A DNA stretch of 64,000 bases from Phoronis australis (GCA_002633005.1 NMRA01000199.1:530637-594636), one strand, 5' to 3'. Counted from the stretch's first letter, positions 1 through 64,000 are shown. Notes: generated by a model not told the origin, from the letters alone. Numbers and translations are program-made.

Positions 1-3000
1 ATCAAGTCAAGCCGCAAGCCAAGGACTTAAAAGTGTGGACGCTCCATTCTTGTTGCAGACTGATCACTGGATGGTCCAGTAACAAGCCTTGCTACAACTT
101 CAAAGTCCACATTTCCTAGTTAGTCTGCAAGGCAACTGCAATTCCTTTCAACTACGTTTTTGCAAGCAAATTGTTAAGTGTGAACGGGCCTTTACAGTTG
201 CATAAAAGCAACGATGACGTAGCTTTATCACGTGTCACGTTGCGATTTTTGAACAATGCACCCCACATTCCCACATCATGCAACAATCAGACATGATAAG
301 TTTTGAAGTTTAATGATACAAACAATGATGGGTGGACGGTAATTGAAAATGTTTTGGGGAAAGAAATCATTCGAAACTCGTACAGGTATCTTGCTTGTCA
401 TGACTTCTCCGATACAAGGAGATTGAATACACTGATATCAACACGAAAGTGCTATGCCTGTACCTCTACTCTTAAACAGATTTGCAAAGGACTACTTAAC
501 GTGCAGACAAAATTTACAAAGAAATTAATGAGAAGACTAAGGCAAATCTCCACTTATTTCACATAAAATAAATAGCTGGTAATTCATATCCACTGTCTCT
601 GTTCAATTTTGGTTTATTGCTCATGACTTCGACCGCTTTTCTGATTTTACAATTCTAATATTTACTTTCTCTAGACAGTATTTTGACTGTAAGTTTGCAA
701 ATGGACGTCGAGTGAAATTTCATTTTCTCACTTTTTCATGAAAGGCACGTAATACCAAATCAATACTTCTCCATGCCTAGGCTCTCAACTACAGCTACCA
801 TCACACAATGTTTTGAGAAATTGCAAGCATTCACAGCAATGTTAGTTCAGCCCTTGCAGACTGAAAAAGTGGCAATTTTGGCAAAATTTATTTTTTTCGA
901 AATTGGTGAGATTTTACTGTACGGGCATTTTTCCATCTGATGTGCTAAAAAGTAGCAGGCTTCTTTTGTCAATGAACCAGAGGAGTAGCGAAGAAGAAAC
1001 GGAAGCAACTACAAATAAGTAAAAAGTATTAAAATGCAACAGCAGTTTTGAAGAATTTTTAACAGATTTTTTATGGAAAAAGTCTGTGTTTCAAGGCCGT
1101 CAGACATGACAAATATATCTATGCCAACATAACTTAGGGGCAAATCTGATACACTAAAGCATGTTAAAACACAGGTTAGATTCCTTGCAGCTTTTAAAAA
1201 TGCCCTGGAGAAGTGTTAAACAGTTGTTAGTAATGACAAGAATGCAAACCTCAATTGGAAATGTCAGTCTTTATCGCCTTAAAGAAACTCTAGAGAGATC
1301 AAACCAGCAAATATATGAACAAGAAAGGTGGATACTTCGATGGTATAATTGTTCAACACATTCTTCAAACCACCTTTACGAAGAGCTATTAAACTTTACG
1401 CTGTTTCTTAAATCGGGACACAGGAATTAATCGCCAAAATCAGACTCAAAACTGACCAATCGTGAGGTAAGATTTGAGTACAAAGCTGACTCAAAGCATG
1501 CCACGTGATTGTTCGATTCTCCAATCGATCTCCAAGTACATATTAGACCTGAAGTTCTGGTCACTGACAAAAGAGAAAAACAAAAGTTCAGACAAACCAA
1601 ACTATAAAAAAAACTCACTGCTATAATGTCAAATTCCACATGACGATAGAAAGCATTTCATAGCTTCAGATTTCATATAGGCTCAGACAAGAAAGTTAAT
1701 GAGAATCCGCTCAAACTATGGCAAAAATGATCTGACATCATTAGACAAGAAGAACACTCAACAAATGGGTATTTCCTTTTACCCTTACTAGTAATAGTAA
1801 TATACGGGGGGGGGGGGGAAGTTATAATCTAATTGACATATGAATTTCACCATACGCATATATGCTTTTTTGTTTTTCAAATTTGTTCAATATTTTCATG
1901 GAATGGGTTTAACCGACCATCAGTTCATTCATTTTGACAGTATTTGGTCACGGTCGATTGGCAGAAAACACAAGAAAACTGATGATCGTCCTTACACCCC
2001 ACACACATCTTTTTCTGACCACTTACACCAGAAACCCATTTGAAAACTCTGTTCACACCATCCTACCTGTCTGAGTGACCACCCAAGATATGACCCTCTG
2101 ACCACTGGGCAGAGCTGCTATCATAAACAATATTATACTTGGTTGGAATATTGCTGAATTTCCAATAAACAACACAACCAGGTGTTTCCCATTAGCTCTT
2201 GTCTGAATGTGGCAGGCATAATGACCAAGGATGATTATATGCTTCATCAACAGCACTAGTCTATTTATAAACAGCAAGCAAACACACTGATGTTGTAATA
2301 TTGTGAAATCTAATTACCCACTTCCCCAAATTCACCTGAACGGTGCAAGGATGTGACCAGACATGAAGCCTGCTTATCCATTTTGGTTTGTGTCGGCAAT
2401 GGTCAAACCAAAGAGAACACCTGGCTTCAAATTTTTGCAATTACCAATTGTTTTTATAATAATATTCTGCCATAAAACCCCATTCCGGAAAGGATTCCAA
2501 GTTTGCTGATAATGTCCAGTTCAAAACGAGCTTTGAGACTCAGTCAACAAAATTTCTCTTTCAACATAGGCGACCAAAGCCTTTTCTAGATACAAACTTT
2601 CCAGAACCTGGAAAATTGGCATACATCGAGAATGTATCTTCAACGTACAAAACTGGCTAACATGATTCATTCTGAGGGACCACTGGGTTTTCAAGCGCAG
2701 AAGACTCTTCTCCCTAAATTTCAACATAGACAACCTTAGCTAAGTACCAGTCACTCTCCATTACATCTGTATTTCCCATGCCTCCCACATTACTCTCAAA
2801 AATGTTACCACAATCTCAGGTTCCCACCAGACACATGTTTGGTTATTAACCCATTGAATGTGGGAGGGCTTCTCTCACAGTCAAAGAGGGGCTTTGTGAC
2901 AGTATGCAGTCTAGCTCTTGGGGTCAGAATATGTAAACAGTGTGCACAGTTCCTCCAATAACATACCATAACCTTGATTATGTAACCAGGTACCATATGG

Positions 3001-6000
3001 TGCACAGTATAGGTTTTTGCCTTGTACCAAAAATAACCAAGTTTGTACCTTGATCCAAACAGAGAATGTCTAAGAGAAAATGCCACAGGACTCTGCCGGA
3101 CAGAAATCTCCTTTGTTGAGGAGATAGGAAAATGCATTGTTACATTGGCCTCGTTTTAGAAATACTGGCTGTTTCCAGCTCAGACCACAAACCTAGTGTT
3201 ATACAGTCCAAGATTCTAGGAAACATGTCTGAAAATATGGCATTAACAGATAGATACTACTCATGTTTATCTGTCTGAGATCTAGCCCATGGCACAGGAG
3301 TAAAACTTGGCTGGCATTGGAAGGTCGAATACAATTAATGCAGTCGAGAAAAACTTGAAAAATGCAAGACGCCAACAAATAAAATCCCAACATGATATCT
3401 CAGAAATGGCCGATTGAAACCATATGAAACTCTCAGAAGTACCATGATTTATGCATTGTTCTCCAAAATGTAGTTAGGAATTATATTAAAATTTTCCACT
3501 ATTGCATGAGGGCTTGAGGGGCTATCAAAAATGGGAGAAAATCAAGTTACATATAATGAAAACGAATGATACTTTAGAAAACTGTAACAGCACTTTTGAG
3601 ACTTCATTTTGAAGAGTTAGTTTGAACGAAATGCTTTCTGCTTTTAGAAAATATGAACTTTTGCTAATCTATATTTTTGTAGATATTTGGCAAAATACAG
3701 CAACAATTCGACAAGGTCCTACTACACCAAACTGCTTGTGTTCATAACCCCTTTCCTAATTTGTTCCTCCAAAGCAGGTTATGGTAGTCTTCAGTGTAAA
3801 TGGGCTATAGGACTGACTTACAGAGCCTCAGTCTTACAGCGCTGGGATTGAATTTCTGGTTTGATGATGTAAAGTGATGCATTAATTGGAAGCACCTGAC
3901 CAGTACTGCTACAAAATGACAATGTGGGAACACCAAGTTAGGCTCAAACTGCATGTGATTCATAAACTGACCATGAGTCACTCACTGGCTATTCACTTTC
4001 AACCAATAAATATGTTGAAAAATACTTTGGACAGTAACCATGGGCAGATTTACGATGGGCCCAAAATCCCAGGCCACCTTACCGAATGACCAAAAATGCC
4101 TTCAGCAAGCCGTTTTTAGGGTACAAAGATATTTTCCTCTGAAAACTTTGATTGTCTCACCTCACCACATCCTTGATTCATCTGTCCATTGTATTATACG
4201 GTAAATAGGTGAAGGATTATGGAAGTTACTCAACCACAGTAGCAAACGGTCTCACCAAGGAAAACCTTTTTGGCATTTATTCCTTCTTAGAGCATTCAAG
4301 CTAAGCACTGAGTTATGTCCCAAGGAACTACCAGCAAATGGTCACCTTATAGGGACATGTGTGTCCAAACTCACAGCTGTTGCAGTATTTCAGGTTTTTC
4401 ACAAATTGTAAAATAGGTTCACTGATCCGACAGCCAGTTTATCCCAAAGTCCATTTGTCTGAAAATTAACCCCTTAGTCCCAAGACCCATCGGACTGAAA
4501 AATACAACCTTTGTCCTATGGCTTAAAAGCCAGAAAAATGAGTTGTCTGACGAAGGGTTCATTTTCGGGTGAACGGGTTTACGCACCAGTGGGCCACCAG
4601 AGAAACGTGGGGAAATCTGTGGAAAAATGACCTTTCGCACTAGTGGGCTTTCCGACTAATTGGGACTTCAGACAAATAGGATGTCAGAAAATTGAGTGTC
4701 CCTGATTATTTCAATAGCCACCTAACAGTACTTGAACTTGGTCTGCACGCCAATCATAAAATGTCAGTGTCGCCCTCTGCCAACCAATACTTCTTGAGCT
4801 TCTATAATTCTTTAAAACAAGACAACCACTCACTACATAAGATGACAGGTCCTAGTTTAATATTCAAGCACTGCAAAACATGATGAATGGCAATTACTAG
4901 ATACGTTTGTCCTGCTAATTGACACTGGAATTGAAAACAAATTCCCCTGAATAAAATACACAGCCCCAAACATCACTGTTCTTGACAAAATATGATAAGT
5001 CTGTCAACAACTGATAACTATGATTGCAAATTGCTTATGCAATTATCTGAAGCATTCACACCTCAATGGTTCCTTGGAAAAGAAAATATGCCAGGCCACA
5101 ATCACTGCAAAGGGGGGCAGGACCTCTGGTTCAATGAACTTCTACAAGGCACTGAAAAACTGACAGCCCAGCCAGTGTGTCAGTTGTTGTGGGTTCATTT
5201 ATGACAGCATGCCAGGCATCCTTTCAGGGCCAGGAGACAACCTTGGGATATCAGGATGTGATTCTAGAAGTCTCTGGTATTCGAGCTCATTAGTGGAATT
5301 TCCTGGTAATCATCCAATCTGTTTAAGACATCAACAGATTTGGAATGCGTGAAGAGACTTAAGCAACTACAGCAAAATTTCTACACTTTGGGATAGTTTT
5401 CGAAATTTGGGACTCCAAAATTGAAACCGAAACTTTTTTGTTCTGATTATTGGGACATAGGGAATTTTGACAATCATCAAGTTTCTCAAATATTGGACAC
5501 TGTGTTTGTATGAACAAAACTTGAAATTAGACTTGACACTGTAACTTTCATAAATCACCAAAAAAGCGGCCTACGCAACATTTTCATGTGTCTCCAGAGT
5601 GTGTAACATTGAATGATTATTGCAGATCATAAATCTTGAATATGGGATGGCCAATACTGCCAATTTCTAAAATTTGGTACAATCTATGGTCATGAGGAAA
5701 ATAATTTTGTCAGTGTCCTAAGCGAGAGAATATTTACCGTACTTATTTCAGCACTTGTCACTAGTGTGTACTAGAAGTGAAAGCACAGGTCCACTGCAAC
5801 ATGATTTTTGGTCCAAGTATGTCTAAGTAACTGTCACAGAAAACTAATACAACATTGAAAGTGAGCTTCACAATGTCTCAAATAAATACATAGATTAAGC
5901 AATTCTTTTGAGTGAAAGATTCTCGAGGCACGTGCCATTTTGTCATGCTGAAGCCAAATATGCGATGTCACGGGATGTTAAGGATATAACAATGGTCCCA

Positions 6001-8084
6001 CAATGCATTTGAAAAAAAGGCAGCAACACCCTTGTACTGAAGTACTGAAATTCCCTGAACTGTGGACAATTTCACAGTGGGTTGCTGCCTATAACATGTT
6101 GTTCTTTACACAACAGTATAAACAATCCCTATGCTCTTAACTCATAGTCTCCCACTCTTAGGTGTGCGGTTTCAATACAAAAACAAATTTCATTTTAACA
6201 ATCCTAATAGTCGCTCAGTGGTCTAAAGTTGTACACCAGTGGTCAGATTCTGAGGTTGAATCTCACCTAGTATCCTGATCAGATTCCCACACTTCAACAC
6301 CACAAGAATCCTCAGTTCAGATGTTAGGGTTTTGAACAAGGCAAGAGCACAAGTCAAAACTCTGGTACTGGATGGCAAGAGTAGGCTCTATTTCCAAATT
6401 ATAAGTATTAAAGACATGCTGCTCTGAAAGTGTGCATTTCCCCCAAAAATACCCCCCAAAGAGCAGGTTTTATTCAGTTCCCACAAAAGGTTTCAATTTT
6501 CAACACCAAAAATCTACAGAAGGGCATATAATAACACATTTCGTTTTTAGAACTTTGGTTGAAAAAATAAATAATCTTTGACAACACGGCACCTCTTCAT
6601 GTACTCTTTCAAGGTTGAAAAGACGATAAAAGTGGAGTAAATGGGTCCCTCTTGAAAATGGCTGCCGAGAACCAATTTTCGCTGAATAACAGCAATGTCC
6701 GTTACTTGGTAAAAATTGGTTTCCAGTAACCATTTTGAAGAGGGGCCCATTTACTCCACTTTTACCGAAAAGACAGCATCTCCAAGAAGATCAACAGAAG
6801 AGAATTAACAAAGAACAAACAGGAGGGTATTTCCACCAGCAGCGCCCCCATCAAAAATTTAGTAGGGTAGCAGGCCTTTATCCAGGATTTCGAAAATATT
6901 GTGTCCAAAATGGGGTTCCCAATATTCCAGGGCGTCCATGATTCCAGCGCGTAACCCCCCACCCCCAGCAGTCCCCCCAAACACACAGATTTTTTTACAA
7001 AAAAAATGCATAGACCAAGGTTTTCACATCTTAGTTCACAAAACAGCCTTATGCAGTGAGCATTTTTACTAAAAAGAACTGTGTAGACCAAGACTTTTAC
7101 AATGCTATCAACCAAGTGTGAGCATAGCAACATTGTATATATTTTGTATATACATTGTATATTTCTTCCTGCTTTAAAAAAGAGCCACCACTGCAAGTCT
7201 TCATAGGCTTCCTAGTAATCATTACAATGTGTGTGCCCAAACTTGAAAGGTTCCTATTGATAGTGGGCTTCCAAATGATACATTGGGCGTCCTTGCCAGG
7301 GCGTCCATATTAGTGCAAGGACATACGCTGCATAAAAGCCTGTTGGGCAGTTGGACACTGGTCTCTAGAAATGGAAGTACAGATCCCAAGACATAACATA
7401 GGAAAGCAGTTATGAGTCAAACCTGTCTACCACCTGAACAACAGTGTAATGATAACACTTCGGCAGGTGATGATAACCCATCTGGAGAAAATCAGTCTTG
7501 CACCTGGTCAAAATCTGTGAGCGAATATGTCCCAATACCTTGCCTCACCTCTGACAAAAGACTATCAAAAATACAATCCTCTCTTTCATAGTGCAAGAGT
7601 AAGATCCAAGCCTACAGCAGCGACTTCAGGGTAAGGCAACGAAAATATTTTAATATTATTGCTACATCTGAAAATTTTTCCATGAACAATTAAAACCAAG
7701 TATCAAACCTGAATTGTCCAAATAGCAAATCACAAACTACCGTAGTCGCAATCAGTCTTTCTCAAGCATTTGAACGATCATGTATTGATTCTATGTCTAT
7801 GATGAGAAGTCAAAGGCTCGTTATCCATGACACCCATGCAATATCAACACCATTCATTTCTTTGTTTTCAATTTTCTAATCACTGCGTGTAGTTTCAATA
7901 TGACGAGATTGGAGTCAATGAACAGCTGAACACACGCGGGATTTACACTCTCATGGTAAACTCAGTGACAATGAAGGTGTAAGACAAAAATAGCACAGCA
8001 AATTCAGTCGACAGCAAGTGGCAAAAAATCACACAAATTCAACAGTGACTTGCATTAGAAAAGCACGCACGCTAATTAACAAAC

Positions 8085-8233
8085 CTATCGATGAATCCGT
8101 CGCCGTCTTGATCGCACGCTTGGAAAAGCCTTCTCAACCGTTCCTCGTCTCCAGTGCTGCTAGAATCACTGCTGTTGTCTGATTTCCGAACATCGGCATC
8201 CCCTTTCAAGGACGAAACATTCCTGTGTAGCAT
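8085..8233 (-). CDS. MCC: MCC (colorectal mutant cancer protein) homologue, first coding exon containing the start of the N-terminal EF-hand; the gene continues toward and beyond the window start
   Basis: Translation MLHRNVSSLKGDADVRKSDNSSDSSSTGDEERLRRLFQACDQDGDGFIDR closely resembles the vertebrate MCC long-isoform N-terminus as I recall it (SSSDTSSTGEEERMRRLFQTCDGDGDGYISR). It has a DxDGDG EF-hand loop. ATG is at 8233-8231 and a phase-2 donor AG|GTTTGT follows at 8085/8084. No further MCC exon was recognised in 1-8084. Confidence 0.82.
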
Positions 8234-8724
8234 TTTGACATTTTTGTTCCGCTTAAAGCTAATTTTTCGACAAATAATCCACGGATCAGATATAAATCCA
8301 CACCATAACAAGGCGACTTAGCATGAACTTTCAGGATGCACCAGCTAGACGCGCTGGTTGATAACCAAAAGATAGTAAAATTACACTTTTTTTAGGATAA
8401 TATTAGAATTACAGCTCTTTTATTGAATTAATGCTTTCAAATTTATTTTCGTATAAAAATTAACTGTACAATCTGTTTCAAACAAAACATTAAAGTAAAA
8501 TATCTTTTGAGTTATCGACGCTGTAAGTCTTATCTATATAAGTTTTCAACAAATCTAATTGGTGGAATTTTGTGATGTCACAGTTGGGGATTCCCTCGCG
8601 CGAAATGTAAATAAAGCAGTATGTTCCAGCCTTGGAATCGATTTTGTCATCAGATAAATTGAGTTTCCTGAATTACACCAAAACGCACATGCTTTTCTTA
8701 GCCCAAGTACAGTAGCGCAATTTC

Positions 8725-8935
8725 TTACCGTACGACGAATGTGTCCATAAGAAATTCGGCCCGTTTCACGGAGTCTTGCATTTCATCAGTAGATTTGTAC
8801 GGGAACCGCTGACGCGAGGCCATTTGTGTCCCTATCACGAACACTGATCCAAGTTCCTTTTTTTGTGGAGCTGGGCAATTAACGCATTTGAGAAGACTGA
8901 ACAGCAGTATAACACTGACTGAATTAAACTGCAAT
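8725..8935. repeat. Dispersed repeat shared, inverted, with about 53850-54040
   Basis: CACTGATCCAAGTTCCTTTTTTGTGGAGCTGGGCA (about 8842-8877) is the approximate reverse complement of TGCCCAACTCTACACAAAAGGAACTTGGATCAGTG (about 53891-53925), with similar flanks. Confidence 0.65.
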
Positions 8936-11900
8936 GTTGTACAGTGAACCTAGTTATTTAACTATCAGGTTTTTGAAATTTAATTCCTTGTAACAAGGTC
9001 GGTTATTGAAGAAGAAACAAGTAAATTGGCCAAAACGATGTAATTGCATTGGGTTTGTTGACCAGTATTTCAATCGGCACAAACATGTTCACCTTCATTG
9101 TCGTAATTGGCATACGAGCTGTGACGCCACACAAAAGACTGCGTGAACACTCATCGATAAACTATAAGGGTTTGTTGGCCAGTCGCCATGAGTTTAAGCT
9201 TCATTTGAAATACATACCAAGTTAGCTACATAATAGTTATACATTAGGTTTTTATTCGGTGACATTTAGTCTAGTTTCCATGTCTGCATCAACCAGTAAC
9301 AAGGAAAGACTAGGTGAAATTGGAAGCCATCATGACTTTTATTTTTAGTTTTGCATGTTGCCTCTATTAGCATTATGGATAGCCGGACTCTGCCAAACAT
9401 TTCTGCAATATGGTTCATGAAAGATGAGGTCAACCAGTTTATTTAAATCAGCTGATCACCAAAAGCATACTTTTCCAACCTTAACTGGCATAACTTGGGT
9501 CACAATCCAGGCTTTAGATAACAGACTGCTTAACCATGTCACTCAAGCAGAATGCTTTGGCTTGTTTTGCAGTACAAACGTGCTTCTACTTTCATATCAC
9601 ATAAAGGTTATAAGAAAGGAACAATGTGCAATTTAAATCATTGAGCAACAACTGAATAAATATTTGTTTCAGAAAAATTACAGAAACGAGAGTGAAATAA
9701 AAGACAATTTGAAATGTTGAAAAACGGACACAAATCACATTGTAACTTAGAATAGTAAAAATCTGAGCAAATGGCTTTGTTTCGAGATATTCACCAGACT
9801 CTAATGCTATAGAGGCTGGATGCGAGACTAGCCAATTTGCTTGTACTATTGACCACTAACTTAGGCTGGGCATGGATAAGCAATAAGAATTTGGATGTTG
9901 ATCAAAATAACTGGTCATCACTAAACAGTACGTTGTTGTGATCATAACGGCTCTGATATTGGTGAAAGTGTGTGGCAAAAACAAATTATATAAATGTAAG
10001 GACTGAAGCGAGTTTCAACTATCCTTAGACAGCAGAATGCCGCTGATGTTGCAACAACACTTAGGAGCGATCATTAAACTCACTAGGGTATGATTCTCAC
10101 ACTCGGACATTTGTAAAACCTTGGTTTTCTAGCCTGTGAAAGGCAGTTCATGCGAACCACTTCATTGGACAACTGTGTAAGCATTTGGACACTTCCTCCT
10201 TTGCTTGATCATCGAATGGCAGTTAATTCCCACCAGGCCTCGTCCGCCATGTTTGCATCTCAAGCTATCGTAAGTTGCACTTAATTGGCCTTCAATGTTT
10301 GGCACTTACGCAGCCGGGAGTGATTTTCAAAAGCATATCGAGTAAATACAAACTACTCCATCTACCTGTGGTCAGAAGCATGCAGAGGTTTGGTGATGCC
10401 CAGGGCGATTTTTTATTGGATGCCCCTCTCTCTACTCAAATCCATAGTACTAAGAAAAGTAAAAAAATGATGAAGCATTAAATAGAGAGGACGTCTCGAG
10501 AAGTTGAACCCGCCGGGCCCCTCTTTCTCCACACTACTACATGTGGTGACCTACATTTTTGAAATTCAGTCATGATGCTTAGTGCAATCCCGTCACTGAA
10601 CACTGACCAACCAATTAGGTTGACTTCATAAGCAAAACTTCCAACACAAGAAGCAGAGATCGTTTTCACTTCAAAGATTTTTATTAAACTTAACAACTGA
10701 TCACATGGTGCTTTGGAAATAAACATTTGGCACAGTTCTATGCTGCTTGACATTTTCCAAAAAAAGTACCTTGGATATCTCTTGCAGCCACATCAGGTTT
10801 CCCAGCTCGCAATCGCTGGATTTGTAAGTTCATTGAAGGATTGCTGAAACTTAACGATTTTGAAGCCAGCTAAGCTGTATTTTGAAAATAGGCTTCACTG
10901 ACAAATGAGCACTGGGCATGCTGATTGCTGTAATAAACAATGTGCTTGCTTAGCATGTGACTCTCAAAAGCAAACCCCAGGCAGAACAAGTGAAACGAAT
11001 ACCTTGTCATTTCCACTTCATTAATGCCAAGTCATTGCTGTCACAGGGGACAAATAATTGAGGACTGTCAGGGAAAACAAGTGTGACTGAGCGGCAACTA
11101 TTGATAGCATGAGACCTACAGCACAAAGACAGCAAAAATAAGTCATTTTGGCTGTCTTACAATGTCATTATACATGTATACGCGTTTAACAAAATATAAT
11201 TTGTAGAAAAAGAAAAGGAATGGATAATCATCTCATGAGCTGGAATGGATAAAAACTTGCTATAAAAATATACATTTCAATAAAACACCACTGTACGGTA
11301 CACAAATTGGAAGAGCATGGCCACAGTGCATTCACGCAGCACTGCTCATTGTCATGTCATGTCATGTCATTTTGTATGACTTCTCACCAGAGATACATTA
11401 CAAGGAGCAGAGAACCAGTCAAACAAATGCAATAGGTTTACTTGAAGTGTTTTCAACACAACAGCGCACATAGAACAAAAATACAGCTCTACTGTCGGTA
11501 TCGCTTGCTAGGCAGCTAATTCAAACATTTAATACAAGGACTGGCCATAGGGCACTCATTAAACTAAATGCGCCAAATAAATAAGTAAATAAACAATAAA
11601 ACAATGAAGCAATTTCAAGATGTAAACATACCACGAGCTTACATATATTGTTTCAATCACAAGATGTCATAATAACAACATTGATTTTCAACAGCAATGC
11701 TGTTCTCATCATTAGCAAGCAAAGTGTTATGATAGTGAGCCAATAAACCTGAGAAACACACATAACTAGCTGGCTCAATTCAATGACTCATGCACAAAGT
11801 AGAAACTGTATACCTAAAGTTCTAAATAACGTCATGTCAGCTAAACCCCCATTCTGTGCATAGTTTTAAACAACAAAGTTTGACATGCTCATATTATAGT

Positions 11901-12090
11901 AAATGGAATCACACAACTTTACTAATGATACATGTCTACCAACACAATGTCAAAACCGTTGCTTTTAAAATATGGAAACTGGCAGCAGACACACCTTACC
12001 TTCAAAATGCCATCCTCAATTCAATTTATTAGAAACTCAGAACTCACGGCTAGGTACAAATCGAAACACAGGACTAAGAAACAACCTCCA

Positions 12091-15000
12091 TCACCAGATA
12101 CGGCCATCAGCGTATGCCGGGTGCAACAGTCTGTATTCATGACGCGCCTTTGACGCGGCAGCACTCTCTAGAATGAGAGCACCATGTGCTTCCTGCTCCT
12201 GTTTACGCTGACGCAGTCGCACCTCCATGTCGCGTCTGAAAACAAGAATGAGATGAAGTCACCGCTTCAGATTTTGATGACCTGTGAATGTATGGTGTAG
12301 AGAATTCTTAACAGCTAAGAAGGATTGTAAAAAACAGGAAGTCACAGGCTTGAGGCTGCCAGGTCAGTGGACGATGCATAGCCTTCTCAACGACTGAAAG
12401 ACATAGAAATGCGCAGATGTCACAAACTGAAGTAACATCACCCGATGAAAATAATGGGTACTTACAGCTGTCTTGCTGCCTACGGTGAACTATTCCACCA
12501 CTGAACAATCTCTAATTGTCATAACAACCATGGATTTGCAAACAACAATTACGCTCTCTTCACATGCAGTACGGTTCACAGACATTTCGCTGAAAGGGCG
12601 ATGCCTGGACTTCTAAGAAAGCTGCGGGATGTCTCCGTACTGCCGATCTATGATCTGCATCCCTTGCCAGCTGACGGCCCCTTGACATCTTCCAGGTAGT
12701 GCCTCCTTGTTGCCCATTTGACGAAATGTTCGTGAACTGTACTGCATTCCATGTACACAACTTCTTATTAAAATTTGGCAGCAGTTAGAAAACAACCGAT
12801 TCAAAGGTTGGCCAATACAAAGCTCAGCATTCAATGTAAGGCTTCAAAACCTAAGCTTAGAACGTAATAGTCACCTACAGAGGTCCCGCATTTAGATAAC
12901 CAGTTTTCTCCACTCAGTAACAAGTATCAAACTGGTTCTCAAAATCTGGGGCCTCAGTAAGTGACTGGTGCCGACTGGAAAACAAAGCAGGAGTAGTGCA
13001 CTCACTTGACCCTGGCATCTGTGTCGGGATTAATCTCATCATCAATGGTGACACTCAACTTGGAGATGGTGAAACAGGAACCAAACAGTTTAGCCTAGAA
13101 ATTGAAGAAACGTAAAGGACATGAGAAGGCTGGCAAACAATGATGACTACAGTACAATAAAAGTATTTAGTAAATCCTTTAACTGCAGTTGTTATTGTAA
13201 TAGTATAACATACTATTGACCCACATACACCACCATTTGGTGCTGAAGACATCTTCAGATGAGACATTGCAGGAGTGTTATGCACGTGATTCCAGCAAAT
13301 ACAAATGTCTTGCATTCTTCTGTCCACAAAAGTAAAGGACATGAGAAGGCTGGCAAACAATGATGACTACAGTACAATAAAAGTATTTAGTAAATCCTTT
13401 AACTGCAGTTGTTATTGTAATAGTATAGCATACTATTGACCCACATACACCACCATTTGGTGCTGAAGACATCTTCAGATGAGACATTGCAGGAGTGTTA
13501 TGCACGTGATTCCAGCAAATACATAATGTCTTGCATTTTTCTGTCCACAAAACCAAGACACGCAAAATGCAGTTTAGTGGTTGTTTTAAATAAGAGCAAA
13601 CTTATCCTGATTCAAGTGCTACTTTCAAGCTACTCACTTTTCATGCATCCAGTGAATTTCATCAATAATCATGACATTGACAACCGAAATTTTATCAGAA
13701 ATAACCCGAAGGTTAACCATTCAGATTTTTAAAATAATACACAGTGTGGTTACAATGTCAACTCGCTGAAAATGAAACACAGCTGAACTGAGCATCACTG
13801 GTCAACATGACTCATCAACCCTGCACAATTTATTAATCTATTACTTAGGCCATATCATGTTTACAGTAAGGAGTGCTTACCTGTCCCGACTTGTAGAAGT
13901 CAACAGCTCTCTGACACGAGTCTTCATCTGACATTAGAACCCAGGCAATGCCATTATTTTGTTTGGTGATGATATCCTGTGGCAGTAATAAATAAACCAT
14001 ATCATTAAGAAAAGTTTAAAACTTTTAAAAACATCAGCTTATATCCTAGCATTAAAATACATAATAAATCATCAAAATCATTTAAAGGTTTTCATTTTTG
14101 AACCTTATTCAAATAGTATTCATAAATGCATTAGGAGGCATAGTGGCACAGTGGAATAAGTGTTTGCACCCTTTACCGAAGGTTGTAGGTTCGAGTCCCA
14201 CTGGAAAACACCGCTAAACCCTTAAGTTAGATCTCTCAACCTTCTCCGTTCAGTTTTAACTATAAATCAATTAAGCATAAAAATGGTTCCAGGTGATCAG
14301 TGAAATGGGCCCCTCTGAACGGCCTGAGCATGTCTGATAAAACATATACCAGACCACCTGGAATTACTTCTTTATTTATAAGTACCAATGATTCGAGTGC
14401 AGCGCAGAAATATTTAAATGGATAGCATCTGTAGTGTGATTCACTACCTATAGAAATGTTTACGATTTGACAGTGCTATTTATCATCAATACTGCAAGAC
14501 ACTTCCATTAATTACCGATCACATGCTTGCACTACGGTAATGATAGATTGACAAGGTTGTTTTTGATCAAGACGGGTGTTCTCACACACTTTAAACTTCA
14601 ACACATGTACAACGAGATTCTGATTTTTGAGTTAACAGGCCTAAGGAAAACAATTTTGGTCATATGTCAAAAAAAACCCTTTGCTTTAGATCACTTGCAA
14701 TTATAGACTTGGTCTCATCTTTTCCCTCACTCAAATTAGAAGGACATGATTTCTGGACTTGGAATGGACAGGTATTGCTTGAAACCAAGATTGACAAGTG
14801 TTCTTGCCACGTCGGGCCATTTCATGTGCCACGTATGGTCTCAAGAGTAAACAAGTCACCAATTCTTTCCCAGCCCAGCTTGAGAAACACTTCTCATTTG
14901 AATAGGAAACAAACTGAGACAATTTGATAGGAGTAAGGGGTCTAAATCAAAGGTTTGTTTCTTTGATGTATAAATACAGGTTTATCGCAGCTTTTTGTTT

Positions 15001-18000
15001 CTTTGATGTATAAGTACAGGTTTATAGCAGCTTTTTGTTTTTTTGATGTATAAATACAGGTTTATAGCAGCTTTTTGTTTCTTTGATGTATAAATACTGG
15101 TTTATAGCAGCTTTAAGAACAAACAGTTTGCCAAGCAGACTATCACTCACCTTCATCAAGCACACTTCCTCCACATTACAGTCAACGTCCATCTCCAGCA
15201 GACCCTCCAGTTTGTTGATGGAGACACTGGATGGCAACCCAGTCATATAGATGGCCTTCTGTCTGGCTGTGTCCAGCTGAAAGTGAGACCAGCACTACTG
15301 AAGGGGTCAGAGTTGATTCATAGTATAAGAAGGAAAGCACGGGATGCCATCATAAATACTCATTGAGGTCAATCTGTTCGAATGTAATACAATACATTTA
15401 AAGACATAAGACGCTGTCAAAACGTATGACAATACATTAAAAGACAGTCAGAAAATTCTCCATGCAATATCAAAAGACAAACTGGCAAAATGTTTTAAAG
15501 GCAGATAAAAGTTGGACCAATTACCAACTCGACTTTCACAGTGCTATGCTCTCATCTGGTCACCGCACATGAGAAAACAAAAACTTACCTTAAGCCACGA
15601 GGGGGCATCTTTTTCAGATATGATTTCGTTCCATTCTGCTGATGTTAGGCGACATGCTTCATTTACTGAAACAGGAAAAAAATTGACTGCATCAAATTTT
15701 CAAACACTAATTCACTAACTTAATCTACGCAAACCTCTTAATAACAGTTTTATAATTCTTAGGCACCACAGAAAAGCCAGGTAACATTAAGTAAAGTAAC
15801 ACTGAAGAGAAATTTCTGGAGGGATGAACACACTCAGCAGGTCATTCTAATAGAGGAAAAATACAAAAACTAACCCAGGGACATGTCAGAGTTTTCAAGT
15901 GTTATTTCTTTACAAAACACTTGATTTCTACCAAAACAATAGAGCAGGTGATATGATACAAACTGCATCAGACATACGCACGCCGCTCAGCTGGGCCCAT
16001 TGCACCTGAAACTATCTCCAAACCCAGCAATTGCTTTTGAAATGTTATCACAAACAAAGCTTACCATTCCTCCTGAGGTGGGCTCCCAGCTGCAGGGCTT
16101 CAGATAAGGACAGCCATGGCTTCCTCTCCAAACTGAAGTCTGTGATGAGGGCAGCACTGTCTAAGCGACTACCCAGGGGGCCTGTGAGTACATATGCAGT
16201 GTGGTAATACACATCAGGTTTCAATGCATCATAATAGACAGAAAAACTCCTTGAAATTGACAATGTAGACAAAAAACAGCACACAAATTGCAAACTGAAA
16301 ACATCAGTTATGAAATAGATGACTAACCAACAAAATAGCAATCAGAAGAGTGCACACGAAAATGAAATTTACCATGAGTGTGTAATTACATATCAAATCA
16401 AAGAGAATTCATTCCAATATCAAAAGCTTCAGTTAAAAAATGCCAACAGCATTTCAGGGGTGATTTCCATAGAAGCAAAAAACTTGCAAGATTAGCTACC
16501 GTGATCAGGTGCTTTGCTTGTAATGCATGGTGATATCTCACAAAGACTTGCGCGATCTTGCGTATTGGCAAGTTCTTTGCATCTACAGAAAGCACCCCAA
16601 ACTAGAAAACTGGATGTAATAAAGGCATGAGAAACGACTTATCCCACTGCAGTCTCACAGTTAGTTATCGAACAAGGGAAGGTAAAGCCTGATCTGGCCC
16701 TATCCAACAGGTCAGTACTCACCAGGTACCCCTCCCAGTCCACTCAGGTTGACCAGAAGGCCATCCGGTAGAAGTGGTAACGGCACTGGGTAGTGGTCGT
16801 CGCCACGTTGTAGCATGTTGTCCTCCAACTGGCTCACTTCATCCACGACAGTTGAATCAAAGCCTGTAGCAAAAAGCATAAAAATTCAATAACTAGAGGA
16901 AAAGGCTTGAGTCCTGCATGTACAGCACAAGCCAAAAGGCTTGAGTCCTAAATGTACAGCACAAGCCAAAAGTATTCAGACAAAATGACTCGGAATTCCC
17001 CGTCATGACGGAGGATGGGACTCAAATTCCCCGTCAGAGTAGTCTCCCCTGATGACCGTCAATGAAGAGGAATTAACAGGAAGTTGCTAAGGTGGATGAG
17101 TCATTCTGTAATTAGAGTTCGTGTCCCTAATAGTTATTACTAGCAATCTGCGCTGCAAACAGAATTAGCAGCCGCGACAGGAATACAGTATTTCGTCAGA
17201 TTAATTTTGTCTTGAACTGTTCATTCCCAGATTTATAAAAGGACAAAATGAAAGCTGATTTTAACCAAAATAAGAACCAAAGGACACCCAGTCTTTCATA
17301 ACACAACAACATACAACTTGAACGTACAATATTTCAAAATTCCAACATTAATTCCCTGAAGTTAGGGAATGTGTCCTACCATGGGTGTACATTATATATC
17401 ACGCATAGCAGTACAGAAAACTGTGTAGCCTGCAGTCATGGGTACTTGGATATCTAAATATGTGCTACAAACCTAGAGTTTTGGCCAACTTGACAAACAC
17501 CTCGTTCATATCTTCTTCATCAAGCTGTGCATCCTGATTGTTGAGTCCCAGTTTTTTCAGCGGGGGTCTTCCCAGGCACCCCACTAAGGCAATTAACCCC
17601 TCTTTGCCTGCAAAGAACATCAGGTAAAATTGCATTCAAATCATCAGTTAAAAATAACGGGTATCAGTCATGTCATTACAAAAACACAACTCTGATACAT
17701 CTGTGACAGCCGGACAGTAGGGAAAACATGATGGTTGAACTGCTGCCCAGACATGTTGGTATCGTACATCGTTGTCGGAAAATTTTGAATATTTTAAATT
17801 ATTTCAGTAAGTTGTTTACTTAATTCACAAGATCTACAGATTTAGAATTTTAAGGCAATGTTTCCATTATGAACTTGGAAGTCGATAACTAATTAAGGGT
17901 CAATGCATGAAGCAAAATTCAGTGCATCAACTACCCACCAATACAGTTGTATGGAAGAAGCAATGTCTCTATGCTACTGGTGCACTTGTCGGTGTGGAAG

Positions 18001-21000
18001 ACTTGACTAATGGCTTTAGCACCGTCACACCCTATCTGCAAAAGAGAACTACTAACGGTGAAATAGATTATTCTGATGGTTTTGAACTGTGATTTGAGTT
18101 GAAAAGATCTTGAACTTGTAATTTACAACAATTTTAGATAAAGGTACATTATACTGGTTGCTATAACATGAATCAGAAGTTCAATTAATTTTCACTTTTA
18201 TTTAAATGACACTTCAAAACAGAGACACTAAGACAAAACCTTAGTAAAACACTGACCGGACAGGTTTGTTTTTGGAGACAAAAATTGACACACCCATGAA
18301 CATTTTTGAATTCTCTCATCAATATCCATTCTCAAACTAATGTTGTGTTGGTTTGTGTGATGTCACGACAAGGGTTGGCGTATTTGACTGGTCGATTGTA
18401 AGAAGTGACCAATCAAATTCTCTGACTCTTGTCGTAAAGTCACACGCACCAATCAAACGCAACACCAGTTTTAGAATGGATGCTGACAAGAGGATCTGAA
18501 AACCTTCATAGATACATCAGTTTTCGTCTCTGCGAAAAAGAACCCACACACTCAGCGTATCTCCGAGATGGATGAAATTACTTTGTGATTCAAGTGAAAC
18601 ATTAAAAACAAACATGGCAATTAAAAAAATAATAAAACTACAGGACAAGTTTTAGTAGCTATGTGGTCTTATTACACTAAACTGAGTTTATTTATTTATT
18701 TATTATTGTGATATTTAAAATAAGGNGACTCTTGTCGTAAAGTCACACGCACCAATCAAACGCAACACCAGTTTTAGAATGGATGCTGACAAGAGGATCT
18801 GAAAACCTTCATAGATACATCAGTTTTCGTCTCTGCGAAAAAGAACCCACCCACTCAGCGTATCTCCGAGATGGATGAAATTACTTTGTGATTCAAGTGA
18901 AACATTAAAAACAAACATGGCAATTAAAAAAAAAAAAAAAACTACAGGACAAGTTTTAGTAGCTATGTGGTCTTATTACACTAAACTGAGTTGGAGATAA
19001 ATACAGTAGTGCAGCTGCCATGACGATTAAACAAACCCCTTACTCTGTTGTTGGACAAGTCAAGCCTTTCAAGAGGGTGTGCACCACCCTTTAACAAGGC
19101 GTTGGACAGCTCCACTAATCCAGCGTCTGTGAGCCTGTTACCACTCAGTTTCAGAGTGTGAGCCCGCAAGCCTTCACTCAGGGCCCTTGTTAATTCTGTC
19201 AAATCGTTGTCAGCAAGAGAACAGCCACTGAGACTGAGAGAGTCCAGTGTACATGATGAGCCTGAATAAGAAGAAATGAAGACGTCAGATTTATAGCAAC
19301 TTCCAACCAATGATTTATATATAAATCTCTACATATTAAAGCACACAAAGATGTAACAACTTTTAATTAATAACTGATACAAAGAAAAAACACAAAATTA
19401 TAATTACTGCACAACAGCCTGTCACTTATTTCTAACATTCAACGAAAACAGGCCATAATCCAAGAAAATAAAATGGAAACAACTCAAAATATCTAACATA
19501 TACAACACGTGGCTTTGCATGCAAGTATTATTTTTTCTTCTAAGGGTTGCATTTCAAGTGTGTCCACTGGGTAAATACTGGCACTTGAATTGCAGCATTT
19601 AGCACTTAGTTCAAATCCCTGCAGTTTGAGTACTAAATTACATTTACTACATCTCAAGATGTGTATCACTCATTACACAATCCAGCAATGCCACTTAATA
19701 TATTAATCTAAGCCCAACTTTTTCCAAGCATAGCAGCCAAAACAACTATTTTCTTAACAAATCGTTTGCGACAACAGCTTTGGTAAAACAAGTGCAGTCA
19801 TGTTCAAACTTGCTACTCAATACAATGGCGCAATACTTCATAGTTTGGATTGTCGACGTAATGTCACAATAGGTAATGACTGCAAATTTTAAAAGTTAAA
19901 AATAAATAAATACTGTACCAAATAGTTTCCCCAGTGCCTGTGTTCCTGACAGCTTTAGTCCATCTAAGACCAGAGTACTTAGACATGGCTTTTGCCCTGA
20001 TATATACGTCGACAACTCGGGGAGACTGCCTGTCGACATCTTAACCTTCCTTAGGTTCAAGAGGTGCAACTTTGGCCAACGTCCAGTTTTAAGCTGGTCA
20101 GCTACACAACTGGCATCGTTGGAGCTTAATGACAATCTTTCAACATTGCTGAAACCGGTAGAACGGTCTGAAAAGATGAGAGGTATATGGGTGGGTTGGC
20201 AAAATATGCCTCCATTTATACGGTAACACAGACTCATTTTTTGAGATAACTGCCTTTATCTACAAAACACATCGCCAAGAAAAAAACTTCTAGGAAATGG
20301 GTACCTGTCACATCAAAGTAGTAAGTAATATAGAAACGAAGGAAAATGATTGGAAACCGATTACGGGCAATAGACTCTGAGCACCATGGTCGTTGTCACA
20401 TTCAATGCATGTTTTTGGCCAGTTTCTTGTTACTGCTTGTCCCCAGCCCATGTTGTGACAGGCTTGAATGCTCTGACGAGTTTGGTGTGACAGACCCATA
20501 CTGAGTATCTCTTAAAGTGGCTGTAAACTCGTCTTCCTTCATAAAATTCAACTTTTTATTTAGACCACTCGCTGGTATGAAACTGGTCTGAAATTGTTCC
20601 TTAATCAAATTAGATGTGACTTTACAGCATTGAAAGAATTGACCGTTTGTTATTGCTCCAAGACCAGGCACTACAAGTTGGCTTGTTGTGGCATCTTTCC
20701 ATGCACCAAGCATGACCTCAAGAGAAACTGTCTGTTGTTTTCAAGCCCAGAAGAAAGGCAAGACCAATTTTATAGCAGGGAATGGTCTCAAACAAAAGTT
20801 TGCTCTTATGACAAAACACGGGTTTACACCGTAAGTTTGAACAGCTCTTTAACACTTCGCTGTGTAGATGAGTGACACTAAGTGTATAAGTGAACGTGTA
20901 AGTCATCTGTAAAGTGAAGTTTTATAAGCCAACTGCTATTGTGCTAAAAATTTAGGGAACATAGTCGAGTCTCTATTGGTACTGTTCCACGTAACTGACC

Positions 21001-24000
21001 ACAGAAACCTTGAACTTACCCCCGGTGGCATCAAACAGAGCATCCCAGGCCTGACTCGTCAACAAGGGGTTACTTTCCAAGTTTACATCTGTCAGCAGTG
21101 TCAGCATGCCAGCAACGCACTGTGCAAAGGCTGTCACGATGTTGTTTTGGAGACCATTGTTGGCCACACTTAATGAACGTAGGTTGCTAGGGCTGGTGCA
21201 GGATGGCAGGCAAGCTGAAATCAATCACATGACATATATCCGGTCACACAATTTGCGACTGGCACCCCAGCTGCAGCACCCCGATTTTAAGGTTGATGTG
21301 TTTTGTTATGAAAACTGTGTTTTGGTCCAATTATGACAAGCTAATACTCCAGTGTAATAACTTGACTGAAGCAGAAATAAGTTCACAGAGGAGTCTATCT
21401 GCCTCTTTACATGTCACAGAATCTTTTAGTCACAGATTATACAAACCACTGTCTGTGCACTTGAACTTACAGACATCCACTTCTCCTGGCTGAGTCACTT
21501 TCATGTTGTCACAGATAAGCTGGTCCAGCGATGGCTTATCCGCGCACACAACGAGGAAGCGCAAAAACGCAGTAAACGAATGGACCTACAACCAAACGAT
21601 GAAAAGATATACTGAATATCATTGGTTTCACCACTCGACTTATTCAGTAATTGTCTGAACACAACTGTTAACAATCTATTTAACAGCGTGACTACAGATT
21701 TTCCGTGACAAAATGTCTCAAATTCAGGTAGCAAGTGAAATTTTATTTTCACATTTTTTACATAAACAATAAGATGCACAATCTTATGCTTTAACACATT
21801 CAGTTCTGAATCATTGCTAGAATTTGACAATATTTTTCAAATGTAGGTAATCAATAACAACAATGTTATAAGAATTCGAAAAAGGAAAGGGACAATTTGG
21901 GCATTTACTTTTGTCCGGAATTAGAGGGACTTTACGGAAGTTGCATTCGTTCACTAGAATGCCCCTCGTGCACAGTCAATTACACCCAACAAGTCAAATT
22001 TCCTTGTGCCAAGAGCTGACATTTGTAGAAAACTCACTCCTATTATTACTTGGATGGGCGCGAAGAATCAGGGAATACGAGTAGCAAATACACCATTACT
22101 GCTATTTTCGAGCAGACATTTCCAGCTGTGTTGAGCGCTGCACTCGTTGAACGATAGCGAACAAGTGTTTTATAATCTCTGATGACGATTATCTAAATAG
22201 TAATCGCTTACTCAACAGACATTTCTGTGCATGATTCGTGCAATTTGAGCATTGATCTCACAAAACAAAACCTAATAAGAACCAGAAGCAGGGACTACAA
22301 CTCTAACCATATACAACAGTGTTCTATTTTCTGGTCACAAACCGGCATCAACAGTAACATGGCATTTGTAGACAAAGGACGACAGAGTGCAGTTTGAAAA
22401 TTATGACTGATCATCAACTGCACTGTGTTAAAATGATTTCTGTTACACATGTTGTATTTCTTGTCTTGCACATCATTTGACATAAACATTTGATGCTTTC
22501 AGCTTATCTTACAGGGCCTCAATTTTTGTGAGAAGTATGGTAAGTTAGTGCAATAATGCCGAACAAATGACCAACCAAACCTTAGCTCTGCCAAACAAAC
22601 GACCAACCGTACCTTATTTCCACTAACGTTCAGTGCAACGAGCGTGTTGTTTGAGCTTACAGCGTCTATCAACAAGTCGAAGGCATCTTCACACAGGCTG
22701 CAGTTCTTGAGTTCAAGGCAACTAATGGAGCACAGCGGGGCCTAGAAAAGGGTGAATAACGAAGTCGCGTTATTTCAATTTACAATTTCATAGTTGCACA
22801 GTACTGCACAGTCTTTATTGATTTTACTTAACTTTACCAATAAGGTAATTCTTCACTTACTTTTCAGAAAAAATCCAAGAATGCCATTTTTTCAAAGGCG
22901 AACAGACATGCTACAAATCATCAAAGTTTGCAAAAATGTCAATTTGTGCCAACTGCACATTTACAAATCATGAAAATAATGAGTAGAATTTTCTTAATGA
23001 CTATGCTTGTTGAGAAATTCAATAAAACTGAAAGTGAATAACACAGGAAGAATTACCATAAATACAACACAGAATTCATCTGCTGTTTAACAACTTTGTT
23101 TTAAATGGTGTTTAGTTTCATTTTCTATGATTTTGGCTCTCATGTTTCACTTCTAACAAGGATAATATCAATTAAACCTGATGACCGAACAAAAAGAAAT
23201 CAACTAACATAACTTGACTGCTCACAAAAGGAAATTCAAAAAAGTTTGTGGGGAAACTGCTACTGTCACCAAAAGCAGTTTGTGACTGCTCATTATCTTC
23301 GGGTCAGAGGCACCTTTATCGCTCCGGTTGAGCAAGATCTCCGGAGATTCTCTTGACGAAAAGTACTCTTTTGGTCCTCATTTATCAACACAAACATTTC
23401 ATAATGCGTCATTCTCCGTAAATATCTGTTAGAATGGAGTTACCAGAGTAGCCCTCAGCTTAAGTCTAACAGAAGGACATGTTCAAGGCAATAGTCTGAT
23501 ACAACGTGCCCATATTTTGAGAACTAGTTAGATGGCTGTTATTCAGAGGAGAAAACTGATTCTCAAAATTCGAGCACGTTATATAAGACCATTACCAAGT
23601 TCATAGCACTTACACGGATGTAACTGGACAATTCTTGACCCACGACCTCACTGGTTAGAGAGTTGTTGCTCGTGTCAAGGTGACGCAGGGTATGGTTGTC
23701 GTGGACGTGTCGAAGAAATGCAGTCAAATCTGTACCTCCACAGCTATTGAATCTATCACAATTGGAAAAACATATTACCATGAAACCTGTACAAAAAGCA
23801 AATGGTACAAATTGGCTCACATTTCACTATAATAACTACAAACAGCTAAAATGACTAATTTAGGGTATGTTTCATGAAAAAGTGACTTCAGACTACAAAG
23901 AGAGGGATGGAGGGAGGGAGGGACGGTGGGAGAGAGCGAGGGAGGGAGAGAGGAAGGGANNNNNNNNNNNNNNNNNNNNNNNNNNNNNNNNNNNNNNNNN

Positions 24001-27000
24001 NNNNNNNNNNNNNNNNNNNNNNNNNNNNNNNNNNNNNNNNNNNNNNNNNNNNNNNNNNNNNNNNNNNNNNNNNNNNNNNNNNNNNNNNNNNNNNNNNNNN
24101 NNNNNNNNNNNNNNNNNNNNNNNNNNNNNNNNNNNNNNNNNNNNNNNNNGAGAGGGAGAGAGAGGGAGAGGGAGAGAGAGGGAGAGGGAGATTTGGTCTT
24201 ACGCTCCCAATTCACAACTAGTGCATCATAGTTTAGAAATAATTCATAAAAATTGTTTCAGTGACAGTTATGTGTATATTCTCGGAAACTGTGACTTTGC
24301 TCAAGTGTGATTTAATTATTTTTTCTGAAATAGTTATGTTGAGTGTAAGACCAAATTTCTGTCTTTAAGTCTAATGTCACTTTTCATGAAACATACCCCT
24401 GGGGTTCAAATCAGGTCTCTCTGTATTCGTGCAAGGGGAATCTGCAAAAGCTGTTAGGTGAACAATGAAGCCATGTCTAATAAAATGGGAGGCCTGCTTT
24501 GAATCCCAAACTGTAGAGTTTTGCATGGTCATTTATTAGAATAGTTTAGTTGAAATAATAACTTAATATATTCTTGTTTCCAAGTTAACAAAAAGGGATT
24601 GCTAACTGTAATCCGATTCGTTAACAATGGTAAATAAAGAGCAGCATACGTAGAAAACAAATTGCAATATAAAAGTAACATCACACCCACTCCAGCAGGT
24701 TTCATGTTTAAAACAGGAAGGTAACATATTCTTTGTCTACTCACTTCAAAGTTTTCAACGAGATATTAGTGGCAAGCGCCTGACCAACAGAGCGGGAGAA
24801 GTAATCTTTGCCTAAGTAATTGTCCGACACATCCAGATACTCAAGTGTGCAGTTCGTACTGAGCATTTTGCCAAGGCAAGCCTGAAATATAGCACATGTT
24901 ATCATTCAAGAACAAAATCAAGTTATGTGATCTCTTAAAAGGCCAGTAAACCCACGCCAACAGTCCAACAAATTTTGACTTCGGTCACTCACTAATTGTA
25001 AAATCGGCCTCATCTTGTTTCTTGCCAGATTAGAAATGACCTCTAATCTTGAAAAGGCAATTAACAATTATTTGAGACTAGAGCTGTTGAGTTACTCATC
25101 ATGGCGAGCTCATTTCAGTCACTGACGTAGTACAGCCATCAGGGGAATTTCAGATGATTTATTGTACAGTAACCAACTGTAATTCTGGCAAAGTATAAGA
25201 ATGACAAGATTTTGCTTCAGGAGAGCAAACACACTTGTGCAGAAAGCTGACGTTTTCAATCCAAAGGCTATGTTTCATGAAAGTGGCTTAAGACTTAACA
25301 CAGAAATTTGGTTTTATGCTCTACACAGCTATTTCAGAAAAACAATTCAATCCAGCAATAGAATCACACTTGTACAAAACGTCCAAAGTTGCTGAGAATA
25401 TACACATAAAGTGCTACTTACTGAGAAAATTTCTTTAAAATATTCCTAGACAGATGCACTCCTAAATACATGCCTAAACCTTTATTCAGCAACTGTGAAG
25501 TAGAAGCAAATTTCTAAAAAATTAAAAATTAAGTCACCTTTCAAGAAACTGACCCCTGCACATGATTTTTAGAAGCCTTAACTCAGTCCTAAATAATACA
25601 CCTGTCAAGGAATTACAAAAATGTACACAAATGAAAATATTAAAATTGCCACAAGGGGGCACAGTGGTAGTCAGATCCATCCGAAAGATGTTTTCATTCA
25701 TTGTCACCTCCACAGGAATACACTTGCCAACTTTCATAAAGATCGTCCATAGGGTTTTAGAGATCTATACAGTGGCGGATGCTGAACATCGGATGCCAAT
25801 ACAGTTATGCCGGCAATATAAAGTCACATTATGTTGACGTGGGTGTGTAAAACAATGCAAACTGTATATTAAGAAAAAAATTACAATATTCATAACGAAT
25901 CACCGCAAAATCTGGCCAGTTAGTTGAAATATGAGCAAGACCCACACAGAAAATGAAAACTTCCATCAACGCAGCATAGTTTTCCAAGATTTACATTGAA
26001 TAGATACAGTGTGATGTAAAATCTCACCAATTTTGGACAAAAGTATTGCTAGAATTGATTTTCGTTCCTTCATTTGTCTAAGACTACAAATTAAAAAATT
26101 TAAAACTGATGTTACGACCGTCTTAAGCAAGATGTACACACTTGACATGAAACAGGCCCCTGGAATGGAGGTCATTTCATACTTACCGCACAATCAACGT
26201 CAGTCGAATTACCGGCCAAGTTAAGCTTCAAAATTTGTGTGTTGTTGGCCAAGGAGAGAACAACAACTCTAAAAGCCTGTGGCCCCATCTTACACTCCGC
26301 TAAGTCAAGGTCCTGTCCAAAATAAATCACCACGAATCAAATTAGTCTAGTGCACTTCTAAACGTGACCAACAATACACAGTACTAGGACACTGCCACGG
26401 TTGCTATCAGTAAGATCTCAAAAATGGGAAAAATGAGTGGTGACGGACAAAGCGCTGTAAAATCGTACAAGGAACCCTGTGGACACCACCACATGCGAGG
26501 TGCTTTTTTGCTTGAAATCGCCCATAAAAACAGGCAGTAGAGAACTCTGCTTTTCCAATTTTCACAAGTGTTGGCAACCAAGTTGTAGCAACATATGAAA
26601 AGAGGACGTAATATGTGGAGAACACTGACTTCAACAATTTACACAAAAGTTCAATACGTTCTTTTTTAAAACCCAAAGCATTAATCATCTATTTTCTTTT
26701 ACTCTTTTGGCTTGAAACCAGACCTGTCAAAACATTACCAAGCAAGTTCTATGCAACAAATACTTTGACTGCATATGTCAGAAAGTTCAAAAACTGAAAC
26801 AAATATAGTTCACCTCGATATCACGTTTAAAGTTTTGTGATATCTGTACCACTTACCGTCAAATTGTCCAATTTCCCCAACACAGGCTTCAGGGCTACAC
26901 TGGGAGGAAGCGTGCGCGACAGCCTCATGCTATGGACAAGATGTGAAACTCGTTCTAACACGCTATCTTCTTGTACTAGTTGGCAAACGGCTCTCATGGC

Positions 27001-28056
27001 GGCATTGAATTTTACCTGCGCACTTTCCTGCATCGCCACCGAATCATCCATGTTTGCATTATTAACATTACTATTAACCCCATCATTTTTTGTACCAGCA
27101 TGTGATTCTTTACATAACTGTCCATCATTACTCTTTACATTCTCATCGTTATCTATGCTGTCATCAGAACGACTCATTTTCATTATTGTCAACGAGGTAA
27201 CGCTTTGTGTGCTGATGTTGATCTCCCCTCTCTCAACATGTAGATTTTCGCAGGTCAAAACAGATTCGGAGGATTCTGACTCAACAACTTTTTCAACAGG
27301 ACTAGACACTTGGACAGTGCCGAGAGAAGGCTGGTTGCTCTCTGTCTCACTATGACCACATGTCGTCTCCATGGGCTCCTGTAAATACAGCCTATAAATT
27401 GTTGTTACAGACGGATCACCAACATCCCCGTAGTTATTTTCCGAGATTGTTGCATGAGCATCTATTAATTCTTCTGGTGAATTAACGCCATCATTACTCG
27501 GCATTTCAAAGACTTTGCTTGTAATCCTCACCTTGTGGACAGACGGGTCGCTAGCAGTAACCAAATTGTCATCTAGTTGCTCTCCACAGCATATGTCACC
27601 GGTCAATGGTTCACCACAACCATCAGTTGTATTGTAGCAGGCAGAATTATTTCTGCTATGCTGATGTGACGCGAGCGTCGGCTGGTCCGGAATCACGATA
27701 CTCTGCATAGAGATCTTTACACGGTGTATTCCAGCTCTGTTGGGATCACCTGCAGCAGGAAGCTTGCTGTTCTCCTCATTAAGGTTATTGCAACCATCAT
27801 GAAGCTTATCTTTAAACAGCTCGCAACTGTCTTTGGTCTGAGCCACCGCAGTGTCAATATTCAAAGAGGCTGTGTCTGTGACTGTGCTAATGCCACTCAA
27901 ATTCTCTTGTGCTTGGTCAACCTGCAACAGATGCCCATTGTCCACATGTGACGCCGGGTCCTCCCCACGGGGCTTGGCTGTGCTGGAGCCATTTGTGTTA
28001 GGCTCCCTTATGATGACTGACTGCGTCTCGTTCAGTTTGCCAGCACCACAACCCAT
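12091..28056 (-). CDS. Gene A: putative N-myristoylated protein with an RNI-like leucine-rich repeat solenoid and a C-terminal RRM-like domain (about 1176 aa, 18 coding exons)
   Basis: Exons, all GT-AG with consistent phases and 3531 nt in total: 28056-26857, 26312-26187, 24881-24745, 23752-23614, 22741-22613, 21585-21471, 21214-21020, 20167-19919, 19261-19044, 18035-17939, 17607-17473, 16863-16723, 16181-16065, 15665-15589, 15276-15151, 13976-13881, 13094-13006, 12235-12091 (TGA). LRR examples: TLEYLDVSDNYLG, TLRHLDTSNNSL, TLKLSGNRLTDAG, PLERLDLSNNRIG. RRM-like motifs: KAIYMTGLP (RNP2) and NNGIAWVLM (RNP1). The protein ends HPAYADGRIW*. Exons 1-17 have counterparts in gene B. Confidence 0.85.
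13112..13551. repeat. Near-perfect tandem duplication, 2 x 220 bp, in gene A intron 16
   Basis: GTAAAGGACATGAGAAGGCTGG... starts at 13112 and again at 13332; the copies differ at only a few positions. Confidence 0.95.
14134..14380 (+). mobile_element. tRNA-derived SINE (Pol III head)
   Basis: A-box-like TGGCACAGTGG (14144-14154) and B-box GGTTCGAGTCC (14188-14198) at tRNA spacing, with no complete cloverleaf. An AT-rich tail lies near 14365-14380; the 3' boundary is approximate. Confidence 0.6.
14954..15114. repeat. Minisatellite, about 4 x 40 bp
   Basis: Unit TTTGTTTCTTTGATGTATAAATACAGGTTTATAGCAGCTT repeated four times. Confidence 0.95.
18268..18540. mobile_element. Imperfect fold-back (MITE-like) element
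   Basis: The left arm (GAGACAAAAATTGA...CCATTCTCAAACT...TGTTGTGTTGGTTTG...ACGACAAG) is the approximate reverse complement of the right arm (CTTGTCGT...CAATCAAACGCAACA...TAGAATGG...TCAGTTTTCGTCTC). Confidence 0.6.
18424..18992. repeat. Direct duplication of about 265 bp (18424-18688 and 18727-18992) straddling a single-N contig join
   Basis: Near-identical copies; the second begins immediately after the N at 18726. Probably an unmerged contig or haplotype overlap. Confidence 0.85.
23861..24400. mobile_element. MITE-like element with TIRs of about 30 bp enclosing a GA/GGA-rich microsatellite and a 190-N gap
   Basis: GGGTATGTTTCATGAAAAAGTGACTTCAGACT at about 23863 is inverted relative to AGTCTAATGTCACTTTTCATGAAACATACCCC at about 24368-24399. 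A related end sequence occurs at about 25266. Confidence 0.65.
26857..28056 (-). CDS. Gene A large first coding exon (400 codons): MGCGAGK N-terminus, acidic/polar low-complexity region and pre-LRR cap
   Basis: Lies within ORF 26827..28056. Acceptor TTACAG is 7 nt upstream of the ATG (exon starts 28063). Donor ACG|GTAAGT is at 26857. The last 55 or so aa (KFNAAMRAVCQLV...LSRTLPPS) align with gene B exon 2. Confidence 0.85.
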
Positions 28057-28199
28057 TATGTATCTGTAATCAAAAGTGTGTATAAAATGGAAGCTCAGTT
28101 CCTCCTACGGGGTTATGCTTTTTGGTATCATTCAGGCTACTTCTCCCCGCCAGAGGATGACGTCAAGCTACTTGCCGTGTGCAGTGTTAAAAGTGGCCA

Positions 28200-28560
28200 G
28201 CTTCCGACTTTGGGAACTGAACCAGGGACTGCTCGAAGAAAAAGTTTGATAACGACCTCCAAAGGCAAAGGTAAAGGGCACAAGTCAGATATAATGGACC
28301 CTGATTAAGAGAACCAGGCAATCACTAAATAACGGCCCCGTTATTTAGTGGATGAAACTGGTTCTCTAAATCAGGGTCCATTATATCCGACTACGGCCAA
28401 GGTAAAGGTGTACTTTTGTGAGCAAAAAGGCACTTATAACAACGTGACTTTGATTTTTTAGTCAGTGTGAGGCATAATTTGCCGAAAGTATTCTGGCGTA
28501 TGAAACTCCTATAGGAGCTACACCATCGCTACTGGGCCAGCTAGAAATGGTGTCACTGTC
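28200..28560. mobile_element. Degenerate TIR arm of the TAG-ended element family, interrupted by the 122-bp MITE
   Basis: TTTGGGAACTGAA...GGGACTGCTCGAAGAAAAAGTTT and TTATAACAACGTGACTTTGAT...GGCATAATT match 29860-30110. Confidence 0.75.
28277..28398. mobile_element. 122-bp palindromic MITE with GG termini and a 9-bp TSD (AAGGTAAAG)
   Basis: Almost entirely hairpin (GATATAATGGACCCTGATT...CACTAAATAACGG/CCGTTATTTAGTG...AATCAGGGTCCATTATATC). TSD copies are at 28268-28276 and 28399-28407. Confidence 0.88.
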
Positions 28561-29180
28561 GGTGGTCACTGACACTGTCTACATTGACCTGATGACAGAT
28601 GGCTGTATAGCCTTGGTACAAAGCTGTATACTAAATATACAGCTTTGCACCAATGTGGGTAAAAAGGTGGTAAGATAAAATCTGACAAATTAGTGTCATT
28701 AAAAACCAGTCTTCCTTGAGTAAGCTAAACTATTTAACGGTATTGGAAAAATGGCGTTCTACCGTTATTCTGCTGCTGAAGTTGTGAAGCACTAGACGGC
28801 GGCTTTAAATTCGGAGCCACGAAATATTGCGTCACCTATTGGCCATTTTTTTTGCCGATTCTCTAATCAACTGCTGTTCTTTCACGAGGTTGCGTACACG
28901 TTACAACAAATTATCAAAACTGGTTTCACTTCATTATAAATTTTTAGAATTTTGATACTGAAAAACCGAATTTCAGAAGAAATTTTGCTGCTGCCAAGCT
29001 ATCATCATCTCCCGAGAGATGACGTAAAAATTTAGGAAATGGAGTATGCACGTGACACGAGCGTATACTGTTTTCAAAACGACGACGTACTTTTCAATGT
29101 TAGAAAAGCCGGAGAGTTACGCAAGAAAATGACGTTTATTGGATTGATTTTCACGTAAACGGCTGTAACAGGCAAGGTGA

Positions 29181-30113
29181 TAGGCAATGACCATCGCCTC
29201 TGTTGGCCCGAACCAGAGGCGATGTAGAGGCTATAGGCGCTCTGTACACCGGAAGCTTTTCGGCGAATTATGCCTCGCACCGACTAAACCATCAAAGTCA
29301 CGTTGTTATAACTACCTTTTGTGCATAGACGAACACCTTAGGAGGTTGTCGATGTGTTTAAGTTCTTCCAACTCGAACAAATACTCCCGTTATGAAACTT
29401 TTCCTTCGAGCAGTCCCTATTTCAGTTCCCAAAATCGTGAAATCAAAATTTTTGTACTGCGCACGCTCCAACTTTTACCGCGCTCGCTAGGTGATGTGAC
29501 TTCATAACCTCAATAATTTTTAAATAGGCCAAAGGTGAGCCATTGCGGTCTTGTCAGTCAAATGTTCGTTTCCAAAATGCCACCACTTATACTTGTCTTT
29601 AATTGGCGTTACTTGAAACTGTTTGTATTTCAATGAATTATTGTTTGTATTTGATAAAAATAAATGCTGTTGATATGACATTTAAAAGTCTTTGTGCACA
29701 TATTTGACATTTTAATGTTTAACAACACGGCAAATGCACGGCTGGTTCCCGGCAGCACGTACGCAAAGGGCGGGAACTTCAGCTTTCAAAGTTCGCCGGT
29801 AGGATCGCAACTTCTGACCTTCGGCCTAGTTAAAAAAAATGAAAATTTTGATTTCACGATTTTGGGAACTGAAATAGGGACTGCTCGAAGAAAAAGTTTC
29901 ATAACGGGAGTATTTGTTCGAGTTGAAAGAACTTAAACACATCGACAACCTCCTAAGGTGTTCGTCTATGCGCAAAAGGTAGTTATAACAACGTGGCTTT
30001 GATGGTTTAGTCGGTGCAAGGCATAATTCGCCGAAAAGCTTCCGGCGTACAGAGCGCCTATAGCCTCTACATCGCCTCTGGTTCGGGCCAACAGAGGCGA
30101 TGGTCATTGCCTA
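29181..30113. mobile_element. 933-bp non-autonomous DNA transposon with TIRs of about 270 bp and a 9-bp TSD (GCAAGGTGA)
   Basis: Begins TAGGCAATGACCATCGCCTCTG and ends CAGAGGCGATGGTCATTGCCTA. The TIRs are near-identical and explain the mirror ORFs 29187..29507+ and 29826..30107-. TSD copies are at 29172-29180 and 30114-30122. No transposase ORF. Confidence 0.93.
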
Positions 30114-31103
30114 GCAAGGTGATTGATTGCCGGTTGATTCCCAGATTTTGCATGCACCCCGTTGATACAAGTTTCACGGCAAGGTGACGAGCAGAACTAC
30201 CCTGGCTGTGTGAAATTTCGGGGTCTACAGAAGAAATACACACAGTGGTAGCTAGCTATATTTTGACGACAGTCTTCATACAGCTGGCTGACTAATGCAG
30301 TATGGCTCTGGCTGAACAGTCTTTACACCGACAAAGTCAATGTAAAAATTGTTGACTTCGAAATTCTTTGCAAAATGTGCATATTTTTTCATGTTATTTG
30401 GGAACATGCGTGGCAATTAAATCTATTGACACTTCAGGAATAACTAAACAACAATGTTGAATGAAACCCTTGCCTTCCATTTGCCGATTCACATCCACAT
30501 TTCCACCATTCTTACACTCGTCGTTGTTATGCATAGGTGGCGTTCTTGAAAATAAAACAAAACTATCTCGTAGAACTTAAAACAATCAATAAATAAAAGG
30601 ATTTTCGGTCAAAATTACGATATCAGGAAACATGTATTACATATTAAAGTATTTATTAAAGTATTTTAAAGAAAAAAATGCAAAAACATTTGTAGTTTTT
30701 ATGAATATGTTTTCACTGATGGTTCTGGCTTTTTAGTGTCCATTCTGAACGTGCGTCTGCTGCTGACATGTTGAAACCATTCATTGGAGTTCGTAAGTTT
30801 TCTATACGTCCTTGTGTAAGCCTTAGACGCTACTTTAAAGTCTTAATTAAATTAGTTAAGTTTGAATTCCTGGGCTAGAGTTGGTGACTAGCCAATACTC
30901 AGCTCATAAACTGTTAAATTAAGATCTGGTTTACGGACTGTATGTACAGTATGTATTTGGCGACCTTCGCTACGCGGCCAGTCGGACAGTGACCACCGTC
31001 TGGCCCAGTAGCAGAGACGGTGGAGCGATCGGAGCTTCATACGCCGGAAGCCTGTCTTTACGGTTGGCAGATCGCCGTGTATTATCTCAGGCATACACTT
31101 TAA

Positions 31104-33636
31104 GGGGCGATAGTACACCCCTATAAAAAGTTGCTCTCAAAGTACAGCAAAACATGCTTATTTATTATTAATTTATAATAAGCAACGCGTAGACCCTCGC
31201 CTCGGTTGGCCGGTTAGAACTTAGGGGCTACAATACTGTCCATCACTTTCTGTACAAGTTTCGTCCTGTATTTTGAACGGGCGGTAAGCCAAATCCGGTC
31301 ACCCATTACATGTCGTGAACACATCCACTAAAACAAGAAACTGTAGGAACACTGCATTTATCCACCTTCACTCTTATCAGGCTTCTATTGTGAGTCAGCA
31401 TGCGTGAATAATTGGCTGATAAGCCACCTCTGGAACTACTTTTGGCTGAATGGATGACCAGGCCATAAAATGATAATATTAGCCAAGACCAGTTACTAAT
31501 GCAACAAAGAATAATGTCGTAGTATCACCTAGCCTTGGTGGAAAGCTGTATACTGTATTGGCTCTAATAAACGCTTAGAAAAAATCATTTCACGGGGAGG
31601 GGATTCTTATTGTAGCCTACGGCAGTTGAAAGCCGGTTTCCCAAACGGGTAAAATCGGAAGCTAGGATTCATAAAATTTACGCTTTGTGACGAATTTTTA
31701 GCCTATGACAGTCTTTCTACAAAATTGTGGTGCATTGCTATGAACTTCCGTTGTTAAATTACGATAATTTTTCAAAAAATTGTGCTCATCACAGGGCGAA
31801 AACTTGCCGACTGATGCGTCGCCGCTGAATCGCCATCGTCAATAGGAAAACTTGTACTCTTGAATAAAAATATAGTTTCGACTCAACAAATTACCTGAAA
31901 TCTTCCTGATGTTTTACAATTTTTAAAGTTCATGTGGAGTCCAGATTAATTGCGATTAAGTCCAAATGTGCGCTACATCGTACTCCACAACAAGAGAAAA
32001 ATCTCTGGATGAACACACATGTTGTTGTCACGTGACGTTTGTTTTGAAGGTCGTCTGTGTATGAGAGTGAGTGAGCGTGCGTGTGCGGGTCATCGACGAT
32101 AGACTTTTTTGTTACAAAAGGCGGAGGATTATGCAAGAAAATGGCGTTTACTAGATTTTTTTTCACTTAAACGGCTGTAACGTGCAAGGTGAGTGCTGGT
32201 TAACTCACAGATTTTGTGTGCACAGGCCGACTGTCGTTAGCTCTGCCGTGGAGTATTAATAGTCCAAGGCTCGATCTACATGTTGGGGACGAAATGAACT
32301 ACCCAGGCTGTGTGAAATTTCTGGGTCTAACGGAGACACTGACGCAGTGGTCAGTCAGATCGCTGTATCAAGACTATAGTCAAAATCCAAATTCGTTTTA
32401 TCGTGTCCCTGTCAATAATAACGGCATGTTAAAGTCTTCTAAATTTTCGTACTTCAGGAACATAACAATCAGGTGTTTTGTACACATACGCGCATGCCGC
32501 AGATCACATCTCGGAAGTTGCCGATTTGACGGATGACAATGAATGAACACAATGAAATTAACAACGTCGTTTTACAGCTTGTAAGATTCATAATAAACGT
32601 ATTTTGAATATTGCAATGCATGTGTTCCAAAATCTAAATAACTCAGGTCCTATATTTTTGTATTAGTGCCCGCCCAATGAAAGTAATCGTGAGTGTTGCT
32701 GTGTTGCAAAATCTCTTATCCTGGGCCGATTTGAAAAATTCAAAGTTGTACTCAAATTTATTTTCGCTCCTCTTTTCAAATATTACAGTAAAAACTACGT
32801 AAAACTCTCTCCATAAAAAGTACAGTCTGCTAGCTAGATTGTAATCAGCTGATCATATCCGCATGAGCGAAGCCAATTATCCTCGCTCGTGACTCGATGA
32901 CTAGAGCAGCTTGGCGGCATCCCTTTGATCGTGAGCCGAGCGCGACTCAGCCAAGGTGGATAAATACGGTCTAGTTCAATTTTCCATACCCCACCGTTTA
33001 CCTTAACCACTGGGGTTAGAACCAATTTTATTTAGTGGGAATGTTCATAGCATGAAGAGTTAATTTCACCTCGTCAAAAATACATTCCACACTTCAAACT
33101 ATCGCTTAAGCGCTACTTTCTTCAATGGTCCTTTCTACTTCTACAAATATCTTCGATGAAGCTTAGTCATGAGAATTAAGGTGACTTTGGCGAAGAATTC
33201 CAAGTCCACTTTTTTGGTCTCCGTTATTGGCGTTAACTTTTTCACCACGCGTGCGATAACCACAAAGTACTTCAACTGAGTCACATGAGTTGGGCAAAGG
33301 CTAGCGTGAGACTCAGCGAAGTGCGTGACGTTGGCGCGTGACTCTTACAAAATACCATGGGAATTAGGTATCTCATGAAATTTGTAAGATTTGTTTCCCT
33401 TGGAGTTTTTATTCGTCAACATGCGTGATTTCACGTAACTTCCTCAAAATGGCACCCAGTAAGAGAAACTCGAGCAAACCGTGACAGATTTTCATCGATT
33501 TGTTCAAATTATCTTGAATGAATCGTTTTCAGACTTGTGTTAATTATAACTCCTTGTGCCAATATGCATGTTTCACGTGATTTTATTTCCTGTGTTTTGA
33601 AATCCGTAACTTTTTGTGGGGATGTACTATCGCCCC
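31104..33636. mobile_element. Possible old TIR element (Kolobok-like ends)
   Basis: TTAA|GGGGCGATAGTACACCCCTATAAAAAGTT at 31104 is inverted relative to AACTTTTTGTGGGGATGTACTATCGCCCC ending at 33636. The right-hand TTAA is not preserved. Confidence 0.4.
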
Positions 33637-33680
33637 TGTGCCTGTGACATCCAGGGCGATGTAACTGCCTAATAATTATA

Positions 33681-35167
33681 TAGACAATGACCATCGCCTC
33701 TATCCAGCTAGTAGAGACGATGAAGCTCCTATAGGGGCTCCATATGCCTGAAGCTTTTCGACGAATTATGCCTCGCACTGACTAAAACATCAAAGTCACG
33801 CTGTTATAAATGTGTTTTGCGCATAGAGGAACACCTTAGGAGGTTGTCGATGTGTTTAATTCCTTCCAACTCGAACAAATACTCCCATTATCAAACATTT
33901 TTCTTCAGTCCCTCGTTCAGTTCCCAAAATCGTGAACTCACCATTTTCACTCTGCGCACGCTAAGAGATATGACCCCATTCTTTTAACCAGGTCGAAGGT
34001 CAGAAGTTGCAGTCCTACCAGCAAACTTTGAAAGCTGATGTCCCTGCCTACTGCCTGATGTCGGAAACCAGTCGTACATTTTGCCGTGTTGTAAGACATG
34101 GGCGGCGCACCATAGGGGGCTGGAGGGGGTATAGCCCTCACTTTTTCAGTGGTGCACCGCCCATAAAAGAACAATTAATTTTGCCGAAGACTAGACAAAT
34201 TTCGGAGTGATCCATTATTTAAGAACGATCTCCTTTCACGGTACATGAACGTTATTTATGCAAGGGCAGATTTAACGACGTTGACATACTGCCTTAGAAA
34301 ATCGCAGTTGCACTAACGTAACCCCAAATCGGCCAATGTGTACAGTTTGTTAGGCATGAAACAGTGATGCTAATACGTGACTGATTTTCTGAATTGGAAA
34401 CACTATCAAGTGACCGTCAAGTACTAAATCAGATTTTCCACAGATGCACTAATGCATGTAAAGCCACTTCGGTCTGGCACCTTATGTACACCGATGCCTC
34501 ACTAATACTCGTGTGATCTAAGTAGCTTTCGTGAATTTTATGTCTACCAGAAGCATGGTTTGATACAGGTAAATAACATGAAAATGGTAATCTCTGGTAA
34601 GATGGGCAATAAAAAAGCGCCAGCCACGTGGAAGTACGAGAGAATGACGAAAACTGGGAGGAAGAGGGTGGGAAAAATTAATAAGTTTTGGAACGTACGA
34701 CAATGTGGTCGGAACAAAGATGAACTGAAAGCGAGGTTACAATAACAAAGAAAAAATGCCTAAATGTGACAATCATCAGCCTATAAGAGCCAAGAGCTGA
34801 CCACACTCGAGGCACATGATAACAACAGACCAGTATGAAGGCTGGGAAAACGACATGTAGTCCTGCACAAGGGAATAATGGAATAGACCGAAATGAGGGA
34901 GAAAGGAGTAAGACAGGTCCATATGCTCACATAAATATATTTAACGAGTGAAATACCGTTTATGATCAACATATATCCCGAATAGATAAATAATACGTGC
35001 GTCACAAGCTCGTTACCAGAGATAAAAAGGAGACTAAGGTAGGCGATATAAGGTCATTTATGATGACTAATACAATTACAATATAATGAATACAGTCAGG
35101 TAAATAACATAAAAATGGTAATCTCTGGTAAGATGGTTGCGCCAGCAGAGGCGATGGTCATTGCCTA
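33681..35167. mobile_element. Second, older and rearranged copy (1487 bp) of the TAG-ended 9-bp-TSD transposon family
   Basis: Starts TAGACAATGACCATCGCCTC and ends AGAGGCGATGGTCATTGCCTA. The flanks ATAATTATA (33672-33680) and ATAGTTATA (35168-35176) match at 8 of 9 bases. The left 400 bp or so match the right arm of 29181-30113 inverted; the right TIR is truncated to about 25 bp. Confidence 0.8.
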
Positions 35168-35470
35168 ATAGTTATACACATGGAGTTAACACATTTGAAC
35201 ATTGCACTGGAAATTTGCAGCGTTTCACTCGAGCAAAACTTACAAATAATACCTAATGTCTTCCCATGCTGTTTTTGCGAGTGTTGCGCCAGGTCAGGCA
35301 CTTTGCTCAGTGTCATGCTGTCCTTGCCTAACTTGCATGATATGAATTGAAATACTTGTGGTTTTCGTGCGAGGCGAAAAAGTTAATGGCGACCACAAAA
35401 GTGGAGTAATACTGTAATTCTTCGCCAGAGTTGTCTTAGTTCGCTTAGACAGCGATGATATGAATAGAAC

Positions 35471-35617
35471 CTGTTCCTGGGGTGTATGCCTTGTCGTGGC
35501 GGAACAGCTTGTGTATCTCCGTGACCTCTAGAGCTTTACTGGCGGGAGTTTAAAACTCCTGGCAGGGCTACCCATGCCCGACAGGTCGAAAAGTAGAGAT
35601 CAGACAAAATTCACCCC
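35471..35617 (+). ncRNA. Putative HDV-like (double-pseudoknot) self-cleaving ribozyme at the retroposon 5' end
   Basis: P1 CTGTTCC (35471-77) / GGAACAG (35501-07). P2 GGGGTGTAT (35479-87) / ATTCACCCC (35609-17), one mismatch. P3 GCC/GGC around a 7-nt L3 TTGTCGT. Extended P4 (ATCTC/GAGAT, GACCT/AGGTC, GGAGTTT/AAACTCC). J4/2 is C(35605)-A-A-A. Confidence 0.6.
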
Positions 35618-35906
35618 AAACACTCCCTAGGGTCACACTAGGTTTGGGCGTAAGGCCAAATCCCTTACCCTGTAAAACAATGCTCCTGTCACCTACGAGG
35701 ACAACTCTTACATCAAAACCTGGGCAGACTGGGCTCATCAGCCATAGAAGGCAATCAGTCTAGGAGAAGGCCACTCCGAAATACAACCATGTGCTGCCAC
35801 GAAGACGGAGCATGTGGGCTAATGACAGCAGGCAGACCATCTGTACCTGTACCTCCTTCCCTGCACGCATTTTACCCATCGGGAACACTGAAGAAGAAGA
35901 AGAAGA
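35472..35906 (+). mobile_element. 435-bp non-autonomous RTE-type retroposon (RTE-like 5' region plus 3' end) with a (GAA)n tail and a 13-14 bp TSD
   Basis: TSD ATATGAATAGAACC at 35458-35471 and 35907-35920; tail GAAGAAGAAGAAGAAGA. The 5' sequence GCCTTGTCGTGGC...GCAGGGCTACCCA...ACAGGTC...GACAAAA resembles the RTE/BovB 5' region as I recall it. Confidence 0.85.
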
Positions 35907-36979
35907 ATATGAATAGAACCAGAGAGGATCGCTGAAGAAAATAAGTGCTTTTTAAGTGATGATTTTAACTGTAAAATGTATTTTTGATGAGGCCAATTTG
36001 CCGCTCATTCGGTGAGTGAATTCGGCCTACCGCCTGTTTATAATAAACAGGACAAAGTTAACACAGAAGGTGATAGGGAGTGTTGTAGCCCGTGTATTGC
36101 CAGTTGAGGAGCCATGTAGTTGTCTAGGCAGCTGCAGGTCACCAATTAATTTAGGTAACACGTAGACACTTGGCTGACTAGAGATCAGCTACAATACAAA
36201 CTGCAGAATTTTGTAGTTTTTATGAAAATGTTTACACTTGTCTGGTGGTTCTGCCTTTTTAGTGTCCATTCTGAACATGCGTATGATGCTGACATTGTGA
36301 AACCATTCAGTGGAGCCTTTGAAGTGCAATTTGAATAGAAACTGCATGAACACCAAGGTGGAACGTGTTTTCTGGATTTCTAGTTGGTGAGTTTTCTTAT
36401 GCAAGTCATAGTAGCCATTAAGTTTGTCTATCCAATATTGTTCTCTCACAGACTCAAGAGAGAACAATATTGGATAGACAAACTTAATACAATAGAACCT
36501 CATGGATTGAACATAAAAAAAATTCTTAAAATATGTCATTGAATTTTTTACGCAAAAATGTATCATTTTCATTACACCATATCTTATATGTCAATTGTCA
36601 TTTTGTGTTTGATTTTACTTTATTTCTGTTTTTGTAGACAAAGGAAGTTATTACATCCGAAAATTTGAAATTTCAATTGATCCATTCTTGTTGTTTTATT
36701 TACCGACTTATATTCTTCATTTCATGAAACAATAGTATCCTTGGGAGGATCTGGATCGCCTTATTTAGTTTCAGATATATTTTCTACGTTATTTACACTC
36801 AGAAAAATGTAGCAGGTAAACTGTTTAGATGTTTATGCCATTCTGAAAATTGCCATACCTTTATAATTATTTTCTAGGTTGTGAACTTGTAAATTGGTCG
36901 TACGTTTTACTTTTCCGGCAGGTCTCATAATTTGAAACATATGTCTTCGACGTCTTGCAGATTTATCTGATCATCTGTC

Positions 36980-39900
36980 ATGGGTACTGGAGCAAGCAAG
37001 AACAGACAGAAATCAATTTCAGGGGAAGTTAATGAGAGTCTGTTCAATTCATCCTCTTCCTCTGGCAGTTCTGAGATGGGTTTTCTGTCTATTGGATCCA
37101 CAGAAAGTGCTTTACATAGAAAAGAGCACATTCGCATGTTAGGTAGGAAGTACTCGGTGGGTTTGTCTCGTGTTGCAAAAGAATTGGGACAGTCTGGTCT
37201 GGACCCAGACGAGCAGTATGGCATGTCATTTAATTGTCCTCCTGTGCTGGATATACACAAAAAACAGGCTGCAGGGACAAAAATGAATAAATGTCAGTCC
37301 GAAGTAGATTCCTGTCGTAAAGACATAGGCAAAGTAGTTGAGTGTGCCAGCTTCCCTAATGAAGACTTCAAGGAGAAGAGAAGTGGACTGAAAGAAGTAT
37401 ACAGGCGTGTCAATCCTAACTACTCAGATCTGTTCAGAATACCCGACGGTATGCTCGAGACTCTCCAGGAGAAAATGAAATCTGGCTCCACTGACAGTCC
37501 GCTAATAAGGCAAGCCCGTCGTAGCTCAATACATGAGCATAATTTCCTGAACTTTCTCAACTGGAATGAGCATTTGTGTGGTGATGACAACAGCGACAGT
37601 CAAAGGTTTAAGCTAAGTAAAAGACTATTTGAAAGTAATCGACCAAAGACAGAGCAGTTTGGCTGTGATCGCACATCGTACTGGAAGATGGGTGTGGGAG
37701 CAGAACCGATATATCGGGATGGATTTGAGACACTGAAAAATGATTCTACTCGCCCCTGGCGGGTCAGGGAAAGCGCTGCAGAAGTTGTTGAAGAAGAAAA
37801 CCTGAGCATGGAGGCCATTGCTGAACTGGAATGTCAACTTCCTCTTGTCAGCTTTCAGGAAATGCCAAAGCTGGTAGGAAGAATTGCCCTTGCTAAAACT
37901 AAGCTTGTTGAGAACAACAAGAAAGAAAGAGGTCATGGTGAGGAGAATGCTGTAGTTATGTCGAGTGGTCATTTTGAAGATGATCTGGATAACGCAAGTC
38001 TTGATCAACAGTCCCATGAAGAAAATGTACCCCATTCAAGCATCAGAGATAAGTCGGAATCAACTGTTGCCAATGAAATACTGTGTTCCAGTGGTGTTCA
38101 AGATACAGACCCTAGTGATGCAAAGAGAGTTGAAGCAGACACTTCAAAATGCAGGGGCAAAAACAGTATGAGCAGTGCCAAAGAACATAATTGTACTCAC
38201 GAACTAAACAACCCTGTGAACTCTTCAATGGATAGGTTTGTTCCGATGGAAAAGAGATCACCTGTTTTTGACTCAGTTGTGCCACAGGAACGAGAATGGT
38301 ATGCTGAAACTATGAGTTGCCACGTTTTTGCAGACTCTGACGCAACTGCTTCGGAATCAAGTGATCTTGTAGACTACTTTGGCACAACGAGGAAAGTTTG
38401 TTATGCAAAAGAGAATCCAAGTGTGCGTTTTAAAAGAAGAAAAAAATCTGGTGCAAAGAAGTTAATTACATCGGATTCCAGTGACATCGAGACTGATAAT
38501 CAGTTCAGTAAATGTGTTTCTACTAGAATGAAAGGCAAAAAAGAATTTACATTGGCTGAAAGAAGACATACCCAGAGTTTTTCGGCACCAGCTAGAAGGT
38601 CAAAGAAGAATAGCTGTGATGCCAATCCACATCCATTTAACTGTAAAGTGCTTTCTCACAGAAGGAAAACAATAGATTGTCCAGTTTCTCTTGGACGAAG
38701 ACAGACAAATGCAGTTGGTGCAGCCTGCTTTAAAGAGTGCCGTCTCAACTCATTATCATTGCCAAAGAAATGTTCCAAAAAGTACTGCTTCAAAGAAAAA
38801 AGAATACCTTCTGCTCCATTTCTAAGTAAAAAGGGAAGCCTGAAGAAAAACTCTGACAATAAAGCAAACACTTTAAAACACAAAGACAAGCCTAAAGTGA
38901 AACGTTCAAGCACAAAGAACCAAAAGGAATCAAGAGATAATGCAAAGATCCAATTGAAAGACCATCCTCATTCACAATTAAATAGGAGAACAGAGCATAA
39001 TAAAAAAATACGTTCTCCAAGAATTATACCTTCCGACCATGCAAAAATAAAATTTTCGGATGTTGCACTCAATAATTCTGCTTCAGGCGTTAGACATTGT
39101 CACCAATCTATTGAACAAATGCTTAGTGAACAAAATTTCAGTGTCCTAGATGACGTGCCATGCCATTTGTTTTCAAATGTGCCAGATGCATACTATTTCA
39201 ATTGTGCGAATCATGTAACCACAATTAATCAACTAAGAGATGATGTTCCATGGTCAATAAGTGGTCCAACTGGTAAAAATGTTGAAGCCCCTGTTACTCC
39301 ATCTGCCATAGAAGTAGAGTCTTCATTTAAAAATGCAAGTGACATGAACCAGTCAACGTCGCCAGCTAAGCTTCAGGGGATCGCAAATGAAATGACCACT
39401 GGCCTGGGAAAACCAGCTGTTTCACAAGGCAACCAGTGTTGTAAACTCAGTCAAGGGGATTGCAAAGGCAAAACATGTTCCTTGGTTAAAGACCATGTTT
39501 CATTTCCGTCAGAGTTTTCCAAATGTGAGCAATCGGCATACAAGAATGCGTGGCATAGGCCCATGCTGAAAACTAAAACAGCTTCGTCTGCTGAAGGAGC
39601 ACGAAACAATTCAGCTAATACGAACTTGGATTGTGAAAACAGCATTACCGTTAGGCCAGCGAAAAACTCAAATTGTACTTTGGATGGACCAAATAATACA
39701 AATAATCCTATTTCAATGATGAAGTCTAAAGAATTTACTGCTGGCAAACATAAGATGTCAGATAAGTCTTGCAAAACCTTCAGGGCAGGTGTTGTGGCAA
39801 TGTCTAGAGAAGAAAAGTCTAAGCACAAGGAGGAGTTGCTGAAGACTGCGTATGGCGTTGGTCAATGCAAAAAGTCCAACGTCGAGGCTGGGCATCCACA

Positions 39901-41897
39901 TGTTGAGTGCACGCACAAGAATAGAGAGACCAATCTTGGCAAAAAAGGCAAGGAGTTGACGAAACTAGCCGATAACGTAGCTGAAAGAGAAGGCTGCCAG
40001 TATTTTTATTGTCCTGCTGGTCTGTCACCAGGTTTTTGTGAAATAAAATCACACTCGCATTCTGAAAAACGAACCATCCAAGACGTGCTCGAGAAGAAAG
40101 TGTATGAAGTCTCTGCAAATCGTGGCAGTCGCAGTCGGTCTGTATTAAAAAAAGGTTTCTGTCCGCGCCAGAAACGAACAAACCATTCTGATGATTTGAA
40201 GTTTTCTCCTCGGCCAGAAAGAGGAATCTTGCAGCACCTTGAAGGAGATCCGAGGCACCATCCTGCTCCTTTGCTGAAAATGAATCCTTCAAGACATTCA
40301 AAACCTGCAAAACATGCTTGCAATTCACCTAGAAAAGACAAGTGTTCAATTAAGAGGGTTGAACAGAAGCCATTAAAGAGGAGAAAATTACCTCCAATCA
40401 TTCTACGTTCACCTGTGTCATTACCAAGACACGATATGGCTGGATACAAAGCATCCATTTCTTGGTGTCCAACTGTAAGCAACACTTCTCAGTATAAGCG
40501 CACTGTTTATGGAATTTTACCCTCTTCACACAAAATGCGTCGGTTTGGAAGCCGGAAATTATCTAAATGCAAACCAGAGCGTAGCTTGTCTGCAGGTTCA
40601 AAGAAACCTTCACCAGAATTAGAAACTGCTATTCAGAGTATGCCATTCAGAGATGCTCTTTTGAGGGAAGGTTTAGATAAACATGATGGAGCAACTTGTA
40701 ACATTGTACCGAAGTCGGAACACGCCCATTGTTCTACTGATGGTGAAGAAATACGCTTTGAAATGGAGAACAGAAAAATTTGTGATCAAACTTGTGGTGC
40801 ATGTTCTGATGCTTGCAGTAATGAAAACAATTCTGACCATTCAAATGCTCAACAGAAGCAATCTTTTTGCGGGGCTAACATTTTTGATGATGACCATCAA
40901 ATTAAAGATTGTGGCACTGGTCAGGTATCCTCAGGAGCAAAATCTGAATGTAAGCAACACAATACTAACTGCAGCTGTGGAAATATTTCTTGGACATCAG
41001 CTGCTTCCATAGTGGCCAAAGATTCATTTTTCTCTAGGTTGAATTGCAATATAAAAAGTTCACAGTTTAATCCGAAGAGTTCACAGGAGCATTTTTCACA
41101 AGACCTTGATGAAACATGCCCAGCTGCAAGTTTGTTATGCAGACAAACTATACACCCTTTGAATATTGTTATCTCTGGTGAAAGCAAACTACTCAAAAGT
41201 TGCAAACCGTTTCGCTCCACATTTTCAAAAACTCATCAGGGGAATACCGATAAAAACACCAACACTTACAGAATACCGGATTGGGTTCCTAAAAGTGATA
41301 CCAACACATATAACTTGTGTGAGAGCGAGTTGCTGTGCCGGCAAGAACTGCCTCCTGACAGTGGTCGCAATGTTCCAGACCTTACATCGGAACACCAGTG
41401 CTCTCCTTCTTTATCTCCCCAGTCGTCTTGGTCAGCGTGCTCCTCTGTCTGTGAATCTCAAAAAGATGTGCTCGCAGACCAGTTTGTGACAGACAAACAG
41501 CTGCCAATAGACATGGTGTCTAGGACAACGTCACCGTTTAGTTCTGACTCGGAGCTGCCAGAATTTCCCTCCGGCGATGAGGATGAAAATGGAGATTGTT
41601 CGCCTCGGTCCAGTTCTCCTGTTGCTCATCAAAGGGGCTTCATGTGTACTGGCTCGCAATGTAGTTTGTACTCTGAAGACAAGCCAAATTACTTTGCAAG
41701 AGCCAGATCTGAGCCAGCGTATTGCAAGCACCCAAACATCAAACCTGTGAAGTCAGCAGCAGATTGTGCATCAGACAACAACAGCTTGTCACTGATCAAA
41801 ACTATTCTGGAGATCGATGAAAGGTCAGAGGCTGAACGCGATGATGGGGCCAGCTGGGACTGTAATCTTGGTATTCATGAGAGACAGGCGCTCAAAG
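36980..41897 (+). CDS. Gene B giant first coding exon (4.9 kb, about 1639 aa), S/K/C/N-rich low-complexity region starting MGTGASK
   Basis: Lies within the uninterrupted 1657-aa ORF 36980..41953. Acceptor TTGCAG ends at 36960, 19 nt before the ATG. The phase-1 donor AAAG|GTAAGA at 41897 joins in frame to exon 42704-42867. Confidence 0.85.
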
Positions 41898-44800
41898 GTA
41901 AGAATAAAATGTTTGGGAAATGCCAAACGGAAGGCATTTTTTTGATGAAGTGATCCTCAAATAAAAAATATTAAATTCTTGCTTGGATTTCCATAAGATT
42001 CATGCAGTTTTTCTGCTCTGCATTGTTTCGTCAATGGTTTGCATTAAGATCAAGGCGCTCATTCATTCGAGGGGAAAGGTGCTTGTGCCTTGTAAGAGGG
42101 GACTATTTTGGGGTGAGGGGAAAATTTCTACCTCTTGATCACCATTAATAGCAACCCCATCCTGTTGCAAACTCTCATAGGCTCTGCCTCAAGTAGCCGT
42201 TGTGCTCTTTCAAATTGCTACCTGTGGGAGTTATGAGCGACTTGAACCTCAAATGGAGTTTTTTTTCCAGTCACTTGAGGGGAAGTTTTGGACATCATGA
42301 GAGGAATTTTGTGTGATTTGTCAATATTTTTGAGAGGGTAATGGGTCCGATATTCGACCCCAATTTGGAGGGACTTAGGGCCCTAAAGTTATTTATATAA
42401 TTTGAAGTTTGTGATAATTAATAACATTCTTTTATATTTATCTATTAAGAAAGGATAATTCAGAGTATGAGTTCTAAGGACAGTTAGTTATTTTTTCTTC
42501 TCAAGTCCCAAGTCATAGTGCTTGATCAGGCTGAAATCACAAACTGCAAAAAATCAAGTTGCCGTCAGCCTTCCCATATCAAAAAGCCAAACTGAGAGAG
42601 TTCCACCCCAAGATGTAAACTAGACCCATGTCACTGCATGCGGCTTCAATGCACTTAATACGAAAGCTGTCATTATTAAAAAAAAGTATTTCTTATCTGT
42701 TAGATCAGAGGAAGCTGGAAGCAAGTTTAAGGGTAGCTTGTGATTTGATTAACCCTGCAGCTTTGTCATCTGCGGCAACGAAGTTTATTCACAGACTCTG
42801 TCTTGCCAGAGCTCTGCCTGAATCGTGCAATGTTTTGGTGTTGATCCGAAAGATGACCCATCTACTGGTAAGTAAGTTATTTCATATTATTGTTGTCCTA
42901 GACATGGCTCAAAACTTTGGCGCGACCTTTTCATTCGTTTCATCCAAGAAAACTACCTTTTTCGTGCTTTTAGTATCTAAAAATACTAGCTGAAGCTTAT
43001 CCAAATGACTTGACATTAATTTTGTGCTACCCTAGGGTGTTTGCAATTCTATGGGATGAATGGAAAGAGGTTGAACTATATTCAAAAAACGGATCATCGC
43101 CGCACTAATGAAAAAGTTCATATTAATTTGACGTTTGGTCTATTCATTAGACATCATCACGATACAATCAGACATAAAGTGTCGACATATGAGTCAGGTT
43201 ACATCCTCTTATTTTCAGATAAGTTTGACCATTGTATGCCACATGGGCATTTTTATGCTCCGTCATGTGGACGCATTATGCCGTCATCTCCGTCCATCCG
43301 GCATCCAGTGTCCACTACTCTATTTTCAAAAACCTTCGATGCATGTTTTAAATTTTGCAGATAATTTGTTCTTTTCTTGGATGGGATGGCATGAGCGATG
43401 AGGGAATTTTCAGATGGATCCGACTACTGATGTGCCACCTAGTGGCAATTTTAGTTTTTACATTTACGTAATTATGTATCTTTGGACTTCGTCAATGGAT
43501 TTTCATAAAATTTGGGAAATAGGTATCTATTAGAGAGATTACTACTTAACTTAAAAGCTCAACTTGGCAATATAATCGGTAAAGTTTGCCATGAAGGTAA
43601 CTGCCATACCAGCTACCGGACATGTCTCAAACAACTCGAAGATTTTGCGCACACAAGGTTGGACAGTTACCTTTAGTTAAAACTCTACGTAGTACAGTTT
43701 CGGAGGTCAGATTCACAGTGAAATAAGCCGACTTTGCGTGAGAGAACCGGGATCCCAGAAATTATCCACTTTCATTTGATCCCAATAACAGCTGCCTGAA
43801 GTTTTGAAGGTGAATGTATTTTTGTGCGTTTGCCATTGATTGCATGTTGTGTGAAGATTTTTTCAGTTTTTGTGTAGTGCTCCGCGGCGCAGGTTCGGAA
43901 ATTCACAACTTACCGTTTCCCATTCTCATTTTTGTGGTTGGCCTTATAGATAGCCTAAGCGAATTACATGTATCTAAACATAAACAAAACACCGATCTCC
44001 AGAATAAGCTTTGGTTAATTTGGGGGTGGACCTTTTCCCTACTGACATTACCAAAAATATGTCTCTGTTATGTGCCCTTTTCGTAGCCTCTACAAATTCT
44101 GCTGCTTCACTTTGTAATCCAGCCATTACGGCTTGTATGTGGGGTGGTACGGTATTTTGTCAATATGGCCAATCATACTGGCTTTTGGATACTTGTTATG
44201 TCAAGCATGGGCAGCATCAGGTCAGTTTTAGTTAGCTAGCCAAGTAGCTGATTGTATGAAGACATCGTCAAAATAGTTGCATGCAATGTTGCTGGCAAAT
44301 ATCTCTTTGGCCAGGCCTTGGTACTTATTGTATGTTTTTGGTAAAAAGTGAATTCTGTGTTCCTGCTTTTGTAGGGTTCACGATGATTGCTATTCTGTTT
44401 TTTTTTCTTTCTTTTCAGCAACTTGACATCTCTCATAATTACGTTGGCCCTCATGCCTTTCGTACCATCTTGAAAGCAATGGTTTGGAACTCAACCTTGA
44501 CTCACCTGAATATTGCTTACAATGATGGCACTCCTGATTCTGCGGTATGGCAAGGACATCAGTAATTTCCTATTGTTTCTCTAAGGCTTAAGCATTGTGT
44601 GAGCTACCTAGTGAGATACATGAGATGGGATACATTAATTGTGAAGCTGAATGAATTTATTGTAACAGTTATTGAACTGTTTCCGGTTCAACAACTATTT
44701 TGGATGGCCTGTCATTGTGTATTACTTTTCCTTATTGGTTCATATATCAGTCCTTAAAACGATTCCGTACTCGTCCGGGTTACCGCCCGTGCTCAGCTTA

Positions 44801-47800
44801 CCACCCACTACCAACTTTTTATGATCGAGACCTCCTTAAAAGCGTGTGTGCCTTTGTGAATGTTTGTCTCACGAAATTAAGATTCCTTTCAATGACAATC
44901 AATCAGTTTTAGCGAAACCGGCAACTTCCCTTACTATGGCGGTAAAATACCCATATTCTCAATGCTCTTTACTGGCCTACACGCGGAACTTGTTTCAGCA
45001 TGTACTGATTACTGAGACAGCACTTGTCAAATGTATTTCATTGCCGTGGAAGAACCAACAAAACAGTACTTGACAAGAATTTCAAGTCCGTTGTACCTTT
45101 CTGGATTCCCCTGACAGTACACGAAACATCACCACCCTAAGCAATGAAATAAAAAAAATCACGAGCACACTCGGCTGGTATATGACCAAGACCAACGATT
45201 TTGGAAACTCCACCGACATTATTTTGGACACATTGTTTTGAATACAAGCAGATTTGGGCCATTGTTCCGTGTCTTCGTTAAATGCAAGCCATGTCTTTAA
45301 TGACTCACTCCTGACACCAAAATGGAAGCGCCCAACCAGAAGCAACAGCGCAAGAAATCAACTTAAGTGCAAGTTGAACATTCTATCCACATCTACGTGG
45401 TCAAAAATTTATTTTTTGTGAACTCTTGATTTGTCAGTTGACTTTTTACATGATGTGTTTTTGCTTCATTATTTTTGCAGCCGAATGACCACCCCTATTG
45501 CCTAATAGTAGTATTGTGGGATTGTTGAGCATGTGGTTTGAACATATTCTGGGAGGTTGGTGTTTTCTGTTCAACACAGAAAGAAATATACAATGCATAT
45601 AAAATGTTACAATGTTCAAACTAGGTTCAAAGTATTTAGAAGAAAGACAGACTGTCAATCATTAGCACATGTTTGGTTGCCAAAGTAACTATAGCAGCAG
45701 CATATCTTTACAAAATCACCTGCTTCCCATAGCAATACATGACGATCTAGTGTAGTCTTGCGTCATCTTGCTTTCTCTCAAGAAACTTGCCCTACTGAAG
45801 GCACGTCTCTCTGTAAGAATACCTTAGTTTCAAGACACGACGAGCGGCGACCGAGGTCTGTAATACACCAATGACGCTCGGGATCACGGCGCCTCTGTAT
45901 CCTGTGTGCTATTCCACTTCATCCCGTTAAAGGCTGTTACTTCAATCCGCCGACGTATATTTTAACTGACATGATTGAAGTCCGACGTCAGTATAGCTCC
46001 GTTAGGGTAAAATCGGTTCTTTGTGCAGTAAACACCCACTCCCGACTTCTCAAAAATTTAGATTTTAACTGCCCATGCTCGGCTTCATGTTCTGCCCACA
46101 CCCTGATTTTTTAGATTCCCAATTTAAGTGCCCTGGAATGTAACCCGGACGAGTATTGTATAATGGCCCCCATAGGCGAAATTTTTTGGATTTGGAGCAC
46201 TTAGTTGTTCAACAAAATGTCTTTTAAGACACTTTAAAAAGTGTCTATCAACTCGCCTTCCGTCCAAGAAACAAACTTGATTTAGTTCACTAACGTTAAA
46301 TCTCCACTTTAACACTGACACAATGTAGCCAACAAGTGAATTATTTTTCATTTTTCAATAAAAGATAGAGTAGCACAAAATGAAGGCTTTTACACTTTCA
46401 AGACAATCACCATAGCTACCACCAGAAAATAATTCTAAGAAATTGTGGGCATTCATGACTACGTTAGAATCCTTGAGAAAATGGAAAAGATCTATTTTGG
46501 CTACTTTTGTCCAAAATTGGTGAGATTTCTTTAAAAGTGGCCTCGTCATGTTTCTTATTTAGAAGTGTCAGTTGTCTTGAATCCCTGAAATCACTTCAGT
46601 TTCATTAAGGAATGGTTTGAGGCCAATTTCATAACCGGTAGCCTAAATGAAAAATTGGTTTTTGTGATGGAATGTGGGTTTATTGACAGTTCAGGTTAAG
46701 ACGAAATGCAACTACATGAAATAAGAAAATTTAGTGTGCATTTTTAATATCTTTAGTCTTCACGGTCTTAATTTCACATCTTAATGTCATGCGCTTGATC
46801 ATATGTAATGGGTTTCATGAAGTGCAGCCTCTCGAGGTTGCAACGTGTGTAATATTTACCTGTGCACTGCGTGCTTGAATGTAGCTGGGGTTCAATGAAT
46901 GCACCCATGTCTTGAGTCGTTTTATGCAACTCAGTGAATAGGAGCATTTTATTAGTAAAGAGTCGAACACCAATACCAGTTGATGACCATGTCGCATAGG
47001 AATTGTCAACATGAACTTTTACAACTCGTGCAATAAAATATATCATTTTAGTAACTTTGTGCTTCTGTAGCGGTACAGTCGGTAGCTATTTTCATAACTC
47101 CCTGTGTAGAGATCCTGGTTTCCGTAGTAACGAAAACGGACGGTGACTTCACAAGATCTAGTGGCTGAATGTTATTTTCTGTCAGGAACCTCTCGGTGAA
47201 CTCCTTCAGAAGAACTCTACCCTATGCTGGCTAGATGTCTCTGGTAACAACCTTGGTAAAACCGATTTCTCCTGGCATGTGGGACATGCTTTGACCGTCA
47301 ACAACACACTGACAACTTTGAAGTGAGTGAAAACACATGCTTGATAATGGGCAGTGTATGCTGCACTGTCATATTTGTGGTAGCTAGGACCAATTGCATG
47401 TACCCTCCAGACACTAAGTGGTAGTGAGGATCCAGTGACTACCCTCACAAGAGTGGTTGTGAAGACCCATTGAATCCCATAATTCATCTGTGTTGCTTCA
47501 GATGGAGGTTAGTTAGTACCCATTGACTGTACCCTCAGGTGGGTGGCAGTGAGGACCCTTTTCATTTACGGAGTGGTAGTGAGGATCCATTGAGTACCCC
47601 CAGGTGGGTGGTAATAACCTAAATTGATACAAAATATGTTGTTTTTTTGGGTGGCATTCTCCTTTAACCACTCTGTTGGGAAAATGTTTGTTTTTTTGGG
47701 CTGATCGATTTGGACCGAAGTTTAGTCACATATGCCAGTGACAAATTTTGTCAGGCTGATTTTCAAAATGACACATTTTGACACTTCAAATGTCCAGGAC

Positions 47801-50800
47801 CTAGAGAAAGTAGCAAAATGTTTGGATCATGAGTTTAGTTTTAAGTACTCTTTAAATAGTGGTTTCCCAAGTATATAAAAATGTCCAAAAAATTGTCATT
47901 TTCTTGCTTTAATACAGGTGTTCTGAATGTGGAATTTCTGACGTGAGGGAGTTTATTGGTGCTCTTTTACAAAAGAAAACTCTAAAGTACTTAACAATGA
48001 GCAATAACCCAATATGTGGCGGCAACCACTTTGGGAGTTACTTGGCAACTTGGCTACAGGTAAGCGAATGCAGTTATACAGTTACAGCAACACTCAAACT
48101 TTGAAAATGAAGGTACAATTAAATCCTCGACATCCCAAGACTGATAAATCATGTACGTGACACACTAATGTGTACCTATTCAGTTTTATTTGCCCTTTTA
48201 TCATGAGACAATTTGTACGCTGACATTTGGGGTTTTATTATCCCTACGCCTAAGTGAGCCTAAACCGAGCTGTGACTTAAACCTTCCTATTTGATTCACA
48301 AATTAATGCTCGTTGCTTGGTGTTGTAGCTCAAAGACTATTCGCTAATTTCTCTTTTAATACATTTATTTCAAAAGCTCAAAGGTGTCTACTATTTACGT
48401 TTCAATTTTAAAAACAGTCATGTTGTTCGTTTTGACTTTGAAACTCGTACACTAGACGTGTTGGTTTATGACCGCACATTCAACCAAGCCCATAAATAGC
48501 AACTAGCTCCCTTCAATTTTTGACAACGCCATCAAGCCTTTGATGTGTCGAGGACTTTTCTGGATACTTTGGGGCTAAACCATGCACTGTGGTTTTTCGT
48601 CCACATGTGTGCGAATCCTGTTTGTGTAAGATTTGCCTAATGATTCACATGACAAGTTTGTGAACAATGGAAATTGTTGAACAATGACAGGCAATTTTGT
48701 ACTTTCCAAATGTTCCCGTTTACATTAATGTTCAAATTCTTTCCATCATCAGCCAGAGCTGGTGTGTTACTTGGTGATGAGCTATGTCACGCGTGTTCAC
48801 AAAAATGACATGTTCTATTATTGTCATCGAGTGTTCCTTGCTTGAACTCGTTTGCAGAATAAACCCAAATTAATCTACTTGGACATTGCAAACTGTGGCC
48901 TGAGCTGGAAGGCATTTGCGATGCTCCACCAGTCTGTGAAGGCTTGCAGTACGCTCAATGTACTCAACATCAGTGGATGTGAGGTAGTTAGTTTAATCTC
49001 ATTGTGATTAGTGTTTTGTTCTTTGACCAGTTGCTACTATATTTTCTACATCCCAGTGGAGTTAGCCGCCAGCCTTAGGGGAATCATTTCTTCAGTACGA
49101 CTATCGTGACGTAAGGAGCAATTTGATGTTTCCTATAGGTGGTGCTAATAAAGAAAGGGTCCTGTTCTTAACTTCAATGCGAGCAAAGAATAGTTCACCA
49201 GCTTGGAGGCATACCTTGGCTAAGTGTCCCACGCTACTATAAGAATGCATGCATTTATATACTAGGTGCATTGACTCAGTAGCGCCACTTAGTAAGCTTT
49301 GAGTTGCCCATTTAGTTGTAGTTCAAATATGTGAAATTTGCACTTGGTGCACATATCCAAAATTTTCCTTTGAAGATATTTGCCACTTACTTTAAAACCT
49401 CTGTCTACTTGTTATCTCTGAGTATAAACAGGTATTGTGTGTTAATACAGTGTTAGGCATGCACTTGGTTACATGCACTGCAAAGTATCGGGCAAGTTGA
49501 CTTCCAGTTCTCATCCTCTTAATCTGAACAAATTATCCACTTGAGTAGAACAATAGGGGTTGACATGCTGTCTCCACTGATCTATATGACAAAGATTGAT
49601 GATCCCAGGGGCACATAGTCCATGTGTGGTTATAGTGCATCTTGGGACAAATCTTAACTATGGTTGATAATACTTCTGAAGCCAACGTTCTCATCTTGAT
49701 CATTTACCAAGTTTCCTCGTGTAAACTTCCCCCTTAACATTTAATAGCTAAATAAGGCATCAGTTTTTATATCACTACTGCTGTTGTCTCTACTCCTCTT
49801 ACTATCACACTACATCAGCCTACTCTAATGCTGCTACTGTGCCAAGACCACTAAATGCACGTCTGCCTCTTGTACAGAACAGATGATCCAACCTCACTGT
49901 TATGCTTTGATCCCTAAACCATGATAACTTTGTCTCATTTCCATCAGGTGGCGTCACATGACAGGCTGGCCATGTTTGTCATAGTATGCATCAGCAAGAT
50001 GACTTTAGTCCAGCTGGTTATGAACAACGTGTCTGTCCCACGGTTATGCAAGGAAAACCAGATTGGTGAGTAATACTTCTGAGGGCAGGCACTTGGCTAG
50101 TAGCAGCATTGGTATTACTTACTATCTTCAACTTTGTATAGCTTGTACAGTCAATATTTAACATTGGTACGTTTAAAATGAGAATAACATCTTCAGAGAA
50201 GACAGTGCCTTTCAAGAAACATTTTGCATGTTCATACGTACAGTTTTCACATCACATACAATGTCTGGTGAAATCATAGTGAATGACTAAGAAATACGTA
50301 TGGTGAACATAAAATTGAAAATAATAAAGATTATTCCAGACATTGCAGACGGAGCTGCTATTTTGGAACATTTGTTTGTTTTCATATCTCACAACCAAGA
50401 AGGGCTAGTTTTCATGTGGCACTATTAGCTTAAGTGACAAACGTGGAGAGTAGAGATTGGTTTGATTATTACAATGAGAAATGTCTGTATCACCGGATAA
50501 TCATTACTAACTGGTTGTTGCAGTCAAAGTGAAAGAAGTGCACAGCATCAGCCTGCTCTCCTCACTCAGCCTGGACAACTGTAACCTGAGGGACAGTGTG
50601 CTGAAGCAGATGGAGTCCAGACTGTCAGCCACCATACCACACCTGAGGGAGCTCAGTCTTGCCAGTAACCCACAGGTCACAGTGGAGAGTCTGGACAGTT
50701 TCCAAGTCATGATGGCAGGTCTGTGTGTTTGTATAATTATGCTGTAGTACTCTCTGTACATTGCTGCAGCACCCTCATCTCTTTGTATGTTGCTGCTGCA

Positions 50801-53800
50801 ACCTATCTTTCTTTGTTTGCATTTTACTGCAGGATTCTCTCTGTATTTTGCTTCCGAGTCCTCTATCTTTATAATTGCTGCATATCCCTCTGTGTTTGTA
50901 TATTGCTACAGGGTCCACTTTACTCGTATATTGCTGGCGGGTCCTCTATCTTTGTATATTGGTGCAAGACTCTCTGTTAATGTTGTTCCAGCTAGGTCTC
51001 TCTGTGTTTGCATATTGCTGCAGGACCCTCTCTCTTTGTATATTGCTTCAGGGCCTTCTATTTTTGTAAATTGCTACTGGATTCTATGTGCTGTAGTTCC
51101 TTCTCTGCTTATTGCTGCAGGACCCTTTCTCGTATGTTGCTTCAGTCTTCTATCTTTGTATATTGCTGGAGGACTTTCTGTATATTGCTGCAGGTCCCTC
51201 TGTGTTTCCAAATGAGGGGCCAGTTGACATTCTAGTTTACAGCTAGAACAGTGTATTTGATATTGGAGCTATAATTCATTATTGATTGATAGTTACAGCA
51301 GCTATTTTTAGTGTTGGTTAGGAATTGATACCGTGACGTTTGATCCATATTAATTATCAGCAGGGTGACCAGCCACCACACTGGTTTAATATTTCCTGTT
51401 CATTTCCCACAGGCTCTGTCAGCCAGCCTTGCAATCTGCAGAAACTCAACTTTGCGGGCAACAATGCCAACAACGTCCATCTATTCCTACACTTCAACCG
51501 CTGTCCAGGGGCCACCTACGTCAACTTATCGCAGTCCAAGATGTCCGGTTCCACCCTATACAATCTTCTTCCATGCTCGGCTAATGACAAGGATTGGGTT
51601 GACAATGGCTGCAGTCACGTGGCGACGCTGGTGTTGCAAGGTGTTCTGTTGACTGACGGGGAAATCATGTGCAAGACATTCGGTAAGAGAATCTTGGTGT
51701 TGTTTCTTCTGGTTTTACCGTCTTTGGGCTAACGTGTTGTCCGTAAGCTAATCATTGGAGACCAAGACAAGGAGTTTTTCGTTCGCGTGATGGTTAAGGT
51801 GTGCTGCCATATTCTGCCTGGGCAGCAGTGAAATGGATAACGTTTTGAAGTTAAGAACAACCCATTCTCTGTACCCTTCACTGTCATAACCAGTCATTGG
51901 ACGCAATTAATGTCTGAGAGGTCAAAATACCCACCTAATGTGATGAGGTGGTGTAGTAATCACTAGCAGTTGGTAGCATGTCCTCACCATTCCTGCCAGG
52001 AGAACCTTCTGGTGTGGGCATCTGATGGTGATACAGTGGAATTGTGATACTTAATATCATACCAAATAATAGGATATCTCGGTTATTGAAATGACATGTC
52101 ATGGTTTATTGTCATTAGAAATTAAGAACATTAATTCACATGTCGTGCTTCTTATCATTTGTACCATTGCTTTAATTTCTATCTAAAAACCAACAGTGGC
52201 TAATGCATTTGAATTTTTGGAACTCGGTGCTAGGTTAAAAATCAGTTGTTTCCTGTTAAGCTGTCTTGTTCTGACTTCCAAAAGGGCTGAATTTGAACTG
52301 TAGAGCCATCATGAGTTTAATGAATAACAACACGTGCATTGTAAGCTAATGCAAGACACTCCTCACTTGGAAAGCATTGTTTTCTGATAAGTTCTCATAT
52401 TCTTCATTAATTTATAATGTAAAGTTGTCTAAAAACTCATCACTTATAATGAGCAGTTTATAAGAGCAGTTACATCATCGCCATGAAGTCGGAACCCGCC
52501 TAATGGCATATCAAGGTCACTTTCATAATTTGCTTGGAAACTGCAGAATTGGAGCTGGCTCCAATTTATGATTTGAAAGACCTTAGGTAGTCCTTTGTGT
52601 TTCTGAGATTCTACAGTTTTTCATGTAGTGCTTGTTTTTCATTCACTGTCTTATGTGTTACTTCCTTGACAGGTCGTTGTCATCTGGCTAACTTGCACTT
52701 GTCCCATCTGGACATGTCTGCGTGTAACCTCGGCAACAGTGACATGCGACAAATTGCCAAAGCGATGCAAATGAAGACGGTGCCATTAGTAACTCTAAAG
52801 CTGTCCAACAACTACATCGGAGATGACGGAATTGGTCATCTTGTGTACGCACTGTTAGACTCCAACACACTGCACAGACTCAATCTGAGTCACAATAAGG
52901 TACATCACAAATTTCTCTTATTTAGTTTCAACTCCAGATGGCAGTGATTTCCAAATTCTGGTATCAATCTAGTCGATCGCATAGTCTTTTTTCCACATCA
53001 CGACTTGCACACCAGTTATCTACCACGATTAAGGTAAATGCGACTGTCGTGACTGAAATACTGGTAAACAAACTGAATCCTATTAAATCATTTTGTCTAA
53101 TTTTTATCGTATTTTTCAGGTCTGCAGAAAATAATCCTAATGGTAATTCTCCACTTGTTTTGCACAAAATAAATTTATTTTTCTGACAGTTGGTTTGTGT
53201 GAAATAGACTAAACAATCATACAGACTTTATGGTTGATGGGAATGTAACTTAGTAACCAAGCGTTGCTAACTTCGAGCATGCAAGTTTAATGAAATGCGT
53301 GACCTTTGCATTGACAATGTGCTATCAGCTAACAGTGATTAAGTTACTGTTCCAAATATTAAAGTAATTTACCATATTGTTGGTGAAACACTCTATTGAG
53401 GAAATTCCCCTGGGTCACAGGACACTTATGTAGGTCACCCCTTTCACCTCACATTTAAAGCAGCATGATGTATTCCATATGAACGGATGAATTAAGTGGT
53501 TAATGTAATACTTAGACTTTATTAACACAATTAAAAACAGGGTGTTTGTTACAAGGAGTAACAGTAGGGCTTTGCCTGCAATACTGACCACCTTGTGATT
53601 TAGGTGAGCCAAGATATTCTGGCAATGTGAGTGAGGGACAAAATAACTGAGGGACAAAATAAAACTGAGGGACAAAATAAAACTGAGGGACAAAATAAAA
53701 CTGAGGGACAAAATTTTAAGAGTGCGAAATGAGGTGAATGGGCTAAATTAGTGGAGAATTATATAGCAACCTTATTTTTATGAGAAATTCAGTGCCTGAA

Positions 53801-56800
53801 ACCAAGCAGTTAAAAATAACTAGTTTCATTGTATGATATTGAATTTATTTGAGCCTGTGTTTTATTGCTGTAAAGCCATCACTACACTTATGCCCAACTC
53901 TACACAAAAGGAACTTGGATCAGTGCTAGCGATTAGCAGCATTGATGACGCCAGCAATTGTACAATGAAAGCTGTTAATGGAGTACAGGGTGCTGTGAAA
54001 TGGATCGAATTTATAGTGAGGATGGCACATCACACTTCTGAGATGAGTCGAACAAGTCGAGAACCAAAAAAATTATGAATAGCAAGAGTCGTGTAGGCAC
54101 GCGGCATTGTGGGTAAATACCATAGAATTAGAGAGGGCGCTGTTGTATCCTTGGTAGTGGTTATTAACTCGTTAATCACATCCTCGTGGGTAGTATTATG
54201 TCAAATGTTGGCAACGTGGTAAGTCGAGTTGTTGTTACAGTGATATTCTGGCCACACCCTTTCAGATTCAGGACCGAGGAGCGCAGATATTGAGCTGCCT
54301 GTTTGACCAATGGGATGGCAATAAAAACCGCATTCAGTCACTTGACGTATCTTGCAACTGCATCGGTAAACACCACATTGGTTAACATGGATGTTGTTTT
54401 TAATGTTTTGTTCTTCATGATTCAAGTTTCCGCGACTGCGCTGCATGTCATATTCAAATGGTCTTGAAAGTTTACAAAATAAGTTAACGTTATTCACACG
54501 GTGATTTGATTCCAATTTGAATTCACATATTCATCATCATCTTTCCTGGTAAGTTTGCCCGGGCTACATATATTGTTGTAACGTTGCCAAGCAAGTATCA
54601 TCTGTTGCTATAGCAACATTTTCAAATTCACATTGCCTGTTGCAGGTGCCAAAGGTGTGTCTGGTTTGCTGAAGGCTCTTGTCTCCGGTGGTAGTCTTAC
54701 TCGGCTAGATGCCAGCGATCAGAAGCAGAGGCATTTCTCTGAGAATGACCTTATGGGCATATTCAGGAAGCTTGCCTCAATTCTAGGTCTGTTTTACTGC
54801 CAGTCCAAGACATCAATATTCACGTTGCCTGTCTTATGATGTATAATGTGTTTTAAGCAGTTCAAACGCTTCCCTGTTTGACAGGCTGTGTTGTAAGGAA
54901 ATGACAGTGCAACTGTCTGGTGAAACAACATTTTATGCTTTTGTATCAAATCTCTTACAGTCACGTTGGAATTTGGATTGCCTCATCCTTGTCTTATATG
55001 CACTAAAAGCAGATTACTGTAGATTTCCATGTGACCTTGTCAGGATTTTTTTTCTCAAAAACATCTATTTGCAGACTGAAATTAATTTGTGTCCAGAAAG
55101 CCCTCAGGGGCTCTTTCTGAACAAAAGAAGTGGGGTTCTTTTGATAACTTGTATTAGCTACCATAGCCTCATTGGACTTGAAATGAAAAAACCTGTATTA
55201 ATCAATTAACGTTGAGCTCTTAGCTGCAATTTGTGGTAGTGGTTTGAATTCGTCACCATTTTGAGTGATTGACACCCTCTTATTGGACAAGATATAAACA
55301 TATTAAGTGAATCGGGTAACGTAGAAGAGTTGTATGGTGGCACCTTTGTTTACATTTCATGGATAAACTTGAAGTAGCTATCCCTTTAAATACCAATTGT
55401 GAAAAAATCATAGCACTTATCACATTTTTCATACCTTCTTACCATGGTAAAAATACACAAAGATCTTGAGAGAGCCTCTATAAGCAGGGCTTTTTGGGTC
55501 CTTGTTTCCACAAGACCCCCCATGGTGGTTTTTGTTTAGGGGGGGGACTCTTTTGGAAATTCCTGATATAGCTGAAAATAGACTGTGGCTCTGTCTTGTA
55601 ATGATAGGGACTTAAAAGAACCAGTTTTTCAAGTAGTACTATATTCATGGCACTAGAATCTTGAAACCAGCTCAGTTGACTTTCCAATTTGAATTTGAGT
55701 TGTTGCTATCTTGTAATAGTATTGCTTAAGGGAATGTAAGCGTCTGTGATTTTTGTGTGCCATTGTACCATGTGTTGTTGAAGATTGGTATCAATAGCAT
55801 AAGTATCATTCACCTTTAAATTTGTAAGTTTTCTGCATATACGAGAACAGACGTCTTGTAATTTTGTTATTTATGCTGCGTGTTTGCTGCAGGGTTTGGT
55901 ATGCGTACCTATGAATCTCTGCTGGTACGGGGCAGCTGTGACATCCCTCCTCGAATACCTGCAGAGTTGAGTGTCGACGTCTCCCAGCCGCAACGTCTTG
56001 GAGACAAAGAGTACCTCTGCTTCAATGGAGGTCAGTTATTAACCAAAATAAAGCCACAGTCTGCAAGCTTTTAGTAAGCGTCCATGTATTTGTGTGGTCA
56101 CATGCAGATGTGTTCCTGTCCTATTGTCTGGCAGTCCACTTGGTATCTCAAAAACCCCCTGGGATCTTGATGAAGGTTGGCTCAATGATGTAGGTCATCA
56201 CTAGGGCAGTGCATATCACTTTTCACTCTGTCCCAGATTGATGGATTTCGATGAAACTTGACACAGAGATCTATATGTGACGGCAATGCCCAGTAGCACC
56301 AGTCAATTTTTGGGGGATTTGGCCATTGCAGCACCCTCTGTTGACCATTTTGACCCCGACAAGGGGTTCTTCGCTATTTTTGTAAGAAGAGCGTTGAATG
56401 ACATCTAGAATGCCGCTTGATGGGTTTTAGTGAAATTTGACACGGGATTATGCATTGGCAATGTGCCAGCACCAGTCAATTTGTGGGCAGATTCAACCAC
56501 TGCTGCACCCCCTGTGGCCATGTTGTCCAGTCGTCTGCTCCATATCTCAAAAAAACCCTGGTCTTATTTTGACAAAATTTGCTACAGTGGTACACACCAT
56601 CAATAGGGTGGTGGAGGCCACTTTTTAATCTGTCCTTCCCCATGGCCAGGGGGGTAGGAATTTTGTTATTTTTTATGCAAGGACATTGCTGGATGATGTC
56701 TAGAGAACTGATTTACAAATTTTAATGATATTTCATACAGTGGAGGTATGTGATGGCAGTGCACCATCACTGGTTGCTTTATGGGCAAATTTGGCCACCT

Positions 56801-59800
56801 GTCGAATGGTTTTGATATTACGAAATGAATTGAATGAATTGACCTTGTCAATAGGCAGCAGAATGTGATTATTAGAAGCGGTTTTTGTGCAGTCGGGGAT
56901 GCCTGATATTGGCCGCTTAGACATTCCAGTTCACTTCATTTCAAGAGAAAGGGATTAATTAATAAACACTATTACTCTATCTCTGAATTAATGAATTCTT
57001 AGCCATACCTTGCCACAGTGTGTACAGTTTGTCTCAATATTGCAAGAGGCTATAGAAATTTTGTATAAAAAAGGTAAACAACACTGAGCAGATTGCCAAT
57101 TTACATACGGTGTCCTTAAATAAGTTTAACCATGTAAGCTCTAAGTATAGAAATTGTCATTCTCAGTGCAATTTACATATTAGGTTACATCTAGTATCTG
57201 TTTTCAATATGTGATGTTAATTGTTGGTCTCGGCTTAATGTCTAAATGAAGTTGGGCTTGCATTATTCCCCTCATTTTGAAGGTTTCCTCGGCCAGGTGC
57301 TAGATAGCCAAGCCATAGTGACCGGCTTCAGCAAGTTCACTAGACCATACCTCAGTCTTAACCAGGCACTTCAGCTAGCCATGGGCCTAGGTCACCCTGC
57401 CTCTACCGATGGAAGGTTTATGACGGACACTGGGCATTGGAGACAGTTCATTCAGCTGGGGCAAGAGGAACCCCCCAGGTGGCTTCAGGTGTGTTATGTA
57501 GTACCTTCATTTCTGAACAAAGTCATTGTATGGTAAAATCTCGCCAATTTAGGAGACAATTTGGCCGACAGTCATTCTCACATTTTTTCATGAAAAATAT
57601 GTTAGCATCAAATTAATGCTTAACTCTGTTCAAGTTCTGTGGCCTGTTTCGGCTAAGAAAACTGGCTTAACTTAGTCAAATTTTAAACTGAAATTAATTT
57701 TTAAGATAAGACTTAAGTTTGTCTCGTGTCTATTCCAAGAAACTGATCTGAAGTTTTTGGCTTAAGTTTGATGCATCTTAAGAGATATGGAAGTTTCGAA
57801 GTTTGAAGATTGAGACAAATCTTAGACTTGAGTCAAAAATGAAATTAGTTTGGTTTCGTGGAAAGGGCCCCTGTACCATAGCCACCATTAGAAAATATTT
57901 TGATAAAATGTGGGCATTCACAAAAAAGTTAGAAGACTTTGAAAAAAGAAAAATGGTAATTTTGGCTCTATTTTTGTCTAAAATCGTTGAGATTTTTGTC
58001 AGGTATGTTCCCTTGTTGGACCAGTATACAGGTTATGGTTATATCGGTCCTCATTTGTGTGTCTGTGCATTTTGCCAAAGATTTTCAAAATAGTAGATTT
58101 TGACTCGGTGATGATATGGAAAGCCTGTAGAATTTGATTTCAGTGTGTACCAAATTTCTTGCATTAATTGTTTATTTATTAGAAGTTAATAAAAATATAC
58201 ATTAATAGCAAAACAATTATTTAGTAACACGATCAAATTTTATTATCATGTATAATAACATCAAGTTATCTGTGATGTCATCGTATGTTTACCAGCTGTC
58301 AGTCATCCTAAGTTGCGTTTGAAAAATGACAACAGTACCACTTTTGAGTTTTTTCATGAAAACCATAAAATTTCTATTGTTTGATAGCTGTACGTACTGA
58401 ACTGCAATATTCTAAAAACAATTCATAACAGAGTTATATGGAGCAGTGCATATAGCGTTGTATCTGAAAGTTTTGTATGAATCCAATCAACCATTTCTGG
58501 ACATGCAGTTTCGTGGAGTCCGAGGTAGTCTTAATTCAGATACTTGACTTTTGCTTTTAGGATATACAGAGCCGTGACAAGCTGCGGCGTCTGCTCTACG
58601 TGTCCAACATGGGTAGTAAGGTGTCGTACAACAAGTTGAAGGCCATGTTGAGAGAGTATGGCTGCGAGATTCAGCACTTTCACCTGATCAGGGTAAGGAC
58701 ACTGTCTGGTCACTCTGACCATGAAAGTATGAATACTGTAGGTGCTGCATCAGCACCTGGGGGTGTTTGTATAATGAAACTGGTGTATGTTATTAAATTG
58801 GTCTGTGTCTTATAAGTTTCTAATTTTTGTGTAAAGTTGTTCCTTTTTGTTGGTTTTTAATATTTAATTAGTTGTCCTGAGATGGCCTTGATACTAGTCA
58901 TTTGCACCCTCCAAAAACCCGAAATGATTTCTTAGACCTGCCCTCCTTCATAAAAACAAACTTGATTTAAATAATTTACCAGTGTGTAATTGGTGTCAAA
59001 TTGTTTTCAGCCAAAATAGATGTGATTTGTGGGGTTGGGAGTAACTAACAGTTGGTTATTGCCTGAGACAAGGCTCTACAAGTCACGTCATGTCACGCCA
59101 TGTCATTTAATTTGCAAAGCATGGTCTCAAGCAGTAGTGAACTGTACGTTCTTCTTAAGACCAAAACTCACTTCTTGTCGTTCTAACGTTTAGCAAAAAA
59201 AAAGAAAGCTATACAGCAAAACAATGTTTAGTATCAATAACATTACCAAATTTCATTTGAAATGAAGGTGTAAGATGAAATCTCAATGTTGTAGTTTTTT
59301 TGTTTCATTGTTGTTTTACGCCAGTTTTCATTTTTTTCAAAAAAATCAAAAAAGTCCTATTTTGATAGCCCTCCTGCAACAGAGGAAGATTTTAAAAACA
59401 ATTCCTGTCATAGTTTTGTAGAATAGCACATAAAGCAATGTTATGTTAAAGTGTCATGATGATTCAATACAATCAGCCATTTATGAGATATGATCTTCCG
59501 TAGTTAGCCAGATTTGGACATTTTCTTAATTGAGCACAGTTATTGCGTTGTGACAAAACTTTACTCATTGTGTTGTCCACATGATAGTACAACCTGCCTG
59601 ATGGGGAACTGAATGGAGTAGCTTGGCTGATGTTGGCTAAAGACATAGATGTAGAGAGGATTATGGAAATGTGCAGGGACGGCAGGGTGAGTGTGCGTGT
59701 GTCCTCATACAATTTTCCATGATACACTTGATGGGAAATTCAGCGACTCCAGGAAAAATATAGTTATGTCAGATTCTTACTTTTTGGGACACAATGTGAC

Positions 59801-61106
59801 GGGCTGAAAGAATTCCTGTTCGTTGAATTCCTGAATGAAAGGAAACTTCACTTGGTTGTTAGTATTTTGTATGTACGATAGAACTCAGACACTAAACAAA
59901 ATTAGGATATTTATTTTGTGCATTTACAGTAAGAATTTGATAGATGGCAATTTTAACAACACATTTGGTCCCAAGTTTTATGGTGGATCTCTATTAATAC
60001 TAATGGTTGGGAGTCGGTTAACATTTAACAGCTTTTGCCATTACGGCGTTTTCCCGTTGATCCAAACTTGTTCGATTCTGTAGCCCAACAACAATTTGGG
60101 AAGATGACCCTTGTAGCCAATATCTTACACAACTGATTAACTCTATTCTGGCATTTCTGAATTCCTCGTCAAATGCTGATCATGTTTAGTTCTTGAATCA
60201 CCAAAATCGCCCAACTACAACCGAAGTTACAACTATTACAATCCAGTCTTTCTGAACGTACCAATTTGCTCTGGGTTTGACTGTGTTGACATGTGGCCTG
60301 GTAGATAATTGGCCTGCCTGTTGTCATACAATACAAAAGACTGTGCTTGGCAAGTAACAAAGGAGCTAAATGTTATCACAGGCTCATAATCCTCTACGTC
60401 TGGTAAAGTCACTGAACGGGAGAACGCTGTCATGATTATTTTGTTAATAAATTGTGCTGTGAAATTTTGGATTGTCAACATAAAGCATTAATACAGTCCA
60501 TGCTTTAGTTGTGACTTGTTTCTTTGATTCACATCGTATGTATACCAAACTGTTCATAGAATGAGTACTTTGGAATGTACATGAAGCCCATTTGTTCAAA
60601 GGTCATTGATTTGGCTGTAGCTAAGATGGTCATAGTATGTTTTTGCAAAGCCAAGACTGCCTGTTGCATGAATGAAACGATTAGTACTGACGGAGGTAAA
60701 TGTGATAAAGTTCAAATTCAAGCTCACTCGCATGTATCACGTTGAAGCATTACTGAACAAAAAGTAAGACAGTCATCTTATCTTTGACTTTTTATGGTCT
60801 ACAAGAACCTGGGCCATCAACACTCTCAATGGGTAAAAATGTTTGTCGATAGCAACAAACTGTTTGGCGATTTAGCACTGTAGCCGGAAAAGGACGGTGA
60901 CACGTCTTTCAACCTTGCATGCCAGATATCCCTGATGTCCTTGACAACCAATTAGTGTTTTGTGGGTTTTATGGAACAAGTGAGGCAGTGACATTGGTGT
61001 GAAACATACATTTGTTTCCTTGTAGACAATAGTGGATGGTGAGCCAGTATTGTTCTCCCAACTTGAGCTCAAATTTGTGAAGGACCTCCAACATGTGATA
61101 AGGTGA
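36980..61106 (+). CDS. Gene B: paralogue of gene A; putative N-myristoylated protein with a very long disordered N-terminus, an RNI-like LRR solenoid and a C-terminal RRM-like domain (about 2439 aa, 17 coding exons; 3' end uncertain)
   Basis: Exons, all GT-AG with consistent phases and 7320 nt in total: 36980-41897, 42704-42867, 44419-44544, 47186-47322, 47918-48059, 48858-48983, 49948-50065, 50524-50718, 51413-51682, 52673-52899, 54266-54365, 54646-54786, 55893-56030, 57283-57488, 58561-58692, 59588-59686, 61026-61106 (TGA, or a donor at 61102). LRR examples: TLCWLDVSGNNLG, PLVTLKLSNNYIGDDG, TLHRLNLSHNKI. RRM-like motifs: LLYVSNMG and LNGVAWLML. Confidence 0.82.
43248..43600 (+). mobile_element. 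Degenerate dispersed repeat, possibly Helentron/DINE-like non-autonomous; related copy at about 62488-62700
   Basis: Both copies share TTTT...TGCCGTCATCTCCGT...CGGCATC heads followed by CATAAAATTTGG-type motifs; 56100-56925 has a similar texture. The family assignment is tentative. Confidence 0.35.
47398..47612. repeat. Degenerate tandem repeat with a unit of roughly 35-40 bp
   Basis: Recurrent GTACCC...GTGGTAGTGAGGATCCATTGA-like units. Confidence 0.6.
50720..51210. repeat. Degenerate minisatellite with a unit of about 30 bp, in gene B intron 8
   Basis: Recurrent TATTGCTGCAGGACCCTCTCTCTTTGTA-like units starting right after the exon 8 donor. Confidence 0.8.
53632..53714. repeat. Tandem repeat, about 4.5 x 18 bp
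   Basis: TGAGGGACAAAATAAAAC units. Confidence 0.95.
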
Positions 61107-64000
61107 GATCGTTTACTGAAGTGTAGTATTGTCATTGAACCATCTGTTGTTTCACTCTGGAAATGATGTCAATGTGTTTTTAACGAATCTCTAAGAGTTT
61201 CAAAAAATAGTTTTTTTAATAAGATTTTTTGGTTGTTGAGAATTATGTAAAGGTCAACACCGTGGTAGCAGGACTTTTTGTTGTGTACGTTTATTCAAAG
61301 GTCGTACTATTGCAGTCTGGAGAGCAGACCTAGCCTGTTATTGTTTGCGAGTAGCACCTTGGTAAAAAGTCTAGTTGGCGGGTCCTTATTCAATCCTTCA
61401 TATCTCCTACAAAAATGATCACACTTGGATGATATATACCTCAATCGAATCATCACTGTCTACTCTTTTCTCCTATGCTAAAATTATTTCGATTCAAATT
61501 TTATTTTCCAAAAATTCACTGCCAAACTTTGCATACGTGACAGAACAGAAATCTCTCGTTTCTTCACTGAAGCTGTTGAAATTCAGGTGCAATGACAAGG
61601 ACACCTAGCCTCGAAATGCGCAAATGCCGTACAAATACGAATTTGTGCCCGTTAAGTCATACACACATGCACATTATTTTGAGGTGAATGTGTGATGCCG
61701 TGCGCATGAATGCGTGATTTATGTTGTTGGGACAGATCCGGGAAAAGGCCAAAGAGGTAAGGGTATCCCATAAACGAAACATGAAATTTATGTGCATTGC
61801 ATTCATAGGTGTATGGAGGGGTCATTTTGGGGCATAATAGTGAAAAATGCAGGCACGTTACGAAAAAAATCAGGCAGATAAAATAAATATAATGGTAAAA
61901 CGATTAGTAGCCATCCCCAAACAGCACAGCCCAAATACGCTGGGCTGCATTTTACATGCATCTGCATTGATGAATTCCATCTAGATGAGCAGTGGCGTAG
62001 CGAGGAGGGCACTTGCCCCTGGGTGCCAACAGAGCAGGGGCAAAGAAATACTGCGAAAACGAGATTTGGGTTTGTACGGTACTTTAGTTGTAATTTACAA
62101 CGCTAGATGTTGATGCTGCTACTTTCTTTTAAAAAATGGCGCACACAAACGAGAGATTTCTAGCCTGTCACTTATAGCAAGTTTGTGGGCAAATTTTTGG
62201 AAAGTGAAAGCTTGAATCAGCATAGGAGTAAAGAGTGGACAATGACGAATCGATTGAGGTATATATTATCCACATGTGATCCTGTTTGTAGGAGCTATGA
62301 AGGATTAAATAGGGATACGGCAACTAGACTTTTACCAAATGGAAAGTGTGTAAAGATGTCTTGATTTATCCATGCTTTCTGTAAAAATGTGTACTTCTCT
62401 TTGAATTGCTTTTAATTCAGTTAGGACCAGAATGAAAATGAGTCCTAAAACAGCTTTTAAAATGTATATTGTGTTATTTTTAAATGGCTTTTGCCCATAT
62501 TTGTATGTGGGGGAATTGCCGTCATCTCCGTTTGGGCGTGCGGCATCTACAGCTGCTGTTTCTCCTAAACCCCTATCGTTATAGTTCTTTGACGAATTTA
62601 CATAAAATTTGGCAACTTATTTTGAGAGATGACGACACCTTCCCATATTTGGATTGGTTCAAGGTATTCAGAGCCATCTAATGGCCATTTTTATGATACA
62701 CCCCTAGAAGCACACTCTTTGCAGTGCAGTCGTGGGTGCATTTCAACCATGTTGCTCTTGTGAAACATCTCAATTTGAATCTCAAAGCATAATTTGGGAA
62801 ATTTCAGAAAAAAGCAGGCTGAGAAAGTTGATCACCAGTCAAAAGATATTCTCAAAGCTTTGCAACATTTGAGGAGGGTTTGTCCCGACTTGAAGACACC
62901 GCAGTTTGTAAAACTAGACAAGGTGTTTCTGCCACCGTCAAGATGGTGAGTGAGAGCTAATGTTGTCAGGAGATGAAGAATGGACACTAGAGTTCTAGAT
63001 GTGCAAGAAACAAAATAAAAATTCATCAATGTAGGACACTCGTTTTAAATTGTAACATGAAATTTTCGCTATTCCTGACTAAAAAGATAGAAATTTCAGA
63101 CCTGTAATAGACTCAATCACAATAGAGAAAAACATGTTTGGAATTAAGGAAAGTTCATCATGTGACTTGCGTTTCTCGAGGACCCCTGTTAGCATTATGA
63201 AGGTCTTGAATTTGGTGCCAGTTGTGAAGCTGCATTAGATTCAGCATAATGAATGACAGACTTGTAAGGACAGTCAACTACCTCAGTTTGAAATTTGTAC
63301 TAGGAACATTATGATAATTTGCCTTTCATTTAATAAATTTTATTTTGACTGTTGAAGATTGTTTTTCATTTCAACAATGCTCTGTTGTAATTGTTTGTTA
63401 AGGATGCAAGGCATTGGAGGTGTTGCTTGCGCTTTTTACGTGTGATTAAAACCCTCAATGTAATATAAAAATTGAGTGTTTATTAAATTAACTGTTCGAG
63501 TTGTTTAAAAAACATAAACCGTTTCATTTATTACAAATTTACACATTGAATACAATGGTCAAAGTTAAACAAAGCCATCACTGCAGCATCTTCATTGAAT
63601 GGAACTTAATGCAAACTTTGCTGTGAAAGACCAAATTGTACCGTTTCCAATGTCGTATAGGTCATCTAGTGCAAAATTTAGTATGTTTTATTATGGTCGG
63701 AAAGTCTAAGTGCATATTCTTGACAACAAAATGACGGAGTTTTCTTCAGAACAAGTTACCAAAAACTTAATCATGCTCAATAACCTTCAAGACGCGTCAA
63801 TTTTTAAAGTGCGTCGTAGTATCATTAAAGCGATAAGTGGGTTCTTGATTTGAAATTAAACTTAAGATTCAAAGTTTTGATAGTTTTAATGGTTTCTATG
63901 CTCTTAACAATTGCTGCTCACATAATGTTCAGGGTTGACTGTGATAACTTTTCATAAATGCTATGCACCATACTTTCAGAATTAAATATTCAAATGATTG

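What the first reader, a model, noticed from the sequence alone, without database searches (positions are those of the whole stretch)
12091..61106. Head-to-head pair of ancient paralogues with an unusual architecture: lipid anchor, disordered region, LRR solenoid and RRM
Seen: two divergently oriented multi-exon genes whose LRR and RRM exons correspond one-to-one in phase and often in length (126/126, 137/137, 195/195 nt). The best exon pair is 25/46 identical (ACLGKMLSTNCTLEYLDVSDNYLGKDYFS vs EPLGELLQKNSTLCWLDVSGNNLGKTDFS). Both begin with MG-x-G-A-x-K and end in an RRM-like fold. I saw no NACHT/P-loop, TM segment or signal peptide. Known: RNI-like LRRs occur in NLRs, RanGAP and the ribonuclease inhibitor, and head-to-head pairs are typical of co-regulated sensor/helper immune receptors in plants. 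I know no characterised family combining N-acylation, RNI-like LRRs and a C-terminal RRM. Inference: a co-regulated pair of membrane-tethered RNA-binding or RNA-sensing scaffolds that pipelines would probably mislabel as NLRC3-like.
Basis: partly seen in the sequence, partly recalled or inferred. Interest (0 to 1): 0.85.

Follow-up and report, generated by a model that had tools for sequence, protein, structure and literature searches.

The report
Membrane-anchored LRR-RRM gene and inverted duplicate
Two expressed, back-to-back animal genes encode an unstudied protein type, also found from corals to sea urchins, that joins a likely lipid anchor, a horseshoe of leucine-rich repeats and an RNA-recognition-type domain; one gene is the conserved form and the other is likely a faster-evolving copy that lost the conserved tail, and nothing found supports a paired immune receptor.

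Summary
Both genes are real. RNA reads show 12 of 17 introns of gene A (minus strand, 1176 aa) and 14 of 16 of gene B (plus strand, 2439 aa). They are paralogues: 30% identity over 834 columns and 14 shared intron positions. A belongs to an unnamed family with relatives in corals, molluscs, a ribbon worm, an annelid, a sea urchin and an acorn worm (36-40% identity). MGxxxS starts 12 of 14 intact relatives. B has no orthologue in my capped searches, a branch three times longer, no tail, and has lost the acidic face of its RRM while keeping the two aromatic residues of the RNA face. Best reading: a myristoyl-anchored scaffold whose RRM likely binds RNA and is latched by a tryptophan tail, plus a derived duplicate. 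The sensor/helper immune pair idea is unsupported: no nucleotide-binding or effector domain, no family expansion seen. The age of the duplication is unresolved.

The parts
12091..28056 (-). Gene A, 18 coding exons, 1176 aa: the conserved, family-typical member
   Evidence: Exons 28056-26857, 26312-26187, 24881-24745, 23752-23614, 22741-22613, 21585-21471, 21214-21020, 20167-19919, 19261-19044, 18035-17939, 17607-17473, 16863-16723, 16181-16065, 15665-15589, 15276-15151, 13976-13881, 13094-13006, 12235-12091; 12 of 17 introns seen in RNA
26857..28056 (-). A exon 1: MGCG start (Gly2, Cys3; likely myristoylated and palmitoylated), acidic disordered region (about aa 1-345, net -31), helical cap of the LRR (about aa 346-400). 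A splice acceptor lies 7 nt before the ATG, so the 5' UTR exon is further upstream
   Evidence: (depth 20-33 on the expected strand in X1); the matching region of a relative has pLDDT under 50
17473..26312 (-). A exons 2-11: ribonuclease-inhibitor-type LRR solenoid, aa 401-913
   Evidence: Pfam LRR_6; model of the Lineus relative, about 20 strand-helix repeats; Foldseek best match RNase inhibitor 1dfj_I, E 1.9e-15
15589..16863 (-). A exons 12-14: conserved family-specific linker, aa 914-1025, ending in W..I...PxWL
   Evidence: 14 near-invariant columns of 112; a profile of this linker found the family
13006..15276 (-). A exons 15-17: RRM (about aa 1030-1114) with invariant RNP2 Tyr1035 and RNP1 Trp1079 and an acidic helix 1
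12091..12235 (-). A exon 18: long helix and the near-invariant C-terminal tail HPAYADGRIW
   Evidence: 13 of the last 21 columns near-invariant; 16 of 16 complete A-type ends fit [HN]PAY[AT]DGR[IV][WF]
28057..36979 (.). 8.9-kb stretch between the two start codons: CpG-rich (observed/expected about 0.8-1.4 over 29-35 kb, against about 0.4-0.6 inside the genes) and full of dispersed repeats. Likely holds both promoters and 5' UTR exons, which were not mapped
36980..61106 (+). Gene B, 17 coding exons, 2439 aa: divergent paralogue without the tail
   Evidence: Exons 36980-41897, 42704-42867, 44419-44544, 47186-47322, 47918-48059, 48858-48983, 49948-50065, 50524-50718, 51413-51682, 52673-52899, 54266-54365, 54646-54786, 55893-56030, 57283-57488, 58561-58692, 59588-59686, 61026-61106; 14 of 16 introns seen in RNA
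36980..41897 (+). B exon 1: 1639 open codons; MGTGASK start (fits MGxxxS), low-complexity region with basic patches (net +43). An acceptor lies 19 nt before the ATG
   Evidence: only 41600-41897 was laid with RNA (covered, and reads run on upstream)
42704..54786 (+). B exons 2-12: helical cap and LRR solenoid, aa 1640-2221
   Evidence: 28-39% identity to A by segment; Pfam LRR_6
55893..57488 (+). B exons 13-14: linker, aa 2222-2336
   Evidence: 35-38% identity to A
58561..61106 (+). B exons 15-17: RRM-like domain; keeps the RNP2 Tyr and RNP1 Trp, lacks the acidic residues of helix 1 and the tail
   Evidence: alignment score to A's RRM 92 against a shuffle maximum of 49 in 500; RNA joins 59686 to 61026; no tail-like exon elsewhere in the window

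Best explanation
Gene A is the local member of an unnamed marine-invertebrate family that is likely anchored to the inner face of a membrane by an N-terminal myristate and is predicted to hold an LRR horseshoe and an RRM on a long flexible tether, where the RRM likely binds RNA and its back face is likely latched by the conserved tryptophan-ended tail; gene B is likely a faster-evolving inverted duplicate that lost the tail and the latch surface. Shown: both genes are spliced and expressed, they are paralogues, the family is conserved in six animal phyla, and B lacks the tail. Predicted from a relative's model: disordered tether, RNI-type horseshoe, RRM fold, long C-terminal helix. Inferred: myristoylation (motif kept while the neighbouring sequence is not), RNA binding (two of three stacking aromatics invariant), the tail-on-RRM latch (tail and acidic RRM face are lost together in B), and a scaffold role in which the LRR recruits a protein partner to membrane-held RNA. 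The head-to-head layout is read as the trace of a local inverted duplication that leaves both genes under shared regulation, not as a sensor/helper pair. I put the identity and family part at about 0.9 and the mechanism at about 0.4.
For: Splicing and strand. Paralogy: E 3e-89, 14 shared introns. Family: 8 of 9 hits of the linker profile (the ninth, P0008, is an unrelated repeat) and 15 hits of the C-terminal profile, from Cnidaria, Mollusca, Nemertea, Annelida, Echinodermata and Hemichordata (species; phyla recalled). All 15 near-full-length relatives are 36-40% identical to A, 26-36% to B by best local alignment (28-31% over the aligned core), and carry A's tail. MGxxxS in 12 of 14 relatives with an intact start, beside a region with 7% mean identity; MGxxxS is the myristoylation motif and Gly2/Cys3 gives dual acylation (PMC6678300, passages). 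Model pLDDT 81.6, pTM 0.77. RRM: profile match to ZCRB1 E 6.8e-7 and Sex-lethal E 1e-4; rmsd 1.3 A over 83 columns to 5mmj_v; Z 12.7, rmsd 2.4, 95 aligned to U1-70K. RNP2 position 2 Tyr and RNP1 position 5 Trp are in 16 of 16 A-type sequences and in B; position 3 is aliphatic, as in the ZCRB1 and Sex-lethal RRMs. B keeps 58 of 70 near-invariant cap, LRR and linker residues but only 10 of 22 in the RRM (Fisher p 0.0014). The losses include Glu1049, Glu1053, Asp1057, Glu1062 and Asp1068, which are acidic in 16 of 16 A-type sequences. Junction reads, X1/X2/X3: A 344/272/34 over 12 joints, B 484/459/4 over 14 joints (summed).
Against: No binding, lipidation or localisation was measured. A-type RRMs are net acidic (-2 to -5 in 16 of 16), lack the basic residue at RNP1 position 1 and the aromatic at position 3, which the review PMC5113200 (passages) lists as needed for RNA binding. 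A's own start has Gly, not Ser, at position 6. The models are of relatives (Lineus; a coral transcript), not of A or B, and I could not inspect coordinates, so where the tail packs is unknown. The latch idea was formed after seeing the alignment, and B's RRM may simply be decaying. The age of B is open: the tree joins A and B with only 89/87 support, the AU test does not reject B beside the corals (p 0.11), and B is as similar to the coral protein (30.6%) as to A (31.3%). Searches for B orthologues were limited (one search read proteins up to 2000 aa and only 7995 candidates). Co-expression rests on three samples of unknown tissue from one study.
Confidence: 0.45

Rival explanations
1. Protein-only scaffold: the RRM is a UHM-like module that binds tryptophan peptides (its own tail or a partner's) and not RNA; the protein is a membrane-anchored adaptor, possibly in cilia or sperm.
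For: Acidic helix 1 and net negative charge in all 16 A-type RRMs, an aromatic residue in the helix 2-strand 4 hairpin (Phe/Tyr at 1103 in 15 of 16), and an invariant Arg-x-Trp/Phe end resemble the UHM-ULM features in PMC5113200 (passages). Dual acylation targets several ciliary proteins (PMC6678300, passages). Axonemal LRR proteins (LRRC34, DRC5, RSP15) are among the LRR matches.
Against: No RXF arginine; the RNP2 aromatic, which diverges in confirmed UHMs, is invariant here. The axonemal matches cover only the LRR part (profile positions up to 746 of 1016). No solved chain matched linker or tail. No X-box-type site lies between the genes (motif recalled).
Confidence: 0.3
2. Co-regulated sensor/helper pair of innate-immune RNA or RNase sensors that heterodimerise, by analogy with paired plant NLRs.
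For: Head-to-head layout with 8.9 kb between start codons; both genes high in X1 and X2 and low in X3; RNI-type LRR as in NLRs; B is asymmetric and fast-evolving, with 7 of 9 displayed codon differences between RNA and genome changing the residue against 6 of 17 in A (Fisher p 0.10).
Against: No P-loop, NACHT/NB-ARC or death-fold/TIR domain, whereas paired NLRs need the nucleotide-binding domain and carry an integrated domain in one partner (PMC9528088, passages). Both genes carry the RRM. Other animals returned one A-type locus each and no B-type partner, with no sign of the expansions usual for immune receptors (that expectation is recalled).
Confidence: 0.08
3. B is a relaxed, drifting duplicate with a tissue-restricted role unrelated to A's, and the pairing has no functional meaning.
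For: Long branch, loss of tail and of half the RRM invariants, a 1639-codon unalignable first exon, and about 100-fold lower junction counts in X3 against about 8-10-fold for A.
Against: B keeps an intact 2439-codon frame, 58 of 70 invariant cap, LRR and linker residues, both RNP aromatics and a canonical MGxxxS start, and is expressed at A's level in X1 and X2. This reading is partly compatible with the best explanation.
Confidence: 0.15

Closest known systems
Uncharacterised invertebrate proteins XP_064645883 (Lineus), CAH1788691 / A0A8S4P307 (Owenia, 'RRM domain-containing protein'), XP_077996942 (Glandiceps), XP_078360294 (Oculina), XP_021355179 / A0A210QLM1 (Mizuhopecten, automatic name 'Ribonuclease inhibitor') and others
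   Same: Whole architecture of A, 36-40% identity over about 850-950 residues, same tail, MG start
   Different: None of these has B's form (no tail, 1640-residue N-terminal region). None was found in print by the identifiers I searched
Ribonuclease inhibitor (PDB 1dfj, 1a4y) and the LRR parts of NLRP5/NLRP14/NLRP3, LRRC34, CARMIL1
   Same: RNI-type horseshoe; best fold match E 1.9e-15, TM 0.77 on the target; best sequence match E 7e-45
   Different: About 20% identity, LRR only. RNase inhibitor has no other domain, NLRPs have a NACHT domain, and none of these matches extends to the linker, RRM or tail
Canonical RRMs: ZCRB1 (2e5h), Sex-lethal RRM2 (1b7f), HuD (1fxl), U1-70K (4pkd)
   Same: Fold, RNP2 Tyr, aliphatic RNP1 position 3, long strand 2-3 loop; the U1-70K match also covers about 20 residues before the RRM, but the top rows are tied
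   Different: Trp at RNP1 position 5, no Lys/Arg at position 1, acidic surface, single RRM behind an LRR and a likely lipid anchor
U2AF homology motifs (UHM) and their Trp ligands (PMC5113200, passages)
   Same: Acidic helix 1, low charge, hairpin aromatic, a conserved Trp-ended peptide in the same protein
   Different: No RXF arginine, RNP2 aromatic kept
Paired plant NLRs such as RGA4/RGA5 and RRS1/RPS4 (PMC9528088, passages)
   Same: Head-to-head genes, LRR domain
   Different: No nucleotide-binding or signalling domain; extra domain in both partners
NXF1/TAP and the U2A'-U2B'' pair (recalled, not tested)
   Same: LRR and RRM act together on RNA
   Different: Short LRRs of another class; RRM precedes the LRR or is a separate chain; nuclear, no lipid anchor

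Membership tests
NLR / NLRC3-like STAND receptors | NACHT or NB-ARC domain with P-loop | tested here: not met
   No GxxxxGK[ST] in A or B; Pfam finds only LRR (and a weak RRM) in 4 of 4 relatives scanned; none in the model
NLR / NLRC3-like STAND receptors | RNI-type LRR solenoid | tested here: met
NLR / NLRC3-like STAND receptors | N-terminal effector domain (CARD, PYD, death, TIR, CC) | tested here: not met
   First exons of A and B have no Pfam match above cut-off; residues 1-132 of the relative are disordered
Paired sensor/helper NLRs | Head-to-head genes with a shared stretch of hundreds to thousands of bases | tested here: met
   8.9 kb between start codons; transcription starts not mapped
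Paired sensor/helper NLRs | Integrated domain in only one partner | tested here: not met
   Both carry the RRM; the tail is private to A but is the ancestral family feature
Paired sensor/helper NLRs | One-to-one functional dependence | not testable with these tools
   needs genetics or co-immunoprecipitation
Ribonuclease inhibitor | Protein made only of about 450 residues of LRR | tested here: not met
   A 1176 aa and B 2439 aa with four further regions
Ribonuclease inhibitor | Tight binding of RNase A family enzymes | not testable with these tools
   no assay
Canonical RNA-binding RRM | Four-strand, two-helix RRM fold | tested here: met
   Models of two relatives; rmsd 1.3 A over 83 columns; Z 12.7, rmsd 2.4, 95 aligned. 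B by alignment to A only
Canonical RNA-binding RRM | Aromatic at RNP2 position 2 and RNP1 position 5 | tested here: met
   Tyr and Trp in 16 of 16 A-type sequences and in B
Canonical RNA-binding RRM | Aromatic at RNP1 position 3 | tested here: not met
   Ile/Leu/Val/Ser/Thr in all; Val also in ZCRB1 and Sex-lethal RRM2
Canonical RNA-binding RRM | Binds single-stranded RNA on the sheet | not testable with these tools
   no assay
UHM (protein-binding RRM) | Acidic helix 1 and low isoelectric point | tested here: met
   A-type only: positions 1049, 1053, 1055, 1057 acidic in 16 of 16; net charge -2 to -5; B keeps one of the four
UHM (protein-binding RRM) | RXF motif between helix 2 and strand 4 | tested here: not met
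   Phe/Tyr at 1103 in 15 of 16, but Arg two places before in 1 of 16
UHM (protein-binding RRM) | Degenerate RNP2 aromatic | tested here: not met
   Tyr invariant
UHM (protein-binding RRM) | C-terminal helix masking RNP1 | tested here: inconclusive
   A long helix follows the RRM in both models, but its contacts could not be inspected
N-myristoylated proteins | MGxxxS start | tested here: inconclusive
   Met in B and in 12 of 14 intact relatives; A has Gly2 and Cys3 but Gly6; 5' UTR exons not mapped, so an upstream start is not excluded

The most novel reading that the evidence does not exclude
An animal family, kept from corals to sea urchins and so far unstudied, is a self-latching RNA sensor at membranes: the myristoyl anchor and tether place an RNase-inhibitor-like horseshoe and an RRM at the membrane, the invariant Trp-ended tail docks on the RRM's acidic back as a switch, and in this genome an unlatched copy (B) has become its divergently transcribed partner, giving an NLR-free sensor/helper pair.
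Probability: 0.1. Interest if true: 0.8.

Novelty: new variant of a known kind. Interest (0 to 1): 0.5.

Why it matters
All parts are known folds, but I found no description of a protein that joins an acylation start, an RNI-type LRR, an RRM and an invariant Trp-ended tail (paper searches; open-access library only). The family has kept this layout at about 38% identity across six phyla, so it does something that selection has held since the split of corals and bilaterians. Databases label it 'uncharacterized' or, wrongly, 'ribonuclease inhibitor'. If it tethers RNA to a membrane, it would be an unusual route to local RNA control in marine invertebrates. The A/B pair offers a natural experiment: B lost the tail together with the acidic RRM face, which points to the surfaces to mutate. 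The pairing itself is probably an ordinary local duplication.

Tried and rejected
No whole genome is held, so synteny beyond the window and copy number could not be checked. The run search listed no RNA holder; three raw-read runs were laid instead. Word-based protein searches with A exon 1 and with a three-piece linker alignment found nothing; the full HMMER search did. A candidate B exon at 60560-60628 was dropped because RNA joins 59686 directly to 61026. Homodimer test of linker, RRM and tail: no answer, score 0.00, neither support nor evidence against. An A-B heterodimer was not tested. ESM Atlas: no usable hit for the C-terminal part; only generic LRR clusters at 0.81 or less for a whole relative, which names PF27087 as LRR_TMOD-LMOD, a generic LRR model. 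The VIA and Foldseek lists were filled by the RRM, so the linker's fold is untested. X-box scan: 6 matches in the window against about 1 by chance, none between the genes; not pursued. Synteny with MCC: no MCC-like exon in the 23 metagenome loci, but these hold at most 10 kb downstream and 4.4 kb upstream (L016), too little to test either neighbour. Tree: P0004 (partial) was left out. Paper searches for the architecture and for 12 identifiers and PF27087 gave no relevant paper (one search listed one TLR review, seen as a listing only). Supplements were not searched and may list these genes. Rejected: gene-model artefact (RNA), pseudogene (open frames, expression), NLR membership (no NACHT), membership of the UHM family (no RXF).
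Full report
OBSERVATION. The window is animal-type DNA (about 40% G+C, CpG-poor except between about 28 and 35 kb). No whole genome is held. Reading the sequence I modelled gene A on the minus strand (ATG 28056, stop 12091, 18 coding exons, 1176 aa) and gene B on the plus strand (ATG 36980, stop 61106, 17 coding exons, 2439 aa); both are single open frames with GT-AG introns. Three stranded RNA-seq runs of the same species label, from individuals a few percent different from the assembly, were laid on 11000-30900 and 41600-61500. Displayed joints match 12 of A's 17 introns (66 rows hidden) and 14 of B's 16 (35 rows hidden), on the expected strands. Not among the displayed rows: A 26857/26312, 24745/23752, 22613/21585, 21020/20167, 16723/16181; B 41897/42704 and 48059/48858. 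All five A introns have a counterpart in B; four of these counterparts are RNA-supported and the fifth (48059/48858) is not displayed. RNA corrected my first model of B: exon 16 joins 61026 directly.

PARALOGY. A and B align at 30% over 834 columns (E 3e-89), from a helical cap through LRR and linker to the RRM. The RRM parts alone score 92 against a maximum of 49 in 500 shuffles; the N-terminal regions do not align. 14 of A's 17 introns coincide with B's in place and phase. Junction reads summed over the displayed joints are A 344/272/34 and B 484/459/4 in X1/X2/X3: the genes rise and fall together, but this is three samples of unknown tissue from one study.

FAMILY. Two word-based searches found nothing. 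A profile of the linker, led by B's exon, gave 9 hits among 1.84 billion representatives, 8 of them family members. A C-terminal profile gave 15 hits among 7995 scored candidates of 418-2000 aa. Named sources are Oculina, Actinostola, Haliotis, Mytilus, Crassostrea, Ostrea, Pecten, Mizuhopecten, Ylistrum, Solemya, Lineus, Owenia, Diadema and Glandiceps, all 'uncharacterized', 'hypothetical', 'unnamed', 'RRM domain-containing' or, once, 'Ribonuclease inhibitor'. All 15 near-full-length relatives are A-type: 36-40% identical to A, 28-31% to B over the aligned core, and ending in A's tail. No vertebrate, arthropod or nematode protein appeared, but the searches were capped, so absence is not shown. 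No B-type protein appeared.

ANATOMY. AlphaFold2 on the Lineus relative (15 sequences) gave pLDDT 81.6 and pTM 0.77: residues 1-132 disordered, about 20 strand-helix repeats, a small linker, an RRM at 814-892 and a 46-residue helix. Foldseek ranks ribonuclease inhibitor first (E 1.9e-15). Sequence matches to solved structures stop at the end of the LRR. The C-terminal profile matches RRMs of ZCRB1 (E 6.8e-7), Sex-lethal and HuD. A separate model of a coral C-terminus fits RRMs at 1.3-1.9 A in the best single-domain rows and U1-70K at Z 12.7, rmsd 2.4, 95 aligned, tied with other RRMs. The most conserved segment is the tail (13 of 21 columns near-invariant, mean identity 77%), then the RRM (50%), then the LRR (27-42%); the disordered region has 7%. 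MGxxxS starts 12 of 14 intact relatives and B; A has Gly2, Cys3 and Gly6. A, B and a coral gene (L016) all have a splice acceptor 7-19 bases before the ATG.

RNA OR PROTEIN BINDING. The review PMC5113200 (passages) names aromatics at RNP2 position 2 and RNP1 positions 3 and 5 as needed for RNA binding, and an acidic helix, an RXF loop and degenerate RNPs as marks of protein-binding UHMs. The family is in between. Tyr (RNP2) and Trp (RNP1 position 5) are invariant in 16 A-type sequences and B. Position 3 is aliphatic, as in the ZCRB1 and Sex-lethal RRMs aligned. Helix 1 and nearby positions are acidic in 16 of 16 A-type sequences, net charge is -2 to -5, and there is no RXF arginine. B keeps 58 of 70 near-invariant residues outside the RRM and tail but 10 of 22 inside the RRM (p 0.0014), and the lost ones include five invariant acidic positions. 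Loss of the tail together with this face suggests, as an inference made after seeing the data, that the Trp-ended tail docks on the RRM. The same review notes atypical RRMs that bind RNA and a Trp peptide at once.

AGE OF B. The tree of the conserved core (17 rows, partial P0004 left out) sets A and B against the rest with 89/87 support, with end branches 0.88 and 2.73. The AU test does not reject B beside the corals (p 0.11). A and B share seven introns that a complete coral gene lacks (L016), which would date the duplication after the split from corals if these are gains. But a cnidarian-like fragment (P0007) appears to break at one of them, so coral losses are possible; L011 and L012 show four of the seven in other animals. 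Displayed codon differences between RNA and genome are 11 silent and 6 changing in A, 2 and 7 in B (p 0.10; only the best-supported rows were shown, with different thresholds). On balance B is more likely a derived, accelerated copy than a second ancient family.

COMPARISON. Paired plant NLRs are head-to-head, need a nucleotide-binding domain and carry an integrated domain in one partner (PMC9528088, passages). Only the layout is shared. The proteins are not NLRs, not ribonuclease inhibitors by architecture and not UHMs by motif. An earlier, unchecked note of this scan (e1-676113) describes protist proteins with an E2 domain, an RNI-type LRR and a C-terminal RRM, so LRR followed by RRM may not be unique to this family; I did not test a relationship. 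Six paper searches for the architecture and identifiers found no description; some searches were seen as listings except for the three papers read in passages (PMC9528088, PMC6678300, PMC5113200).

VERDICT. Observation confirmed, with the tail added. An undescribed, well-conserved invertebrate family with a new combination of known domains; the mechanism (membrane-tethered scaffold, RRM likely binding RNA, tail latch) is inferred at about 0.4. The head-to-head pair is probably a local duplication. Interest 0.5.

Noticed in passing
window 8075-8317 (-): Exon with a Ser-rich run and an EF-hand (Pfam EF-hand_6 E 5e-4, below cut-off), downstream of gene A on the same strand. It resembles the start of the long MCC isoform (recalled, not tested against a database).
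   Followed up: partly
window 57390-57419 (+), B aa 2305-2314: B's linker holds HPASTDGRFM, which resembles the tail that B lacks (7 of 5000 shuffles score as high). One of 14 relatives has a similar chance score in its disordered region, and the test was post hoc.
   Followed up: partly
window 29178-30116: Foldback repeat: 275-nt arms, 97% complementary, 389 nt apart, with further copies at 28425-28533 and 33710-33962; likely a non-autonomous DNA transposon. Reads pile on both strands there.
   Followed up: no
window 33062-33202 and 31225-31274 against 35413-35442 and 35952-36091: Short inverted matches (74-80%) between the regions upstream of A and of B; more likely repeat fragments than relics of the duplication.
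   Followed up: no
window 13100-13560 and 18440-18990: Near-identical two-copy tandem duplications inside introns of A, one with an N at the join; possibly assembly artefacts of a heterozygous genome.
   Followed up: no
window 43265-43459: Intronic repeat in B with very deep, mostly one-strand RNA coverage in all three runs (mean depth 113-159 in the bin); likely an abundant SINE-like or mobile element.
   Followed up: no
window 45676, 48037, 52724, 53245, 54604, 27547: Six X-box-like palindromes against about one expected; three lie in coding exons, none between the genes (motif recalled).
   Followed up: partly
L016 11567-11983: The coral copy in this metagenome contig has an in-frame stop at the invariant RNP2 Tyr codon; a sequencing error or a broken allele.
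   Followed up: no
L011 234-1368: A 30% G+C animal locus shares A's introns around the RRM and its Asp-Ile-(Ile/Leu)-Thr variant where most relatives have Asp-Pro-Val; it may come from a lineage closer to this organism.
   Followed up: no
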